DNA of 64,000 nucleotides from Candidatus Poribacteria bacterium (GCA_965205015.1 OZ242029.1:3200001-3264000), one strand, 5' to 3'. Counted from the stretch's first letter, positions 1 to 64,000 are shown. Notes: generated by a model not told the origin, from the sequence alone. Translations and numbers: made by a program.

Positions 1-276
1 GTCCGTCCGGAGATCGTGATCCCCTTGGTATCAGACGCGGCAGAAACGGTGGAAGCGGCGAAGGATGGAAGCGTGGAAGGCGTTTTGGAGGTTGGCAGCT
101 CGGTGCGTATCATTCGGGAACCGTATTTCGGCAAATTGGGACGCGTCACGGAGTTGCCAGTAGAACTTCAGAATTTAGAAACAGAAGCGCAGGTGCGGGT
201 GTTGCGCGTCGAACTTGAAAATGGTGAACAAACCACTTTACCACGTGCCAATGTTGAGGCGATTGAAGGGGGTTAG
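1..276 (+). CDS. C-terminal part of a conserved hypothetical protein with KOW-like C-terminal domain (5' end outside window)
   Basis: Frame open from base 1 (VRPEIVIP...); GSSVRIIREPYFGKLGRV...LPRANVE resembles a KOW/SH3-like barrel. Confidence 0.55.
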   Translation, partial: VRPEIVIPLVSDAAETVEAAKDGSVEGVLEVGSSVRIIREPYFGKLGRVTELPVELQNLETEAQVRVLRVELENGEQTTLPRANVEAIEGG

Positions 277-283
277 TTTGGAC

Positions 284-306
284 GGCACGCGGAGCGTGCC
301 TACTAC
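284..306 (-). repeat. REP-like palindrome between convergent genes (possible terminator)
   Basis: GGCACGC-GGA-GCGTGCC followed by TACTAC (GTAG start on minus strand). Confidence 0.55.
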
Positions 307-320
307 TTTAGGGAGATTTT

Positions 321-1466
321 TCAACTGGATTGATTTTCATACCACTTAACGTTGCCGGTGCTGAGACCGCTGGCGACGATGTCCAATCTCCCGTTTCCGT
401 TCATGTCGAGGACGTGCATCTGTCCGACCCCTAAGCCGCCATTGTCAATTGTTTCTTTGCGCCATCGATTTTGTACCAGATCCTCTGGCCGGTAGAGATG
501 CAGACTTGTGCCTTCGCCGTTGTAACCACAGATAATCTCAAGGACCCCATCATCGTCAACATCAACCGCAGCGAGGGAGTGTCCTCGGTTGAGCGTGTCG
601 TCGATGAGATAGCGGTGCCATGGATCCGTTCGCGGATCGCCAGTAGCTTTATACCAGACGAGATTGTTCCCGTGCCACGGCTCAATCGCTAAAATTTCGT
701 TGATACCGTCGCCATCAATGTCAGCGGCGAATGTGTCGCTACACTCTCGGTCGCTAATGACGCATTTGCCCCAATCGTCCGTCATTGGTGATGTAGGTGG
801 TTCGTACCAGATCAATCCTTCCGAGCAACTGATCAGGACATCATCACGTCCATCTTGGTCAACATCGTTGATACTCAAGCCGTGATTGATGTGGAGGGAA
901 TCGTCAAGGAGGCGGGAGTGCCAAGAGGCTGCTTCTCGCGGGGTATCCGACAATTCATAGCACCAGAGGGAGCCGGGGCTGTGCCATTCGCCGGGTTTAC
1001 CGTCCTCGCCGCGAATGGATGCAACAATGAGAAACGGAGCTGATGTTGAGGCATTCTCGGAGAGGTTTGCGAGTCCTATACGGTGGATAAAGGGGACATC
1101 GGCGATGCGGTAACTTTTCCAATTCTGGCCGTCTTGTGCTGGCGCCTCAAGCCATTGGAGGTATCCCTCCGCGGCGTTGACCCCACGATTGAAACCGCTC
1201 CCGACAATGAGATCAGGCGTGCCGTTACCGGTGAGATCGTAAGGTGCGATGGTGATATGTCCGCTGTCCTGATCCGTCACAAGGTGTCTCTTCCAATCGG
1301 GTGCCTCGTACCAAGCAATAATGGGTTCGCCTGTAGAGCCAGCGATGATGTCAAGTTGCCCGTCTCCGTTTATATCAGCGACGGCGAGCCCATAAACACT
1401 TTTGAAGGTGTTGTCCAGTAGGTGTCCTCTGAATTTCACGGTTAATCTCCTCGTATGATCGCACAC
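321..1466 (-). CDS. FG-GAP/VCBS-repeat beta-propeller protein (aldos-2-ulose dehydratase-like propeller)
   Basis: Repeated DxxGDGxxD motifs (ADINGDGQLD, DLTGNGTPD, DVDQDGRDD, DIDGDGINE, DMNGNGRLD); EPWHGN motif. Confidence 0.75.
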   Translation of the reverse strand: MCDHTRRLTVKFRGHLLDNTFKSVYGLAVADINGDGQLDIIAGSTGEPIIAWYEAPDWKRHLVTDQDSGHITIAPYDLTGNGTPDLIVGSGFNRGVNAAEGYLQWLEAPAQDGQNWKSYRIADVPFIHRIGLANLSENASTSAPFLIVASIRGEDGKPGEWHSPGSLWCYELSDTPREAASWHSRLLDDSLHINHGLSINDVDQDGRDDVLISCSEGLIWYEPPTSPMTDDWGKCVISDRECSDTFAADIDGDGINEILAIEPWHGNNLVWYKATGDPRTDPWHRYLIDDTLNRGHSLAAVDVDDDGVLEIICGYNGEGTSLHLYRPEDLVQNRWRKETIDNGGLGVGQMHVLDMNGNGRLDIVASGLSTGNVKWYENQSS

Positions 1467-1478
1467 GATGTGTTTTAT

Positions 1479-1913
1479 CTAAGGGTTGAGAAAAAATCGG
1501 ATAATCCCAGGCTCTATCTCATACCCAACGCTCGACCAGAATGCGCTCGCCCACGGATATTTCTCTTCTACGAGTGCTGTGATGCGTTTAACGCCGTGTT
1601 TTGCTAAGTATTTCTCGCCTTCCTTGACTAAAGCCCGTCCAATTCCCCGCCGTCGGTAGTCAGGATGCACTGCGAGTCGATACATGTTCCCGCGCCATCC
1701 ATCGAAAGTGGCTATTAAGGAGCCGACGATCCGTTGATCTACCTCAGCGACCAGCACCGTCGCGATGCTTTTTATTGCGCCCTGAATGTCTGCGATAGTA
1801 TCTGTGATGCTCGGGGATGTTCCAGCAGCCTGCCACAATGTGAAAAGTGCTTCTGCCTCTTCTAATCGACATTCTCGGATTAAGAAAGTATCCATTTTGT
1901 CCGATGAATTCAT
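1479..1913 (-). CDS. GNAT family N-acetyltransferase (YpeA-like)
   Basis: FDGWRG..YRLAVHPDYRRRGIGRAL acetyl-CoA binding motif A. Confidence 0.85.
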   Translation of the reverse strand: MNSSDKMDTFLIRECRLEEAEALFTLWQAAGTSPSITDTIADIQGAIKSIATVLVAEVDQRIVGSLIATFDGWRGNMYRLAVHPDYRRRGIGRALVKEGEKYLAKHGVKRITALVEEKYPWASAFWSSVGYEIEPGIIRFFLNP

Positions 1914-1965
1914 ATCTTTGAAACGGGAACGAGGGATGCCAGCAAATAGATTGGCACCTACGGAA

Positions 1966-1990
1966 GGCGAGGTTAGAAACCTCGCCAGCG
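1966..1990 (+). repeat. Dispersed palindromic repeat, GGCGAGG-N-AACCTCGCCAGCG family
   Basis: Related copies at 27005-27030, 39486-39510, 47695-47719, 53143-53167 and 59181-59210. Confidence 0.75.
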
Positions 1991-2026
1991 AGGGATACTT
2001 ACGGTATACTTACAAGAGAAGAAGAT

Positions 2027-3019
2027 TTACTCGTCAAGCCAGCTCATCATGCTGCGCAGGTTTTTGCCGACTTTTTCGATTTCCAATTCCGCTTCCTGTC
2101 GACGGAGCGCACCGAGTACGGGTTGATTCGCTTCATTTTCCAAGACCCACTCTCGTGCGAAGACACCTTCCTGCACGTCCTTCAAAATTTGGCGCATTTT
2201 GTCTCGAATGCTGTCGTCAATGATCCGCGGACCCCGCGTGAGGTCCCCGAATTCAGCAGTATTGCTAATGTCATTTCGCATTTTGCTCAATCCGCCGGCG
2301 TAAATTAAATCGACAATCAACTTGAGTTCGTGGAGACATTCAAAGTAAGCCATCTCAGGTTGGTACCCCGCTTCAACAAGTGTGTCAAAAGCGGCTTTGA
2401 TGAGTGCCGCGGTCCCGCCACACAGGACGGCTTGTTCGCCAAAGAGATCCGTTTCGGTTTCCTCACGGAAGGTTGTTTCGATGACACCTGAGCGCGTGCC
2501 ACCGATGCCTCTGGCATAAGCGAGCGCGACATCGCGTGCAAGTCCTGTGGTATCTTGATGGATAGCAACAAGGCAAGGCACGCCACCACCGCCTTCAAAT
2601 ACCTCGCGGACAAGGGATCCGGGTCCCTTCGGTGCAATCATTGCGACATCAATGTCACTGGCAGGCACAATCTGTCCAAAATGGACGCTGAACCCGTGTG
2701 AGACGAGGAGCATGTTTCCCGGTTCCATGTTTGGGGCAATCTGATCGCGGTAGACGGCTGCATGCCGTTCGTCAGGGATGAGAACCTGGACGATGTCTGC
2801 CATTGCGGTGGCTTCTTCAACGGTTTTGACGGTTAAGCCTTCGGCTTCCGCTCGCGCTTTTGAACGGCTGCCTTCATATAATCCGACGACAACATTCGCG
2901 CCACTGTCCTTGAGGTTGAGTGACTGGGCACGTCCCTGTGCACCGTAACCCACAACAGCGACGGTGCGCTCTTTCAGTAAATCAAAATTGGCATCACTGT
3001 CGTAATAAATCGTTGCCAT
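2027..3019 (-). CDS. ilvC: Ketol-acid reductoisomerase
   Basis: [28 protein letters not shown] and [14 protein letters not shown] motifs. Confidence 0.98.
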
Positions 3020-3185
3020 TTTTCTAATTTTCCTTGCGGTTCGTTTCGGAAGGTTTGCGTATGAGTGCCCCTTCCGTCTATCTAGGGGAAATACCCTATC
3101 AAAAACCCTGCGTGTTTTTGCGAATCAACGCTGAATGCGCGTGTGGCATTCAGCGGGGTATTTCTGCGTATTGTTGCAGGCTACA
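3017..3185 (-). repeat. Dispersed repeat element ending in CGAACCGCAAGGAAAATTAGAAAAATG (SD + ATG of ilvC)
   Basis: Terminal motif recurs at the pgl, hppA, ADH and ggt starts; internal blocks shared with 22916-23106 and 33305-33463. Confidence 0.75.
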
Positions 3186-3228
3186 ATTTAGGGTTAATGG
3201 AGCGGGGCGCAGCCCAGAGGTACATCAA

Positions 3229-3729
3229 TTAAAATTCGGAGCCGCGGAGCATTGCTATTTTGCCGGTGCGTGCTAACTCAAGGATGCCGTAGGTATTGAA
3301 AATATCAATCGCTGCTCTCAATTTACCCTCATCCCCTGTAATTTCAAGGACAAGTGAGGTAGGCTTCATATCAATGACCCGTCCACGGAAGACTTCCGCG
3401 ACTTGTAGCACCTCAGTACGTTTTTGAGGATCGTCGGTGGCGACCTTGATAAGAACAAGTTCTCGCTCAACATGCGTCCCAGCCGTGGAAAGGTCTGTTA
3501 CCTCAATAACGTCAATAAGTCTGTTGAGATGATGATAGATCTGTTCAATAATTTGGGCATCGCCGTGCGTGACAAGCGTTATCTGCGAAATACTCCTGTC
3601 ATGCGTTTCGGCAACGTTAAGGCTATCGATATTAAAGCCGCGTCCGCTGAAGAGTCCCGCAACACGTGCGAGGACTCCAAATCGGTTTTCGACCAAAACG
3701 GAAAAAATGTGTCGTTCTTCAGGATTCAT
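3229..3729 (-). CDS. ilvN: Acetolactate synthase small (regulatory) subunit
   Basis: ACT domain VLVENRFGVLARVAGLFSGRGFNIDSL; ERELVLIKV; ELARTG; lies between ilvB and ilvC. Confidence 0.96.
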   Translation of the reverse strand: MNPEERHIFSVLVENRFGVLARVAGLFSGRGFNIDSLNVAETHDRSISQITLVTHGDAQIIEQIYHHLNRLIDVIEVTDLSTAGTHVERELVLIKVATDDPQKRTEVLQVAEVFRGRVIDMKPTSLVLEITGDEGKLRAAIDIFNTYGILELARTGKIAMLRGSEF

Positions 3730-3743
3730 TCTTTAATTTTACC

Positions 3744-5420
3744 TTAAGATAAGCCGCGGATAACATCTCCGAGTCCGGCACCCGCTGGTACCATCGGGAA
3801 CACATTTTCTTCTTCATCAACGATAAAGTCGATGACGACCGGACCGTCAGTAATCCCTTTTGCCTTTTGAAGTGCTGGCACAACATCTTCAGTGTGTTCA
3901 ACCCGTAAGCCTGTGGCACCGAATGCTTGTGCGAGTAAAGCGAAATCTGGGTTGTCGTGGTAATCGACAGCGGAATAGCGTTTACCGTGGAACAATTCCT
4001 GCCATTGGCGAACCATTCCCAAGTACATATTGTTGATGATGAAAATCTTAAGCGGCAGTTTCATCGTAACCGCTGGCACCAATTCTTGGATTGTCATGAT
4101 ATAGGAGCCATCGCCATTGATGTTGACGACGGTTTTGTCCGGACATCCAAGTTGCGCACCGATTGCGGCGGGGAGACTGAAGCCCATCGTCCCGAGACCA
4201 CCGGAGTTGAGCCATTGACGGGGTTCAGTGAATTTGAAGTATTGCGCCGCCCACATCTGATGCTGTCCGACATCCGCGACGACAATCGCATCGCTGTAAT
4301 GTTCATAAATCTGCTCAATGACGTATTGCGGCATTACCTTATCGGCTTTTTGCTCGTATTCAAATGGGTACTTCTGCTTCCATTCCTGAATCTGGTCGCG
4401 CCAGGGATCAATATCCGCTATGCCAACCTGTTTGTTGAGTTCAGTGAGGACGTTCTTCGCATCACCAACGATAGGAACATCTACCGGTACATTTTTCCCG
4501 ATACAGGAGGCGTCAATATCAATGTGGATTTTTTTGGCGTTCGGTGCAAATTTATTGAGATCACCGGTAACGCGGTCGTCGAACCTTGCCCCGATAGCAA
4601 TAACAAGGTCTGCGTCCGTAAAAGCGTAATTTGCGCAACAAGAGCCGTGCATTCCGGGCATCTCCATCGCCAAAGGATGCGTTTCGGGAAAAGCACCGAG
4701 CCCCATCAGTGTAACAGTAATCGGGATCTGGGTTTTGAGCGTGAATTGTCGTAGCTCTTCACTGGCATTGGCGAGGACGACGCCACCGCCGGCATACAGC
4801 ATTGGACGTTTCGCTTCCTTAATCAATGCCGCGGCCTTCCCGATTTGCACCGGATCCCCGTGAACTTGCGGTTTGTAACTGCGAATGTCAACCGTTTCTG
4901 GATATTGAAACAGTGCTTCGTGCAGCTGCGCGTCTTTGGCAATGTCAATAACAACAGGCCCGGGTTTCCCAGTCTTCGCGAGGTGAAACGCTTCGGCGAC
5001 GACATCTGCGACTTCGTCGCAATTTTTGATTAAATAACTATGCTTACAGATCGGACGCGTTACACCGATAACGTCACATTCTTGGAAAGCATCGCTGCCG
5101 ATATAATGGGTGAAGACCTGTCCAGTAATCGCGACCATCGGAATCGAATCCATGTAAGCGGTTGCGATACCGGTAACGAGGTTGGTTGCGCCGGGGCCGG
5201 AGGTTGCGAGCGCGACGCCGACATCGCCTGTGGCGCGTGCGTAGCCATCAGCGGCGTGGGAAGCCCCTTGTTCATGCCGCATCGGAATCAATTTGATTTC
5301 CGTCTCACTATACAGGGCATCGAAAATCGGCATCGCCGCGCCACCGTTCACACCAAAGATATATTCGACACCTTCCCGCTTGAGACTGTCAACAAGGATT
5401 TGCGCTCCTGAAAGTTCCAT
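3744..5420 (-). CDS. ilvB: Acetolactate synthase large subunit (start probably ATG at 5420, MELSGAQ)
   Basis: RHEQGASHAADGYAR, TSGPGATN, RFDDRVTG and the ThDP motif GDGS...NN. Confidence 0.97.
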   Translation of the reverse strand: MELSGAQILVDSLKREGVEYIFGVNGGAAMPIFDALYSETEIKLIPMRHEQGASHAADGYARATGDVGVALATSGPGATNLVTGIATAYMDSIPMVAITGQVFTHYIGSDAFQECDVIGVTRPICKHSYLIKNCDEVADVVAEAFHLAKTGKPGPVVIDIAKDAQLHEALFQYPETVDIRSYKPQVHGDPVQIGKAAALIKEAKRPMLYAGGGVVLANASEELRQFTLKTQIPITVTLMGLGAFPETHPLAMEMPGMHGSCCANYAFTDADLVIAIGARFDDRVTGDLNKFAPNAKKIHIDIDASCIGKNVPVDVPIVGDAKNVLTELNKQVGIADIDPWRDQIQEWKQKYPFEYEQKADKVMPQYVIEQIYEHYSDAIVVADVGQHQMWAAQYFKFTEPRQWLNSGGLGTMGFSLPAAIGAQLGCPDKTVVNINGDGSYIMTIQELVPAVTMKLPLKIFIINNMYLGMVRQWQELFHGKRYSAVDYHDNPDFALLAQAFGATGLRVEHTEDVVPALQKAKGITDGPVVIDFIVDEEENVFPMVPAGAGLGDVIRGLS

Positions 5421-5525
5421 GCCAATTTTCCTCATAAGCTGCAGGGGTGAGGGATATAGTTCCCTGTTCCCTGCGCGGAGTCGTTGAATTTTCGGTGCAG
5501 CTTGCAAACCGAAAACTTGCTCTAC

Positions 5526-5842
5526 AAAAGAAAAAGCCTCCTCGTTCCGAACATGGAGACGAGAAGGGCATTCACACTGACCTTACCGTGGTACCACTCC
5601 AATTCTCTTTCTCACTTTCATTCAAGATATTGGGTTTACAAAACCCACCTATAATGAGAGAGAGCACTCTTTGGGATGCGATAACGGGCATCACACCGAC
5701 CCATCCTACTGAGGTTTATAGACTGTTCAGATGCGCAGCTCCAGGGCGACCTTCAGTCGTGGGAACTTGTGGAGACCTTTCAGCCTATGAGTCTCCTTCT
5801 CTGGCAAGTCGGGACGACTTACTCCTCCCCTTCAACGCTTTT
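5526..5842 (-). promoter_or_regulatory. T-box riboswitch leader of the ilvBNC operon (probable Val, GUC specifier)
   Basis: Minus strand shows GA-motif ends, an AGUA box, AGAGA bulge, GCUGAAA loop, specifier loop GAA-G-GUC-G (GUC at 5750-5748), T-box AAUUGGAGUGGUACCACGG, and terminator GCCCUUCUCGU...ACGAGGAGGC-UUUUUCUUUU. Confidence 0.92.
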
Positions 5843-5928
5843 ATAGGTAATCTATTTAATTGTTAATTACGCACGCTGTTTTAATGAAGTTTCATAGGCG
5901 CGCTAAAAAAACTATATGTTATGTCTTA

Positions 5929-5957
5929 AGTATAACACATCTGAACAGAAATGTCAA
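5929..5957 (-). promoter_or_regulatory. Sigma70-type promoter for the T-box-ilvBNC leader
   Basis: TTGACA-17 bp-TATACT on the minus strand. Confidence 0.8.
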
Positions 5958-6116
5958 GAAAAATTTAATCGCGCCCCGGCAATAGGAATTATATTTCGCG
6001 TGGTAAGAAGTCAGTGGAAATATAGGGGCGTGTGTCCGTTACTTTAGGAAGTAGAGGGTAGGTTTGAAACACACTTCGCTCCTACCCCTACCAACATGTA
6101 AACGTGTTACGGAATG

Positions 6117-6722
6117 TTAGGCGTTTGCTATGTAGAGTTCATTGACCCGAGTCCAGTTGATGACGTTTGTCCACGCCTCAACGTAATCTGGACGGCGATT
6201 CTGGTAATTCAAATAATAGGCGTGTTCCCAGACATCGATACCCAGAAGCGGGGTATGTCCCTGCATAATTGGACTGTCCTGATTCGCCGTGGAGTAGATT
6301 TCCAAGCCACTGTCGCCGAGGACGAGCCATGCCCAACCAGAACCGAAGCGTGTGGTTGCGGCAGTAACAAATTGTTCTTTTGCTGCCTCCAGTGATCCGA
6401 AGGTAGAGGTGATCGCAGCTGCGATTTCTCCACCGGGTTCACCCCCATTAGGACCCATGATGGACCAAAAGAGGGAATGATTGGCGTGTCCGCCGCCGTT
6501 GTTGATGACAGCTTGGCGTTTGTCTTCCGGCACCTGATCGAGGTTACCGAGTAGGTCGTGAATATCCATATCGGCGACAGCACCGAGACCCTCTAAAGCG
6601 GTATTGAGGTTGGTGATATAGGCTTGATGGTGTTTGCCGTGATGGATTTCCATCGTTTGGACATCAATATAAGGTTCCAAAGCATCATGCGCGTAAGGCA
6701 ATGCTGGTAATGTATGTGCCAT
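6117..6722 (-). CDS. sodA: Superoxide dismutase, Mn/Fe family (Mn-type signatures)
   Basis: [28 protein letters not shown]. Confidence 0.95.
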
Positions 6723-6816
6723 TTTTAAAAATAGCCTCCTATTTTATTTTTTCACTTGCGCTTGCGAGTCTGCGCGCTAAGGGACGTGCAAGCAATATGC
6801 TTTAAAAATCAAAAAG

Positions 6817-6845
6817 AGTATAACAGATTTGGTAGAAGTGTGCAA
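6817..6845 (-). promoter_or_regulatory. Sigma70-type promoter of sodA
   Basis: TTGCAC-17 bp-TATACT. Confidence 0.65.
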
Positions 6846-6877
6846 GTTTTTTCTGAGTGGAAACGAAAAACGGAATG

Positions 6878-9800
6878 TTAATCTTCGGACTGAGGGGTTT
6901 CAGAGATTGCACCGACACGGCAGACCCGCTTGTAACGACAGTAGTTGCAGGGTTCTGTTTTATTTCTCGGGGTGATTGGTGTATCGCCTTCTTCTTCGGA
7001 ATCTACGAATGTTTCAACGCGTGTGATGAGCGGGAAGGTGCCTTGAGATATACTGTCAACGTACTGTTGAACGTAGCCGCTCACGCGCGCGAGTCGATCA
7101 TTGAAGGTTTCATCTTCTAACAACTGACTGTTTCTTGAACTCACCGATTTCCAGGCCTTACCATTGTAATTGCTGTAGGCACCGCCGTTTTCGGATTCTG
7201 TTCCGATACCGAGTTCAACTTTACATTGATCCAATCTGACTTTATAGTAGAGACCTGCTGCAGGCTCTAATCCTGCTTCTGTTTGCCCATTCAGCAATTT
7301 TGCGGCGATTTGGAGGTAAACTGGGAGTTGAAGGCTCCGTCCCTCAAGAATATCGCGCATTCCGATGGTGGAGCTACCCGTTTTATAGTCAATAATATTA
7401 AAGGAGTCAGTGCCGATATCAATGCGGTCGATTTTGCCAGTCATACGCACGTCGCCGATAGCAATGGGTTCAGTGCAGCTAAGTTCCGGATCTCTCGGTT
7501 CACGTTTCTGTCCAAAACTCACCTCAAAATAGCGTGGCAAAACAGGTAAACCGTAGGTTCGTTCTGCTTCGAGCCATTTACGAAGGGCAACACGAAGTTT
7601 CTCTATATCGATTTGCCAAAAGAGATTGTTTTCGCCAATAAACTTCTCCTTCCGGTCGTTGCGCTGTTCCGTAGCTTGATGATTGAGCAATTCATTTAGG
7701 TGCGTTTCTGCGTCTTTAAAGGCTTCCTCGTCACATTGTCCGATAGGCGGTCTTTTTGCGTTGTGGCGGTTGTTGTAAAATTCAAAGATAACATTATGGA
7801 GTAATGCTCCCTTTTCAAGACCGGATAACTCATCTTCCGTTTCGTCCTCTTCAATACGGAACTTCAAAACTGTATTGACAAAATACTGAAATGGACATTT
7901 GGCATAAGTTTCCAGTTCTGTGACGGAATAAGTCCGCTGCCGCCGATTTTCCAAACGCGTCTGGCTTGCTGGAGAAAGCGTTTTCGCCGTTAGAATCCCT
8001 TCATAAGCCAAATGCGCGTGGGTCTTTTCGCGACTTTTTTCTACCTTAACGACGTGGTTTATGAGGGGACGCATGCCTGCGATTTCAGCAGGGAATTCTT
8101 TGGTAGAGGGTTCAGAGGATGTCCATACGTGATCGCCGTACCTACTGAGGAAACCGGTTACACTCCCGCGCGAGGGATTCGGAACCTCCATCTCCTCAAC
8201 AGTGGCAATCGCCTTTAATGGACCGAGAAAAGGGGAGGGGATTAGGTTCGCTTCTCCTTCACGTTTTGGGGTCAGAAGATAGAGTCGTTCCCGAAAAGAC
8301 TTGAGTACCCCATAGAACATGAGCCGATTATTGTAGAGTTGTTCTTCTTCAGTACGGTAGGGATGGTCTGGCAGCAGTGGATCGGGTCGATAATTTGCTG
8401 GAAAACTGCCTTCCACAAAATCACATAAAAAGACGGTATTAAACTCCAAACTTCTCAGTTCACTGAGTTTTGTAACTTTGACGGTTTCTTCTTCGGTCGT
8501 TGCTCTGTTTTGGTAATTCGTATGCTTTGCAATGTGGTGTAATTTCTCGATATACTCATTAAGGGAACACGCTTCGACGCCATCCGATTTTAAAACACTA
8601 CAGAGTTCTTTAACAATCTCCTTGAATCGGCGATACGCCTCAATCTCGCCTTCGACGACCTCTCGGTTTTTTCTGAGCATCGGATTTAGAATACGCTGAA
8701 TGACCCCGCCATCTGTGAGTAGGTCATTGACATACCGCTGAAACTCGTCAGGGTGGAATGGGCGTGTGTGTGAGGCAGGCTCGACCTCAGAGAAATAGGT
8801 ATCGTCTAACGGCACTTGACGCGATGAAAGACGAGAAAATATTGCTTTGACGACTTCTGACCTTGTCAAAGGTAGACTTTTGACAAGTGAGTAGTGGATA
8901 CCGTAAGTCGGAAAAATCTCAGCGATGCGTTGTTCATATTGTTCTATATTGGAACAGGCAACGCAGATATCACTGAACTTACAGTGCTTCTCCGAGACAT
9001 GTTTTTGGATCAGGTGTGCAATCTGTACCACTTCTTCGGAACGATCGGCTGGTTCCAACACTTTAATGTGAGGCACCGCAATTGGGGTTACGCAAGGATT
9101 ATCCGTTTGGAACAGGTTATTGGCGTAGTGTTGATGAAGTTCAGGTTCCCGCTCGTAGTCGGCATCAATATTTACACCTACCGCTTCAAATTGTCTGACG
9201 AGATCAGCGATATTGCTGTAAAGGTTTTCATTTCCTTCAACATAGTCGGTCCGGAACCACATCTCTATTTGAGGTATCTTAGCAATGTGGGTCAAGATTT
9301 GGATGTCAACTTTAGAAAGGAGGGTAAATCCTTCAACAACAACAAGATTGATTCTTGGAAATGCCCCGATTATGAGAGAACCCAAATTAGTAGCGTTAGC
9401 AAGGTACAGACGCTTGCTTTGTTCATCTATCCAACGGTCTTTAAGTTTGGTTTCATAGTCGTTATAAATGCGAACGAAGTCATCCTCGGTTGGATTTTGT
9501 GATTCGCTATTTCCGATATTTAGCGTGTCCTCCCCGTATTCTTTAAGACGGTTAATTGTGTCAGCGATGACGGAGAGCGTGCTATCCGGCACAGCAATGT
9601 TTTGGCTGGGTCGAAATGTGTTATAAGGGTAGGCATCAGGGGTGTCGGATTGGGGATTCGCGGTTTCATGCAGCCAGAGGTTTTGGAGGCCTTGCGAGAT
9701 GTGTTGTCTTGATGGAAGGACTTGGTTGTATAGGCTTTGAATGAAACTTCCGAGTGTATGGACGCGCAAATTAGTAACTGCTCGGTTCGGGTGATAACCG

Positions 9801-9913
9801 ACCAATTCGCGCTGACGTTTCAAACGCGCGGAATCGGTCGGTACAATAATAACGAAGGCGTTTGCTGTATCGTTCTGAATGCGGGTTTTAAGAATATTTT
9901 CTATATCTTGCAT
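6878..9913 (-). CDS. AddB/RexB-like protein: inactive helicase-like N-terminus plus C-terminal PD-(D/E)XK nuclease with Fe-S staple
   Basis: YSVTELETYAKCPFQYF, GKIDRID, IIDYKTG, LQLPVY, CNYCRYKRVC. Confidence 0.85.
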   Translation of the reverse strand: MQDIENILKTRIQNDTANAFVIIVPTDSARLKRQRELVGYHPNRAVTNLRVHTLGSFIQSLYNQVLPSRQHISQGLQNLWLHETANPQSDTPDAYPYNTFRPSQNIAVPDSTLSVIADTINRLKEYGEDTLNIGNSESQNPTEDDFVRIYNDYETKLKDRWIDEQSKRLYLANATNLGSLIIGAFPRINLVVVEGFTLLSKVDIQILTHIAKIPQIEMWFRTDYVEGNENLYSNIADLVRQFEAVGVNIDADYEREPELHQHYANNLFQTDNPCVTPIAVPHIKVLEPADRSEEVVQIAHLIQKHVSEKHCKFSDICVACSNIEQYEQRIAEIFPTYGIHYSLVKSLPLTRSEVVKAIFSRLSSRQVPLDDTYFSEVEPASHTRPFHPDEFQRYVNDLLTDGGVIQRILNPMLRKNREVVEGEIEAYRRFKEIVKELCSVLKSDGVEACSLNEYIEKLHHIAKHTNYQNRATTEEETVKVTKLSELRSLEFNTVFLCDFVEGSFPANYRPDPLLPDHPYRTEEEQLYNNRLMFYGVLKSFRERLYLLTPKREGEANLIPSPFLGPLKAIATVEEMEVPNPSRGSVTGFLSRYGDHVWTSSEPSTKEFPAEIAGMRPLINHVVKVEKSREKTHAHLAYEGILTAKTLSPASQTRLENRRQRTYSVTELETYAKCPFQYFVNTVLKFRIEEDETEDELSGLEKGALLHNVIFEFYNNRHNAKRPPIGQCDEEAFKDAETHLNELLNHQATEQRNDRKEKFIGENNLFWQIDIEKLRVALRKWLEAERTYGLPVLPRYFEVSFGQKREPRDPELSCTEPIAIGDVRMTGKIDRIDIGTDSFNIIDYKTGSSTIGMRDILEGRSLQLPVYLQIAAKLLNGQTEAGLEPAAGLYYKVRLDQCKVELGIGTESENGGAYSNYNGKAWKSVSSRNSQLLEDETFNDRLARVSGYVQQYVDSISQGTFPLITRVETFVDSEEEGDTPITPRNKTEPCNYCRYKRVCRVGAISETPQSED

Positions 9914-9973
9914 CTGTTTCGCATCAAGGTGTTTTGCTTGGATATTTTCCAGAAACCCCTCCCACTGTAACGA

Positions 9974-11869
9974 CTACCTGACCTGTGTACCGAGGGGCAT
10001 TTCTGTTTCAAGGGTTGCCAAAACGACAGCGTCACCACTCCCTGCGAGAATCATACCGTGTGATTCAACACCCCGAATTGTCGCCGGTTCTAAATTCGCG
10101 ACGACGATCACCTGTTTACCTACCAGGACGCCAGGTTTATAGTGTTCGGCAATTCCAGCGACCAACTGTCGTTTTTCAGTGCCGAGGTCTACCTGCAATT
10201 TGAGGAGTCGGTCTGCCCCTTCAATCGGTTCGGCACTGAGGATACGCGCCACTCGCAGATCCAATTTTTGGAAATCAGCGAAGGCAACAAGACTTGACGT
10301 TTGCTTTTGCTTTTTCTGTTTGGGTTGTGTGGTTTCTTTCGGCTGCGTCTGTTTCTGTTTTTTGACATCGACGCGGGGGAAGATAGGTTCCCCTCTACTG
10401 ACTGTCAGTCCTACGGGTAAGCGTCCCCACGCTGCGATGGCATCAAATTCCGCTAAACCGATCTGTTTCTGAATCTTCTCAGCCGTATCTGGAACAAAAG
10501 GTGAGATCAGGACAGAGATGAATCGCAGTGCCTCTAAACTATTGTAGAGGATTGTGCCCATTCTCGGTTTCGTCTCAGGTTTCGCGAGCGTCCAGACTTG
10601 CGTTTGTTGGACATACCGATTGATGCGTCTAACAAATTCCCAGATGGTTTCCAATGCCGTGTCAAACGCGAAAGCGTTGATGTGCGCGTCTAACTTCTCT
10701 GCCGTCGTCTGCGCCATCGTCGTAATTTCGTTGTCAAATTCACCAGGAGTCGTGGGTTCCGGAATCCCTTCAAAGTTCTTGTTGACTAAGCCGAGCACAC
10801 GATTGAGCAGGTTACCGAGGTCGTTCGCGAGGTCTGCGTTGTAGCGGGCGTGTAAACGAGCGGGACGGTAATCGCCATCGTTTCCGAAACTAAATTCGCG
10901 TAGGAGGTAATAACGGAACGCATCCAGTCCGTATTTCGCGATGTCTGCATCCAGATCAACGAAAATACCTCGCGTTTTACTCAACGCTTCGCCATCTTTT
11001 GTCAAAAAACCGTGTGCGATGATCTGCTTGGGCAGTGGTAAATCAACAGCCATCAACATTGCGGGCCAGATCAGTGCATGGAAGCGGGTGATGTCCTTCC
11101 CCATCATGTGGATGTCAGCGGGCCAAAAGGTGCGATACTGTTCACTATCGGTTTCATAACCGAGTGCCGTCATGTAGTTCATTAATGCCTCGATCCAGAC
11201 ATAGACGATATGCTCAGGATCGAACGGTAAAGAAATGCCCCACGAGACGGAGGAACGGGATATACTTATATCCTCCAATCCAGACTCGAGGACGTTCAGA
11301 AGTTCATTACGCCGAGCTGTGGGGTAGACAAAGTCTGGATTCTCGCGAAAATGGGCAAGTAAGCGATCTTGGTACTTGGAGAGTCTAAAGAAATAGTTAT
11401 CTTCCTCAAGCCACTCCAGGGGCAATTTATGAATCGGGCAGATCTTTTCGTCTGTCAATTCTTTTTCTGGAACAAACCGCTCGCAGTGAAGGCAGTAGTA
11501 TCCTTCATAAGTCCCTTTGTAGACATCCTCACTGGCGTAGAGGGCGGTGAGGAATTTCTTCGCCCCGCGCTTGTGCATATCGCTCGTTGTCCGCATGAAG
11601 ATGTCGTGCGAGATATTCAGTCGTTTCCAAAATTTGATAAATGTAGGTGCTATTTTATCGCAATAATCTTGTGGGGATAGGCCTGCATCCTGAGCGGCTT
11701 TATGTATCTTTGCGCCGTGTTCATCAACGCCGGTCAAAAAGAACACCTCATCGCCTTTGAGGCGATGATAGCGCGCCAAAGTATCTGCGACAATGGTAGT
11801 ATAACCGTGTCCTGCATGCGGTTCGTCGTTGACGTAGTAGATAGGTGTGGTGATGTAAAATGCGCTCAT
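9974..11869 (-). CDS. metG: Methionine--tRNA ligase with C-terminal tRNA-binding domain
   Basis: FYITTPIYYVN..PHAGH, zinc knuckle CLHC...CPIH, YVWIEAL, GKDITRFH, LANDLGNL, C-terminal EMAP-like domain. Confidence 0.97.
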   Translation of the reverse strand: MSAFYITTPIYYVNDEPHAGHGYTTIVADTLARYHRLKGDEVFFLTGVDEHGAKIHKAAQDAGLSPQDYCDKIAPTFIKFWKRLNISHDIFMRTTSDMHKRGAKKFLTALYASEDVYKGTYEGYYCLHCERFVPEKELTDEKICPIHKLPLEWLEEDNYFFRLSKYQDRLLAHFRENPDFVYPTARRNELLNVLESGLEDISISRSSVSWGISLPFDPEHIVYVWIEALMNYMTALGYETDSEQYRTFWPADIHMMGKDITRFHALIWPAMLMAVDLPLPKQIIAHGFLTKDGEALSKTRGIFVDLDADIAKYGLDAFRYYLLREFSFGNDGDYRPARLHARYNADLANDLGNLLNRVLGLVNKNFEGIPEPTTPGEFDNEITTMAQTTAEKLDAHINAFAFDTALETIWEFVRRINRYVQQTQVWTLAKPETKPRMGTILYNSLEALRFISVLISPFVPDTAEKIQKQIGLAEFDAIAAWGRLPVGLTVSRGEPIFPRVDVKKQKQTQPKETTQPKQKKQKQTSSLVAFADFQKLDLRVARILSAEPIEGADRLLKLQVDLGTEKRQLVAGIAEHYKPGVLVGKQVIVVANLEPATIRGVESHGMILAGSGDAVVLATLETEMPLGTQVR

Positions 11870-12174
11870 TGTATTTCCTTTTTCTTTTCGGTACCTGGTT
11901 TTCCTTCTAACGGCACAATGCGGATTCTAAGATCTTTGCCCAGAAATTTAACAATACGAACGAGCATCAAAAAAGCGTTGCCTGGGTATGACGACTCCTC
12001 AAGAGCCTTAATAACGTTTTCCTCTAAACAGACAAACTGGGCAAATTCGGTTCGAGTTCCTCCTGTTGATCTGCGTAAATTAGAGACGATGTGTGCAATC
12101 TCTGGCTTCACCTTTTCTTGTGCCGATTGTGCGAGTGTTGCGGCATTTGTTGTCTGTTTCGGTTGCATCGTCAA
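11866..12174 (-). CDS. XRE/HTH antitoxin-like protein (paralog of the upstream HTH gene)
   Basis: HTH segment aligns by eye with 12171-12572; stop overlaps the metG start (ATGA). Confidence 0.65.
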   Translation of the reverse strand: MTMQPKQTTNAATLAQSAQEKVKPEIAHIVSNLRRSTGGTRTEFAQFVCLEENVIKALEESSYPGNAFLMLVRIVKFLGKDLRIRIVPLEGKPGTEKKKEIQ

Positions 12175-12572
12175 TCTCCTATATGGATTGAAATGGATTC
12201 CTCAGTGTTCCTGTTCGACCGCGCTGCGAGTTCTTGTTCCTGTTCGGGTTCAACATATTTCTCCGGCAACACCGTAATAATGCGAAGTTCAAGGTCTCTG
12301 CCGAGGACCTCAGCGATATGTGCAAGGATCCCAAAAGAATCCCCTTCATAAGCGGATTCTTCAAGGTCTTCAATAACGCTTTCTTGAACCCCAACTTTCT
12401 CAGCAAACTGTGTGTGTGTGAGCGATGTCCATTGCCGTAAATCGTAAACGGCTTGCGCGATTTCCAATTGGATTTCGTCTTCCGCTAACATTGCCATCAT
12501 TTCGGGCCTTCCCTTAATAAAAAGAAGGTCCATAATCTCAATAGCGTCCGTTATTGTTTGTTTTTCAGACAT
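12171..12572 (-). CDS. XRE/HTH antitoxin (HigA-like partner of a Gp49-type toxin)
   Basis: TDAIEI..., EIAQAVYDLR...LTHTQFAEKVGVQESVIEDLE..YEG; directly downstream of the toxin. Confidence 0.8.
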   Translation of the reverse strand: MSEKQTITDAIEIMDLLFIKGRPEMMAMLAEDEIQLEIAQAVYDLRQWTSLTHTQFAEKVGVQESVIEDLEESAYEGDSFGILAHIAEVLGRDLELRIITVLPEKYVEPEQEQELAARSNRNTEESISIHIGD

Positions 12573-12945
12573 TGACAATCTCCTGTGTGTGCCTGGACGG
12601 ATTATTCTCAAATTGAGATTTTCGCCTCTGTGCTATCTCTATTTCTCTGGATGGGACAGCCGATGTTTTTTTGATAATTCCATGTGTAATAACAGCAATA
12701 TTTCCACGATAGAAGAAGTAGAATATCCGGTATCTGAGCCTGCCAAACCTCACCCGCAGTTCATGAATTCCATCGATCAAATAGCGTGTATGGGGAAACT
12801 GGAGTCTATCCTCTTCCGATGCTAATCGCCTCATCAATCCCATACATTTTGTTTGGTGCCTTGCTGGTAAACTGTCAAGTCACCGAAGCACTGGAATTCG
12901 CCCGCTTCGTTCGCGATAAAAGACAACTCGCCTTTGTTGTGGGAG
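12565..12945 (-). pseudogene. RelE/Gp49-like type II toxin interrupted by an in-frame TGA (12882-12880)
   Basis: Frame reads RVVFYRERSGRIPVLR*LDSLPARHQTKCMGL...PHTRYLIDGIHELRVR...RIFYFF...THGIIKKT. Confidence 0.75.
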
Positions 12946-12971
12946 TGGTGCTTGAGAGAACGTACTATTAG

Positions 12972-13000
12972 ATTTTACCATAGAAATTCCCAGTTGTCAA
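12972..13000 (-). promoter_or_regulatory. Sigma70-type promoter upstream of the TA module and metG
   Basis: TTGACA-17 bp-TAAAAT. Confidence 0.7.
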
Positions 13001-13043
13001 CTTTTTCGGCGAGAAGGCATGCTGTCTTGATGGCCGCTATTAC

Positions 13044-14027
13044 CTATTGGAGTAATTTTAAGCACATTACCTCTAAAGCCAAGGTGGCATTCGTGTTTGT
13101 GTTCTCAAGGAGGGATTTGGTATCAAAAATGGTTTGGATGGCTTGTTGTATACGCAGGCGCGAATAGTAGGGAACAATGGCTCGGAGTTCCTCAAGGGAG
13201 TAAATGTGCGTTATCAATTCGCTGGGCGCGCCTTGTTGTAAAAAGAGGAGGTCCCGGTACCATGTAACTAACTCGCCCAAAGTTTCGGGGTTATTTTTAA
13301 AGTCTTCGGCAAGTCTGAAAGCGGCTAATCGATCCGTCTCTCTGAGGATTTCCGGTACTTTTTCGGTGAGGGGATCACCTTTTTCAATCTGCGTGAGTGC
13401 TTTTCCGATGGAGCCTCCCGATGCGATTGCGAGTGCTGTTGCCTGCTTTGGCACGACTGAAAACCTATCCACTAAGATATCTGCTAATTCTTGTGTTGAC
13501 ATCGGATGAAACTGGAGGATTTGGCATCGGGACCGTGTCGTCGGAAGCAGTGCTTGGGCGTTTGCGGTGATTAAAATTAAAACAGATGCCGCGGGGGGTT
13601 CTTCCAGCGTCTTGAGTAGGCAGTTTTCAGCCTCTGGATTCATCCGATCCGCGTCTGTCAAAATGTAGATTTTCCGACTCGCTTCGAGGGGTTCATAGAT
13701 AACCTGCCTTTGCAACTCTCGAATCTGTCCGATTTTCAGGAGACTCCCGTCGGGCCGAATGAACTGTAGGTCAGGATGGTTTCCCGAATCTATCTTTCGA
13801 CAGGCGAGGCATGTGCCGCACACCAGTCCCTTCTCAGTAACGGACGGAGACTCTGGAGGTTGCGATTCTTGTTGACAGAAGATTAATTGCGCGAAATAAC
13901 GGGCGACTGTCTCCTTTCCGACGCCCGCTGGTCCGACGAAAAGATATGCCCCAGCAATACGTCCCGATGCCACGGTTCGCTGGAGTTGCTCGACAATCTG
14001 CTGATGTCCAACGATTGGATTTTGCAT
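13044..14027 (-). CDS. holB: DNA polymerase III delta' subunit
   Basis: AYLFVGPAGVGK, CGTCLAC, HPDL, NCLLKTLEEPP, SRC; follows tmk. Confidence 0.93.
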   Translation of the reverse strand: MQNPIVGHQQIVEQLQRTVASGRIAGAYLFVGPAGVGKETVARYFAQLIFCQQESQPPESPSVTEKGLVCGTCLACRKIDSGNHPDLQFIRPDGSLLKIGQIRELQRQVIYEPLEASRKIYILTDADRMNPEAENCLLKTLEEPPAASVLILITANAQALLPTTRSRCQILQFHPMSTQELADILVDRFSVVPKQATALAIASGGSIGKALTQIEKGDPLTEKVPEILRETDRLAAFRLAEDFKNNPETLGELVTWYRDLLFLQQGAPSELITHIYSLEELRAIVPYYSRLRIQQAIQTIFDTKSLLENTNTNATLALEVMCLKLLQ

Positions 14028-14117
14028 TTTTCCTCCCAATCGGAGATCGCTCCTACATGGACAGTTAGAAACCTTTAACTGTCAGTTATGTGAACGGACA
14101 CCGTTCAGAAACCTCGC

Positions 14118-14732
14118 TTACCATGAATAATCTTGATATTCGGCTAAGACTGCGGCGTGAATAACATCTGGAGACTGTGTAGCGTCTATCAGTTTGATAC
14201 GATGTGGATTCGCCTTTGCGACAGATAGGTATCCCTCGCGAACCTTGCGATGCGATTCTAACGACTCTCTGTCCAGACGGTCGCGATGGACCCCACCTTG
14301 CTGTTGGCGTGATAGTCCGATCTCTGGGGACAGGTCGAGGATAAAGGTAATGTCAGGGGTCAATCCACCCGTAGCAATGTGATTTAATTGGTGGATAAAC
14401 GCAAGGTCAATGCCGCCGCGATACCCTTGATAAGCCACAGTGGCATCAATAAACCTATCACAGATAACGGTTCGGCGTGCCTGTAACGCCGGACGTATCT
14501 GTTCGTTGACGTGTTGTGCGCGTGCAGCAGCTATCAGCAATAGCTCTGTCATCGGTGTTATACCCTCAGATGTTAGGAAGATGTGGCGAATCTGTTCGGA
14601 AATGTGTGTGCCGCCGGGTTCACGGGTGAGGACGGCATCCGGTCCGAGGGCAGCTGCCAAGCGTTGTGATTGCGTCGTCTTACCCGACCCTTCTATACCT
14701 TCAAATGTAATGAAAATTCCGCGTCGTGCCAT
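14118..14732 (-). CDS. tmk: Thymidylate kinase (start ATG at 14732)
   Basis: FITFEGIEGSGKTTQ, TREPGGT, CDRF..ATVAYQG. Confidence 0.96.
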   Translation of the reverse strand: MARRGIFITFEGIEGSGKTTQSQRLAAALGPDAVLTREPGGTHISEQIRHIFLTSEGITPMTELLLIAAARAQHVNEQIRPALQARRTVICDRFIDATVAYQGYRGGIDLAFIHQLNHIATGGLTPDITFILDLSPEIGLSRQQQGGVHRDRLDRESLESHRKVREGYLSVAKANPHRIKLIDATQSPDVIHAAVLAEYQDYSW

Positions 14733-14742
14733 ATTTCTCGTG

Positions 14743-15756
14743 TTAAAGAAAAAGAACCCACATTGGGCTTTCCCCGACTGTATAGTTACCAATCGGTGCC
14801 AACGCTCCACTTTCCCGATTGATGCGATAGGTAGCGAGTTTGCCTGACCCTTGACCCCCGACAAAGAGCAGGGTGCCGGTTGCGTCAATATTGAAAACGC
14901 GCGGCGTCGGTTCGGTTAACTGATGCCCGACAACACTGAGTTTCCCACTCTCTGCGTCGATTGCGAATGCTGCGATACTGTCATGTCCTCGATTGGAAAC
15001 ATAGAGAAATGTTCCCTGTGGATCGATGTGAATCTGAGCACAGGTATTATCCGCATCAAAATCCGCGGGAAGTGTAGACAAATCTTCCTGTAAATCCACC
15101 AAGATTCCTGGATGTTCTCCTTCCTCAAGGGTGTATGCGGAGACGCTTGATCCTTGTTCATTTGAGGCATAAAGGATCGGTTTGCTCGGATGAAAGCAGA
15201 CGTGTCGTGGTCCAATGGGAGCACCCGGGTTGAGGTTTCCTACCGGATTTTGTGTGAGTGTGCCTGTTCCCTCATCGAATTGAAACTGATAGATGGCGTT
15301 TCGAGGCACGGTATGCGGCACGAAGGCGAACCGATTTGAGGCATCCGTTTCGATGCAGTGTGCGTGTATATCCGTTTCAACAGTCTGGAGCGGCTCACCT
15401 TGCACGGTCTTATCGTCGCCGATGGTGTGTACCGTAACCTTGCCAGCACCGTAATAGGCGGACAGCAAGAAATTTCCGGTTTTGTCAGTCGCAATATAAC
15501 ACGTGTCCGCGTCCAGCTGTACTGTTCGCAAATGGGTGAGATGTTTTGTCTTTTCATCAATGCGGAAGCTTGCGATTTCTCGACTGGATCGGAGCCCAGC
15601 ATAGAGATAGTTACCACATAGTGAGCGTGCTAACGGACCGGGGGAACCGCTGACACCAATGTTTTCCTGAAATTCAATGTCGCCGCTGGAGACATCCAGT
15701 GTGTAAATGGCGATTCTGTTTTCTCCTGCGATGGAGAGATAAACGTGCGTTTGCAT
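14743..15756 (-). CDS. 6-phosphogluconolactonase-family lactonase (7-bladed propeller)
   Basis: HAHC, GPRH, LYVSNRGHDSIA, PRVF motifs. Confidence 0.88.
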   Translation of the reverse strand: MQTHVYLSIAGENRIAIYTLDVSSGDIEFQENIGVSGSPGPLARSLCGNYLYAGLRSSREIASFRIDEKTKHLTHLRTVQLDADTCYIATDKTGNFLLSAYYGAGKVTVHTIGDDKTVQGEPLQTVETDIHAHCIETDASNRFAFVPHTVPRNAIYQFQFDEGTGTLTQNPVGNLNPGAPIGPRHVCFHPSKPILYASNEQGSSVSAYTLEEGEHPGILVDLQEDLSTLPADFDADNTCAQIHIDPQGTFLYVSNRGHDSIAAFAIDAESGKLSVVGHQLTEPTPRVFNIDATGTLLFVGGQGSGKLATYRINRESGALAPIGNYTVGESPMWVLFL

Positions 15757-15846
15757 ATTTTAATTTTTCCTTGCGGTTCGGTGAGGTGGGTTTGAATCTT
15801 TGATGTTATTTCCCGTATACCCGCCCTCCATTACATTACGGGCTAA
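15754..15846 (-). repeat. Copy of the CGAACCGCAAGG...ATG element at the lactonase start
   Basis: CGAACCGCAAGGAAAAATTAAAATATG; CCATTACATTACGGGCT block also at 23033-23051. Confidence 0.7.
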
Positions 15847-15945
15847 TGGTTGCGTATTAAAGGAGGTCCAGACTTCCGTATCCGGTCGCGTCCGAATCAA
15901 GAACCTACGCGTAAGCATAGCGGAGCGCAGTCAAGGGCCCATAGA

Positions 15946-17130
15946 TTAAAAATTGAAAATGCCAGCGGCACCCATACCTCCGCCGATACACATTGTTACC
16001 ATGCCGTATCTGTGATTTTGCCGCCGCATTTCGTTAATCAAACTTACGGTGAGTTTGGCACCTGTGCAACCGAGCGGATGTCCTAAGGCGACTGCACCGC
16101 CATTGACGTTCACCTTTTCGGGTGGTAATTGCGCCTCTTGGATCACGGCGAGGGCTTGTACGGCAAATGCTTCATTTAGCTCTATAACATCTATATCTGC
16201 TAAAGTTAACTCGGCAGTTGCGAGTGCCTTCGGGATCGCGGGAACCGGTCCGATCCCCATGATTTCGGGAGAAACGCCTGCTGTCGCGTAACTAACGAAA
16301 CGGGCTAAGGGGTCGTAACCTTCAGCGTTCGCGCGTGTCTCAGACATGAGAACAGCAGCAGCAGCACCATCGCTCATTTGGGAAGCGTTACCAGCGGTTA
16401 CAGTCCCATCTACATGGAAAACAGGTTTCAGGGATGCCAATGCTTCTGGCGATGTATCCCGGCGGGGACCTTCATCCGTATCAAAAACAGAACAGGTAGT
16501 TTCAGATATTGTATTTTCCGAATTGAAATGCGTTTCTTCTATTGTCAGCGGCACGATTTCTTCTTTGAATTTGCCTGCATCGATCGCTGCGATCGCCTTG
16601 TAGTGGCTTTCATAAGCATAAGCGTCTTGGGCGCTGCGAGATATATTGTATTTTCGCGATAGGTTTTCAGCCGTCAACCCCATGCTGAGGTAGGCATCCG
16701 GGGCGTGTTCTATGAGCGTCGGGTTCGGTGAGAGATTGACCCCAAACGGCACTTGGCTCATACTCTCCACACCCCCAGCAACGACGACTTCGGCGCGACT
16801 GGATAGGATCTGTTCCGCGCCCATCGCTATTGTCTCCAAACCAGAGGCGCAGAATCGGTTGATTGTCAGAGCAGGGACGGAGACAGGAAAGCCAGCGCGT
16901 AAACTGGCGATACGCGCGAGGTTGTACCCCTGCGGTCCCTCATGTGTGGCACATCCGATGATGATATCGTCTATGGCCTCGAGATCAAACTGTGGAAGTT
17001 TATCGATCACACCACGGAGGGCAGCCGCAGCGAGTTCATCTGGACGTGTGTTTTTGAGTGTCCCTCTCCCCGCTCTGCCTACGGCTGTCCGTGCTGCAGA
17101 GACGATAACCACGTTTGGTGTCGTTTGCAT
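15946..17130 (-). CDS. fadA: Acetyl-CoA C-acyltransferase (thiolase)
   Basis: NRFCASG, NEAFA, GHPLGCTG, CIGGGMG. Confidence 0.95.
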   Translation of the reverse strand: MQTTPNVVIVSAARTAVGRAGRGTLKNTRPDELAAAALRGVIDKLPQFDLEAIDDIIIGCATHEGPQGYNLARIASLRAGFPVSVPALTINRFCASGLETIAMGAEQILSSRAEVVVAGGVESMSQVPFGVNLSPNPTLIEHAPDAYLSMGLTAENLSRKYNISRSAQDAYAYESHYKAIAAIDAGKFKEEIVPLTIEETHFNSENTISETTCSVFDTDEGPRRDTSPEALASLKPVFHVDGTVTAGNASQMSDGAAAAVLMSETRANAEGYDPLARFVSYATAGVSPEIMGIGPVPAIPKALATAELTLADIDVIELNEAFAVQALAVIQEAQLPPEKVNVNGGAVALGHPLGCTGAKLTVSLINEMRRQNHRYGMVTMCIGGGMGAAGIFNF

Positions 17131-18104
17131 TATTTTTTACCCTTCTGGAGCGTCGCCTCTATCCTTGCATGGGTTTCCTGCTGCCCACAAAGACTGAGGA
17201 ATGTCTCGTGCTCCAGGTCAAGCAGATATTGTTCGGTGACGAATTGTGGGGTTGAGAGCGTGCCACCGCAGAGAACGAACGCCAATTTATTATCGAGGTA
17301 CTGCGTGTAATCGTCGATGAGCCCCGCCTGTCGAAGCAGGTGTGTTTGTAGGTTGAGCTGGGCGATTCCCTCCTCACCAAGCACAAGTATCTGTGGGGGT
17401 TCGGGTGGACGATAATCAGTTTCGGACAGTGAGAGCACAAGATGCTTGGCATCCGCAAGATGTGACGCTTGATCTAATGAAACCGCATCAGTGCGACGAA
17501 GGTAACCGAGTTCCCCTGCGTCCGTGGCGTTCTGTGAGACCTTCGATTCACGAAGCGTATCAAAAGTCGTATTCACATAGGGAAACAGTGTCTGAACCGG
17601 TGTGGTTGGAGACTGCCCTTCCAGACATCGAAACGCCATCTCTTTCGTACCACCACCACCTGGAATGAGTCCCACGCGGAGTTCAACGAGACCGAGATAA
17701 CTCTCAGTGAAGGCTTGCACGGCATCAGCACCGAATGCGAGTTCGCAACCTCCGCCGAGTGCCATACCAGCTGTCGCCGCGACGACAGGTTTTGATGCCG
17801 TCCGAAGCCGTGTGCAGACGGCTTGTAGATTCCGGAGTGTTGCCGAAATAGCGTCCCAATTTTTGCTCTTGGCGCGCTCCAACAGGAGAATCAGGTTGAG
17901 TCCCACCGAAAAATTCTTCGCTTCTGTGGCGACAATCATACCTCTCCAATTGGTGTCTACCTCATCCAACGCGGCATCAAACATCTCCAGCATTCCGTCC
18001 CCTATGATGTTCAACTTGCTATGCAGTTCAAGCCGGGCGATGCCATCACCGATGTCTATCAGGCTGGCGTCTGTATTGGAAATGATAGGTTTAGGGGTTG
18101 TCAT
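17130..18104 (-). CDS. Enoyl-CoA hydratase/crotonase-like protein (stand-alone C-terminal domain of a FadN-type enzyme)
   Basis: ASLIDIGDG, NFSVGLNL, ALGGGCE, GLVE..VGLIPGGGG, EQYLLDLE..FLSLCG. Confidence 0.85.
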   Translation of the reverse strand: MTTPKPIISNTDASLIDIGDGIARLELHSKLNIIGDGMLEMFDAALDEVDTNWRGMIVATEAKNFSVGLNLILLLERAKSKNWDAISATLRNLQAVCTRLRTASKPVVAATAGMALGGGCELAFGADAVQAFTESYLGLVELRVGLIPGGGGTKEMAFRCLEGQSPTTPVQTLFPYVNTTFDTLRESKVSQNATDAGELGYLRRTDAVSLDQASHLADAKHLVLSLSETDYRPPEPPQILVLGEEGIAQLNLQTHLLRQAGLIDDYTQYLDNKLAFVLCGGTLSTPQFVTEQYLLDLEHETFLSLCGQQETHARIEATLQKGKK

Positions 18105-18171
18105 TTTTTTTAAGGTTGACCTCTCAATAATTTACTTTAGAAGAGTTCTGAAACTGCCTGCCAACTGAAGG

Positions 18172-18570
18172 CTACGCATCGAAATGGTAGACGATTTCGT
18201 CAAACCGGTCTGCTGCGAAGGTGAATAGAAAGACAAGATTCTCTGTGCTGGTACAACGAAGCGAATGTTTCGCATTAGCGGGTATAAAGACGGATGCCCC
18301 CGGACTAAGTGATGCTTCCTTATCATCTATTGTCACATGCCCGTAGCCGCTGATGACATAGTATGTCTCTTCGGGTTCGTGGTGGTGGAGCGGGAGTAGG
18401 GTCCCCGGAGCCATCTCTGCTATTCCATTGGTAAGTCGACCACTGGGTCCGCGTTCGCCCGATATGAGGATTTTCCAACGCACTGGACTCTTGGCAGCGA
18501 GGACTGGATCGTCCCAGGTTTCCCAATCAAGTTCTGCTTGGTTGAGGATAATGGGTTCTTGTTTATTCAT
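18172..18570 (-). CDS. Cupin protein, DddK/DddW-like (candidate DMSP lyase)
   Basis: VRWKILI..G.AE.APG..LPLHHH.PEETYYV.SG...FIPANAKH...F..DRF.E..Y.F. Confidence 0.65.
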   Translation of the reverse strand: MNKQEPIILNQAELDWETWDDPVLAAKSPVRWKILISGERGPSGRLTNGIAEMAPGTLLPLHHHEPEETYYVISGYGHVTIDDKEASLSPGASVFIPANAKHSLRCTSTENLVFLFTFAADRFDEIVYHFDA

Positions 18571-18646
18571 AAGGATATTCTAACAGATCTGGGGAGATTT
18601 TACAATATTTTTTGAGACGAAATGGACACGGCGCCAAGTCATATAA

Positions 18647-18680
18647 AAAGAAAAGGGGCAGGCATAAAAACCTGCCCTTA
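18647..18680 (-). terminator. Probable intrinsic terminator after ilvD
   Basis: GGGCAGG...CCTGCCC hairpin followed by a U-rich tract on the minus strand. Confidence 0.6.
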
Positions 18681-18702
18681 TGGATAGGAAATAAAATCGT
18701 TT

Positions 18703-20382
18703 CTATCCCGTCACAGCACCTTCAGAGGCAGAAGAAACCGAATTAGCATATTTCGCCATCACCCCACGAGCATAGCGCGGCTCAGGTGGTGTCCACTGCT
18801 CAAAGCGCTCTTGGATTTCAACATCGGAGAGATTAACGTCGAGTCGTCGTTCTTTTGCATCAATCACGATTTCGTCCCCCTCTTGGAGGATGGCGATGGG
18901 ACCGCCTTTTGCGGCTTCAGGGGCGACGTGACAGATCATGAACCCGTGTGTCGCACCAGAGAACCTACCGTCGGTTAAGAGGGCGACATCTTCACTTAAG
19001 CCTGCCCCTACGATGGCGGCTGTTACACCTAACATCTCACGCATACCGGGACCACCGGTGGGGCCCTCGTAACGGATAACGACGACATCCCCAGGCTGGA
19101 TCTGTCCGCCTTTGATGGCGGCAAAAGTGTCTTCCTCACGCTCAAAAATACGGGCGGGACCGCGATGGAGCGTTTTATCCTGACCGGCTAACTTGATAAC
19201 ACACCCATCCGGCGCGAGATTACCTCTCAAGATGGCGAAGCCGCCCGTCGGTTTGAGGGGTGCGTCGGCAGGTCTGACCACCTGCTGTCCCTCAGTTTCA
19301 GTCGCTGCGTTCGCCTCTTCTCCAATAGATTTACCAGTGACGGTGAGTTCATCGGTGTGGAGCAAGCCTGCCTCTGCCAAGCGTTTCGCCAAGAACGAAA
19401 TGCCGCCTGCCTCATAGAGGTCGGTCGCAACGAACTGTCCGCCGGGCTTCAGATCTGCCAGTACGGGTGTTCTTTGACTAATGGCATGAAAGTCTTCAAG
19501 CGTCAAGGGAATCTGTGCCTCGTGTGCGATAGCGAGGAGATGGAGAACACCGTTGGTAGAGCCACCGGTCGCGGCGACGGAGGTAATCGCATTCTCAAGC
19601 GACTTGCGAGTGATAATTTGGCTCGGTCTCCGGTCAGCGGCGAGCATGTCCATAACGAGTTGTCCTGCTCTGTATGCCTCTTGGTCCTTGCCCTCTACGA
19701 CAGCGGGAACACTCCCACTTCCCATCGGAGCAATACCTAACATTTCAACGGCTGTTGCCATGGTATTGGCAGTAAATTGGCCGCCGCATGCCCCGGGCCC
19801 TGGGCATCCTTTACTAATCAGGTCATCCAGTTCTTCGACAGTTATTGTCCCCTCCGCGTGCTGTCCGACGGCTTCAAACACGTCTTGGATAGTGACATCT
19901 CGTCCTTGGAATTTGCCCGGCATGATCGATCCACCGTAGAGCGTCAGTGAGGGAATATCTAACCGTGCGAGTGCCATGACGGTGCCGGGGACGGTCTTAT
20001 CGCATCCACAGAGCGCAACAACAGCATCAAACATGTTACCGATGGAAACTAACTCGATCGAGTCAGCGATGATTTCCCGACTGATAAGCGAGGTTTTCAT
20101 GCCCTCGGTGCCCATAGTGATGCCGTCAGAGATACTGACGGTGTTGAATTCAAGGGGTGTTCCACCTGCTTCGCGAATCCCCTCTTTGACCTTGGCGGCG
20201 AGCCGTCTCAGATGAAAGTTGCAAGGACCTATTTCGATCCAAGTATTCGCAACCCCGATAATTGGTTTATCAAGATCTTCAGGTGATAACCCACCATCGC
20301 CGAACATGAGCATCGTGCGTGCGGCGGCGCGATCGGGTCCGTCGGTAATCGCATAACTTCGGGGTTTCAACGTATTGGACAT
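18703..20382 (-). CDS. ilvD: Dihydroxy-acid dehydratase
   Basis: PCNFH, SDGITMG, CDKT.PG, CGGQFTANTM, TDGRFSG. Confidence 0.97.
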   Translation of the reverse strand: MSNTLKPRSYAITDGPDRAAARTMLMFGDGGLSPEDLDKPIIGVANTWIEIGPCNFHLRRLAAKVKEGIREAGGTPLEFNTVSISDGITMGTEGMKTSLISREIIADSIELVSIGNMFDAVVALCGCDKTVPGTVMALARLDIPSLTLYGGSIMPGKFQGRDVTIQDVFEAVGQHAEGTITVEELDDLISKGCPGPGACGGQFTANTMATAVEMLGIAPMGSGSVPAVVEGKDQEAYRAGQLVMDMLAADRRPSQIITRKSLENAITSVAATGGSTNGVLHLLAIAHEAQIPLTLEDFHAISQRTPVLADLKPGGQFVATDLYEAGGISFLAKRLAEAGLLHTDELTVTGKSIGEEANAATETEGQQVVRPADAPLKPTGGFAILRGNLAPDGCVIKLAGQDKTLHRGPARIFEREEDTFAAIKGGQIQPGDVVVIRYEGPTGGPGMREMLGVTAAIVGAGLSEDVALLTDGRFSGATHGFMICHVAPEAAKGGPIAILQEGDEIVIDAKERRLDVNLSDVEIQERFEQWTPPEPRYARGVMAKYANSVSSASEGAVTG

Positions 20383-20560
20383 TTTTCTCTGTTCTCCTAC
20401 AAAAGGATTTTAATTTATTGAATCTGGGCACTGCTCCATTTCATTACGCAGTGGTTTTTTGGTTAATTCCAACCCGCTTTAGGTACTGAAAGATTTTCTG
20501 ACCTTGCTGGATACTATCGTGGAACGATGCTCAGAACGCCCTCGCGCGCTGACTATTTCC

Positions 20561-22918
20561 CTATATCCCCAACCAATTGCTAAGGACACCGCCGTATTTC
20601 GCGATGAGACCGGCAAATACGACGGACACCATAGACATCAACTTAATCAGAATGTTAAGCGAGGGACCGGAGGTATCTTTGAAGGGATCTCCGACGGTAT
20701 CACCGACGACGGTGGCTTTGTGCGGTTCTGAGCCTTTTTCACCGTATTCGTTTTTGTGTTTGCCTTCCTCAATGAACTTCTTAGCGTTATCCCATGCACC
20801 ACCGGCATTTGCCATCATAATTGCGAGAACGAAACCCGTCGCTAAGCCGCCTGCCAGCAACCCTAATACACCCGCAACATCGAAAATCAAACCGACTGCG
20901 ACAGGGACAACGATAGCAATCAGCGATGGAAATATCATCTCTCGTTGCGCCCCAACCGTTGAAATTTCGACACATCGTGCGTAATCCGGTTTCTCCTCGC
21001 CTTTCATGATACCGGGTCTCTCCCGAAATTGGCGGCGGACTTCTTCTACCATAGCCCCGGCAGCGCGCCCAACCGCTTTCATCGTCAAGGCACAAAAATA
21101 GAACGCCATTACTGCCCCGATGAACAATCCGATAAGGACTTGTGGGTTCATCAGGGTAACGTTGTAGTAATTCATGAATTGATTGACTGTGACCTTGAGC
21201 GTATCAATATTCCCCTCGCCGGGTATGAGGAGTTCCTCCTTGTGTGCTAAATGGACTAATCCGTACCGGATTTCTTCCAGATAGGCTGCCAAAAGTGCGA
21301 GCGCTGTCAGTGCTGCCGATCCGATGGCAAACCCCTTACCCGTCGCCGCTGTCGTGTTGCCGAGTGCATCTAACTGATCGGTACGTTCTCGGACACTTTT
21401 ATCAAGTTCCGCCATTTCGGCGTTTCCACCGGCGTTATCTGCAATAGGTCCGTAGGCATCTGTGGCGAGGGTGATGCCAAGCGTCGCCAACATACCGACA
21501 GCGGCAATGCCGACCCCGTAAAGTCCCATCAATGGTTCGGTTGCTCCGCCGGGGAGGTAGTAGCTAATCGCAACTGCGGCGACAATGGTTATGACCGGAA
21601 TTGCCGTTGATTCCATACCGACAGCAATACCTTCAATAATGACTGTTGCGGGTCCGGTCTGTGCCTGCTTCGCAATGGCACGGGTTGGTGAATAATCGTG
21701 AGAGGTAAAAATCTCAGTGACCTTTCCAATAATCAAACCTGCTACCAGTCCGGCGATAATTGCGCCCCAAATCTGCCACATGTTAGGGAGTCCGAGATAG
21801 ATAAGGACAGGAAGTGAGACAATCGCGATGCCGACGGCACTTCCATTGATGCCGAGGTTCAGGGAGCCCATTAGTTGTTTCATCGTCGCGCCTTCTTTCG
21901 TCCGCACCATATAGATACCTAAAATGGAAAGAATCACGCCGATGCCGGCAATAATCATAGGGGCTGAAAGGTACTTGAGCTGAAGGGCAAGGTTATCGTG
22001 GTCTCTGGCAGCAACAGCAGCGACTCCAAGGGCGGCTGTGGCTAAGATGGAGCCTGCATAGGATTCGTAGAGGTCGGCTCCCATGCCAGCGACATCGCCA
22101 ACGTTATCGCCGACATTATCTGCGATGACTGCTGGGTTACGTGGGTCATCCTCTGAAAGTCCTGCTTCAACTTTCCCGACCAGATCCGCGCCGACATCCG
22201 CTGCTTTGGTATAGATGCCACCGCCAACACGAGCGAAGAGTGCCTGTGTTGAAGCCCCCATGCCGAAACTAAGCATAATCACAGTAATCTGTGGGAGCGG
22301 GTTTACTTCTAAGAATCCGGGTAATATCTTGGGAAATAGGTAATAGAGGATAAGAAACCATGCGGTGATATCAAGAAGGGCGAATCCGACAACTATCAAT
22401 CCCATGACTGCACCGGCGCGGAACGAAACCTTCAAGCCTGCATTAAGACCTTGCATGGCAGCACTTGTCGTGCGTGCGGAAGCGTTGGTCGCGGTCTTCA
22501 TGCCGAGGAAACCGCAGAGTCCTGAGAAGAAGCCCCCCGTGAGAAAGGCAAACGGTATGACTCTGTTTTGGGCATTAAGGACGAAAGCCATGAATATGAA
22601 GATGAGACAGAGTACGGCAAAAACGATGCCCACGACTTTGTACTGTTGTCTGATATATGCCATCGCACCTTCACGCACGGATTGTGCGATGTCGCGCATC
22701 GTTTCGTTTCCTTCATCCTGTTTCATTACAGCGCGGTAGAAGTGGTAGGCAAAACCTAAAGCGATGAGGGCACCGACTGGAGCAATCCACCACACCGGTG
22801 GCACAGTCGGGACGGCGTCTGTTTGGGCAAAAGCTACGGTGGCTAAATTTAGAGCGGGGAGGGCTATCAGAAATGTCTTCCAATTTAGCCACCGTCGCTT
22901 GCAAGCAATGTCATGCAT
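20561..22918 (-). CDS. hppA: Membrane-bound ion-pumping pyrophosphatase, K+-dependent type, with N-terminal signal-like extension
   Basis: DVGADLVGKVE, DNVGDNVGD, GNTTAATGKG (Ala = K+-dependent), GDTVGDPFKDTSGP. Confidence 0.95.
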   Translation of the reverse strand: MHDIACKRRWLNWKTFLIALPALNLATVAFAQTDAVPTVPPVWWIAPVGALIALGFAYHFYRAVMKQDEGNETMRDIAQSVREGAMAYIRQQYKVVGIVFAVLCLIFIFMAFVLNAQNRVIPFAFLTGGFFSGLCGFLGMKTATNASARTTSAAMQGLNAGLKVSFRAGAVMGLIVVGFALLDITAWFLILYYLFPKILPGFLEVNPLPQITVIMLSFGMGASTQALFARVGGGIYTKAADVGADLVGKVEAGLSEDDPRNPAVIADNVGDNVGDVAGMGADLYESYAGSILATAALGVAAVAARDHDNLALQLKYLSAPMIIAGIGVILSILGIYMVRTKEGATMKQLMGSLNLGINGSAVGIAIVSLPVLIYLGLPNMWQIWGAIIAGLVAGLIIGKVTEIFTSHDYSPTRAIAKQAQTGPATVIIEGIAVGMESTAIPVITIVAAVAISYYLPGGATEPLMGLYGVGIAAVGMLATLGITLATDAYGPIADNAGGNAEMAELDKSVRERTDQLDALGNTTAATGKGFAIGSAALTALALLAAYLEEIRYGLVHLAHKEELLIPGEGNIDTLKVTVNQFMNYYNVTLMNPQVLIGLFIGAVMAFYFCALTMKAVGRAAGAMVEEVRRQFRERPGIMKGEEKPDYARCVEISTVGAQREMIFPSLIAIVVPVAVGLIFDVAGVLGLLAGGLATGFVLAIMMANAGGAWDNAKKFIEEGKHKNEYGEKGSEPHKATVVGDTVGDPFKDTSGPSLNILIKLMSMVSVVFAGLIAKYGGVLSNWLGI

Positions 22919-23106
22919 TTTTTTAATTTTCCTTGCGGTTCGATGAAATGGGTTTGAGCATTGAAGTTCCTTTCCGTAGAGTTGAAGAAATACCCAAGCA
23001 ATACGCAGAAATACGCTATCAAAAACACCCCACCATTTCATTACGGGCTTACGATCTTTCGCTAAGAAAGCGGAATTCCAATTTTTTTAATTTTCCTTGT
23101 GGTTCA
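22916..23106 (-). repeat. Repeat element between folC and hppA with two terminal motif copies
   Basis: CGAACCGCAAGGAAAATTAAAAAAATG at the hppA start; TGAACCACAAGGAAAATTAA forms the folC stop; internal CAATACGCAGAAATAC block. Confidence 0.75.
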
Positions 23107-24490
23107 ATGAAATAGATCTGAATATTTCAAGTGCCTGACCGACGAGATAGAGCGAACCTGTAACGCAGATTAAATCTGTCGGTGATGCGTCGGATAAAGC
23201 CTTTGTGATTGCTTCTTCCGGCGTTGGACACGCCGTAATTTTCTCACACACATTCTCCCAAGCATTCTGTAACACTTCAGCAGACATCACGCGCGGATTG
23301 TCGGGAATTTGTGTGGCAATCACGACGTCTGCCATCTGTGAGACAACAGTGCCAATTGCTGTAAGATTTTTGTCTTTCATTAAACTAACGATAAAAGTCA
23401 CCCGACTGTAACGAAAACTCTGACGGAGCGTGCGGCAAAGTGCCTCCATTGAGGCGGGAGAATGCGCGCCATCAAGAACAACGATTGGCGAGGATCTAAT
23501 TCGTTGGATTCGACCGTGCCACTGCACGTTCTTAAATCCGGCATAAACACTCTCTTTCGGAACACTGTATCCTTCCTGTTTCAGACACTCAATCGCTGCA
23601 ACAGCAGTTGTTGCGTTTATAAACTGATGGTGTCCAAGGAGCGGCGTGGTGAGTTGCGGATAACGGTCCGAATCCGTTTCCACGTCAAATTCCTGTGCGA
23701 TAGGCAAACCATCAGCATTTTGGATGAGACGTGGGGCTGATACGCACGAATCTTGTACTGTCTCTTGAAGGATTGGTTTACAAGTTGTCTCGAAGCCCTT
23801 GACTTCAACAATCCGTGCGTTGCGGTCGCTTGCCACCTTCTCAAATACCGCTCGCGCTTCCGGGTGTTGTGGGGCAAGTGCTAAAGGACATTTCTGTTTA
23901 ATGATTTCCGCTTTCTCGCCTGCTATTTCGGTATATGTTTCCCCTAATATCGCCGTGTGTTCTAAACCGATCGGTGTGATAACAGTCACGATTGGCGTAA
24001 CAACGTTCGTCGCATCGAGTCTTCCACCCAAGCCGACCTCAATAACAGCGAAGTCTGTTCCCTTGTCGGCGAAGTAGGAAAAAGCAAGCGCGGTATATAT
24101 TTCAAAAAACGAAACACGTCCAAACTCAGAGGCGGAAACAGTCTCGATTGCGGGCTTGAGTTTCTGAATATAAAAAGCAACGTCTGATTTTGAAATGAAC
24201 TCACCATCAATACGGCACCGTTCCCTCGGCGTGATGAGATGCGGGGATGTAAACAACCCCGTTTTATACCCTGCATGCGTAAGCACTGATGCTATGAGTG
24301 CGGCAGTGGAGCCTTTGCCCTTGCTTCCTGCGATATGGACAACCTGCAGTCTATCGTGTGGATTTCCGAGCAACGCCAGCACCTGGGAGATCCGGTCTAA
24401 GTTGTAGAGCCGCGCCTGCCGTGAAAAATCAGGACTCCTTTCGTAGTCAATAAACCCTTCGATATAGGCGAGTGCCGCTTTGTAGTCCAT
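23087..24490 (-). CDS. folC: Folylpolyglutamate synthase/dihydrofolate synthase
   Basis: HIAGSKGKGST, FTSPHL, EVGLGGRLDATN, LDGAH, VTGSLYLVG. Confidence 0.95.
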   Translation of the reverse strand: MDYKAALAYIEGFIDYERSPDFSRQARLYNLDRISQVLALLGNPHDRLQVVHIAGSKGKGSTAALIASVLTHAGYKTGLFTSPHLITPRERCRIDGEFISKSDVAFYIQKLKPAIETVSASEFGRVSFFEIYTALAFSYFADKGTDFAVIEVGLGGRLDATNVVTPIVTVITPIGLEHTAILGETYTEIAGEKAEIIKQKCPLALAPQHPEARAVFEKVASDRNARIVEVKGFETTCKPILQETVQDSCVSAPRLIQNADGLPIAQEFDVETDSDRYPQLTTPLLGHHQFINATTAVAAIECLKQEGYSVPKESVYAGFKNVQWHGRIQRIRSSPIVVLDGAHSPASMEALCRTLRQSFRYSRVTFIVSLMKDKNLTAIGTVVSQMADVVIATQIPDNPRVMSAEVLQNAWENVCEKITACPTPEEAITKALSDASPTDLICVTGSLYLVGQALEIFRSISLNHKEN

Positions 24491-24499
24491 AACCGATAA

Positions 24500-25765
24500 C
24501 TATTTTAGGTACTCATAAATTGGGAATTGCGCACAGAGTTCCTTGACTTTCCCTCGGATTTGCCGTTTGATAGAGGCTTTCTGTCTATTTTCGAGTGTCT
24601 CTGCGATGAAATCAGCGACGAGAACCATCTCATTCTCTTTCATCCCGCGTGTTGTAAGCATCGGTGTCCCGAGACGTAAACCGCTTGTCGTTCTCGGTTT
24701 TCTTTTGTCGTAAGGAATCGTATTTTTATTCACAATAATTCCGGCATCTTCCAAATGATCGGCGGCTTGTCGTCCACTAAGTTTCTCATATTTGGAGGTG
24801 AGATCTATCAGCATGAGGTGATTGTCGGTACCACCGCTCACCAATCGGAACCCGTTTTCAATCAACCGTGCAGCGAGTGCCTTCGCATTTTTAACGATCT
24901 GTGCCTGATATGTTTTAAAATCGGGTTCGCTTGCTTCTTTGAAGGCAACCGCTCTGGCAGCGATTGTATGGAGGAACGGTCCGCCTTGTAAGCCGGGAAA
25001 TACAGCGCGATCGATCTTCTCCGCATATTCGGCTTTACACATAATCATAGCACCGCGGGGACCGCGTAGCGTCTTGTGTGTTGTTGTGGTAATTACATCA
25101 CTGTAAGGAACTGGGTCGGGATGTGCGTCCCCAGCGATAAGCCCTGCAATATGGGCTATATCGGCGAGTAGGTACGCCCCTACGGAATTAGCGACATGCC
25201 GCCATGCTGCAAAGTCGAAGTGCCGGGGATAGGCGGTTGCCCCGACGACGATGAGTTTCGGACGATGCTCTTTGGCAAGCCGTGCGATTTCTTCCATATC
25301 GATCCGCTCGGTCTCGGCATCCACACCATAAGGAACAATATTGTAATGGTTTCCGGAGAAATTGACGCCAGCGCCATGCGTGAGATGTCCACCTTGACTG
25401 AGAGACATACCCAGAATCGTGTCGCCTGGTTCGAGCAAGGCGTGATAGACTGCCATGTTGGCTTGGGAACCGGCATGGGGTTGGACATTGACGTGCTCGG
25501 CGCCGAAGAGTGCTTTTGCGCGTTCAATGGCGAGCGATTCAACATCGTCCATAAATTGGCATCCGTTATAGTAGCGCTCACCGGGGTAGCCCTCAGCGTA
25601 TTTATTGGCGAGGATGCTGCTCTGTGCTTCCATGACAGCGCGACTTGCGTAATTTTCGGACGGGATCAGCATGAGAGCGTCTTGCTGGCGTCTTAAGTCT
25701 TTAGCGGCGATTTCAACGATCTGTGGGTCGACTTCACCTAATTTAGATTCTAATGTGTTCATCAA
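24500..25765 (-). CDS. glyA: Serine hydroxymethyltransferase
   Basis: [32 protein letters not shown]. Confidence 0.98.
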
Positions 25766-26088
25766 AGTTTACCGATTGTAATTAAAATATGACATAGTAT
25801 CCTGCTTGTAGAAGTTAAATTTTAACACAGATTTGCCACAAATTCAAATTTTTCCTGATTTTTGTGTGAACCGCCATTTGTCAATTTGTCAAGAAGCATT
25901 TGACATTTCTGTTTCGATTCTTGCTATGTGTTTCATTTTGAATGCCTCCTCTTTTTTCTCTATTTTAATACCTTTTTGCGGTGTTTGTCAAGAAATAAGG
26001 TTGCTCTATTTCGGTTGTGTTATATTGGGGATTGTGCTAAACTGATATGCATCAGAATTTTGGAGAAAGGCATTTGTTAGTGTATATT

Positions 26089-28329
26089 ATGAAGCGATTG
26101 TGGCAACAGAAATATCGAATTGTGCTCGTGTTGCTGCTTGTGTGGGGATGCGATTCACAACAGAAAGAGCAGACGCAGCAGCCAACAACGCAGCAGTCAG
26201 CACCCCGTGAAGTCGCGGAACCTGTCCCGCCGCCTCGTGCTGAAGATTGGCACATGTTCATGCACAATCTTGGCTTTTCTGGGATCAGTCCCGACAAAAG
26301 CATTATACCGCCGTTGGAACTGCTGTGGAAATTCAAAACCGGTGGACCGATCCACGCTGCCCCCGTAATTGCAAACGGCATTTTGTATATCGGATCGACG
26401 GATGGTAAGTTGTACGCGCTGGACGCGAAACAGTGGGGAATCAGATGGGTCTTTGATGCGGGGGATGCCATCCGCTATTCCGCAACGGTCTTCGGGAATC
26501 GGGTCTACTTTAGCGCGAGAAACAACAAAGTTTACGCGTTGGACGCGAAAACAGGCGAGAAATTGTGGGAGTTCAAATCAAAGAGTTGGATGGACGCGCC
26601 GCCGATCGTTTCGGACAAGAAGGTTTATATCGGTGCGTTTCCTTCTAAAATCTATCTATTGAATGCGGGCACGGGGAATCTCGAAGCGATGCGTGAACGG
26701 ACAGTTCGCATCCAGGGTATCGAATACGGATGCGCAAAAGGGGTGTTCCGCCCAATCTTGCCAGAGCACAACGCCGACTTATGGCGGGATTACACGAGTG
26801 GCAGTGAGAGTTATCCTGTGACGGCGAATGGTATCGTCTATATCGGTGCCCGCAATGGACAACTCCACGCCTTTGATGCGGCATCCCAGGCTGAAGTTTG
26901 GACATATCAACTCGGTGGTTCTGTGGACGCTGCACCCGCCATCTCCGACGGCATTCTCTATGCGGTATCCGGTGATGGGCATATCTACGCCTTTACAAAC
27001 GCGAGCGAGAGTCCAAACCTCGCCAGCGAGAATCCTTCAACAGATACTCGACGGCAAGGTGTTGTAGCACATGACGCGGCACCGGTTTATACGAGAAAGG
27101 GAGGGGGTACAACCGCCTCCACTGAAGGTTCATCGGTGTTGTTACAACTCAACGACGGCGTGCGTTTGCCAATTATACGAGTTTTGGAGGACTGGTATGA
27201 AATTGAACTTCCGAATGGTGTACGAGGGTGGATGAACAAGTTCGCCTTCGGTGAGTTCAAAGAGATAGACGGTATTCTGTTCAATACGACTTTCTGTCGT
27301 CCGGAAGATAACGCAATTACGGACCCGTATAGGATACAATTGATTGAAGGTGCCGAGTTTCCGCGCTGGAGTCCGGATGGGGAGTTCATCGCATTTTTGA
27401 AAAGAGAGGATTTGGGTGGCAGATATTGGCGGGCAAATGAACTGTGGATTATGGATCGGAAGGGGGAACGGGCACGAAAGTTCTACACCGGCAACTTTTA
27501 CAATCCATACCTTTCTTGGTCGCTGGACAGTAGGCTTGTTGCATTTGAAGTTGACGAAAATGGTGAACGTTTTATTTACACAGTCGATTGGAAATTTGGA
27601 CGGATCAAACAGTTGGTTCGTGGAGATGGACCTGCCTTTTCACCGACATCTAACCGTTTGGTATTCAGAAGGCGCGACTTTTCTCAATCTCGGGGACTGG
27701 ACATCGTCTACCGAATCAACAGCGATGGTAGCGGTTTGGGTGCTATTGCCCGTGTACCCATTGAACGCCGACAGCGGACCTATACCTATCTGTCGGCACC
27801 CTCTTGGGCACCTGATGGCACTCGGGTTGCTTTCGGTGTGAACAACTCAAAATATGTTGGGATCCGTATCCAAGACATAGAAGGGCAACGCATAAAAGAG
27901 ATTTTGACGCAGCATCAACAGGTGCATCAACTGAACTGGTCGGCGGATAGTACCCGGCTGGCTTATGTTTTGTCGGGCAGTAACCGTCCCGGGCAACTGC
28001 TCGATAAGCAGCTGCACGTATCGGAGACGGTGTCGACTTTGACGCAGAGTGAGATTTTGAAACACACATCACCGGCGTGGTCGCCAACGGGTAAACAATT
28101 AGCGTATATGGAACGTGAGGACTGTGCAGGCATTCGTTGGAAGGTCTGGGTTTATGATCTTGAGAGCGGTAAGAAATTTCCTATCGCTCGCACGCCGATG
28201 AAGTTGACATCAGTCGTCTGGATGCCGGATGGTAAGCATCTCTGTTTGTGGCAAACATCAGATTATCTGCGCGATAACGCGTATAAACCCGCGCTGACGA
28301 AGGGATGGATTGTACCAATTCTCCAGTAA
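26089..28329 (+). CDS. Lipoprotein with PQQ/BamB-like propeller, SH3-like domain and TolB-like (PD40) propeller
   Basis: Lipobox VWGC; repeated LYALDA/W.F motifs; WYEIELPNGVRGW; repeated P.WSPDG motifs. Confidence 0.75.
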   Translation: MKRLWQQKYRIVLVLLLVWGCDSQQKEQTQQPTTQQSAPREVAEPVPPPRAEDWHMFMHNLGFSGISPDKSIIPPLELLWKFKTGGPIHAAPVIANGILYIGSTDGKLYALDAKQWGIRWVFDAGDAIRYSATVFGNRVYFSARNNKVYALDAKTGEKLWEFKSKSWMDAPPIVSDKKVYIGAFPSKIYLLNAGTGNLEAMRERTVRIQGIEYGCAKGVFRPILPEHNADLWRDYTSGSESYPVTANGIVYIGARNGQLHAFDAASQAEVWTYQLGGSVDAAPAISDGILYAVSGDGHIYAFTNASESPNLASENPSTDTRRQGVVAHDAAPVYTRKGGGTTASTEGSSVLLQLNDGVRLPIIRVLEDWYEIELPNGVRGWMNKFAFGEFKEIDGILFNTTFCRPEDNAITDPYRIQLIEGAEFPRWSPDGEFIAFLKREDLGGRYWRANELWIMDRKGERARKFYTGNFYNPYLSWSLDSRLVAFEVDENGERFIYTVDWKFGRIKQLVRGDGPAFSPTSNRLVFRRRDFSQSRGLDIVYRINSDGSGLGAIARVPIERRQRTYTYLSAPSWAPDGTRVAFGVNNSKYVGIRIQDIEGQRIKEILTQHQQVHQLNWSADSTRLAYVLSGSNRPGQLLDKQLHVSETVSTLTQSEILKHTSPAWSPTGKQLAYMEREDCAGIRWKVWVYDLESGKKFPIARTPMKLTSVVWMPDGKHLCLWQTSDYLRDNAYKPALTKGWIVPILQ

Positions 28330-28335
28330 TCATGA

Positions 28336-29097
28336 CTACTCAGGGGCTTTGTATTTCGGATCGTTAAAGTATTTGCTGATAAGTGGTTTGCCTTTGTGGA
28401 GAGTTGCAGCATGGGGTGCAGAGCTTACAAGCTGATTAATCAACCATTTGTTCTCCTTCTTTATCAGATAAATGTAGGTTTCCCCTGGGATCTTAGATAT
28501 TCCACATAAAGAATTGAACCCTTTCACACTCGCTTCAGGATACGGAACCTGGGCATTCTTAGGGCGGATATAAAATTCTGTCAGTGTAGGAGTCGGTCCC
28601 CACTGACAACCTGTACATGGGGCTTCCCAGCTATGCCAAAAATGGTGAATGGTAGCTTTAAGATTACTCTTGCTTAGGGACCGCCTATTGTGATTCTTAT
28701 TACCACAGGAAAAGTTAAATTCGTTCCCTCCGGGATGCACGTTAGTTAAGAGAGCATTCATCTCCCTTTGGTTATAGGCGTTATAAAATTCGGTATAAAC
28801 TTGTTGAATCGCTGCTGTCTCTGTTGCAAAGTCAATGGAATCCGTTGCGACCTCATCTTCTGGCACATCTGTCTCTATCCACGATTTATCTATGTAAGGG
28901 GCTGTTGAAAACAATACGTATTCGACGAATCGGGCAAGGTCTTTTTGTTCTTCTGGTGTCAGTTGTTTTATGCCGCCATCTGTTTCTGACTCGTCTGTCC
29001 CGCAACTGATAAGATTCAAGCTCGCAAAAATGCTTACGAATAGGAGTATTCGCCGGGCCTGTTTCCCGAACCCCCCTGCTATTTTTTTATGATTCAT
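28336..29097 (-). CDS. Lipoprotein, paralog of 29813-30511 (conserved N-terminus, divergent NTF2-like C-domain)
   Basis: Lipobox LISC; shared LTPEEQK..ARFVEYVLF...TAAIQQVY, LTEFYIR and YF.DPKYKAPE blocks. Confidence 0.7.
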   Translation of the reverse strand: MNHKKIAGGFGKQARRILLFVSIFASLNLISCGTDESETDGGIKQLTPEEQKDLARFVEYVLFSTAPYIDKSWIETDVPEDEVATDSIDFATETAAIQQVYTEFYNAYNQREMNALLTNVHPGGNEFNFSCGNKNHNRRSLSKSNLKATIHHFWHSWEAPCTGCQWGPTPTLTEFYIRPKNAQVPYPEASVKGFNSLCGISKIPGETYIYLIKKENKWLINQLVSSAPHAATLHKGKPLISKYFNDPKYKAPE

Positions 29098-29116
29098 TTT
29101 ACCTCCACAAAACGCG

Positions 29117-29803
29117 TTAGTAGGCAAGCCCGTTAAGCGTCAATAAAACAGTTACGACCTCATTTGTTAACTCAATTTCGTTTTTTTCACCGATGCTCGT
29201 TTTGGACGCATTGCCAAAACTCACGGTAAGATCAACAGAACAGTGGCGGAGAAACTCGTAACCGATTCCCCCCGAAACTGCTATACCTGTTGGTCGTGCG
29301 TTTTCCAATTCAATCGGCGGGAACCAAGTTGCTAAGGTTGCCAACCCGACAGAGCCGTGAATATAAAAGTTTGTTCTGTAGCGAGGATAGATTGTGATTC
29401 CCATGCCAGATGTTCCGTTGGCAATGACTGTGTCTTTATAGAGATTGCGCAAGGGTAACCATGTTACCCGGTTCGTATAGTAGATCAGAACCCGATCCGT
29501 CAACCCGTGCCCCACTCTGATGTCGGTTACAAAAGCCGATTCCGTCCCGCGTGTTTCTAATCGGGGACCTTCGTAGGCATCTCCCCAGTATTCGACAAGG
29601 GATTGCGTATAGCTCGCCATCCCTGTCCCAACCCCAATTCCGCAGATGAACCCCTCGCGTCTGCCTCTGTTACTGAATTCACTTTTTCCTGCACAAGAGC
29701 ATAAAACCAACACACTGGCAATTATACCATTGTAATGTACCCATGATAATCTAAATTTCACAAATATTCCCTCCTCACAGTAATTGGTGTGCTTCTGTTT
29801 CAA
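29117..29803 (-). CDS. Small outer-membrane beta-barrel protein, paralog of the C-terminal domain of 30534-32087
   Basis: Alternating hydrophobic strands, GIGYEF, C-terminal aromatic (LTLNGLAY). Confidence 0.65.
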   Translation of the reverse strand: MKQKHTNYCEEGIFVKFRLSWVHYNGIIASVLVLCSCAGKSEFSNRGRREGFICGIGVGTGMASYTQSLVEYWGDAYEGPRLETRGTESAFVTDIRVGHGLTDRVLIYYTNRVTWLPLRNLYKDTVIANGTSGMGITIYPRYRTNFYIHGSVGLATLATWFPPIELENARPTGIAVSGGIGYEFLRHCSVDLTVSFGNASKTSIGEKNEIELTNEVVTVLLTLNGLAY

Positions 29804-29812
29804 ATTTCATGG

Positions 29813-30511
29813 TTACTCAGGGGCTTTGTATTTCGGATCGTCGAAGTATTGCCGAGCATTGTGTTTACTCCTGACGAGTTCATTCATGAACCATCTATCC
29901 CCTCGTTTTGTCAGGTAAATGAGGACGTTGTCAGCCGTTTTCGCGCTCGCTTCAGGCCAGGGATATTGGACGTTCCCGCTGCGGATATAAAATTCTGTCA
30001 GCAGAGAAGTTGCACTCAATGGACGCAACGGGCCATCTTTTTCTTGCGCACCCCCGCACTGATTCCAGGGTTTTCTCATCTCATATGTGCTTAATACCAG
30101 AATAGTTCCCTCTGCGCAGGGAAAGACGAATCTGATGCCACTGGGAGGGTAAAAGTGCGATGCGGCAGTGTCAAAATCTCGTGCTTCCCACGCGTTGTAA
30201 ACTTGGGTATAGACCTGTTGAATCGCTGCAGTTTCCGTTTCAAAGTCGATAAACTTTTTCGCCACCTCGTCCTCTGGCACATCTGTTTCTACCCATGATT
30301 TGTCTACGTAAGGAGAACTTGGAAAAAGCACGTATTCAACAAATCGTGCGATATGTTTTTGTTCTTCTGGTGTCAGTTGGTTTGTTCCGCTATCCGTTTC
30401 TGTCTCGTCTGTGCCGCAACCGATAAGATTCAAACCCGCAAAGCCGACGGCTGTCAGGAACATTATCAGGATCACGTTCACAAAAAAGACTGATATTTTC
30501 TGCTTATTCAT
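29813..30511 (-). CDS. Lipoprotein, paralog of 28336-29097
   Basis: Lipobox LIGC; same conserved blocks as its paralog. Confidence 0.7.
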   Translation of the reverse strand: MNKQKISVFFVNVILIMFLTAVGFAGLNLIGCGTDETETDSGTNQLTPEEQKHIARFVEYVLFPSSPYVDKSWVETDVPEDEVAKKFIDFETETAAIQQVYTQVYNAWEARDFDTAASHFYPPSGIRFVFPCAEGTILVLSTYEMRKPWNQCGGAQEKDGPLRPLSATSLLTEFYIRSGNVQYPWPEASAKTADNVLIYLTKRGDRWFMNELVRSKHNARQYFDDPKYKAPE

Positions 30512-30533
30512 GATTTGACCTCAACAGAATGGG

Positions 30534-32087
30534 TTAGTAGGCAAGTCCGTTAAGCGTCAGTAAAACAGTTACAACTTCATTTGTGAGTTCAATGTAATTC
30601 CTATCATAAATTTGTGTTCTGGACGCATTGCCAAAACTCACCGTCAGGTCAACAGAAGTATGTGGGAAAAACTCATAACCGATGCCTGCTGAAACCGCTA
30701 TACCCGTTGGGCGTGCGTTTTCCAATTCAATCGGCGGGAACCAAGTTGCTAAAGCCGTCAATCCGACAGAACCTTCGATATAAAAACTTGATTTGTAGTA
30801 AGGATAGATTGTCACTCCCAAACCGGCTGTTCCATTGGCGATGACTGTGTCCCGATAGAGATTGCGTAAGGGTATCCACGAGATTCGACTTGTATAGTAA
30901 AACAGAATCTGATCTGTCCAGCCGTGTCCTATTCTGATATTCGTTATAAAAGCCGATTCCCTCCCTCGTGCCTCTAACTGTGGTCCTTCATACGCGTCGC
31001 CCCAATATTCAACAAGCGATTGGGTATAACTTGCCATCCCCGTCCCGACCCCGAGGCCCCAGATAAAACCTTCACGGTTCGCTCTGGGCCTGAATGCCTT
31101 TGCTTTCGTGCTATACACGATTGTTGAGAGATTCCACAAGCGGGTTTCTCTTCCACTCGCGCTTGCCAGGGTTTTTCCATCCGGACTAAAGGCGACACTC
31201 CTGATGTTATCCGTATGCCCTATCAGTGCGTACTTGTGCCCACCTGTCTTCACATCCCATAAGAGGATGGTTTTGTCCCAAGCCCCACTTGCCAGGGTTT
31301 TCCCATCCGGACTGAACGCGATGCTATTAATAGTAGCCGTGTGTCCCTTGAGTATTCGCTTAAGCTTACCCGTCTTCACATCCCATAAACGGATTTCTGT
31401 TCCACGTCCACCTGCCAAGGTTTTTCCATCCGGACTGAAGGATATGTTATTGGTATTACCGGAATACCCTTTGAGTATCCGCTTGAGTTTACCCGTCTTC
31501 ACATCCCATAAACGCACTGTGGCATCCCAACTTCCACTGGCTAATGTCTTGCCATTCGGACTGAATGAGACGCTTAAGACTTCAGCTGTATGCCCTATGA
31601 GCTCGTGCGTGTATGTTCCTGTCTGCACATTCCACAAGCGAATGGTTTTGTCTCTGCTGCTACTTGCTAATGTTTTCCCATCGGGACTGAACGCTACGCT
31701 CCAGACAAACGTTGTATGTCCTTTGAATGTTTGCTTATGTGCTCCCGTCTCCACATCCCACAAGCGGGTTTCTCGCCCACTCACGCCTGCCAGCGTCTTT
31801 CCATCGGGACTAAACGCTACATTACTGACCCGATCCATATATCTTTTTAGCAGCGGTTCCTCCTCCGCGCTACCGATAGCGTATATCCAAATACCGCTGC
31901 CACTCGCAAGTGCCAGGAGCTTACCGTCTCGGGAATATTGTATAACATTGATACTCACTTTCTCGAATTCGGATTCGGCACTCTCAGGCAAATGGAATCG
32001 TGTGTATTCTTGAGCGAAACTCGTTGATAGACAGACAGTTGAAAATATGAGAAAGATGAAAAAAATCGAAAACATCTTCGTTTTCAT
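30534..32087 (-). CDS. Secreted WD40-repeat protein fused to a C-terminal outer-membrane beta-barrel
   Basis: Signal peptide; about 7 GH...VAFSPDGKTLAS...LWD repeats; C-terminal ~180 aa closely matches 29117-29803. Confidence 0.8.
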   Translation of the reverse strand: MKTKMFSIFFIFLIFSTVCLSTSFAQEYTRFHLPESAESEFEKVSINVIQYSRDGKLLALASGSGIWIYAIGSAEEEPLLKRYMDRVSNVAFSPDGKTLAGVSGRETRLWDVETGAHKQTFKGHTTFVWSVAFSPDGKTLASSSRDKTIRLWNVQTGTYTHELIGHTAEVLSVSFSPNGKTLASGSWDATVRLWDVKTGKLKRILKGYSGNTNNISFSPDGKTLAGGRGTEIRLWDVKTGKLKRILKGHTATINSIAFSPDGKTLASGAWDKTILLWDVKTGGHKYALIGHTDNIRSVAFSPDGKTLASASGRETRLWNLSTIVYSTKAKAFRPRANREGFIWGLGVGTGMASYTQSLVEYWGDAYEGPQLEARGRESAFITNIRIGHGWTDQILFYYTSRISWIPLRNLYRDTVIANGTAGLGVTIYPYYKSSFYIEGSVGLTALATWFPPIELENARPTGIAVSAGIGYEFFPHTSVDLTVSFGNASRTQIYDRNYIELTNEVVTVLLTLNGLAY

Positions 32088-32137
32088 AATTTCCTCTTTT
32101 TCTAATGTATAAGTCATTCCAATTCTGACAAGTTTTT

Positions 32138-33307
32138 TTAGAATGCCGCCTCAAACAAAGCCACCATATCCGTCTCTGTACACACCCTCGGGTTGAACTT
32201 GTGGCAATGATCAAGCATTGCATCCGCCCCGAGTTTCGGAATTTTTTCTCGGTCCAAACCGGCATCCCCGAGTCCTGTGGGCATATTCAACTCCGTGTTG
32301 TATGCCCTGATTTTGTCAATGGCAGCATGCCCGGCTTCGTCAATATCCATATTACTTGTGTCTATACCTAAGGCACACGCGATTTCCGCGTATTTTTCAT
32401 TCGCATGCGAAAAGTTAAACGCCATGACAGGAGGGAGGAGAATGGCGTTGGCGACGCCGTGGGGGATAGGGGCATCTGTAGAGAGTTGATGTGCCAGCGA
32501 ATGGACTGCGCCGAGCCCCTTCTGGAACGAAAATGCTGCCATACAGGATCCGAGAAGCATTTCACCGCGTGCGGTTACATCTTCACCCTTGTGATAGACC
32601 TGTTGGATGTTCGCGCTCAACATTCTGAGTGCCTGTAATGCGACACCCTCGGCAATAGGGTGGTATCTCGTGGCTACATACGCCTCGATACCGTGTGTAA
32701 TGGCATCCATACCTGTCGCGGCAGTAAGCGCAGGTGGCATGCCAAGGGTTATGCCCGGATCAAGGAGCGCGATGTTCGACATGTTGAAGGGTGTAACGAT
32801 TGCACGCTTCCGCCATCGATCGGTTGTTTGTAGCGACGTATCCGTAATAATGGATCCTTGTGACACCTCACTGCCTGTGCCAGCAGTCGTCGGTACGCAT
32901 ATGAGCGGTGGCATATCGCCTCGGATACGCTCGACACCTCCAACATCAGCGTAATAGGGTTCGAGAGGGGGTTCATGGGTCGTCAAGAGACGAATGGCTT
33001 TGGCGGCATCCATCACACTTCCGCCGCCGACAGCGATGACGACATCGCACGCCTCAGCTTTGTAGACTTCTACGCCCTTTGTAACACTGATGTCTGTCGG
33101 ATTCGGTTCGATATCCGAATACATAGCGTACGGCAAGCCGCTTGCCTCCAGAGCATCTATCGCTTTTGCGAGGATACCGGCGTTGATGACACCCGCGTCG
33201 CTCACTAAGAACGGTTTTTTGCCATCAAACGCCTTGACGTGTTTGCCTAAGTTTTGGATGGCACCGTCACCGAATTCAATTCGCGGCGGTAAAAAATAGT
33301 TTAGCAT
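32138..33307 (-). CDS. Iron-containing alcohol dehydrogenase
   Basis: GGGSVMDAAK, PTTAGTGSE, DAITHGIE, HSLAH...HG. Confidence 0.92.
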   Translation of the reverse strand: MLNYFLPPRIEFGDGAIQNLGKHVKAFDGKKPFLVSDAGVINAGILAKAIDALEASGLPYAMYSDIEPNPTDISVTKGVEVYKAEACDVVIAVGGGSVMDAAKAIRLLTTHEPPLEPYYADVGGVERIRGDMPPLICVPTTAGTGSEVSQGSIITDTSLQTTDRWRKRAIVTPFNMSNIALLDPGITLGMPPALTAATGMDAITHGIEAYVATRYHPIAEGVALQALRMLSANIQQVYHKGEDVTARGEMLLGSCMAAFSFQKGLGAVHSLAHQLSTDAPIPHGVANAILLPPVMAFNFSHANEKYAEIACALGIDTSNMDIDEAGHAAIDKIRAYNTELNMPTGLGDAGLDREKIPKLGADAMLDHCHKFNPRVCTETDMVALFEAAF

Positions 33308-33463
33308 TTTTTGATTATACCTTGCGGAGGAACGACGGTCCTTGAGACTCTTGAGTGCGTCTCTTAAATCCGCCTGCGTGTTTTTGCAATGTAATACAAG
33401 GAATGGATTTAGTCTATTCCCAGACTAAATCCGGTATTTCTGCGTATTGTTGCAGGCTAACGG
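33305..33463 (-). repeat. Copy of the CCGCAAGG...ATG element at the ADH start
   Basis: CCGCAAGGTATAATCAAAAAATG; CTGCGTGTTTTTGC and GGTATTTCTGCGTATTGTTGCAGGCTA blocks shared with 3017-3185. Confidence 0.72.
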
Positions 33464-33522
33464 TTCTGGTTTTATGAATTCAAAGATCTATTATAGAAAC
33501 CTAAAGGAAATTTTGATAAAGC

Positions 33523-33550
33523 GAACGCGAGGCTTTGATGCCTCGCGTTC
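33523..33550 (-). terminator. Hairpin, possible terminator
   Basis: GAACGCGAGGC-TTTGAT-GCCTCGCGTTC perfect stem. Confidence 0.55.
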
Positions 33551-33572
33551 TAATTCATAATGGCGTTTGAAA

Positions 33573-34295
33573 CTACTTCACGGATTTAAGATGTGCCCAC
33601 GTTGTTGCGAGTTTGCTCTTCGCATCAACCGGTAACGAGGGACCATCAGGTCCGTAAACCACAACATCGTCATACTTCGCAACGGTGCTCCACGTTGCTA
33701 AGCCGATGCGTCCGACACCGTTTTCGGTATCGTCGTCGACGGTTGCGACTTCTTCATCGTTGAGGATGACGGTGTAACTATCGGGTGTATTGACAATCTT
33801 GATGTTATACCAATCCTTCTCATCGATGGTATGAGCACTATTGGCACCGGCTTTGCCACCCCATGATTCGACCTGTGAGCGTGAGTTTCCCCATCCGCCG
33901 AGGTTCCACCAGTATTCCAACGAAGGCTTAAGTTTCTCCATACGTGGCGGATGATCCTCAAGTGCCTGTCCGCGGGCTTGCATCAGACCTTGGCATCGGA
34001 ACATAATCAGGAACCCTTCGGCACCACTGGTTTTACTCCCGCGGACCTCAAAGGTGTAATCGTTCCAATCGTCCTCCCAGAATTCATCAGCGACGACACT
34101 CATACAGTTAGGGGAATTTTGGAGCTGATGGTATTCATCGTCCTTGAGTTCCCATTCCCCGAAGAGGGCGACCCATTTGTTTTCGGATTCTTTCGGGTCA
34201 TCGAAATTATCCTCAAAATAGGTTTGCGACATCGCAGGTGCAGCAATGCCGAGTGTGATTATACAGATAGCGATGAACAGGTTACGGCTGTTCAT
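33573..34295 (-). CDS. Secreted concanavalin-like/DUF1080-type protein with C-terminal KLATTW tail
   Basis: Signal peptide; FEDNFDD...GRIGL...YDDVVV; ends PVDAKSKLATTWAHLKSVK. Confidence 0.65.
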   Translation of the reverse strand: MNSRNLFIAICIITLGIAAPAMSQTYFEDNFDDPKESENKWVALFGEWELKDDEYHQLQNSPNCMSVVADEFWEDDWNDYTFEVRGSKTSGAEGFLIMFRCQGLMQARGQALEDHPPRMEKLKPSLEYWWNLGGWGNSRSQVESWGGKAGANSAHTIDEKDWYNIKIVNTPDSYTVILNDEEVATVDDDTENGVGRIGLATWSTVAKYDDVVVYGPDGPSLPVDAKSKLATTWAHLKSVK

Positions 34296-34325
34296 AATAG
34301 TATTCTCCTTTTAGTTGTATTTCGT

Positions 34326-34383
34326 GTAGCATAGGCTGTTAGCCTGTGCCTTTTCTTTCGTAGCATAGCCTGTTAGGCTGTGC
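34326..34383 (+). repeat. Two GTAG-type REP palindromes (GTAGCATAGGCTGTTAGCCTGTGC family)
   Basis: Copies at 34326-34349 and 34360-34383; inverted copies at 35746-35853 and 36494-36517. Confidence 0.85.
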
Positions 34384-34438
34384 ATATATAACCCGTTAGC
34401 TTATGATTTTCCCATTCTGCCTACTTTCAACCTCAATA

Positions 34439-35287
34439 TTACCCAACGTCTTCAAGAAAATAATCAGAATCGACTCGCTTGATTTCATAAGTTTTCACTG
34501 TAGAAACTCCGACGTTGTGATCAATCATCAACTGGGCAAGTCGTTTTCCATCAATAAGAATAATTTTGAAACCTGCAGCATCGTACGCTCTAGCATCTGC
34601 CGTGAAATCCGATGTTGTGATAAAAATTCCCCTATTAGCCCCTTTTCCTGCTAATGCCCCTGCAAAACGAGCAATTTCTGGTGAACTCACTTTGCCTTTC
34701 CACCGTTTCGCCTGGACATAGACTACATCAAGCCCGAGCCTATCTTGATTAATAATACCGTCAATCCCACCATCACGACTACGTCCCACGGCTTCCGCAT
34801 CTTCTCTGGAACCACCATATCCCATTTTAACCAGAAGATCAATAACGAGATTTTCAAAAAAAGCAGGGGAATTCGCTTTAATTTCCTGAAGTAAGTCATC
34901 AGCTACTTTTTCTCTAATCTGTTGGTAAATATCTTCAATATCTCTATCAGTAGGGGGTCGCCTGCTCCCAGAGAGGACGTAAGGTTTTCTTTTACCCTCC
35001 GGTTGTTCTAATTTTCCCTCCTTTAAAAGTGCGTTAAAGGCAGTGCCGACTATCTCATAATGAAAAAATCCAAGATACCGCTTCCCTCTCTTTGTTTGTG
35101 CCTCTATTTCTTCATCGGACAGCGCAAATTTTTCCGCAAGTTTTTCCGTTGCTTCTTTTATGGTGATTCCGTGGGCTGGATAATCCAGTTTAAGAATTTC
35201 CTGTTTGACCACTTCAGAAGTTGGTAGTTCTATTTCATATTTTTCTCCTGTGGTTGGATCGACCGCTATTTTTGTTTCTGTGCTCAT
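34439..35287 (-). CDS. mrr: Mrr-family (type IV) restriction endonuclease
   Basis: FFENLVIDLLVKMGYGG, DGGIDGII..DRLGLD.VYVQAKRW, GIFITTSDF, LIDG..LA.LMI. Confidence 0.9.
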   Translation of the reverse strand: MSTETKIAVDPTTGEKYEIELPTSEVVKQEILKLDYPAHGITIKEATEKLAEKFALSDEEIEAQTKRGKRYLGFFHYEIVGTAFNALLKEGKLEQPEGKRKPYVLSGSRRPPTDRDIEDIYQQIREKVADDLLQEIKANSPAFFENLVIDLLVKMGYGGSREDAEAVGRSRDGGIDGIINQDRLGLDVVYVQAKRWKGKVSSPEIARFAGALAGKGANRGIFITTSDFTADARAYDAAGFKIILIDGKRLAQLMIDHNVGVSTVKTYEIKRVDSDYFLEDVG

Positions 35288-35380
35288 GAGCCATTTCTTT
35301 CTTGGTAAAACGTGGGTTAAACATAAAGCAGCACAACGCTGGGCAAGAAGCCACCTACAAAAGTCTAATCCGCTTACCTT

Positions 35381-35677
35381 TCACCGCTGTTGGTATTCGC
35401 TTTCAAGGTAAACGCCTTCGTCTTTCTCATCAAATATCAACGTGATTGGGTCGACAGGCTTGCCTTCAATGAGGTCCAATTGCCAATCGGCTATAGCGTC
35501 GGTACACAAATATTCCGTTTCGTTCTCGTGGATTTCTATAATTCTAAAGCTAACGATTGGATCAACGTAACCGTAGCGATGCAATGCATGTGCAATCGCA
35601 CACTCAAAGGGCTCCTCAGGGTCGCATGACGCGATATCTTGCGGCTCAACCTTTATTGTACCTAATTTGATTTCCAT
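35381..35677 (-). CDS. Small acidic hypothetical protein
   Basis: 98-aa ORF with CAIAHAL segment; no confident family. Confidence 0.45.
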   Translation of the reverse strand: MEIKLGTIKVEPQDIASCDPEEPFECAIAHALHRYGYVDPIVSFRIIEIHENETEYLCTDAIADWQLDLIEGKPVDPITLIFDEKDEGVYLESEYQQR

Positions 35678-35745
35678 TTCAATTCTCTTTCTTCAGAAAA
35701 ATATGTACGTTCAGCTTACACAATATCGGGTATAAGAGACATAAT

Positions 35746-35853
35746 CTAACAGCCTATGCTACGACAGGTTCTGCGCTAAGTTGCACAGGCTAACAGCCTA
35801 TGCTACGACAGGTTCTGCGCTAAGTTGCACAGGCTAACGGTTTCCTATGCTAC
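35746..35853 (-). repeat. Tandem 44-bp repeat built on the REP palindrome (BIME-like)
   Basis: CTAACAGCCTATGCTACGACAGGTTCTGCGCTAAGTTGCACAGG x2 plus a partial third copy. Confidence 0.9.
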
Positions 35854-36043
35854 ATCGGCAATAACTCCACTGCCATTTTTCCCATGTATCTACTAAACCT
35901 GCTTTTACGGGATTATTGAGAACATAGGTGACAATCCGTTGCCATTCGTTTGCCTCCGGAACAATGGGATCATAACTTTCGCGCTGCCAGAATGCCCCCG
36001 TCCGTCCTAATAGACAATTAGCTTTGCGAGCCGTATCCCCTTT
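35834..36043 (-). pseudogene. C-terminal remnant of a REP-associated tyrosine transposase (RAYT/TnpA-REP)
   Basis: Not in ORF track; translates KGDTARKANCLLGRTGAFWQRESYDPIV...IVTYVLNNPVKAGLVDTWEKWQWSY; N-terminal HUH part absent. Confidence 0.85.
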
Positions 36044-36290
36044 AATAGTGACTACCAGAGCCGTTTAAAAATCCCTCAATATTTTTACCAATGGTCGGTG
36101 GTGGGAGTACTTCGTTGTCGCGATGAAAGATTTCTATCCATTCATCAACAATTTCACATAACTGTTGATACACCTTAATTTCATCAGTTCCATGGCAACA
36201 TGGACCGATAATTCCGGGACAATATCCGATAAAATATTGACCTTCAGCCGACCATTCAACGATCTTGATGTACTTCGCACTGTCGTTCAT
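36042..36290 (-). CDS. hicB: HicB-family antitoxin
   Basis: YIKIVEWS.E...IGYCPG....HG.DE; coupled to HicA. Confidence 0.8.
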   Translation of the reverse strand: MNDSAKYIKIVEWSAEGQYFIGYCPGIIGPCCHGTDEIKVYQQLCEIVDEWIEIFHRDNEVLPPPTIGKNIEGFLNGSGSHY

Positions 36291-36481
36291 TTTTGACTCT
36301 CCTCAATGCTTCTTTTCACATTTCTTTCTTGATAAGGTTCAGCATCATCGCCGAGTTTTCCAGAAATAGTAACCCGTGGACCTTTCGGATGTCTGAAATT
36401 TCGATGGCTACCTTTTCCGCCAGTGTTAATAAAACCGGCTTTTCTCAAATCAGCGATGAGTTGTCGTATTTTCCTGGGCAT
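36287..36481 (-). CDS. hicA: HicA-family toxin
   Basis: L.KAGF...GGKGSHRNFRHP. Confidence 0.88.
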   Translation of the reverse strand: MPRKIRQLIADLRKAGFINTGGKGSHRNFRHPKGPRVTISGKLGDDAEPYQERNVKRSIEESQK

Positions 36482-36493
36482 AGCATATCATAT

Positions 36494-36517
36494 GCACAGG
36501 CTAACAGCCTATGCTAC
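36494..36517 (-). repeat. REP palindrome
   Basis: Exact reverse complement of 34326-34349. Confidence 0.85.
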
Positions 36518-36534
36518 AATGGGTTGTCAACGGT

Positions 36535-38238
36535 TTAATGGTTCAGCGAGAACTCAGCTGAATTGAGTAACACCCAATAGAGGTCTTCGTAAGCCAAGTC
36601 CTTCTTTCGATACAGACTCCGCTCTAAATAGCGTCTAAAATATGTTTTTTCTTTAGACGTTGGCAACCGAGAAAGGACATTAAGATAGATATGTTCCATC
36701 CGTTCCGCCGGTTCGCGCCATTTTTCAAGCACGTAATTTACAAAACTACCGCGTTCTTCATGACTCGTGCTATCGTTCACCATATTCCCATTAATCATCA
36801 TGAGTGCTTGTGGGATGGTTCCATTGAATGCCTCGATCTCTTCCATCTCACCGTTATCAAGGAGAAAGAGAAATTTTTTGAGATGCTCGCGTTTCATGCG
36901 CTCAAGTTGACGTAGCATGTTCTTCCTGTCTTCGCCACCTTGCTTCTTGCTACCTTCCATTCTGACTTGCTGAAGTCTTTCAAAATCCGTGGCTTGCAGT
37001 AGGGAATAGAAGAACTGCTCAGCACTGAGGGGTTTCAGGTATGCATGGGAGTAATAGCGTTGATCGTTTTTGTTACTCTCATTGGTTTGCGAGGTGCGTT
37101 GATACGTCTCTGAATTCAGGAGTGTTCGCATCAAGTGTTGTAAGTCATATCCGTGAATGACGAAATCGTTTGCGAGCCACTTCAAGAGTTCAGGGTTGGT
37201 GGGTGGGTTCTCTTCTCCGAACCCATCAACCGGCTCGACGAAAGCGTGCCCCATAAAGTGTTTCCAGATACGATTCACGAGTGCTTGACTAAAATAGGGG
37301 TTTGATTTATCCGTCATCCACTGTGCGAGTGCTTCTCGCTTTTTAAGGAGTGAGCCTTTGTATTCTGTGCCCCCTAAGAAGTGTGGACGGACTTGCGCTT
37401 TGAGCCTGTCTACCCAAATCTCCCCTTGCGGTTTGTTAGTAATAAGAAAATTATCCATTCTTCTCTCATTACCTACCATATCCGTTGTCTGGATGTCTCC
37501 CTGCCGCTGCCTCTCGATACCGGTAAAGAAGGCTGCAATACCGTAGAAATCTTCTTGGCTCCACACTTCTGTTTTATGATCGTGGCACTCGGCACACTGC
37601 ATCGGAAGCCCTAAGAACAAACGCGAGGCATGTGAGGTGAGGACGGTTGGTGAACGCCTGTAACGCAGGATATAGTTTCCTGCGCCGTTGTCCCGTAACT
37701 CACCATCAGCCGCGACGAGTTTCTGAACGAACTGATTGTACGGTGTATTCGTTGCCAAGGCATCCCGCACCCAATACGTTAACCCGATGCGTCGATCATC
37801 GCTATCTTCACGCCTACCAATTAACCAGTTTACCCATAACCCGGTCCAATAGTCAAGATAGGCATCGCTCGCTAATAACTCCCGGATCTTTCTTTGACGT
37901 TTGCCTGAAGAACCGTCCTTGAGAAAATCCAAGACCTCTTCAGGCGTTGGGATTTTTCCTGTCAGATCGAGATGAATCCGGCGCAGAAACTCGGCATCTT
38001 CCGACATCTTTGAAGGCTGAATCCCTTCCCTTTTAAGCACAGCGTTGATGTGACGATCGAGGTGTTTCGTGCTTGATGAAACCTGCTGTGTCGGTGCAAC
38101 CGTAGTCTTGGTGCAGCTGAGCATCAAACAGGTGAAAGCGAATAGAAAAAGTGAGGAGATGCCAAGGGAAGTTTTCACGATAGATGGACCTCCGAACCTC
38201 AGGTTTAATTCGGTTCGACCGTCGCGCTTGCGAAACAT
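36535..38238 (-). CDS. DUF1549/DUF1553 (planctomycete-type PSCyt2/PSD1) protein
   Basis: EFLRRIHLDLTGKIPT, FLGLPMQCAECHDH, VNRIWKHFMG..F.EPVD, L.S.TYQR, QALMMING. Confidence 0.85.
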   Translation of the reverse strand: MFRKRDGRTELNLRFGGPSIVKTSLGISSLFLFAFTCLMLSCTKTTVAPTQQVSSSTKHLDRHINAVLKREGIQPSKMSEDAEFLRRIHLDLTGKIPTPEEVLDFLKDGSSGKRQRKIRELLASDAYLDYWTGLWVNWLIGRREDSDDRRIGLTYWVRDALATNTPYNQFVQKLVAADGELRDNGAGNYILRYRRSPTVLTSHASRLFLGLPMQCAECHDHKTEVWSQEDFYGIAAFFTGIERQRQGDIQTTDMVGNERRMDNFLITNKPQGEIWVDRLKAQVRPHFLGGTEYKGSLLKKREALAQWMTDKSNPYFSQALVNRIWKHFMGHAFVEPVDGFGEENPPTNPELLKWLANDFVIHGYDLQHLMRTLLNSETYQRTSQTNESNKNDQRYYSHAYLKPLSAEQFFYSLLQATDFERLQQVRMEGSKKQGGEDRKNMLRQLERMKREHLKKFLFLLDNGEMEEIEAFNGTIPQALMMINGNMVNDSTSHEERGSFVNYVLEKWREPAERMEHIYLNVLSRLPTSKEKTYFRRYLERSLYRKKDLAYEDLYWVLLNSAEFSLNH

Positions 38239-38377
38239 ACCTACAGAAAATTGATGTACCCGACTTCTAATAATTTAATTTTAACTTATTATTTGCAAGA
38301 CATCAAGGAAGATCGAAGAAACCATGAAATAGCGATTCGGATATTAATCCTACATAAGAATCGCTAAAGAGCGGATA

Positions 38378-39430
38378 TTAAGTCCATCGGACGCCTGTCG
38401 GAATGATGCCTACATCTTCACCGCGGCGCATCGCTTCAGCGGCATCGAGGATACTGGCTAAATCGTGTTGTGGTTCAAAGTCCAATAGCGTTTTGATTTT
38501 GCTTAAATCGAATTCAAAATGGAGGGGTTGTGGGAGTTTCACGTCAACAGAATCCATCTGGTAACGTTCGCATAGGTATGGAATTACCTCCTCATGCTTG
38601 AAGATACCGTTTCCACCGAGCGTGAATTCTTCACCGACAGCGGCGTCCTTTTCGATCCCTAAAACCAACCCTTGCACAATATCCCGTACATCGGTGAAAT
38701 GCTCCTTGTAAGGGTGGCCATCAGGATTCCGTTTGAGTATGAATTTCTCCTGCCCATCCCAGAGGCGTTTGACGGTATCTGCCGTCTCTAATTCGGTAGG
38801 ATCATCGCCTGTATAATTCTTGTATCGATTGTAGATGGGACTAAAGACGAATTGTCTCGGTAAACCATCTTCATTGAGATATTCGCTCGGTTCAATGACG
38901 GTTGTGAAGCGGAAGACTGTGGAAGGCACGCCATACTGATGATGATATGTCATGCACAATTCCTCGCCAATCCATTTGGTAAGGAAATAGGGCATGTGAT
39001 GGTATTTGGCGACCATCTCTTCAGTAATCAGTTTATCGAAAAACCTACCTTTTTCGGTGAGTTCCCAATAAATCGCTTCGGTGCAGGCATAGACGAGTCG
39101 ATGAATGTTCGGATTGAACTCACGGATGCACTCTAAAATATTGAGCGTTCCCATCCCGTTGATTGCCAAATACTGACGATTATCAAACGGACCCCCGAAC
39201 GCTGCGGCGATGTGATAGATAGCATCTACGCCGTCAACGGCTTTTTTGACATCTTCGTATTCCCGTAGGTCGCCGAAGACGGTCTCTACGCGTTCCGTTC
39301 CGTCCCATCGTCCGACGCGATTGACATCTCCAGGATAGACGAAACTCCTGATATCGTGCCCTTTTTCCAGTAACTTTTTGACGAGATTGGAGCCGATACG
39401 ACCTGTGCCGCCCGTGACTAAAATTTTCAT
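38378..39430 (-). CDS. NAD-dependent epimerase/dehydratase
   Basis: ILVTGGTGRIG, YFLTK (YxxxK), DVRD. Confidence 0.88.
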   Translation of the reverse strand: MKILVTGGTGRIGSNLVKKLLEKGHDIRSFVYPGDVNRVGRWDGTERVETVFGDLREYEDVKKAVDGVDAIYHIAAAFGGPFDNRQYLAINGMGTLNILECIREFNPNIHRLVYACTEAIYWELTEKGRFFDKLITEEMVAKYHHMPYFLTKWIGEELCMTYHHQYGVPSTVFRFTTVIEPSEYLNEDGLPRQFVFSPIYNRYKNYTGDDPTELETADTVKRLWDGQEKFILKRNPDGHPYKEHFTDVRDIVQGLVLGIEKDAAVGEEFTLGGNGIFKHEEVIPYLCERYQMDSVDVKLPQPLHFEFDLSKIKTLLDFEPQHDLASILDAAEAMRRGEDVGIIPTGVRWT

Positions 39431-39574
39431 TAATTGCTCTCCTAAAGTCCAACAAGCGTAAAATATACAATTACCTCAACGTTGTGGCGGGGTTACAAAC
39501 CTCGCCAGCGAGGAGGGGGTGGATCTATTTCCTCTAATATCTAATAAGGTCTACACATTTCTATATTCACCCAA

Positions 39575-39621
39575 TATAAAAAGCAGGGCTGCACTCCGGT
39601 GGATGCAGCGCTGCTTTACAA
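39575..39621 (-). terminator. Probable terminator hairpin
   Basis: AAAGCAG.GCTGCA.TCC...GGATGCAGC.CTGCTTT with a U tract on the minus strand. Confidence 0.55.
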
Positions 39622-39682
39622 CTATCTTTCCCGAGCCGTGGACGCTGTTCGGTCACTCACAGTTCAACGAAAGAGGTTGTTG

Positions 39683-40531
39683 TTAGGATTTGATCTCTGC
39701 CCACCTAACTGCTAATTTATGTTTTGGTTCTACAGAAAATGCGGTGCTTATGAGTTTTATATTATCTATTGCCCACCACCAATCATTCTGCGCGTCGACG
39801 ACACCGAAACTAATCGTCATTTCAGCGGCACCGGCGGGGTTGTCGATAGGGATTTCTAACGTTTCGTTTATCTGCTCCCCATCATTCATCTTTTCCTCTT
39901 TGAGTTTGAGGGTAGGAATCGTAACAAGGGTATGTGCGCCTGCGTCAATACCGACGCTCTTGAAGAATAGGATTTGTTCTTCTTTATCCGCGTCGAAGCT
40001 TACTATGATCTCACCATTTTGAGTATCTTCAGGACGCCAACTCGAATCCAATGTTAAGACGAGCGACTTTGCTGCCGCGCCTTTGATTTTAATGGGTGGG
40101 GTGATTAAGTGTCCATTCCAACGACTCTGACCGTCAGGGTCGCCATTTCCTTCCCAATCGTCCCACTCATCAGGATCAGAAACGGCACCTTTACCTACGC
40201 CCTTACCGTCATTGTGTACCCCTGTGAACTCACTACGCCGTTGGTCTTCCGCCGTGCGTGTCCACCACTCCAGGTCGACAATCGCCCACGTTCTCCACTC
40301 AGGCATTCCGAGGTCTTTAGGATTTTCGTTTGTGATTTCCCAACCCTCAGGTGGTGTGCCTGACCAAACGTCTTTATCCTTAATCTGTTCCATGATACTT
40401 GCTTCGAGTGTCACGCCTTCAAAATCTTCTTCAAAAAGGACAACCTCACGACTCCAAGTTTGGAGTGCTACAAGACAAAAGGTTAGCGTTAGAATCGCGT
40501 GTGTAACGATCCTTATAGGGGTGGTACTCAT
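39683..40531 (-). CDS. Secreted acidic beta-sandwich protein with C-terminal KLAVRW tail
   Basis: Signal peptide; LFEEDFE...WWWAIDNI; ends SVEPKHKLAVRWAEIKS. Confidence 0.6.
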   Translation of the reverse strand: MSTTPIRIVTHAILTLTFCLVALQTWSREVVLFEEDFEGVTLEASIMEQIKDKDVWSGTPPEGWEITNENPKDLGMPEWRTWAIVDLEWWTRTAEDQRRSEFTGVHNDGKGVGKGAVSDPDEWDDWEGNGDPDGQSRWNGHLITPPIKIKGAAAKSLVLTLDSSWRPEDTQNGEIIVSFDADKEEQILFFKSVGIDAGAHTLVTIPTLKLKEEKMNDGEQINETLEIPIDNPAGAAEMTISFGVVDAQNDWWWAIDNIKLISTAFSVEPKHKLAVRWAEIKS

Positions 40532-40665
40532 AATCAGCCTCCATAGGTTCTAACCCAATAATGATATTGTGGCAGAATATTTGGGTGAACTGCCGTGAAT
40601 ATCGTTAACACGCAAACATCTTTGTTTTATAGTTCAAACCCTGCTTTATAGAAAAAATAGTTCCT

Positions 40666-42303
40666 CTAAAAAGTAACGGCATACCCATCGGTTCTCGGAT
40701 CGGAACCTCCGATGAGCGCACCTGATTCAGGATGTACCATGATAGCCTGAGCACTCCCCGGACCCCCCCAATCACCGACGAGTTGAAGTTCATGTCCTTT
40801 TTCCGCTAAACCTGTTTGTGTGTCGGGAGAGAAGCGGGTTTCTAACTGGAGGTCATTGGAACAGGTGTGCGGGATAGTGGATTCCATGGGATTCTGCAAG
40901 CTCCGCCAACGCGGTGCAGAAACGGCTTCCTGCGGTGTCATCCCGAAATCAATCATGTGGGTAACGAGTTGTAGATTCGTTTGGACCTGTGTATCTGCGC
41001 CAGGGGTGCCACAGGCGATGAACGGTTGACCGTCCTTTGTAACAATGACGGGGTTCATGGTGTGGCGGACGCGTTTGCCCGGCATCAAGCAGTTGGGATG
41101 TCCCTCTTCCAAATGCCAATAGGTCATGCGATTGTTCAAGAGGATACCGGTGTCACCTGCTACGAGACTCGAGCCGAATCCTGACTGAATACTCTGCAGG
41201 ATGCAAACGAGGTTTCCCGCTTGATCCGCCGTGCAGAAACAGGTTGTATCTTCGTGCGCCTCTGGGCCACCCGCTGGCACATCAAAAGCCGCCTTATCTA
41301 AGTTGATACGTTCTGCTTGTTCAGCGGCGTAAGATTTGGATAGCATCCCTTCTATGGGAACATCCACCCACTCTGGATCCGCCATATATTTTTCCCGATC
41401 TGCGAAGGCGAGTTTCTTCGCCTCAACCATTAGATGCACACTTTCAGCGGTATTGCACCCTAAAGTTTGCAAATCGAATAACTCGACCATGTTCAATTCT
41501 TGGAGTAAGATATGCCCGCTTGAGTTAGGGGGCATTTCATAAACCTCGTATCCACGGTAGTTGACATGTATCGGATCAGCCCAATGTGCGTGGTAGTTCG
41601 CGAGATCCTCGGCTGTCAGAAGTCCGTCGTGGGCACGGCTGAATTCACCGATGGTTTTCGCAATTTCACCTTTGTAGAACACGTCTCTTCCGTGTTTGGC
41701 AATCTTTCGGAGCGTGGCACCAAGATTCGGATTTGATAGAAACTGACCTGAGGCGATGGGGGCACCATCGGTTGTAAAGATAGCGCGACTGTCTGGTTCG
41801 GCGGCGAAGCGGGCATTCTCGCCCTTAAGACCGTTAGCGAGTTTATGACTCACGGGAGCCCCTTCTTCGCAGAGCGAAATTGCTGGTGCGAAAACGTCTT
41901 CTAATTTGAGTGATCCGTAGCGTTCGTGTGCGAGGAGCCATGCGTCGACGATCCCCGGCACCGAAACACTCCGTATGCCTTTCATCGGGATCCCGCCGTC
42001 TTTGAGGTAGGTTTCTCGGGTAGCGGCACGCGGGGCGGGTCCGGTTCCATTCACCGCCTCGACCTGTCCGGTGTCCGCCCAATAAATGAGAATAAAACCG
42101 TCGCCTCCAAGTCCAGAACCAGCGGGTTCAACCATACCGAGGGCTACAGCGGTTGAGATAGCAGCATCGACGGCGTTGCCACCCGCCATCATTGTCTGAA
42201 TGCCGGCTTGTGAGGCAAGGACGTGTCCAGATGTAACCATGCCGTTTCTTCCCATTACAGAGGGACGAAACGCTGAAGCAGTAATACCGTGTGGAGATTG
42301 CAT
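40666..42303 (-). CDS. ggt: Gamma-glutamyltransferase family protein
   Basis: GGNAVDAA, SGLGGDGF, catalytic Thr in EDTT, GILLNNR, GTPG, SDPR.DG. Confidence 0.92.
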   Translation of the reverse strand: MQSPHGITASAFRPSVMGRNGMVTSGHVLASQAGIQTMMAGGNAVDAAISTAVALGMVEPAGSGLGGDGFILIYWADTGQVEAVNGTGPAPRAATRETYLKDGGIPMKGIRSVSVPGIVDAWLLAHERYGSLKLEDVFAPAISLCEEGAPVSHKLANGLKGENARFAAEPDSRAIFTTDGAPIASGQFLSNPNLGATLRKIAKHGRDVFYKGEIAKTIGEFSRAHDGLLTAEDLANYHAHWADPIHVNYRGYEVYEMPPNSSGHILLQELNMVELFDLQTLGCNTAESVHLMVEAKKLAFADREKYMADPEWVDVPIEGMLSKSYAAEQAERINLDKAAFDVPAGGPEAHEDTTCFCTADQAGNLVCILQSIQSGFGSSLVAGDTGILLNNRMTYWHLEEGHPNCLMPGKRVRHTMNPVIVTKDGQPFIACGTPGADTQVQTNLQLVTHMIDFGMTPQEAVSAPRWRSLQNPMESTIPHTCSNDLQLETRFSPDTQTGLAEKGHELQLVGDWGGPGSAQAIMVHPESGALIGGSDPRTDGYAVTF

Positions 42304-42326
42304 TTTTTAATTTTCCTTGCGGTTCG
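42301..42326 (-). repeat. CGAACCGCAAGGAAAATTAAAAAATG motif at the ggt start
   Basis: Near-identical to the motifs at the ilvC, pgl and hppA starts. Confidence 0.8.
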
Positions 42327-42335
42327 TTCAGATTT

Positions 42336-43409
42336 TCACGAAGCGAGCATCTTCTTGGCGAACGCCTCAACATCAACTTTATCGTGCGTTCGAGCGGATT
42401 CGTTGCATGCTTCCATGAGGACCCACGTACCGAGCGTTGTGTCCTGCATCCAGTCCCGATCGGTTCCATTGGCAATCGCCTGCGCGAACGCATCAAACTG
42501 GAGACGGTCGTCTTCTATGAGACCGGCGTGCAGATCTTGGAGCGTTAAATCTTCAAGGGTTTTGCCGAGTCGGAAGAGTTGCAGGTGTCCTGCATCCCGT
42601 CGGAGGTCTCCGTCCTCGCCGTGAAAGGTCCAGTGTCCGCTCCACCCGAACGGAGTTGTATGTGCTGCCCGTGTTCCTGCGTAAGAGAAAGGTGCGCCGT
42701 TGGCATACTCCATGAGCGCGTTCCCGCCGGCAGTTCCCCAAGCTTCAATCTGTCCGAGTTCTGGATCTCGTCGATGATGGACATGGGCGGTAACGTACTT
42801 CGGAAGTCCTTTCGCGGCAACAAGTTGATCGAGTTGGTGGCTCGTGCCGGCGTGGAAGAAAAGCCCATCAACATAGGCATCGGGTTGCCGAGAATCTGGA
42901 CCTGTATATAAGTTTTGGCGGATCCAGAATCGACATTCTCCCGCTAACATCTCACCGATGCCACCCTCTTCTCGGAGCCACTCTCGCATTTTCGCTGCAG
43001 CGGGGTTCCACCGCTTGTTCTGCCCCTGGACGAGCATCAAGTTAGGGTTCGCTTTATGTGCGCGTATAATGTCGTGGAATTCTGCCTGTGTCGTTGCGAT
43101 GGGTTTGACACAGAGGGTATGCATGCCGAGATTCAAACTTTCAACAATTAATTTGGCATGAACGGTCGTTGAGGCATAGATAAGACATGCCTGCGCGTCG
43201 TGTTTCTCCTTCGCCTCGGTTATTGTCGTATAGATACGATCCGCAAGGTAATCAGGGACGTCCCCTTCTAAACCTGCTATAGCTTCCCGAGCAGCAGGGA
43301 GGTTAATGTCCACACAGGCAACGGGATTAAGACCCTTTGAATTGATTTGCGCTTGTAGGCGACCGTGCGCGAAATGGGTACATCCGACATGAATAGTAGG
43401 AATCGGCAT
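42336..43409 (-). CDS. Gfo/Idh/MocA family oxidoreductase
   Basis: N-terminal Rossmann-like fold; HTLCVKP (EKP variant); H.LD motif. Confidence 0.75.
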   Translation of the reverse strand: MPIPTIHVGCTHFAHGRLQAQINSKGLNPVACVDINLPAAREAIAGLEGDVPDYLADRIYTTITEAKEKHDAQACLIYASTTVHAKLIVESLNLGMHTLCVKPIATTQAEFHDIIRAHKANPNLMLVQGQNKRWNPAAAKMREWLREEGGIGEMLAGECRFWIRQNLYTGPDSRQPDAYVDGLFFHAGTSHQLDQLVAAKGLPKYVTAHVHHRRDPELGQIEAWGTAGGNALMEYANGAPFSYAGTRAAHTTPFGWSGHWTFHGEDGDLRRDAGHLQLFRLGKTLEDLTLQDLHAGLIEDDRLQFDAFAQAIANGTDRDWMQDTTLGTWVLMEACNESARTHDKVDVEAFAKKMLAS

Positions 43410-43429
43410 TTGTGAGTCTCCTTGTATTG

Positions 43430-43563
43430 GCTATCGGTTTCCTTCAGCAATCGGCTTTCAGCAAGAGGGTTATCGGTTTTCGGTTAAAAGGGTGTTTGGT
43501 AAAATCAGAGTTCTCTTTACCCCAAAACCCTTCTGACGGCTGACCGCCGAGAGCCGATCGCCA
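43430..43563. repeat. Degenerate heptamer-repeat intergenic element
   Basis: Inverted (T/G)TCGGT/TCAGC and CTGACGG/CTGACCG/CCGAGAG units; related element at 50033-50100. Confidence 0.5.
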
Positions 43564-43582
43564 ATTTGGTATATGTTCGCGC

Positions 43583-44737
43583 TTAGGATACCTCAACGAC
43601 AGGTGGGTTAATGAAATCGTGATATTTCTGCGCTACGTTTCCAACTTTAGCATCACCCGCATGGATAAGCACGCGGAACCGGAAGTGCATCTCTTCACCT
43701 TCTTTGAGTGTATAGGAACCATCCTTGGCAGGATCCCTTTCAAAAGTGCCGCCTCCGAATATATTGCTTCCCATGAGCCCGTAATTGCGCACGTGCCAAT
43801 ACGTCGGATAGCGCGGGTTAACAATATGATCGAACACAGCGATACCCACAGGCGTTCCATCGACAACACCGGAATAATCGCACCAGTTCGCACGTTTACC
43901 CCAGGTTTCTGTCTCATTGATACCGCCAAAGGCATTTTCTATCTGTCCGCCATCTGAAGCGTTCATCGACGGATGCACCCGAATTGAAATAATACCCCCC
44001 TCCTTGGTATCTCCGAAATGGACATCCCCGGCGGAAGCGATAAAACTGAGATCGAGATCAAGAAGTGCGGCATCTTCAGGTAGATTGTAGATGCGATAAT
44101 TCTGCACGTCCGTCATCAAAACCTCTCCCGCTTGTGTTTGCCAACTATTCTGCGTATAAAGTCTACCGACGACAGCCCCACCCTGTTTTTCTGTGAAGTC
44201 TTGGTGGACAACCTTTCCAGAGTTACTACCTTCACCCCATAAGTCAACATCATTGACTTCGCCGTAGGCGACGTAGAGGGACCGGTGGTGGACGTGGTCT
44301 TTTGAGATGTCGCTCGTTTCACCGCGTGTTACTTCGCGTCCGTTCGGACCGAGAACCGGAAAGAAATACGGACGAAACTGCGCTTTTGCGTAGCGAAATG
44401 TTGTAAAATGTCGGTCATTGAGCGTTACGGTTATCGTTTCGGTTTCTTCTTTTAACTGAACGCCTGTCTCGCCAGCAACACTTCCTTCCGATAGGGTGTA
44501 GCTCCGCGATTCACCAGCGGCGAGTCCGTCGAGTATCCAGGTTAAGGTCGTCGTACCGTCCTCGTCAGCGTAACACTGTGCTGAGATGACATCACCGGAT
44601 GCAACATCTGTTAAAGTAACGGCACGATCGTAGAGTTGGCTCACGCCGGGATGGTTAACATTAACGCTAACAGGGCATCCATCCCGATTGTGAAAACCCG
44701 CGTTAACGGTAAACGTCGGAAGATTCTGATTCGACAT
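43583..44737 (-). CDS. DUF6807/'PmoA-family' (PF14100-like) protein; not a methane monooxygenase
   Basis: RPYFFPV, DHVHHRSL, WGKRANWCDYSG, WHVRNYGL. Confidence 0.75.
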   Translation of the reverse strand: MSNQNLPTFTVNAGFHNRDGCPVSVNVNHPGVSQLYDRAVTLTDVASGDVISAQCYADEDGTTTLTWILDGLAAGESRSYTLSEGSVAGETGVQLKEETETITVTLNDRHFTTFRYAKAQFRPYFFPVLGPNGREVTRGETSDISKDHVHHRSLYVAYGEVNDVDLWGEGSNSGKVVHQDFTEKQGGAVVGRLYTQNSWQTQAGEVLMTDVQNYRIYNLPEDAALLDLDLSFIASAGDVHFGDTKEGGIISIRVHPSMNASDGGQIENAFGGINETETWGKRANWCDYSGVVDGTPVGIAVFDHIVNPRYPTYWHVRNYGLMGSNIFGGGTFERDPAKDGSYTLKEGEEMHFRFRVLIHAGDAKVGNVAQKYHDFINPPVVEVS

Positions 44738-44872
44738 AAATCTCCTTCCTCGTATCTTGATTCCTCTCAAAAATTTTCCTAAGTAGCGAAAGGGACAATA
44801 ATTCTATTTGTAAGTGCCATACAGTTTTTAGGTGTGGCTCTGGTTGTTTAAAGGGGTGCCTTCCCCCGTTGA

Positions 44873-45226
44873 TTAGCTTTCCTCACCGGTTAGCGCGAGG
44901 ATTCCCTCTTCTTCGCTATTGTAATTTTCAAAGACGCTCATTAAGCGGCCGAGGATGAGAAGGTTACGGATATGCGCGCCTGCGTTGACGAGTGCCGTCC
45001 GCCCGCCTTTACGGGAAACCGTCACGTTCACAGATACCAACGTGCCGAGACCGCTACTATCCATACGGGTAACATTCTCAAGGTTAAAGATAACCTTTGG
45101 GGAGTCAAAATGCTCCTCGAGTTCCTCATTAATTTGCTCTCTGATTTCAGCATTTGCTGCACCGATCATACGGCCCGTGGGTCGAATCACGATGACCCCT
45201 TCTCTTTGACGGATTTCTGCTAACAT
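44873..45226 (-). CDS. STAS-domain anti-sigma factor antagonist
   Basis: NLENVTRMDSSGLGTLV. Confidence 0.88.
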   Translation of the reverse strand: MLAEIRQREGVIVIRPTGRMIGAANAEIREQINEELEEHFDSPKVIFNLENVTRMDSSGLGTLVSVNVTVSRKGGRTALVNAGAHIRNLLILGRLMSVFENYNSEEEGILALTGEES

Positions 45227-45356
45227 CTATTCTCCTTTTTTAATTGTTTGCGTTGTGACCCTGATATGGGGTTGAAGTTAATATTCTAACAAAAGATATT
45301 TGATAGGTTAATATAGTTAATTTCCAAAATTTTGTCAAGATTCTCAACAGTTTTCT

Positions 45357-46814
45357 TTAACGTCCAGCGGATGGCGGAGGGGGCCAGTGAAGTCCGCGTT
45401 GACCTGATAAGGCACGGTTGGGAGACGGACGATACTCGCGATCAGGCAAGCCGACAAGTTTACCGTCTTGTATCCAATCTTTATCGTCTCCGTAGAGTTC
45501 GCCTATGAGATGGTTTGTCAAGCGTTCGAGAATCTCAGCATGCGCCGGTGAATTGGCGAGGTCGTTCAATTCCCTCGGATCCTCTTCCAGATCAAAAAGT
45601 TGACGGTGGTTTCCGGTCGCATAGTAAATCAGCTTGAAACGTCCGTCATGAATCATTCGGGTCGCGCTGCCGCCTTCACCAATCTCGCCATACAACCAAT
45701 CGCGCTTTTCATCACCCACCATCGGGATGCCATCTACGGTATTTGGAATGTCAATTCCTGCCAGATGAAGGAGTGTCGGCATGACATCTTGCCATCCGAC
45801 GAGCCGGTCGTCTACGTTGTGATGTCCTACGCGTTCATCGCCTGCGGTGCCGACGAGGAGCATAGGAACATTGGCGGAATCCTCATAATAGAGTCGTTTC
45901 GCCCACATCCGATGATTTCCGAGCATGTCGCCGTGATCTGACGTGAAGAGCAGGATTGTGTTGTTCAACAGTCCTTCCTCCCGTAGCGTACCGATAACAA
46001 CGCGCAATTGATGGTCGATATGTGTGCAGAGGGCATAAAACGCTTGGCGTGCTGAACGAATCTGATCTTCTGTAAAATGCTCGTCCTGTTTCTGTCGTGC
46101 TTTTAGGGGTAACGGGAGTCGTTCGTTTTGCTGTGCCCATTCACCACAGTATGGCATGTCCACGTCAATATCGCGATACATGTCCATGTAGCACTGAAGG
46201 GGTGCCAAAGGCGGATGTGGATGGCAATAGGAGAGATACCAGAATCCGGGACGTGTTGGGTCGCGACGTTTAATCATGCGCACCATTTGCTGCGTGCTCC
46301 AGTTTGTGACGTGACAGTCTTCAGGGAGATGCCAGGGACGATTGAGATAATCGTTGTTGCACATCCCGTGCGCGAACTGTTGACCTGCATAGCCTCTGTC
46401 GCCGAGGAAAAGCTCATAGTCATCGACCACGCCGTGCTGGAGTCTGCCTTCCTCACCTAACAGCACATCGTCGAAACCGATGCGGTCACGCTGGGGATAG
46501 ATATGCAACTTGCCGACCGCGTAGGCTTGATACCCCGCATTCCGGAAGGTCTGTGCGATTGTTGGGAGTCCATTTAATCCTTGCCGATCGTTGAAAACCC
46601 TGTCTTTATGGGTTCGTGTTGTTGTGCCGGTCATCAACGTTTTCCGCGCTGGAACGCAGACGGGACATTCGCTGTAGCCTCGCGTGAAGCGGGTACCCGC
46701 ACGAGCAAGCGTGTCAAGCGTCGGTGTTTGGATGGCAGGATGCCCATTGACGCCTAATAACGAGTTGGGCCAATGGTCAGTTGAGATGAGTAGGACGTGT
46801 GGTTTGTCGCGCAT
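45357..46814 (-). CDS. Formylglycine-dependent sulfatase
   Basis: CVPAR (CxPxR), GKLH, HPHPP, SDHGDMLG. Confidence 0.9.
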   Translation of the reverse strand: MRDKPHVLLISTDHWPNSLLGVNGHPAIQTPTLDTLARAGTRFTRGYSECPVCVPARKTLMTGTTTRTHKDRVFNDRQGLNGLPTIAQTFRNAGYQAYAVGKLHIYPQRDRIGFDDVLLGEEGRLQHGVVDDYELFLGDRGYAGQQFAHGMCNNDYLNRPWHLPEDCHVTNWSTQQMVRMIKRRDPTRPGFWYLSYCHPHPPLAPLQCYMDMYRDIDVDMPYCGEWAQQNERLPLPLKARQKQDEHFTEDQIRSARQAFYALCTHIDHQLRVVIGTLREEGLLNNTILLFTSDHGDMLGNHRMWAKRLYYEDSANVPMLLVGTAGDERVGHHNVDDRLVGWQDVMPTLLHLAGIDIPNTVDGIPMVGDEKRDWLYGEIGEGGSATRMIHDGRFKLIYYATGNHRQLFDLEEDPRELNDLANSPAHAEILERLTNHLIGELYGDDKDWIQDGKLVGLPDREYRPSPNRALSGQRGLHWPPPPSAGR

Positions 46815-46826
46815 GGTTTTCCTTTC

Positions 46827-47603
46827 TTACCGGTCATATCGCGCAAAATAGAAGGTTATGAGCGGTTCATTGGTATCATTGATGAGGCTATGTCCTGGAT
46901 TTGACGAAGCTACAGAGACAGCATCGCCCGGCATCTGTCGATAAACATTCTTGCTAACAACGTGGATGCCATTGCCTTCAAGCATGTACCAGACCTCGTC
47001 CATATCGGGACCGTGACCGTGTGTATCAGGTGTCTGCATCGCTTCAATTCGAACCACCAACACAGAATGCAGGACCACTAAACCGTCGTCTTGACCGAAA
47101 ATCGGATGTACCAGATGCGTCCAATGCCCCTGTCCTAATGGTCGTTCGCGGTAGTTCCGTATGAGGGCATCCTTTCGAGGTGCCTCTACGCCATCAGGGA
47201 GCACCTCTTCCAACATCAGGAATTCCAACGGTGCGCCATCCGGATTTTCCAAGACGTGATTGAGTCCGGGAGGCACGAGGATTGCATCGCCTTCCCCGAC
47301 CTGCTGTTTCAAGTTTCCTGCCTTGAATATACCGGAACCCTCAACGATGTAAAAAATAAGCTGTCGATCGTCGAGTGCTGTGGGAACTGAAGCGATCTTC
47401 GGTTCAAGGTAACATCGGGAGAAACTGTCAACATACCTTAGAATTGCTCCCTCTGTGTCTGCGGCGTCCTCTGTCCTTTTACTAAATATCTCGCGTTTAA
47501 TGATGTTGCCGTGCGTTAGACTTGAAGGGCTCTGTAACCAATGTCGCATATACATTGTGAAGTGCCTCCGGTGTATATCAATTGGGTGAACAACGTTCGT
47601 CAA
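46827..47603 (-). CDS. Bicupin protein (start uncertain)
   Basis: Two cupin motifs: FYIVEG...VPPGLNH and HGH...DEVW...GHS. Confidence 0.65.
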   Translation of the reverse strand: MTNVVHPIDIHRRHFTMYMRHWLQSPSSLTHGNIIKREIFSKRTEDAADTEGAILRYVDSFSRCYLEPKIASVPTALDDRQLIFYIVEGSGIFKAGNLKQQVGEGDAILVPPGLNHVLENPDGAPLEFLMLEEVLPDGVEAPRKDALIRNYRERPLGQGHWTHLVHPIFGQDDGLVVLHSVLVVRIEAMQTPDTHGHGPDMDEVWYMLEGNGIHVVSKNVYRQMPGDAVSVASSNPGHSLINDTNEPLITFYFARYDR

Positions 47604-47622
47604 ATTCGATTCATATCATATT

Positions 47623-47858
47623 CAGGATTTACGCAAATTTGTATCCTGCGACGCAATTATAGTAAAGTTTAGAATTAATTAGACACTTTAAAGAGGCGAG
47701 GATACAATCCTCGCCAGCGGCGGAGAGGATTGTTTCGCTAAGCAACTGTCTACATATTTTTCGACTTTACTATAATTGTTCAGGTCCTAAGAATGCGCAA
47801 TGAATTGCGCTACTACGAACCAAAGATTGCCAAAAAATAAGCGAACTGCGTAAGTCCT
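47623..47858. mobile_element. MITE-like nested element with AGGA(C/T)TTACGCA terminal inverted repeats
   Basis: Outer IR at 47623-47635 and 47847-47858; inner 15-bp IR CAATTATAGTAAAGT at 47654-47668 and 47764-47778; REP palindromes inside. Confidence 0.65.
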
Positions 47859-47905
47859 AATATTATCAAAAGTCGTGACAATTGGCAAGGGAAAAAGTTT
47901 CTCGA

Positions 47906-49036
47906 TTATATCTGCATCACTATGGTATTTGTTAGATAGGGGGAATCAAATTCTGTCATGCAGTCTGCGTTGCATCCTGGGACCGGAAAAAGGCGTACCG
48001 ATAGCGGTTTGTTTAACTGTATGGAGAGCGTGGCGACATCCGTGAGAATAGAGGTAATTTGAGATATCGAAGCATTACCGGGGATCGGAATGGTATCCAA
48101 CCCCGTCCCACAGACAGTGGAATAAAGGAGGAGGCTGTCGAGGTTAAAATAACCCGCTTCACTCCGCTTCCCGAGTCCAACATCTTCAAGAACAGGGAGC
48201 ATTAACCCAGAATATCCGCAGAGGGGTAGTGAGAGGGATCGAAGTGTTCGCGTCAAACCTGCAGCGACTGTTAGCGTGCCGCGCTCGCCAAAGTGACCGG
48301 GAAGTTGCTCTTCCATCGCATAAGCGATACTCTCATCCCCCATGGGTGCGGGGGACACATCTATACCGACAAACTTCACGCCCCACTCTTGTGCGAAGGT
48401 TTCTGCGAGCGTGACAATCTTCTGTCCTTCAGCCTCCATGAGGGTCTTCAGATTCTGCAATGCGCTTTCCAAATTAGGGGCATCTGTGAACGCCTGTTGC
48501 ACAAGATCCGCCGCCTGCCATCCGATACCGAAGTTGGTTCGGGTGTCCTGCCAGAAGGCAGCTGGAAAAAAAGGCGTATTTGGTGGACAGTTCATCAACG
48601 CTGCAAAACGAAGGTTGCCATAGCCAGCATCGGTTCGATGCGCAATTTGCTGAATGACCTCAGCGGTGTTTTCCACTATCTCCGATGCGACACGTCCAGA
48701 CTGCGTCGTAAGGGTGACGGTAGCGAAGATTATCTCGCTTTGGGTGATTACATCAGCAAGGCGAGCAATATGCGCTTCGGTGTGCCGTTTTCCGGGTAGG
48801 ATTGTTCCTAAGTTCAGGAACTCGATCCCTAAAGCCTGGGCATCGGATTCCAATCTGAGAATTGTGTCTACGTCCCGGGGTTCATCCCAAATTTGACAAC
48901 TTACACGTGTGGTTTGGACTTCGTAGCCGTTCGACTCAAAATAGGTTTGACAGGCGGCGTTAAATTTTGCTGCACGTTGAAGTTGGTATGGCGAAAAAGG
49001 GAGTGGAATGCCTGTGGTAATCGTTCGGATTTTCAT
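47906..49036 (-). CDS. DUF711/UPF0210 family protein
   Basis: MKIRTIT, PFFP, GYSGLMLPVLED, VCGTGLDTIP, KPLSVRLFP. Confidence 0.85.
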   Translation of the reverse strand: MKIRTITTGIPLPFSPYQLQRAAKFNAACQTYFESNGYEVQTTRVSCQIWDEPRDVDTILRLESDAQALGIEFLNLGTILPGKRHTEAHIARLADVITQSEIIFATVTLTTQSGRVASEIVENTAEVIQQIAHRTDAGYGNLRFAALMNCPPNTPFFPAAFWQDTRTNFGIGWQAADLVQQAFTDAPNLESALQNLKTLMEAEGQKIVTLAETFAQEWGVKFVGIDVSPAPMGDESIAYAMEEQLPGHFGERGTLTVAAGLTRTLRSLSLPLCGYSGLMLPVLEDVGLGKRSEAGYFNLDSLLLYSTVCGTGLDTIPIPGNASISQITSILTDVATLSIQLNKPLSVRLFPVPGCNADCMTEFDSPYLTNTIVMQI

Positions 49037-49052
49037 GTTGATCTATAACCTA

Positions 49053-50024
49053 TCAGGCAGGATCTTCGCCATAGAGTCCGATGTGCCGATAACGTTCATG
49101 CCTTTGTTGGATCAGTTGTTGCGGTGTCATCTGCATCAATTCGGTGAGGTGTTTACGAACTGCGCGTTTGACGTTGCGTGCGGAGGCTTCCGCGTCTCTG
49201 TGTGCACCGCCGAGCGGTTCACGAATAACTTGGTCAATAATCTCTAATTTAAGCAGGTCTGGTGCCGTCGGTTTATAGCCTTCAGTTGCTTCGGGCGCGT
49301 GTTCGCCTTTATCCTTCCACACGATGCCGCTGCAGGCTTCAGGGGGTGCGACACAGTAGACGGCGTACTCCATCATCAAGACGCGATTTCCAACTGCGAT
49401 TGCCAAAGCACCGCCACTGCCACCTTCACCGATGATAACGACCAGGATCGGAACACGCATCAACATCATTTCAGCGAGGTTCTCAGCGATCGCCATTGCC
49501 TGTCCGTATTCCTCGGAACGGAGATCAAAGTGTGCCCCCGGTGTGTCAACAAAACAGATTAACGGACGGTTGAATTTATCAGCTAACTGCATCAATCGTC
49601 TTGCCTTGCGATAACCCTCCGGATGCGTGTATCCGAAATTCATCTCCTGTCGCTCTTCGAGATTCGTGCCTTTTTGCTGTGCAAGGTAGACAAGCGGTTG
49701 TCCATCGAACCAAGCAAAACCCCCAATGAGTGCCCGATCGTCGCCGTAGAGTTTATCGCTGTGAAGCTCAACATGTTCATCGAAAAGTGCGTTAATATAA
49801 AAGGGGGCTTGTGGGCGTTGCGGATGCCGTGCTAACCGGACTTTATCCCAGCGACTTAGTTTTTGGAACGTTTGCCGTGTAAGCGTATTCGTATTCTGCT
49901 TTAGCGCCGACATCCCTTCTTTCAGGTCTAATTCAGGATGTGCTTGCGCGAAGGCTTCCAGTCGCGCAAGGTGCCGTTCTAATTCGATGAACGGCTTTTC
50001 AAATTCCAGATCTGTTGTGTTCAT
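49053..50024 (-). CDS. accA: Acetyl-CoA carboxylase carboxyltransferase alpha subunit
   Basis: LEFEKP, ARHPQRP, PEGYRKA.RLM, DTPGA, GEGGSGGALA, EPLGGAHRD. Confidence 0.96.
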   Translation of the reverse strand: MNTTDLEFEKPFIELERHLARLEAFAQAHPELDLKEGMSALKQNTNTLTRQTFQKLSRWDKVRLARHPQRPQAPFYINALFDEHVELHSDKLYGDDRALIGGFAWFDGQPLVYLAQQKGTNLEERQEMNFGYTHPEGYRKARRLMQLADKFNRPLICFVDTPGAHFDLRSEEYGQAMAIAENLAEMMLMRVPILVVIIGEGGSGGALAIAVGNRVLMMEYAVYCVAPPEACSGIVWKDKGEHAPEATEGYKPTAPDLLKLEIIDQVIREPLGGAHRDAEASARNVKRAVRKHLTELMQMTPQQLIQQRHERYRHIGLYGEDPA

Positions 50025-50126
50025 ATTTGTTGGCTTTCGGTTTTCGGCGGTCGGTTAAAAGATGTTGATTTAATCAAAGCCTCTTAACCGACTACCAGTG
50101 ACCATTCTTTTGACAGTCAATTGCTA

Positions 50127-51650
50127 TTAAGATTGACGTGCTTCGTTGCGAAGCCCGATCCAGACACAGGCTGCCATTCCGAATAGCACAGCTGCGAACG
50201 GGAAGCCTGCCACGAGGGAGGCTGCTTGCAACGAACTCAGACCCCCGCCAAGCAATAGGACGATGGCAACGGCACCCTCAGCTGTGCACCAGAACACTCG
50301 GTGAGATACAGGGGCGTCAAGTTTGCCGCCTGCCGTGATGGTATCAATGACGAGCGAACCAGAGTCTGATGAGGTAACAAAAAAGATGACCGTCAGCAGC
50401 ATCGCGATAGTGGATACCAGGGTCGTCATCGGCAGTTCGTCAAGCATTTTGAACAACGAGAGTTCCGGCTTATACGCTTCCACAGTTTCCGACACACCTG
50501 TGTAGCCATCAGCGATCTGATCAAGAGCAGTGCCGCCAAAGGCACTAAACCATATTAAACACAACAGGGTGGGTAGCAGTAATACACCGATGATAAACTC
50601 GCGAACCGTCCGTCCCTTTGAAATTCGGGCGATGAAGGTGCCGACGAACGGGGCCCAAGCGATCCACCACGCCCAATAGAACGTTGTCCATCCGTGGAGA
50701 AACCCTGTGTCTGTGCGGCCGACCCAGTTGCTGAGGGGCCTCATCTTAGAGATATAGGCGGTCAGTCCAGTGAACAGACCTTTAAATATGGCAATTTTTG
50801 GACCGACGAGGAGGACAAAGAGTAGCAGCAAAAACGCGAGAATCACATTGAACTGGCTGAGGCGTTTGATGCCCACATTCAGCCCTGTCAGCACGGAGAT
50901 GAGCGCGACTGCGGTTATGACCACTATCAGGACCACCATGGTGGTGTTGGTCGCGGGAACCTCAAAGAGATAGTTGAGTCCGGCGGTCACTTGCTGGGCA
51001 CCTAAGCCGAGTGAGGTAGCGAGCCCGAACAAACTGGCGAAGACGGCGAGTGTATCAATGACATGGCCCGGCCAGCCCCATATTCGTTCACCGAGGACGG
51101 GATAGAATGCAGAGCGGATGGTGAGCGGGAGTCCTCGGTTGTAGGCGAAGAATGCCAGAGCAAGTCCGACGACTCCGTAGACTGCCCAGCCGTGTATGCC
51201 CCAGTGAAAGGTCGTTGCTGCGATACCGATGGCTGCATCGGTTTTCGCTTCACCGCCGAGGGGTGGACTCATAAAGTGTTGGACGGGTTCCAAGACTCCG
51301 AAGAATAGGAGCCCGATACCGATGCCGGATGCAAAGAGCATGGCGAACCAAGTGAGGTTGGAGTATTCAGGAACGGCATCTCGTCCGCCGAGGCGGATCT
51401 TGCCCAATGGGGAGACAATCAAAAATAGGCAGAACACGACCAGGAGGTTGACAATGTCCATGAACCACCAGTCGAAGTTTGTGGTGAGCCATTTTCGGGT
51501 AGCCCCGAAAAGGCTTGTTGCCCCTTCCCGGAACACGAGGGATGCGATGACAAAAATGACGATGACGATTGAAGAAATGAGAAAAACGGGGGTCAGCCCA
51601 AATATTTTGGTGTCGTTCTGGAGATGTTTTCCTTCTTCGTGCATTTTCAA
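50127..51650 (-). CDS. BCCT family transporter (betaine/choline/DMSP-type)
   Basis: WFAMLFASGIGIGL, FHWG.HGW, WTTFYWAWWIAWAPFVG.FIARISKGRT. Confidence 0.93.
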   Translation of the reverse strand: MKMHEEGKHLQNDTKIFGLTPVFLISSIVIVIFVIASLVFREGATSLFGATRKWLTTNFDWWFMDIVNLLVVFCLFLIVSPLGKIRLGGRDAVPEYSNLTWFAMLFASGIGIGLLFFGVLEPVQHFMSPPLGGEAKTDAAIGIAATTFHWGIHGWAVYGVVGLALAFFAYNRGLPLTIRSAFYPVLGERIWGWPGHVIDTLAVFASLFGLATSLGLGAQQVTAGLNYLFEVPATNTTMVVLIVVITAVALISVLTGLNVGIKRLSQFNVILAFLLLLFVLLVGPKIAIFKGLFTGLTAYISKMRPLSNWVGRTDTGFLHGWTTFYWAWWIAWAPFVGTFIARISKGRTVREFIIGVLLLPTLLCLIWFSAFGGTALDQIADGYTGVSETVEAYKPELSLFKMLDELPMTTLVSTIAMLLTVIFFVTSSDSGSLVIDTITAGGKLDAPVSHRVFWCTAEGAVAIVLLLGGGLSSLQAASLVAGFPFAAVLFGMAACVWIGLRNEARQS

Positions 51651-51746
51651 AATTCTCCTTTTAGAGTTGCGTTAGCGGTTTTTCAACCGCGCACGGAACG
51701 GAGTGCGCTTACAAAGCGCGCATCCAGTGGAAGGTCGCATAGCTGA

Positions 51747-53027
51747 TTAGAAATAGTAACCGAAGTTGAAGTTAAGTCGCCAATGCCATACGTTATTTCC
51801 GTTGGCACCCACGTGGTTAACTCCAGTAAGGATATTCCCGTATTTATCTCCCGTGTTACCGACAAAAAAGTTGCCATCGGAGAGTGCAAAATCACTATAA
51901 ACATACAATGCACCCAAGATTGTCCAACTTGCGCCGAGCGTTACGAGTGTGCTGGCGTTGTAGTCATCTACAGTTTTGAGGATAGTGCTCCACTCCGCAT
52001 AGGGCGTAACGCTGTCAATCCATGAGATACTTGAGGTATCTATACCCCCGTATCGCAGTGATAGTCCGGGTATTAATCCTTTAGATGCGACGGGCCATGC
52101 GAAGTCGTAAGCACCCATTGGAATTAGGTCTCCGGTACCCCAAGGCGTTTTGTCAGTGATGTTATGCGCGTAATAAGAGAATTGTGAAAAGAGCGTGAAG
52201 TCTGCGAAGGTATTCTTTGCATGTGCCGAGAATGCATAGTGGTTACCACTATCATCGCTACCTACATTTGTCCCTTTCAGCAACCCGAATTGCAGTGACA
52301 CACCGACATCCGCGATGTTCTCAAGTGCGTAGATGGCTCGGAGATTAACTTGATGCTGCTCATCAAACCCGTTTTCACCGGCACCCCACTCGACGTTTCC
52401 TTTGGCATCGGCTTTTTCTTCCCATTTGACGACATCATAACTGTATCTTGAACTCGCCAGACTGCCATACTTTATCAGTTGAGGGTCGGTCAGCGGGTAG
52501 TAGCCGACATCAAGCGTCAGTTTATCAAAGGTATCATTCCATCTGATCCCTAAGTCCATGTCATCGGCGAGTCCGACATAAAAATGCTGGTCAAAAAACC
52601 AGCTCGTCGAAATTCCGTAGGCGGTCGGACCGAAGGGCACGCGCACAATACCCGCTTTAACTGTGCCAGAATCACCGAGTTTATACCCCAACCATGCGGT
52701 GTGTATCATGCTGTAGCCATCATACCATCGGTATTCAAGCCGACTGATGATGTTGTTATAGTCCAAGTCAGCATTGAGGCGGAAAATCTCAAGGTCAACA
52801 TCACCGATTTTTTCGCCTCGAGGGTGTGGGTTCTCCTCATCGCCGTACTTACCGTAGGCGTAGTTGACCCGCATTGCTCCGCCGACTTTAATGGGACTCT
52901 TCTTCGGTGCTGGCGTCTCAACAGTTTCGGTTGTCTCTTCGGTTGTATCAGCCATCGCGAACGGCGCAACGATTAGCAAAAATGCGATACCGAAGCCGAA
53001 GATGTGTTGATATTTTCGATTTTTCAT
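51747..53027 (-). CDS. Outer-membrane porin-like beta-barrel upstream of the BCCT gene
   Basis: Signal peptide, beta-strand pattern, C-terminal NFNFGYYF. Confidence 0.75.
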   Translation of the reverse strand: MKNRKYQHIFGFGIAFLLIVAPFAMADTTEETTETVETPAPKKSPIKVGGAMRVNYAYGKYGDEENPHPRGEKIGDVDLEIFRLNADLDYNNIISRLEYRWYDGYSMIHTAWLGYKLGDSGTVKAGIVRVPFGPTAYGISTSWFFDQHFYVGLADDMDLGIRWNDTFDKLTLDVGYYPLTDPQLIKYGSLASSRYSYDVVKWEEKADAKGNVEWGAGENGFDEQHQVNLRAIYALENIADVGVSLQFGLLKGTNVGSDDSGNHYAFSAHAKNTFADFTLFSQFSYYAHNITDKTPWGTGDLIPMGAYDFAWPVASKGLIPGLSLRYGGIDTSSISWIDSVTPYAEWSTILKTVDDYNASTLVTLGASWTILGALYVYSDFALSDGNFFVGNTGDKYGNILTGVNHVGANGNNVWHWRLNFNFGYYF

Positions 53028-53117
53028 AAGCAAAAAGTTTATGAAACCTCCATATTGATGCATAGGTTTTTTTCTCCTTCGTTAGGTAATACCATTCAAT
53101 TTCAATTATGATTAAAA

Positions 53118-53209
53118 CAGGACTTACGCAGCATCCTTTGCTGTCGAGGTGTGAAACCTCACCAGCGGCGTGTGGGCCGTAGGTTTTCTATGGAAATTGC
53201 GTAAGTTCT
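53118..53209. mobile_element. Short MITE-like element, same terminal IR as 47623-47858
   Basis: CAGGACTTACGCA ... TGCGTAAGTTCT enclosing a CGAGG..AAACCTC..CAGCG palindrome. Confidence 0.6.
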
Positions 53210-53221
53210 ATAAAATATAAA

Positions 53222-53252
53222 AACTCGCCCACAATCTGATTGTAGGCGAGTT
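53222..53252 (-). terminator. Probable terminator after the lipoprotein gene
   Basis: AACTCGCC.ACAATC...GATTGT.GGCGAGTT stem plus U tract. Confidence 0.6.
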
Positions 53253-53261
53253 AGATAGACG

Positions 53262-55331
53262 CTATTGCATTTGCCCCATACCCTGCATCATTGCAAAAGT
53301 TTGGATAAGCTGCTTAAAATCACCGAGCGTCAGCAAAAGTTTCGCACCGATACCAGCGTCCTCGACTTTCGCTGAAAAACCGATGCTATAGTTCTCTGGC
53401 AGGTTCATAAACAATCCCGACATCATTTGCAAGGCGGCAGCACTATTCGGATCCACTGACTTCGCGAGAATCGGTAAAAGGCTTTTAACCAAAGTCATTG
53501 GAGACATGGCAAAAAATAGGTTACTCTCCAAGTCCAAGGTCGTGACCAGTTTTTCGTAACTCGGTTCTGCAGAGAAAACAGGGGCGGTACCGACGCCCGA
53601 CTTGTTGTCCAAAGCCATTTTCATCAATTCCTCGCTGCCCATCACCATAAACAGGTGATCACCGGTAATAGCATAGTACCAGTGCCATTCATTTGGCATC
53701 AACCCGGCGACCTCGGGTGGCATCTCTCCGAAAGCACTGCTGAAGTTCGGGAAGACATAACTTTTAATTTCAACGCCATTATGTAGCATGGGCTCACCTT
53801 GATACGCCCCTTCGTACATATTCAGACTAACAACATCACCCACCATGTTTTGAGCCAATGCCATTGCGTCTTGGAGTTGTTTAAGCAACCCCTTTTCCAT
53901 ATAGGTTTTCGCCTTTTGTTCATCTTTGAGTCCATAGATAACTAAATAATCTGGAATGACGCTATCACTAAAATTGGCGGAGAATGTCCATTCTTCATCA
54001 AGCGCCTCATAAAAGTCTTCCGTTTGTTTGACGAGGGATGCAAGCATCTCAGCCTGTTCTGGGTCGGCGTCCTGTGAAAGCATTCTCATCCAGAACAGGC
54101 TCATCTCAATCATCAGTTCGGGTTTCCCCTGAAGTGCTCCGTTCATAAACGCCGGACTCGGGAGTTCACCAAGGAGGGTCAATTCATGGGGAGCCATCTC
54201 TTTTAACGCGTTCTGAATTCCGCTATTGTTCTGGAACTTCAGAAATGGGGCGAGTTTGACATCGGTTCCTTCCACTTCAAGCGTTGCACTCAGAGATTTT
54301 AGCTGCCCAAGTATATTTGTCACCATGTCAAACATACTTTTAAGGAAGGGGGCTGCTGTCATGGCTCCTGGATCGCTTTCGAGGCCGTCTTGCATTAACT
54401 CTGATTCCTCTTCAAGGGACGCACTCAAGACAGGCACGACTGATTCAATATCGAAGTGCACTGCGAGCTGCGCCGTCCCCACTGAAATATCAGCAAGAAA
54501 TGCCTGATAATCTGGATTGCTTGTGATGGAAGGTTTTGTCTTGTTATAGGTATCAATGACGCTTTCACACACTTCGGCGGATCGAGAAAAAACGAGGGTG
54601 TTGTCTATAATAGCGAAACTACCACCCCCTCCAGTGGCGTTCCAATAGGTTACGCCGTTATATTCTATCGGTGCGCTGCCTTCGCTTTCGGCATCAATCA
54701 CCTGTTTCATGGCTGTGGGGTCTATGAGATGCACGGTTGCGGAGAGATCGGGTGGGTTCAAGGAGGTCATGAAGATCGCAAAATCTTGATTCATATCCAA
54801 CCCGATTTCCTCCAATTCACTAAGACTCTCGAAACCAGCACCAAAGGTACGTGCCAAGATTTTGGCGATGACTTCTGGGTTTTCAGTGGTCGGCATCAAG
54901 TCCATTGCCAACATGTTAACTCGATTGTTTAGTGCATTCAGACTGGGACAATAAATGATCCCGGCTGTGTGTTTGGGTATGAGATGTAGCACACTGCTGC
55001 TCGGGATTTCCACCATTGGTGTTGCTTCTTCAGGTTCGACTTCACGGTGCCTTTCCTCTTCAGCTGCGTGTGTTTCTTCCGAGGATTCTTGGTGTTCATC
55101 AGAATCCTGTTCTTCAGCGTGTGCTTCTTCCGAGGATTCTTGGTGTTCATCAAGATCCTGCTCTATGACTTGCGACTCTTCCTGTTTTTTTTCGGATTCT
55201 TGTTGTGTTACAGGTGCTTCGGTGGTAATTGGGACTGGAGGGGTCTCTTTCGCGCCGCAACCCGCGAATGCAAGCATTGTCAGTAGTGCCAATGCAATAA
55301 GCGGTAAAAACAAACATCTCTTCATTATCAA
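53262..55331 (-). CDS. Large acidic lipoprotein of unknown function
   Basis: Lipobox FAGC; low-complexity Glu/His-rich linker. Confidence 0.7.
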   Translation of the reverse strand: MIMKRCLFLPLIALALLTMLAFAGCGAKETPPVPITTEAPVTQQESEKKQEESQVIEQDLDEHQESSEEAHAEEQDSDEHQESSEETHAAEEERHREVEPEEATPMVEIPSSSVLHLIPKHTAGIIYCPSLNALNNRVNMLAMDLMPTTENPEVIAKILARTFGAGFESLSELEEIGLDMNQDFAIFMTSLNPPDLSATVHLIDPTAMKQVIDAESEGSAPIEYNGVTYWNATGGGGSFAIIDNTLVFSRSAEVCESVIDTYNKTKPSITSNPDYQAFLADISVGTAQLAVHFDIESVVPVLSASLEEESELMQDGLESDPGAMTAAPFLKSMFDMVTNILGQLKSLSATLEVEGTDVKLAPFLKFQNNSGIQNALKEMAPHELTLLGELPSPAFMNGALQGKPELMIEMSLFWMRMLSQDADPEQAEMLASLVKQTEDFYEALDEEWTFSANFSDSVIPDYLVIYGLKDEQKAKTYMEKGLLKQLQDAMALAQNMVGDVVSLNMYEGAYQGEPMLHNGVEIKSYVFPNFSSAFGEMPPEVAGLMPNEWHWYYAITGDHLFMVMGSEELMKMALDNKSGVGTAPVFSAEPSYEKLVTTLDLESNLFFAMSPMTLVKSLLPILAKSVDPNSAAALQMMSGLFMNLPENYSIGFSAKVEDAGIGAKLLLTLGDFKQLIQTFAMMQGMGQMQ
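55066..55160 (-). repeat. In-frame 51-bp tandem repeat (QD(L/S)DEHQESSEE(A/T)HA)
   Basis: Two near-identical units 51 bp apart. Confidence 0.85.
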
Positions 55332-55391
55332 TTTCTCCTCAAGTGGTGGACAACCTGTGGGTGTATCCGCACCAGATTTATGGTGTTAATT

Positions 55392-56474
55392 TTAGGTTTT
55401 TGATATTTTTTCTTCAAGTGCATTGATTTCCGCATTGGAAGCCAATACGCCGATTTCGACCTCATAGTGCCTACGACCCCCGGGTTCAATATATTGTAGG
55501 GCACCGCGTTCACGTTCCTTTGCCCTGCCTTCTACCCCGCAATTCGAGGGTTCTAAACCGAAGACATAACTGCCTTCTCCGCACATCTTCCACTGAACAA
55601 AGTGCGGGAACTGCGTTTTGTGGTAGCGTACCGATACACCGATACCTTGCCCATCATTAAAATTGCGGTTTACAAGCGCGACGTAGATGTGGTTATCAAT
55701 ATCGGGTTCCATTTCGTGATAGAAAACCTCTTCTTGGAAATCGACGGTTGGCGGTTCGCAGAGATTATAATTGTTCAAGTTTGCAGCAGCCTGTTCGTCA
55801 CGCGGGGTGACCTGTGAGGAGGGAGCAAGTAGTTCACTGTCTTGCGTAAGAATTGGAAATCCGACGTTAATATGGAAGAGGTACATGTGTGGTGAATCTT
55901 GGTATCCCAGGTTTTCGACGATATCCTCAACGTGCAACGTACGCGACCCTAACTCGGTCCAAATTCGACGGGTGCGAATGAGATTTTCACCCAAAGCGGC
56001 GGTTTCTCGCACCTTTCCCTGCGCCCATAACATGTAGCGCTGTCCTTCCCATCGACTGTCCACCCAAACGTTCTTGGCAGGGATATGCGAGACTCTGCCG
56101 TGAAGTCCTAATGCCTCATCGTCATCTTCGCCGGGGACACCGACTTGTCGCATACCGCAAGTTGTCAGCAAGCCGCCATAAAACCCCCGTAGCCAACCGA
56201 GTCCATCAGGTTCATAATGTGCAGGATTTACATCGCCCGTACTCGAACGCCAGCAGAGCGGGATACCCTGATATTCTGCATAAGAGATATCCAAGCCACG
56301 ACTCGGCAGGACGGTGAAACTAAGACCACTACCGGTTCGGAAGTCGATAGCGTCAACGCCCTTTTCGTTGCCGTCCGTGAGTTGGTACATTTTGGCATGG
56401 GCAATTTGCGAGACATCTCCGAGATGGCGAAGCAGTTGCATTCTGTCATACGTTGCTCCATATAAGTTTATCAA
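55392..56474 (-). CDS. DUF4432 / aldose 1-epimerase-like protein (probable TTG start at 56474)
   Basis: VLPSRGLDI, WLRGFYGG.LTTCG, LHGR, GLEP. Confidence 0.85.
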   Translation of the reverse strand: MINLYGATYDRMQLLRHLGDVSQIAHAKMYQLTDGNEKGVDAIDFRTGSGLSFTVLPSRGLDISYAEYQGIPLCWRSSTGDVNPAHYEPDGLGWLRGFYGGLLTTCGMRQVGVPGEDDDEALGLHGRVSHIPAKNVWVDSRWEGQRYMLWAQGKVRETAALGENLIRTRRIWTELGSRTLHVEDIVENLGYQDSPHMYLFHINVGFPILTQDSELLAPSSQVTPRDEQAAANLNNYNLCEPPTVDFQEEVFYHEMEPDIDNHIYVALVNRNFNDGQGIGVSVRYHKTQFPHFVQWKMCGEGSYVFGLEPSNCGVEGRAKERERGALQYIEPGGRRHYEVEIGVLASNAEINALEEKISKT

Positions 56475-56624
56475 ATTAAGGTTCCCCTTTCTGGTGTATC
56501 TTGATCGTTTCAATTCAAGGGCGTTTCCTTCAAGCCTGTATTGAGAAGATGAATCAAATTTTTTGTGTTCTGTTGCTGAAATGAAATTATAGTATATATC
56601 ATAAAAAAAAGCAAATTTTTCGTT
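56339..56624 (-). repeat. Direct repeat copy 1: promoter and 5' end of the DUF4432 gene
   Basis: Aligns collinearly with 61478-61761; includes TTGCTT-17-TATAAT (56614-56586). Confidence 0.9.
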
Positions 56625-56761
56625 TCAGTATGGATAGGAGGAATCATGTGAGGTAGTTCATTATCTAAAGCAATTTTAGTTGTCCTGACTTCGGGTTTAT
56701 GGTATTCTTAATACCATTGAAGTTGCTCTTAGATGTCCAAAAGGAAGTGGCTGACTGAGTT

Positions 56762-57046
56762 ATGTATATTGAGGATTGCATCTGGCTGCCTGACATTTTG
56801 GTTAAACTGTTCGTCAAACATCATGTTACACAAAAGGAAGTTGAAGAAATATTTTTCAATCGTCCGAAATACCGTTTTGTTGAATCAGGATATAGAAAAG
56901 GGGAAGATGTATATTCTGCCGCTGGACAGACAGATGCCGGCCGTTACTTGATTGTATTCTTCATTCAGAAACCGGGCAATTTGGCACTCGTTTTGAGTGC
57001 CCGCGATATGGATCAAAAGGAGAGAAAAAGGTATGAGAAAAAATAA
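56762..57046 (+). CDS. BrnT-family toxin
   Basis: KL..KHHVT..EVEEIF, G.T.AGRYL.VFF, LSARDM...ERKRY. Confidence 0.85.
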   Translation: MYIEDCIWLPDILVKLFVKHHVTQKEVEEIFFNRPKYRFVESGYRKGEDVYSAAGQTDAGRYLIVFFIQKPGNLALVLSARDMDQKERKRYEKK

Positions 57047-57311
57047 AGATAAACAGGTTACCAGTATATCCAAAGCGAGAACATTAGAAGAGATAGCTGA
57101 TTTCTGGGATACACATAGTTTGGCCGACCATTGGGATGAAACGCATGAGGTCGATTTTGAGGTGCGGATGCAGCGGAAGTGTCATGTGACACTCACGCCA
57201 GAGATCTATGAAAAGATTGAAAGGCACGCGCGAGAGCAGGGCGTTTTACCGGAAACCTTAGTCAATCTGTGGCTGGCTGAATGTCTCCAAAGGATCGAAT
57301 CAACGACGTGA
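57033..57311 (+). CDS. BrnA/CopG-like antitoxin
   Basis: EEIADFWDTHSLADHW, A...GV..ETLVNLWL; overlaps the toxin. Confidence 0.82.
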   Translation: MRKNKDKQVTSISKARTLEEIADFWDTHSLADHWDETHEVDFEVRMQRKCHVTLTPEIYEKIERHAREQGVLPETLVNLWLAECLQRIESTT

Positions 57312-57337
57312 AAATATTCACAAAGGAAAGTTACTGA

Positions 57338-57640
57338 ATGATTAAGTTTAGCGAATTGAAGCAGGTCCCACTACGTGAAATATGGCAACATGAAGCAAGC
57401 GACTTTACCCCGTGGCTGGCGAAGAATATTCAGAAGTTGGGAGACGCGCTCGGAATGGATCTTGAGCTCGTAGATAGAGAGGCATCTGTTGGAGATTTCT
57501 CTCTTGATCTTTTGGCAAGTGAATTAGAAGGAATTAAAGAGTGGCACATTGAGAATTTGCTGAAACTCAAAAAGGTATTTCAGCCTGAAATAGAACAGGC
57601 TCTGGAGGCACTCAATTCCAGCAAAGGAGAGGAGTCATGA
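57338..57640 (+). pseudogene. Internally deleted DUF4268/NucS-like nuclease remnant
   Basis: LREIW.HEA.DFTPWL..N...LG..LG...E..VG.F..DLLA joined directly to a C-terminal W....L..LKKVF.P helix. Confidence 0.6.
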
Positions 57641-58317
57641 AAAAAATTACGGAGATGAACCCGGTTGAATTCCGCGAGTTGCTACATACCCTTGTTAACG
57701 AAGAACTCTTCAAATCACAAGAACGACTTGCCAAATTGCTGGCGAGAAATGGCACTCAGGAGGCACTGGAGGCGGAATTCTTTCACTTTCACGGCGACAC
57801 TGAAGATCTGGGGGGTTGGTTTGAGGAATATGAGGAAGATCCACTTAAAGGACTCGACCTACATACGCCGCTTGCTAAAAAACTCAAGAGGCAACGCGAG
57901 TACATCCTCGCCAATCGGAAGACAACTCTTGAAGAACGAATCCATAGAAGGATGGGAGTCTATCTTAAAAGTGACCCCATGCCAGATAAGAAAATTATTG
58001 AGTTGTCCCCCACTGAATTCCGAGAACTGCTACGGACGCTGGTCACCCAGGATATTTTTCTCTCGCGGAAACGACTCGGGGCGTTGCTTGAACAGAACGC
58101 TTCAACAGAACAATTGGATGCTGCATTTCGGGAGTTTTTCGTCGCTTATGAACTCTTGGAGCTTGCCTTGGAGGATTACCATTACGATCCAGATGAAGGT
58201 CTAGAGATGCAACCTGAATTTGCAGAAGAGTTAGATCGGAGGATAGAAGATTACGAAACGGGCAGGGCTAAATTGATTCCAATGGAAAAAGTTTTCAAGA
58301 AGTTGGGAATAGAGTGA
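57637..58317 (+). CDS. Putative antitoxin with internally duplicated domain
   Basis: Two EFRELL.TLV...DP..GL units; C-terminal DPDEGLE...IPMEKV.KKLG; upstream of RelE. Confidence 0.65.
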   Translation: MKKITEMNPVEFRELLHTLVNEELFKSQERLAKLLARNGTQEALEAEFFHFHGDTEDLGGWFEEYEEDPLKGLDLHTPLAKKLKRQREYILANRKTTLEERIHRRMGVYLKSDPMPDKKIIELSPTEFRELLRTLVTQDIFLSRKRLGALLEQNASTEQLDAAFREFFVAYELLELALEDYHYDPDEGLEMQPEFAEELDRRIEDYETGRAKLIPMEKVFKKLGIE

Positions 58318-58577
58318 CAATGTATACGTTAACAATGGACTCACGGGCTGAATCGGATTTAGCGCGTTTATCCCCTCCGATAGCCCGGCGGGTTCGCAGA
58401 AGGCTGGAGCGACTATGCAAAGATCCTGACACTCAGCATCACAAAGCACTGAAAGGTAAACACAAAGGAAAATTTAGTTTAAGAATTGCTAAACATTACC
58501 GGGTTATTTATTTTTTGGATAGAAGGACCAAAGAGGTGGTTGTTCACCAAATTGGACATCGGAGCAAAGTCTACTAA
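58314..58577 (+). CDS. RelE/ParE family toxin
   Basis: AESDLARL...RV...L, LKG....FSLRI..YRVIY, IGHRSKVY. Confidence 0.88.
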   Translation: MTMYTLTMDSRAESDLARLSPPIARRVRRRLERLCKDPDTQHHKALKGKHKGKFSLRIAKHYRVIYFLDRRTKEVVVHQIGHRSKVY

Positions 58578-58606
58578 GTCGGTTTTATCTGTGAGAAATT
58601 TGAACT

Positions 58607-59155
58607 ATGCAAAACTTAGCACAAGTTCCCTTTTGTGTAGGTCATATCACCATTGACAAGGTTCACTGGTTCCTTGACCTCTTTGATGAACTCGATATTA
58701 CAGTTTGGATTGACGGTGGCTGGGGCGTTGATGCCCTATTGGGTGAATCGACCCGAGAACATCAGGATTTGGATATTATGATTTCATGGGAGGATTCAGC
58801 AATACTCACCGCTGCACTCTATCAACACGGCTTTGTTGATATTCATACCGATGACCGTAAGGATCGAAACTTCGTGATGGGACATCCATCACACGGGAGG
58901 ATCGACTTCCATGTCATCGAGCTTACCGAAGAAGGCGGCGCGATCTACGGTCCCGGTGACATCGATTGGGTAATCACCGAATCGGAGTTGCGTGCTGTTG
59001 GTTTTATTGGAGGACGGGAAGTGCGATGTTTGTCAGTGGATTACCAAGTCCGTTCGCACGCTGGTTACACGTTGCAAGATACGGATTTTGCTGATATGCG
59101 AGCACTGCAGGAGAAGTTCGGCGTTAAGTTGCTTGCTGAGCAGATTAACGTTTAA
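58607..59155 (+). CDS. Lincosamide/aminoglycoside nucleotidyltransferase-like protein (Lnu/ANT(2'') fold)
   Basis: WIDGGWGVDALLG..TR.H.DLD, IDFH, G.IGG..V.C.S, H.GY. Confidence 0.8.
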   Translation: MQNLAQVPFCVGHITIDKVHWFLDLFDELDITVWIDGGWGVDALLGESTREHQDLDIMISWEDSAILTAALYQHGFVDIHTDDRKDRNFVMGHPSHGRIDFHVIELTEEGGAIYGPGDIDWVITESELRAVGFIGGREVRCLSVDYQVRSHAGYTLQDTDFADMRALQEKFGVKLLAEQINV

Positions 59156-59263
59156 CAAAACAATGACGCCATAGGGAAGACCGGCGAGGTTAGGAAACCT
59201 CGCCTACCGGGGTAGGGGATCTTCCTGAGAAAGTCGGGGATGGAAACCTCTCCTACAGGTCTC

Positions 59264-59905
59264 TTAATGTTTCCAGAAGAGCGTAACAACACCCGCGATC
59301 ATCAAAGCAATAGACCATAATAGATCCATGTTAAACCATGCTTTGCGGAGCAGCGCAAGTCCCACCACCTCATAAACGATAATTGCTACAATCCCCATCA
59401 CGACGAAGAAACTGAGCGTATGCACGCCAACTGCGGATAATAACATCGTCGCGTTATGTGCCATGCTTGCAGGGGCGTGGTGCATGTGTGCGGATGCCTC
59501 GGCGGCAGGCATGCGTAAGAGCAGCGGTGCCAGCATCAAACCCGCCCCGTGTGCGGATGCCATCAAGAAGGACCAAATCGTTAAGTCTTTGAAGTTAACA
59601 CGCATCCCGACCCATTTCGGATGCCGCGCTCGGAAAAACTTGTATACGCCAAAACCGAACAACACAGTTGCACAAGCGATACGAAGCACGCCTTCCGGGA
59701 GTTGTTGCTGTGCCAAGGCAATGACGAAGACCACAACTGCGATGGATATTGCGTGTCCGAGTGCCATCGGGAAGAGTGCCCCGATAACGGCGCTTCTCCG
59801 CTTTTCTTGCATGCCCAATGCGACAGCAAAAAGCCATCCCATCCCCGGATTAATACCGTGAAATACGCCGAGGAGCGTATAGCTTAACCATGAAACAGTG
59901 TCCAT
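59264..59905 (-). CDS. His-containing membrane protein downstream of SBP56
   Basis: LG.FHGINPGMGWLFAVA, WSFLMASAHGAGLML; about 6 hydrophobic segments. Confidence 0.75.
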   Translation of the reverse strand: MDTVSWLSYTLLGVFHGINPGMGWLFAVALGMQEKRRSAVIGALFPMALGHAISIAVVVFVIALAQQQLPEGVLRIACATVLFGFGVYKFFRARHPKWVGMRVNFKDLTIWSFLMASAHGAGLMLAPLLLRMPAAEASAHMHHAPASMAHNATMLLSAVGVHTLSFFVVMGIVAIIVYEVVGLALLRKAWFNMDLLWSIALMIAGVVTLFWKH

Positions 59906-60051
59906 AAAAATATATCTTTCCAGTGATAATATAAGGGTGCTACAAGAAAACTTGCGCACCCTATTTTTAAACGGTATTGTAGTGACGTGCGCCCTTCGGG
60001 AACGAGATTGAAAATCTCCCCAGGGCCCCCATCAGGAATACCATTCGATTC

Positions 60052-61443
60052 TTATGCGTAGCAAAAAGTATCGGAAGAACTATCTCCGCCCTGCAACCGA
60101 ATCTGATGGGCGCGACTCTCGCCGAAGTCTACAAAGAAGTCGGGATCCAGTTCCAATCCGCCGTCTTCTCCGTTCACATCCGCCTTCACCATCCATCCGT
60201 TTGCGCCCTCTGGGTAGAACTGATTATCCCAGGCAACATAGAGAGAATTCGTGAAATAGAGGCGTTTGCCATCGCGACTCAATTCAACCATCTGGGGACC
60301 GCCACTGACGGGTCCAGCAGCCGGGTGTGGATGCGATTTTGTAATCCCGCCGATTTCGAGCGTACCTGTATGCTTGGGATTAAACGGGTCGGATACATCG
60401 TATTGTAACATCTCTCCGGTCCCCCAGCAAGAGACGTACAAAAACCGGTCATCCAGCGAGAGGATGTGATCGGTGACAAGCGGCGGTATCATCCCGATAT
60501 CTTTCAGGGCAGGCGGTAAATCATCCGGATTTTCAGGTGCCTGTGCGGGAATATCAATAATCTTTTGAATCCCCCAACCATCGCCGTCTTTGTACCACGT
60601 CCAAATCGAACTGGAGAGGTCATTCATATTCAGCACGGCATTGACGAATCCATAGGCTTTGGTGGGATCGTGTGCGGGCCGCAGTTCTAAGATCATCTGG
60701 TAATCATCGCCCAAGTCCAAGGTTTGGATGTTTTTCCGATGCCGGATGTCCCAGATATGAATCTTATGACCGAATTTGCGCGCCCCTAAATCTTCGAGGC
60801 TCACTCCGTTTTCGATCATCGCTGGTGTGCCCCACTCACTGGTAACGGCAATGTCGTACCCCAAGTGCCACCAGAAATCGTAAGAGAGGGATTGAGGGCC
60901 GCGTTCCACTTCCCACTGTCCGAGGATATTGAAGTTGTAGTGGTCCATGAGGAAAATACCGCCAGGTCCTTCTTCAGAACCTGCTGAAGCCAAAGCACTG
61001 ACATAAATGCCTTCGGGACCACAATGGACTGTATGCGGACGGGTATATCCGGAACGCGACTCAACTTCACTGGCATCCAACGTTTTAATGAGTTTCGGTG
61101 CCTTTGGGTTTTCCTTGACATCAAGGATATAGATATGAGAACCGCGCAGTGCTGGCACAACGAGGTAACGCCGTTCTACATAGGGGTGGGGTGCGTAGGG
61201 GCAGAGTGCTGCACTACAAGCATTCCAACCGAAGTGGTGGATTTCATCACGAACACCGAGTTCCAGCCTGTGGACCATCTGGCCGTAGGTATCGGACGCT
61301 TTGTTGAGGTCAACCACACACATAGCGTCGGGGTTGCCGTCATCTCTCGGTGCAGCGACATAGGCAACATCTTCAATTGGTGCCTCAATCGCCATCTTTG
61401 GGGATGGATAAAAGGTCGGATCGGGTCTCCACTGTTGTAACAA
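60052..61443 (-). CDS. Selenium-binding protein SBP56/SELENBP1 family (probable methanethiol oxidase)
   Basis: DEIHHFGWNACS, RPHTVHC, YDFWW, TSEWG, LELRP, GGPQM..LS.DGKRLY.T.SLY..WD.QFYP, GGD.SSD. Confidence 0.9.
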   Translation of the reverse strand: MLQQWRPDPTFYPSPKMAIEAPIEDVAYVAAPRDDGNPDAMCVVDLNKASDTYGQMVHRLELGVRDEIHHFGWNACSAALCPYAPHPYVERRYLVVPALRGSHIYILDVKENPKAPKLIKTLDASEVESRSGYTRPHTVHCGPEGIYVSALASAGSEEGPGGIFLMDHYNFNILGQWEVERGPQSLSYDFWWHLGYDIAVTSEWGTPAMIENGVSLEDLGARKFGHKIHIWDIRHRKNIQTLDLGDDYQMILELRPAHDPTKAYGFVNAVLNMNDLSSSIWTWYKDGDGWGIQKIIDIPAQAPENPDDLPPALKDIGMIPPLVTDHILSLDDRFLYVSCWGTGEMLQYDVSDPFNPKHTGTLEIGGITKSHPHPAAGPVSGGPQMVELSRDGKRLYFTNSLYVAWDNQFYPEGANGWMVKADVNGEDGGLELDPDFFVDFGESRAHQIRLQGGDSSSDTFCYA

Positions 61444-61477
61444 AGTTATTTCTCCTTTTTAAGGGTTGTTGATTATT

Positions 61478-61761
61478 GGAAGTCGATAGCGTCAACGCCC
61501 TTTTCGTTGCTATCCGTTGATTGGTACATTTTGGCATGGGCAACTTGCGATACATCTCCGAGATGGCGAAGCAATTGCATCCTGTTATACGTTGCTCCAT
61601 ATAAGTTTATCAAATTAGGGTTCCCCTTTCTGGTGCAGCTTGGTAATTTAGATTCAACGGTATTGCTTTCAAGGCTGTATAAGAAGATGGCTTGAACTTT
61701 CTGTATTCTGTTTCTAAAACGGAATTATAGCACGCATCGAAAAAAAAGCAAGTTTTTCGTT
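61478..61761 (-). repeat. Direct repeat copy 2: displaced promoter plus a 46-aa 5' fragment of the DUF4432 gene (61613-61473)
   Basis: Open frame LINLYGATYNRMQLLRHLGDVSQVAHAKMYQSTDSNEKGVDAIDFQ*; promoter TTGCTT-16-TATAAT with TG extension retained. Confidence 0.88.
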
Positions 61762-61894
61762 ATCGCATTCAGAGTCGTTTAGTTGTCCGTTTTCGCGCTG
61801 ATAGCACTGAATTTTCGATTGTTTCTGTTTCAGTTCTGTGCTATTCTTAATATTGGTGAGTTTTTATTTTCAAAAGAAAGGAGAGTGGACTTTT

Positions 61895-62149
61895 ATGATC
61901 GATTTACCCGATATAGTGCCAGACGCTGTTTTCGATTTAGAGGAACTCAGTTGTGGCGACCTGATTATCGCATTACTCAAATCGATGCGCTCTCTTAAAC
62001 CTGGACAAGTCGCACAAATCCGCGCAGTGGACCCAGGGGCACCTGTGGACATCGCGGCATGGTGTAACATGAAAGGCAACGAACTGCTCGCAGATTGTTG
62101 TGGAGCGGAGAGTGCCTATTTTTATATTAAGAGAGGAAACAATTCCTAA
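61895..62149 (+). CDS. TusA/SirA-like sulfur carrier protein
   Basis: DL.ELSCGDL, DPGAPVDIAAWC...GNEL; SD AAGGAG before ATG 61895. Confidence 0.8.
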   Translation: MIDLPDIVPDAVFDLEELSCGDLIIALLKSMRSLKPGQVAQIRAVDPGAPVDIAAWCNMKGNELLADCCGAESAYFYIKRGNNS

Positions 62150-62508
62150 TGGCTAAACTGATGATCAGCATCACACACGCGAAGGATAACACGGACAAAG
62201 CGACTGTTGGTTTTGTGGTCGCAAACGCCTCCGTTGCATCTGGCGTGGAAACGGTTGTATTTCTCAGCACAGAGGGGGTACACCTTTCACAAGACGGTTA
62301 TGCGAATGATATTCACGAAGAAGGGTTCGCACCGTTACAGCAGCTCATGTCAGATTTCGCCGAAGTCGGTGGGATAATCTGGGTCTGTTCCCCGTGCTTT
62401 AAAAAGCGCAGCCTTGATGAAGACAACCTTGTTGATAGTGCCACAATTGTCGGCGGCGCAAAAGCCGTTGAATTTCTGACCACGGGTGGCTCGTGTATCA
62501 GTTACTGA
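62149..62508 (+). CDS. DsrE/DsrF-like protein
   Basis: KATVGFVVA, VFLSTEGV, WVCSPC.KKR, IVGG. Confidence 0.82.
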   Translation: MAKLMISITHAKDNTDKATVGFVVANASVASGVETVVFLSTEGVHLSQDGYANDIHEEGFAPLQQLMSDFAEVGGIIWVCSPCFKKRSLDEDNLVDSATIVGGAKAVEFLTTGGSCISY

Positions 62509-62514
62509 TCTTGG

Positions 62515-62925
62515 GTGAAGGACTTCCTACCTACTGAGGTAGAAACTTCCTTATGGGATGGGTTTCATCCCAAATTGGATAGAGCTTCTAACACGAGCTT
62601 GCGAGTTATGTCAAGATGCTGAAAAGCCGAGCCTGCTCCGTGTGAGCAGACGGTATTTTCTGCGAAATATAGACGCGTAGGCAACACTCTCAAGCCTAAA
62701 ATCTCAAGTGAAAATTTCCTGTCATCGTGGAGCGGTTTGTGAAAACCTATGCATCGAATCTCTCATAGGCACTGTTTCCTGTGGCAGGATCTCGCTTGTG
62801 ATACCTCGTCTAACTCGTAACCTAATAGGATTCATGAGTCCGCGTGCGCTAAAAACCTCTTGAAATCATTCCAACGATTTTACCTTTATAATAACATTAT
62901 ACCCTTTATAACATTATACCCTTTC
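62515..62925 (+). mobile_element. Non-autonomous IS200/IS605-type remnant with HEARO/omega-RNA-like noncoding stretch
   Basis: End hairpin GTGAAGGACTTCCTACCTACTGAGGTAGAAACTTCC, several downstream stems, no ORF, ATAACATTATACCCTT x2 at the far end. Confidence 0.5.
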
Positions 62926-62938
62926 AGCGGAAAACACC

Positions 62939-63679
62939 ATGAGAGAAGAAGATTTACAAGCACCTGATATCCTTCAGACATCCCATATATGCGAAGGTGG
63001 AAACCTTGACTGTGGTTCCGGTTTATTGCTGCTTATTCGCAAATCCATGGAAACAGTACCCGACGGTGAGATTTTAGAAATCCGTAGCACGGAAATTAGC
63101 GTTAAAGAGGACCTCCCCGCATGGTGTAGGATGACACAAAATCCGTATCTTGGATGGCGGCCTGCAGCCGAACACAATAAATACTTCGTGCAGCGCGGTG
63201 AAGCCGCACAGGATGCAGACATCGCCTACGAGCAGGCGCGAGACTACCGGTGGCAAACACGCATTCATTGGGATGGCGGGATGCAGACAAAGGTCTTCTG
63301 CCGAAACCATTCCTGGCCGGTGGGACAGCCTGCCAGCTTTGATGTACGGGATACAGCACCGAGCGCCGTAGAGTATGTCCTCGGCGCGCTTGGATCCTGT
63401 TTGGCGATGGGATTTCAGATTCGAGCATCGCAGCAGCAGGTAGAGATTGAAGAACTCGAGATTACGTTAAGCGGACAGATTGACAATATCTTTGTCTTTC
63501 TCGGCACGGAACAAGGCGGACATAGCGGTTTCAAGGAAATCAGTGGGACACTCTATGTTGCATCAGACGCCGATGATGAAGTTTTGGAGTCGCTTTGGGC
63601 GGAGACACTGACGGCTTCACCTGTGACGAATACACTCACACAAGATGTTAATATTGATGTTGATCTGCGTGTAATTTAA
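62939..63679 (+). CDS. TusA-like domain fused to an OsmC/Ohr-like domain
   Basis: GGNLDCGSGLLL...EDLPAWC (TusA-like); PSAVEYVLGALGSCL...SPV..TL (OsmC, one Cys). Confidence 0.8.
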   Translation: MREEDLQAPDILQTSHICEGGNLDCGSGLLLLIRKSMETVPDGEILEIRSTEISVKEDLPAWCRMTQNPYLGWRPAAEHNKYFVQRGEAAQDADIAYEQARDYRWQTRIHWDGGMQTKVFCRNHSWPVGQPASFDVRDTAPSAVEYVLGALGSCLAMGFQIRASQQQVEIEELEITLSGQIDNIFVFLGTEQGGHSGFKEISGTLYVASDADDEVLESLWAETLTASPVTNTLTQDVNIDVDLRVI

Positions 63680-63693
63680 AAGAAGGGATCCCG

Positions 63694-64000
63694 ATGATTG
63701 AAACCGTGAAGCGCGAAATTGAGCGGATTGTTGAACAGGCGTGTGCCGCGGATACCAATATCTTCGGCTACGATATTTGGACGCACCATATCCTACCAGT
63801 CGTTCAAAACGCGAAACAACTTGCCCCACGTTTTGATGCTGATCCTGAGATTATGGAGTTTGCGGCATTACTCCATGATTATGCCAGTATCAAGGACAAA
63901 GCACTCTATGCCGACCATCATATTCACGGTCCCATTGAAGCGGAGAAACTTCTCAAGCGTTTTGGCTATCCACAAGAAAAAACGGAAGCCGTCAAGGAGG
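63694..64000 (+). CDS. HD-domain protein (runs off the window)
   Basis: WTHHI...AALLHDY...HH.HG. Confidence 0.75.
   Translation, partial: MIETVKREIERIVEQACAADTNIFGYDIWTHHILPVVQNAKQLAPRFDADPEIMEFAALLHDYASIKDKALYADHHIHGPIEAEKLLKRFGYPQEKTEAVKE

Follow-up and report, generated by a model that had tools for sequence, protein, structure and literature searches.

A dispersed, modular Poribacteria repeat whose 3' end is probably co-opted as a portable ribosome-binding site

The REP and BIME elements of enterobacteria and pseudomonads, which are associated with RAYT transposases, are short imperfect palindromes that carry a (G)TAG-like tag, are assembled from mosaic modules, reach high copy numbers and have undergone lineage-specific expansions; their usual places are 3' of genes or between convergent ones, many of them in inverted pairs, and they are not known to carry a ribosome-binding site. 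The BOX elements of Streptococcus pneumoniae have a modular A - n x B - C build with a variable number of inner modules and are transcribed with the neighbouring genes, and to our knowledge they do not replace Shine-Dalgarno sites systematically. Neisseria REP2, a contact-regulated upstream repeat, and the IR of Borrelia plasmids are described by Delihas (2011, PMC3184786) as dispersed, intergenic repeats without terminal inverted repeats, with two internal stem-loops towards the 5' end and a ribosome-binding site, and directly upstream of various ORFs; REP2 is said there to have an ATG of its own as well as a promoter, with ~26 occurrences and fourteen co-regulated genes. Mycobacterial interspersed repetitive units (MIRUs), according to PMC12548453, are short, seemingly mobile sequences that insert at start codons while expression of the target is preserved, which is achieved by a small ORF coupled to the gene through a -4 overlap.

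The repeat of Candidatus Poribacteria described here resembles, by analogy, REP2, IR, MIRU and REP/BIME elements. Like REP2 and IR as described there, it is dispersed, lacks terminal inverted repeats and has two stem-loops and a putative ribosome-binding site before different genes; it differs from REP2 as portrayed there in that the ATG belongs to the gene, the carriers are unrelated, tandem arrays are common and a genome holds 72-297 copies. A scan of 14600-33700 with the sigma-70 consensus, which may not be that of the host, found no promoter within the units at 15757-15846, 22919-23050 and 23082-23106, and one sigma-70-like site (33519-33490) falls outside the repeat, in the remainder of the insert at an Fe-ADH gene. 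With MIRUs, as that account portrays them, the repeat shares the location at start codons, the tandem arrays inside operons and the orientation of the gene, but the Poribacteria unit brings a Shine-Dalgarno site and has no coupled ORF spanning the flanking stop and start codons; the array periods (85, 108, 111, 116, 121 and 137 nt) are for the most part not divisible by three, so no ORF reads through. A palindrome, a mosaic build, high copy number and lineage-specific expansion are shared with REP/BIME, and a (G)TAG-like tag is present in loose form; the putative ribosome-binding site is a feature of the Poribacteria repeat, and a cognate RAYT was not found in a survey of 61 genomes and at 18 Y1 loci. 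BOX is similar in its modular build and probably in its transcription along with adjacent genes, and differs in sequence and host.

The window, a 64,000-nt stretch of DNA from a Candidatus Poribacteria bacterium (GCA_965205015.1 OZ242029.1:3200001-3264000), contains six copies of the motif, all on the minus strand. One copy each precedes the ATG of ilvC, a lactonase gene, hppA and ggt, ending 10-12 nt upstream, with the start codons at 3019, 15756, 22918 and 42303 (-). The 26-mer is found with at most 3 mismatches at 3018-3043, 22917-22942 and 42301-42326, which none of 100 shuffles matched, and the lactonase copy (15757-15780), read directly, has a 1-nt insertion relative to it. A preliminary description had placed the motif before these four genes, with a variant at the Fe-ADH gene and a copy at the end of folC, and the sequence matches, the Pfam assignments of the carriers (KARI for ilvC, Lactonase, H_PPase, G_glu_transpept, Fe-ADH and a Mur-ligase/FolC-like protein) and a covariance model agree with this. 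The model, trained on copies from other genomes, scored the six window copies at 91.6, 55.9, 41.6, 33.4, 30.6 and 15.7 bits, the lowest with E = 0.36. Most other genes of the window have AGGAG or GGAGG Shine-Dalgarno sequences without repeat flanks.

The canonical full-length unit precedes the lactonase gene (15757-15846, minus strand; 91.6 bits, E = 1.4e-20; ATG 15756-15754) and consists of hairpin 1 (~15822-15845), the linker GGGTATACGGG (15811-15821), a variable hairpin (15781-15810), the core (15769-15780) and the tail (15757-15768); at the orthologous site, genome G057 has another subfamily, G017 only AGGAGAAGGAAAATTAAAAAAATG, and G055 CTCCGCAGAGGTAATTATAAAATATG. At ilvC, a composite element (3020-3184, minus strand; 41.6 bits; ATG 3019-3017) comprises the tail (3020-3031), the core CGAACCGCAAGG (3032-3043), a second hairpin (~3044-3085), a T-rich block (3089-3107), a second repeat nested within hairpin 1 (~3108-3175) and GTAG (3181-3184). 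Orthologous copies occur in G017 and G057, and the site is empty in G055, G029 and G043, which have the native Shine-Dalgarno GAGAGGAA/AGAAGGAA. The hppA element (22919-23050, minus strand; 55.9 bits; ATG 22918-22916) contains a T-rich insert, with its core at 22931-22942 and hairpin 1 at ~23026-23050; its site is empty in G043, G029 and G055, and in G057 the native AGAGAGG Shine-Dalgarno is kept 3' of a degenerate copy. An RNA-library contig from a relative (~90% identity) spans hppA and 64 nt of the element, all RNA evidence for the element being contigs of relatives. The core-only copy of the folC-like gene, TGAACCACAAGGAAAATTAAAAAAA (also given as TGAACCACAAGGAAAATTAA; 23082-23106, minus strand; 30.6 bits), forms the 3' end of the ORF at 23087-24490, namely its seven final codons and TAA stop (23087-23089); G017 has this copy too, and G057 and G043 lack it. 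The subfamily-B composite at the Fe-ADH gene (33308-33459, minus strand; ATG 33307-33305), a weak match at 15.7 bits and E = 0.36, has its core CCTCCGCAAGGTATAATCAAAAA (33308-33330, minus strand) directly before the ATG; hairpin 1 is split by a nested repeat that has a 12-bp palindrome (33405-33432), and the insert, including its non-repeat left part, extends to ~33515. The same site in G057 and G017 has a mere 15-17 nt of leader from terminator to ATG. The truncated ggt copy (42304-42335, minus strand; 33.4 bits; ATG 42303-42301) consists of AAATCTGAA followed by the core and tail CGAACCGCAAGGAAAATTAAAAA, and its first base adjoins the TGA stop (42336-42338) that closes the oxidoreductase gene upstream; among 30 orthologous ggt loci, nine have the core, in forms from core-only to full length, and 21 have GGAGG-type leaders.

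A unit measures ~85-90 nt, or up to ~130 nt with extra modules inserted, and is a modular patchwork in the order [R]TAG, hairpin 1, CGGATATACGG-type linker, second hairpin, core CCGCAAGG and A/T-rich tail. Within the 5' tag AG alone is invariant, a T stands ahead of it in about half of the copies, and the preceding G varies. Hairpin 1 is built of a 4-bp and a 2-bp stem, with the conserved internal loop G.A/N.G/A.G between them, and is capped by a GNA loop; it is paired at 97%, four of its pairs show changes on both sides (in 5, 14, 20 and 12 of 45 sequences), and its covariation score was reached by none of 500 shuffles. The second hairpin is nearly free in its apical sequence, with a helix that is 78% paired and weakly covarying. 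The core is exact in 54 of 60 copies located via other anchors, spanning subfamilies with differing flanks, and the core-only copies at ggt and folC have no hairpins. The mosaic blocks noticed in the preliminary description are real and correspond to hairpin 1 AGCCCGTAATGWAATGG, the T-rich block GTTTTTGATAGGGTATTTC and the nested second repeat; they are reverse complements of the element modules because that description read the plus strand and the copies lie on the minus strand. Its CC-GCAA-GG GNRA mini-hairpin found no support, having a stem of just 2 bp and flanking bases without consistent compensating changes, and neither did the idea that the repeat supplies the start codon: the ATG is the gene's own and is absent from the inner units of tandem arrays, and in a 111-nt array these units have ATATATTC at the ATG position.

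The placement of the copies relative to start codons is not random, with strong enrichment before real starts and mostly in the orientation of the gene. Among strict copies, 82 of 128 are followed, 10-14 nt after AAGG (limits also given as 9-15 nt), by a start codon that opens an ORF of 90 codons or more, against 63 of 2360 random control positions, and so are 25 of 60 copies found with anchors independent of the tail. The ORFs downstream match diverse Pfam families in 63 of the 82 cases, and many of the alignments begin at profile position 1-4. In 21 pairwise comparisons of seven genomes at ggt, the core shows 0.087 differences per site, compared with 0.38 for the interior of the hairpin and 0.355 for third codon positions; the core thus changes ~4x more slowly than third codon positions, which argues that it is used once in place, and it would be under purifying selection there, an estimate from this one locus. 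The predicted unpaired probability over -20..+3 is 0.67 for the 82 element leaders and 0.68 for the nine element-bearing ggt loci, compared with 0.475 for the native leaders of 20 ggt loci. AAGGA pairs with the 3' end of the 16S rRNA, which is canonical. From position and conservation, we infer that the end of the repeat acts as a ribosome-binding site: where the tail abuts the start codon, AAGGA and the unstructured A/U tail would serve as the Shine-Dalgarno sequence and spacer of the gene in place of the native ones, the upstream hairpins would probably shield the site from upstream context and may stabilise the mRNA, and copies would survive chiefly in the orientation of the flanking gene. 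The motif is therefore best read as the 3' end of a lineage-specific, dispersed, modular Poribacteria repeat that has been co-opted as a portable ribosome-binding site, a reading we consider probable.

The core pattern occurred at no fewer than 118 loci of a genome collection, and among the matches listed all 80 came from Poribacteria MAGs or two further MAGs. One complete genome (6.1 Mb) has 285 matches to a 14-mer of the motif against 7 for the reversed control. Ten of 61 sampled Poribacteria genomes hold 72-297 core matches each, with the other 51 at control level; the covariance model R1 saturates in those ten (71-72 of 72 scored) and finds 1-4 copies in six of the remaining 51 and none in 45. 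In the syntenic region it finds six copies in the window, eight in G057 and none in 100 kb of G055. At the gathering score, Rfam matched nothing in the window but a T-box leader, with no family for the repeat, and for 15 repeat loci at E <= 1 gave nothing but one chance miRNA match. A full-text literature search on Poribacteria repeats and Shine-Dalgarno sequences returned no title or abstract opening dealing with the repeat. The family is present at one to four copies in some Poribacteria and expanded in one clade.

Both filled and empty states exist at the ggt, hppA, ilvC, lactonase and ADH orthologous loci; the empty sites have ordinary GGAGG-type Shine-Dalgarno sequences, and at filled sites the native GGAGG or AGAGAGG sequence is replaced. 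Site A presents a clean insertion and tmk an in-frame capture of the element, and the spacer of two permease-like ORFs, which were identified as pstC and pstA by eye only, contains an array of 11 units. About 26 of 31 copies share the orientation of the downstream gene, and there are copies in antisense orientation, copies 5' of a promoter and copies translated as part of a coding end. As the family expanded, copies inserted into the spacers between genes, duplicated in tandem, nested within one another and were partly deleted. The mobile repeat with a ready-made translation-initiation cassette at its end, one of the two alternatives of the preliminary description, is supported by clade-restricted amplification, filled and empty sites, tandem arrays and start-codon enrichment, apart from the donated ATG and the unsupported mini-hairpin.

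New copies would, at a best guess, arise when a single-stranded hairpin element is mobilised in trans, in the manner of REP elements, with slippage and gene conversion between copies contributing as well; no mobilising gene and no transposase link to the repeat was found. In 42-64% of copies the element abuts the ATG exactly, a share far above what random insertion predicts, and this requires either targeting or later deletion and selection. The more specific version, in which a RAYT/Y1 (HUH) transposase works on single-stranded hairpin DNA and so mobilises the repeat as a REP-type element, is possible but doubtful. It fits the short imperfect palindrome preceded by [G/A]TAG in many copies, the BIME-like mosaic with nested inserts, the presence of Y1_Tnp genes in the genomes and the lack of terminal inverted repeats, none of which was seen by eye at site A. 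However, Y1 transposase genes (PF01797) occur in 54 of the 61 genomes regardless of the repeat and are unlinked to the ten expanded genomes, and no element parts lie within 1.5-2 kb of the 18 Y1 loci; the copies are mostly single or in direct tandem and co-oriented with genes rather than paired as inverted REPINs, with few close inverted pairs in G057; GTAG is not strict; and the closing pair is T..G five times and C..A three times among ~250 matches listed, so that the strand cannot be told. A DDE-mobilised MITE with a 9-bp target duplication seems improbable: in G017 and G057, CCCTTCAGA/CCTTTGAGA-type 9-mers flank the element at site A and are single-copy in G055 and the window, but this duplication was seen at that site only, flanks match at 7 or more of 9 positions in 13 of 70 full copies against 6.6 expected, a weak signal, and the missing terminal inverted repeats, the many partial and core-only copies and the tandem arrays speak against it.

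A rather different account holds that the element is a conserved cis-regulatory 5'-UTR RNA, with a clade-specific protein or small RNA binding hairpin 1 and CCGCAAGG and co-regulating translation of the carriers as a post-transcriptional regulon, the repeat-like spread being secondary. The non-Watson-Crick positions of hairpin 1 (G.A in 41 of 49, A.G in 49 of 49), the core kept exact across subfamilies and more slowly changing than third codon positions at ggt, and an invariant CCGC 5' of the Shine-Dalgarno sequence that the anti-Shine-Dalgarno sequence does not account for all favour it; against it, the carriers are functionally unrelated, close relatives use ordinary leaders for the same genes, core-only copies have lost the hairpins, some copies are antisense, 5' of a promoter or translated, and Rfam has no matching family. 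We regard it as unlikely, and the gene-coordinating 5'-UTR module of the preliminary description is not supported, on much the same grounds. There is likewise a small chance that a clade-specific trans-acting factor, be it an RNA-binding regulator or a mobilising nuclease, recognises the CCGCAAGG box and the internal loop of hairpin 1. That the motif is the ordinary Shine-Dalgarno consensus of the organism, or a chance resemblance, is next to negligible: AAGGA does pair with the canonical 16S tail, but most other window genes have AGGAG or GGAGG without the flanks, identity runs over 23-90 nt, and the repeat is absent from relatives with the same 16S tail. The shuffle, control and flank-identity counts refute a plain consensus.

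The co-opted repeat end, if read correctly, would mean that a selfish-looking repeat can overwrite translation-initiation signals in an uncultivated sponge-symbiont lineage, affecting a few per cent of the genes if there are ~5,000 (assumed from the 6.1-Mb genome, with 285 core copies counted). For gene calling, the element would mark true start codons in Poribacteria MAGs and flag possible ATT or ATA starts, and for assembly it would account for broken contigs and for spacers that vary between strains. As a naturally tested 'insulated RBS' design, hairpins ahead of an unstructured, A/U-rich Shine-Dalgarno region would also be of use in engineering. Should a trans-acting factor recognise the element, two consequences could follow, alone or in combination: insertion might be targeted at translation start sites, and several per cent of the genes of these symbionts might belong to one post-transcriptional circuit built on a self-spreading 'standard RBS part'.

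The 26-nt motif that the preliminary description had placed at the starts of ilvC, the lactonase, hppA and ggt, with a variant at the Fe-ADH and a copy in folC, was located at all of these genes. A search of the window allowing up to three mismatches found it on the minus strand at 3018-3043 (ilvC), 22917-22942 (hppA) and 42301-42326 (ggt), and none of 100 shuffled controls gave a match. The lactonase copy (15757-15780, minus strand) is the 26-mer plus one additional A, the Fe-ADH variant (33308-33330, minus strand) reads CCTCCGCAAGGTATAATCAAAAA, and a core-like copy at 23082-23106 (minus strand) encodes the end of the folC-like ORF, namely its final seven codons and its stop. The identities of the carrier genes are backed by Pfam; ilvC, the lactonase, hppA and ggt carry subfamily A, and the Fe-ADH carries subfamily B. 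Because the majority of the remaining window genes have AGGAG or GGAGG leaders without element flanks, the motif is not a general Shine-Dalgarno (SD) consensus, and the observation of a repeated start-site motif is well supported as real. The mosaic blocks described further upstream are also present and turned out to be upstream modules of the same element, although they had been noted on the reverse-complement strand.

Copies can be aligned ~65 nt 5' of the core, and a unit consists, in order, of [R]TAG, hairpin 1, the linker CGGATATACGG, a second hairpin, AAACCCACCTGAC, CGAACCGCAAGG and an A/T tail. Hairpin 1 is maintained by compensation: in 45 non-redundant copies its pairing is 97%, both sides change at four pairs (in 5, 14, 20 and 12 sequences), and its covariation score was reached by none of 500 shuffles. 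Shifting the partner strand lowers the pairing to 25-48%, and the top-ranked pairs of a mutual-information scan are exactly the hairpin 1 pairs. Conserved G.A, N.G and A.G oppositions separate its two stems. Pairing in the second helix, CGG-NN-AGG...CCU-NA-CCG, reaches 78% with hardly any covariation, and the apical ~20 nt of the second hairpin vary almost freely. In a putative third helix, GCGG/CCGC, both strands are almost invariant, and the 5'-strand variants GCGA, ACGA and GCTGG are uncompensated. The GNRA mini-hairpin CC-GCAA-GG proposed earlier did not hold up, its stem being only 2 bp long and its flanking bases lacking consistent compensation. Copies located via hairpin 1 alone fall into several subfamilies with differing middles, and 28 of 30 such copies contain CCGCAAGG exactly. 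No Rfam family matched the element. A strand-specific G.U signal in the closing pair of hairpin 1 was rejected (T..G five times versus C..A three times in ~250 listed matches), and, lacking asymmetry, this count separates neither RNA from DNA nor the two strands from each other. Extended anti-SD pairing as the cause of the invariant CCGC was likewise ruled out, since the Poribacteria genomes G057 and G001 and the repeat-poor G055 all have the canonical 16S 3' end, GGATCACCTCCTTTCT; this end is identical between the repeat-rich and repeat-poor genomes compared. We also observed a second repeat nested within the hairpin 1 loop at ilvC (3108-3175, minus strand) and at the Fe-ADH (33385-33450, minus strand), with AACAATACGCAGAAATACC and GCAAAAACAC as its ends and a variable central palindrome; part of this nested repeat, when reverse-complemented, gives the T-rich block GTTTTTGATAGGGTATTTC.

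Genome-wide counts, taken from relatives of the window's strain, identify the element as a clade-restricted, high-copy modular repeat. The complete 6.1-Mb genome G001 has 285 matches to AACCGCAAGGAAAA with at most one mismatch (reversed control, 7), and among 61 sampled Poribacteria genomes, ten have 72-297 core matches while 51 are at control level. With one genome per species, the core pattern occurs at no fewer than 118 loci, and 80 of 80 among the matches listed belong to Poribacteria MAGs or to two further MAGs. R1, a covariance model built from element copies in other genomes, accepted all 72 scored candidates in those ten genomes (71 in one), a count that saturates in expanded genomes because 72 candidates were scored per genome; elsewhere in the 61 it found four copies in one genome, one each in five others and zero in 45. 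The low-copy matches, examined in five of the six genomes, are complete units ahead of start codons, implying that the family predates the expansion that it underwent in one clade. One copy, ~100 nt before the start of a lipoprotein-like gene (L217, L218, L222, L105), is kept at the same locus in the distant, repeat-poor Poribacteria G040, G008 and G043; it may be ancient or even a founder.

Copies are enriched directly ahead of real start codons. Among 128 strict copies, 82 have, 10-14 nt past the AAGG, an ATG, GTG or TTG opening 90 codons or more, in 63 cases at exactly 12 nt, against 63 of 2360 random positions with a start codon and ORF. Since the strict pattern contained part of the tail, we recounted with anchors outside it and found the start codon at 18 of 30 hairpin-1-anchored and 7 of 30 linker-anchored copies; ~26 of 31 linker-anchored copies are on the same strand as the downstream gene. 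Pfam matched 63 of the 82 downstream ORFs, many of which align from profile position 1-4, confirming their start codons. Their functions are unrelated (amino-acid biosynthesis, oxidoreductases, sulfatases, transporters, sigma factors, HisRS and NuoK among them), and a regulon was not supported, the Pfam families of these 63 ORFs having no shared theme. The rest of the copies form the interior of tandem arrays, sit 20-50 nt ahead of a start with its own SD retained, or run antisense. At L117:300-387 and downstream, and at L050, L194, L199 and L236, genes seemingly begin with ATT, ATA or ATC right after the tail, one with a CoaBC-like N-terminus (I-I-L-G-V-T-G-G-I-A) and another encoding an FAD-oxidoreductase whose N-terminus carries GxGxxG; the ATT, ATA and ATC codons are possibly near-cognate start codons driven by a strong ribosome-binding site.

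Comparison of orthologous loci revealed both filled and empty states at ggt, hppA, ilvC, the lactonase and the Fe-ADH, and demonstrates that native SD sites have been replaced by the element. At ggt, the core is present at 9 of 30 orthologous loci, in forms from core-only to full unit, and the other 21 have GGAGG-type leaders, 11 of them with the same upstream gene followed by a ~14-nt spacer. At hppA, ilvC and the lactonase, the repeat-poor G055, G029 and G043 use native leaders (AGAGAGG, GAGAGGAA or others). In G057, hppA retains a native SD 3' of a degenerate copy that matches the window copy at its left junction, so the window lineage lost the native SD after the insertion. The lactonase site holds subfamily A in the window, another subfamily in G057 and the tail alone in G017, and the Fe-ADH leader is ~190 nt in the window versus 15-17 nt in G057 and G017. 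Across the syntenic region, R1 found six copies in the window and eight over 60 kb of G057, and 100 kb of G055 gave none. The ilvN-ilvC spacer of G055 (L178) contains TAACTGA-type heptad repeats where the window carries the element. Within the window's ilv cluster, a T-box leader (RF00230, 99.9 bits; 5552-5844, minus strand) lies 5' of the ORF at 3744-5507, whose position suggests that it encodes the large subunit of acetolactate synthase.

Insertions were also seen away from the window copies. At window position ~6856, 125-130 nt are inserted in G057 (L225 ~13270-13370) and G017 (C64 ~20480-20630), 5' of a sequence that by eye looks like a sigma-70-like promoter and precedes the ORF at 6117-6722. 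A 9-nt direct repeat of the CCCTTCAGA type lies on either side of this insertion, the 9-mer being single-copy in G055 and the window; it was the sole clear candidate target duplication found. A general test for duplications over 70 copies showed at most a weak excess of flank matches (13 copies, 6.6 expected). In G057 (L225 ~6230-6400; orthologous window positions 14724-14742), the element takes the place of the first three codons of a putative tmk (thymidylate kinase, assigned by eye), and the ORF restarts at an ATG within the element, so the core would be translated, as ...FLRKEKLK. Tandem arrays have periods of 85-137 nt. One in G001 (L167, G001:C1:4576800-4578800) has eleven tandem 111-nt units over ~1.2 kb between two permease-like ORFs that point the same way and by eye look like pstC and pstA; the last unit alone adjoins an ATG, and the units differ by paired changes (TATGG...CCAT versus TACGG...CCGC).

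Constraint was examined at one locus, over the 21 pairs formed by seven ggt-linked copies that protein orthology identified. The 12-nt core showed 0.087 differences per site, against 0.25 in the preceding 12 nt, 0.38 in the hairpin interior and 0.355 at third codon positions. The core is thus conserved in place at ggt, whether selection maintains it or other copies convert it. For -20..+3, accessibility is predicted at 0.67 in the 82 element leaders and 0.68 in nine ggt leaders with the element, compared with 0.475 in 20 native ggt leaders. The AAGGA and the A/U tail probably act as SD and spacer, and the hairpins may insulate or stabilise this ribosome-binding site. RNA-library contigs of ~90%-identity relatives extend from hppA into the element, and repeat bins gather many such contigs with diverging loose ends, all from relatives and possibly including DNA carry-over; no transcript starts or processing sites could be read from them. 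A scan of 14600-33700 with the sigma-70 consensus, which may not be that of the host, found no such promoter inside the units at the lactonase, hppA and folC.

A search for a mobilising system gave no link to Y1/RAYT: Y1 transposase genes occur in 54 of 61 genomes without correlation to repeat expansion, and none of the 18 Y1 loci examined had element parts nearby. We saw no terminal inverted repeats on the element, and a gene between two divergent copies in G057, considered as a transposase, is an ABC-transporter ATPase. REP/BIME elements have a (G)TAG-tagged hairpin and a mosaic build, both of which the Poribacteria element resembles. As a set, the defining features of REP/RAYT, MIRU or MITE are not clearly present in the element. 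MIRUs are also close, PMC12548453 describing them as inserting at start codons while hardly affecting expression. The functionally nearest elements, as described in PMC3184786, are Neisseria REP2 and Borrelia IR, which lack terminal inverted repeats, have two stem-loops and a ribosome-binding site, and lie immediately 5' of ORFs. A full-text literature search returned no paper whose title or abstract start concerned this repeat family. The Poribacteria element belongs to a kind already known, and the repeat family itself is new.
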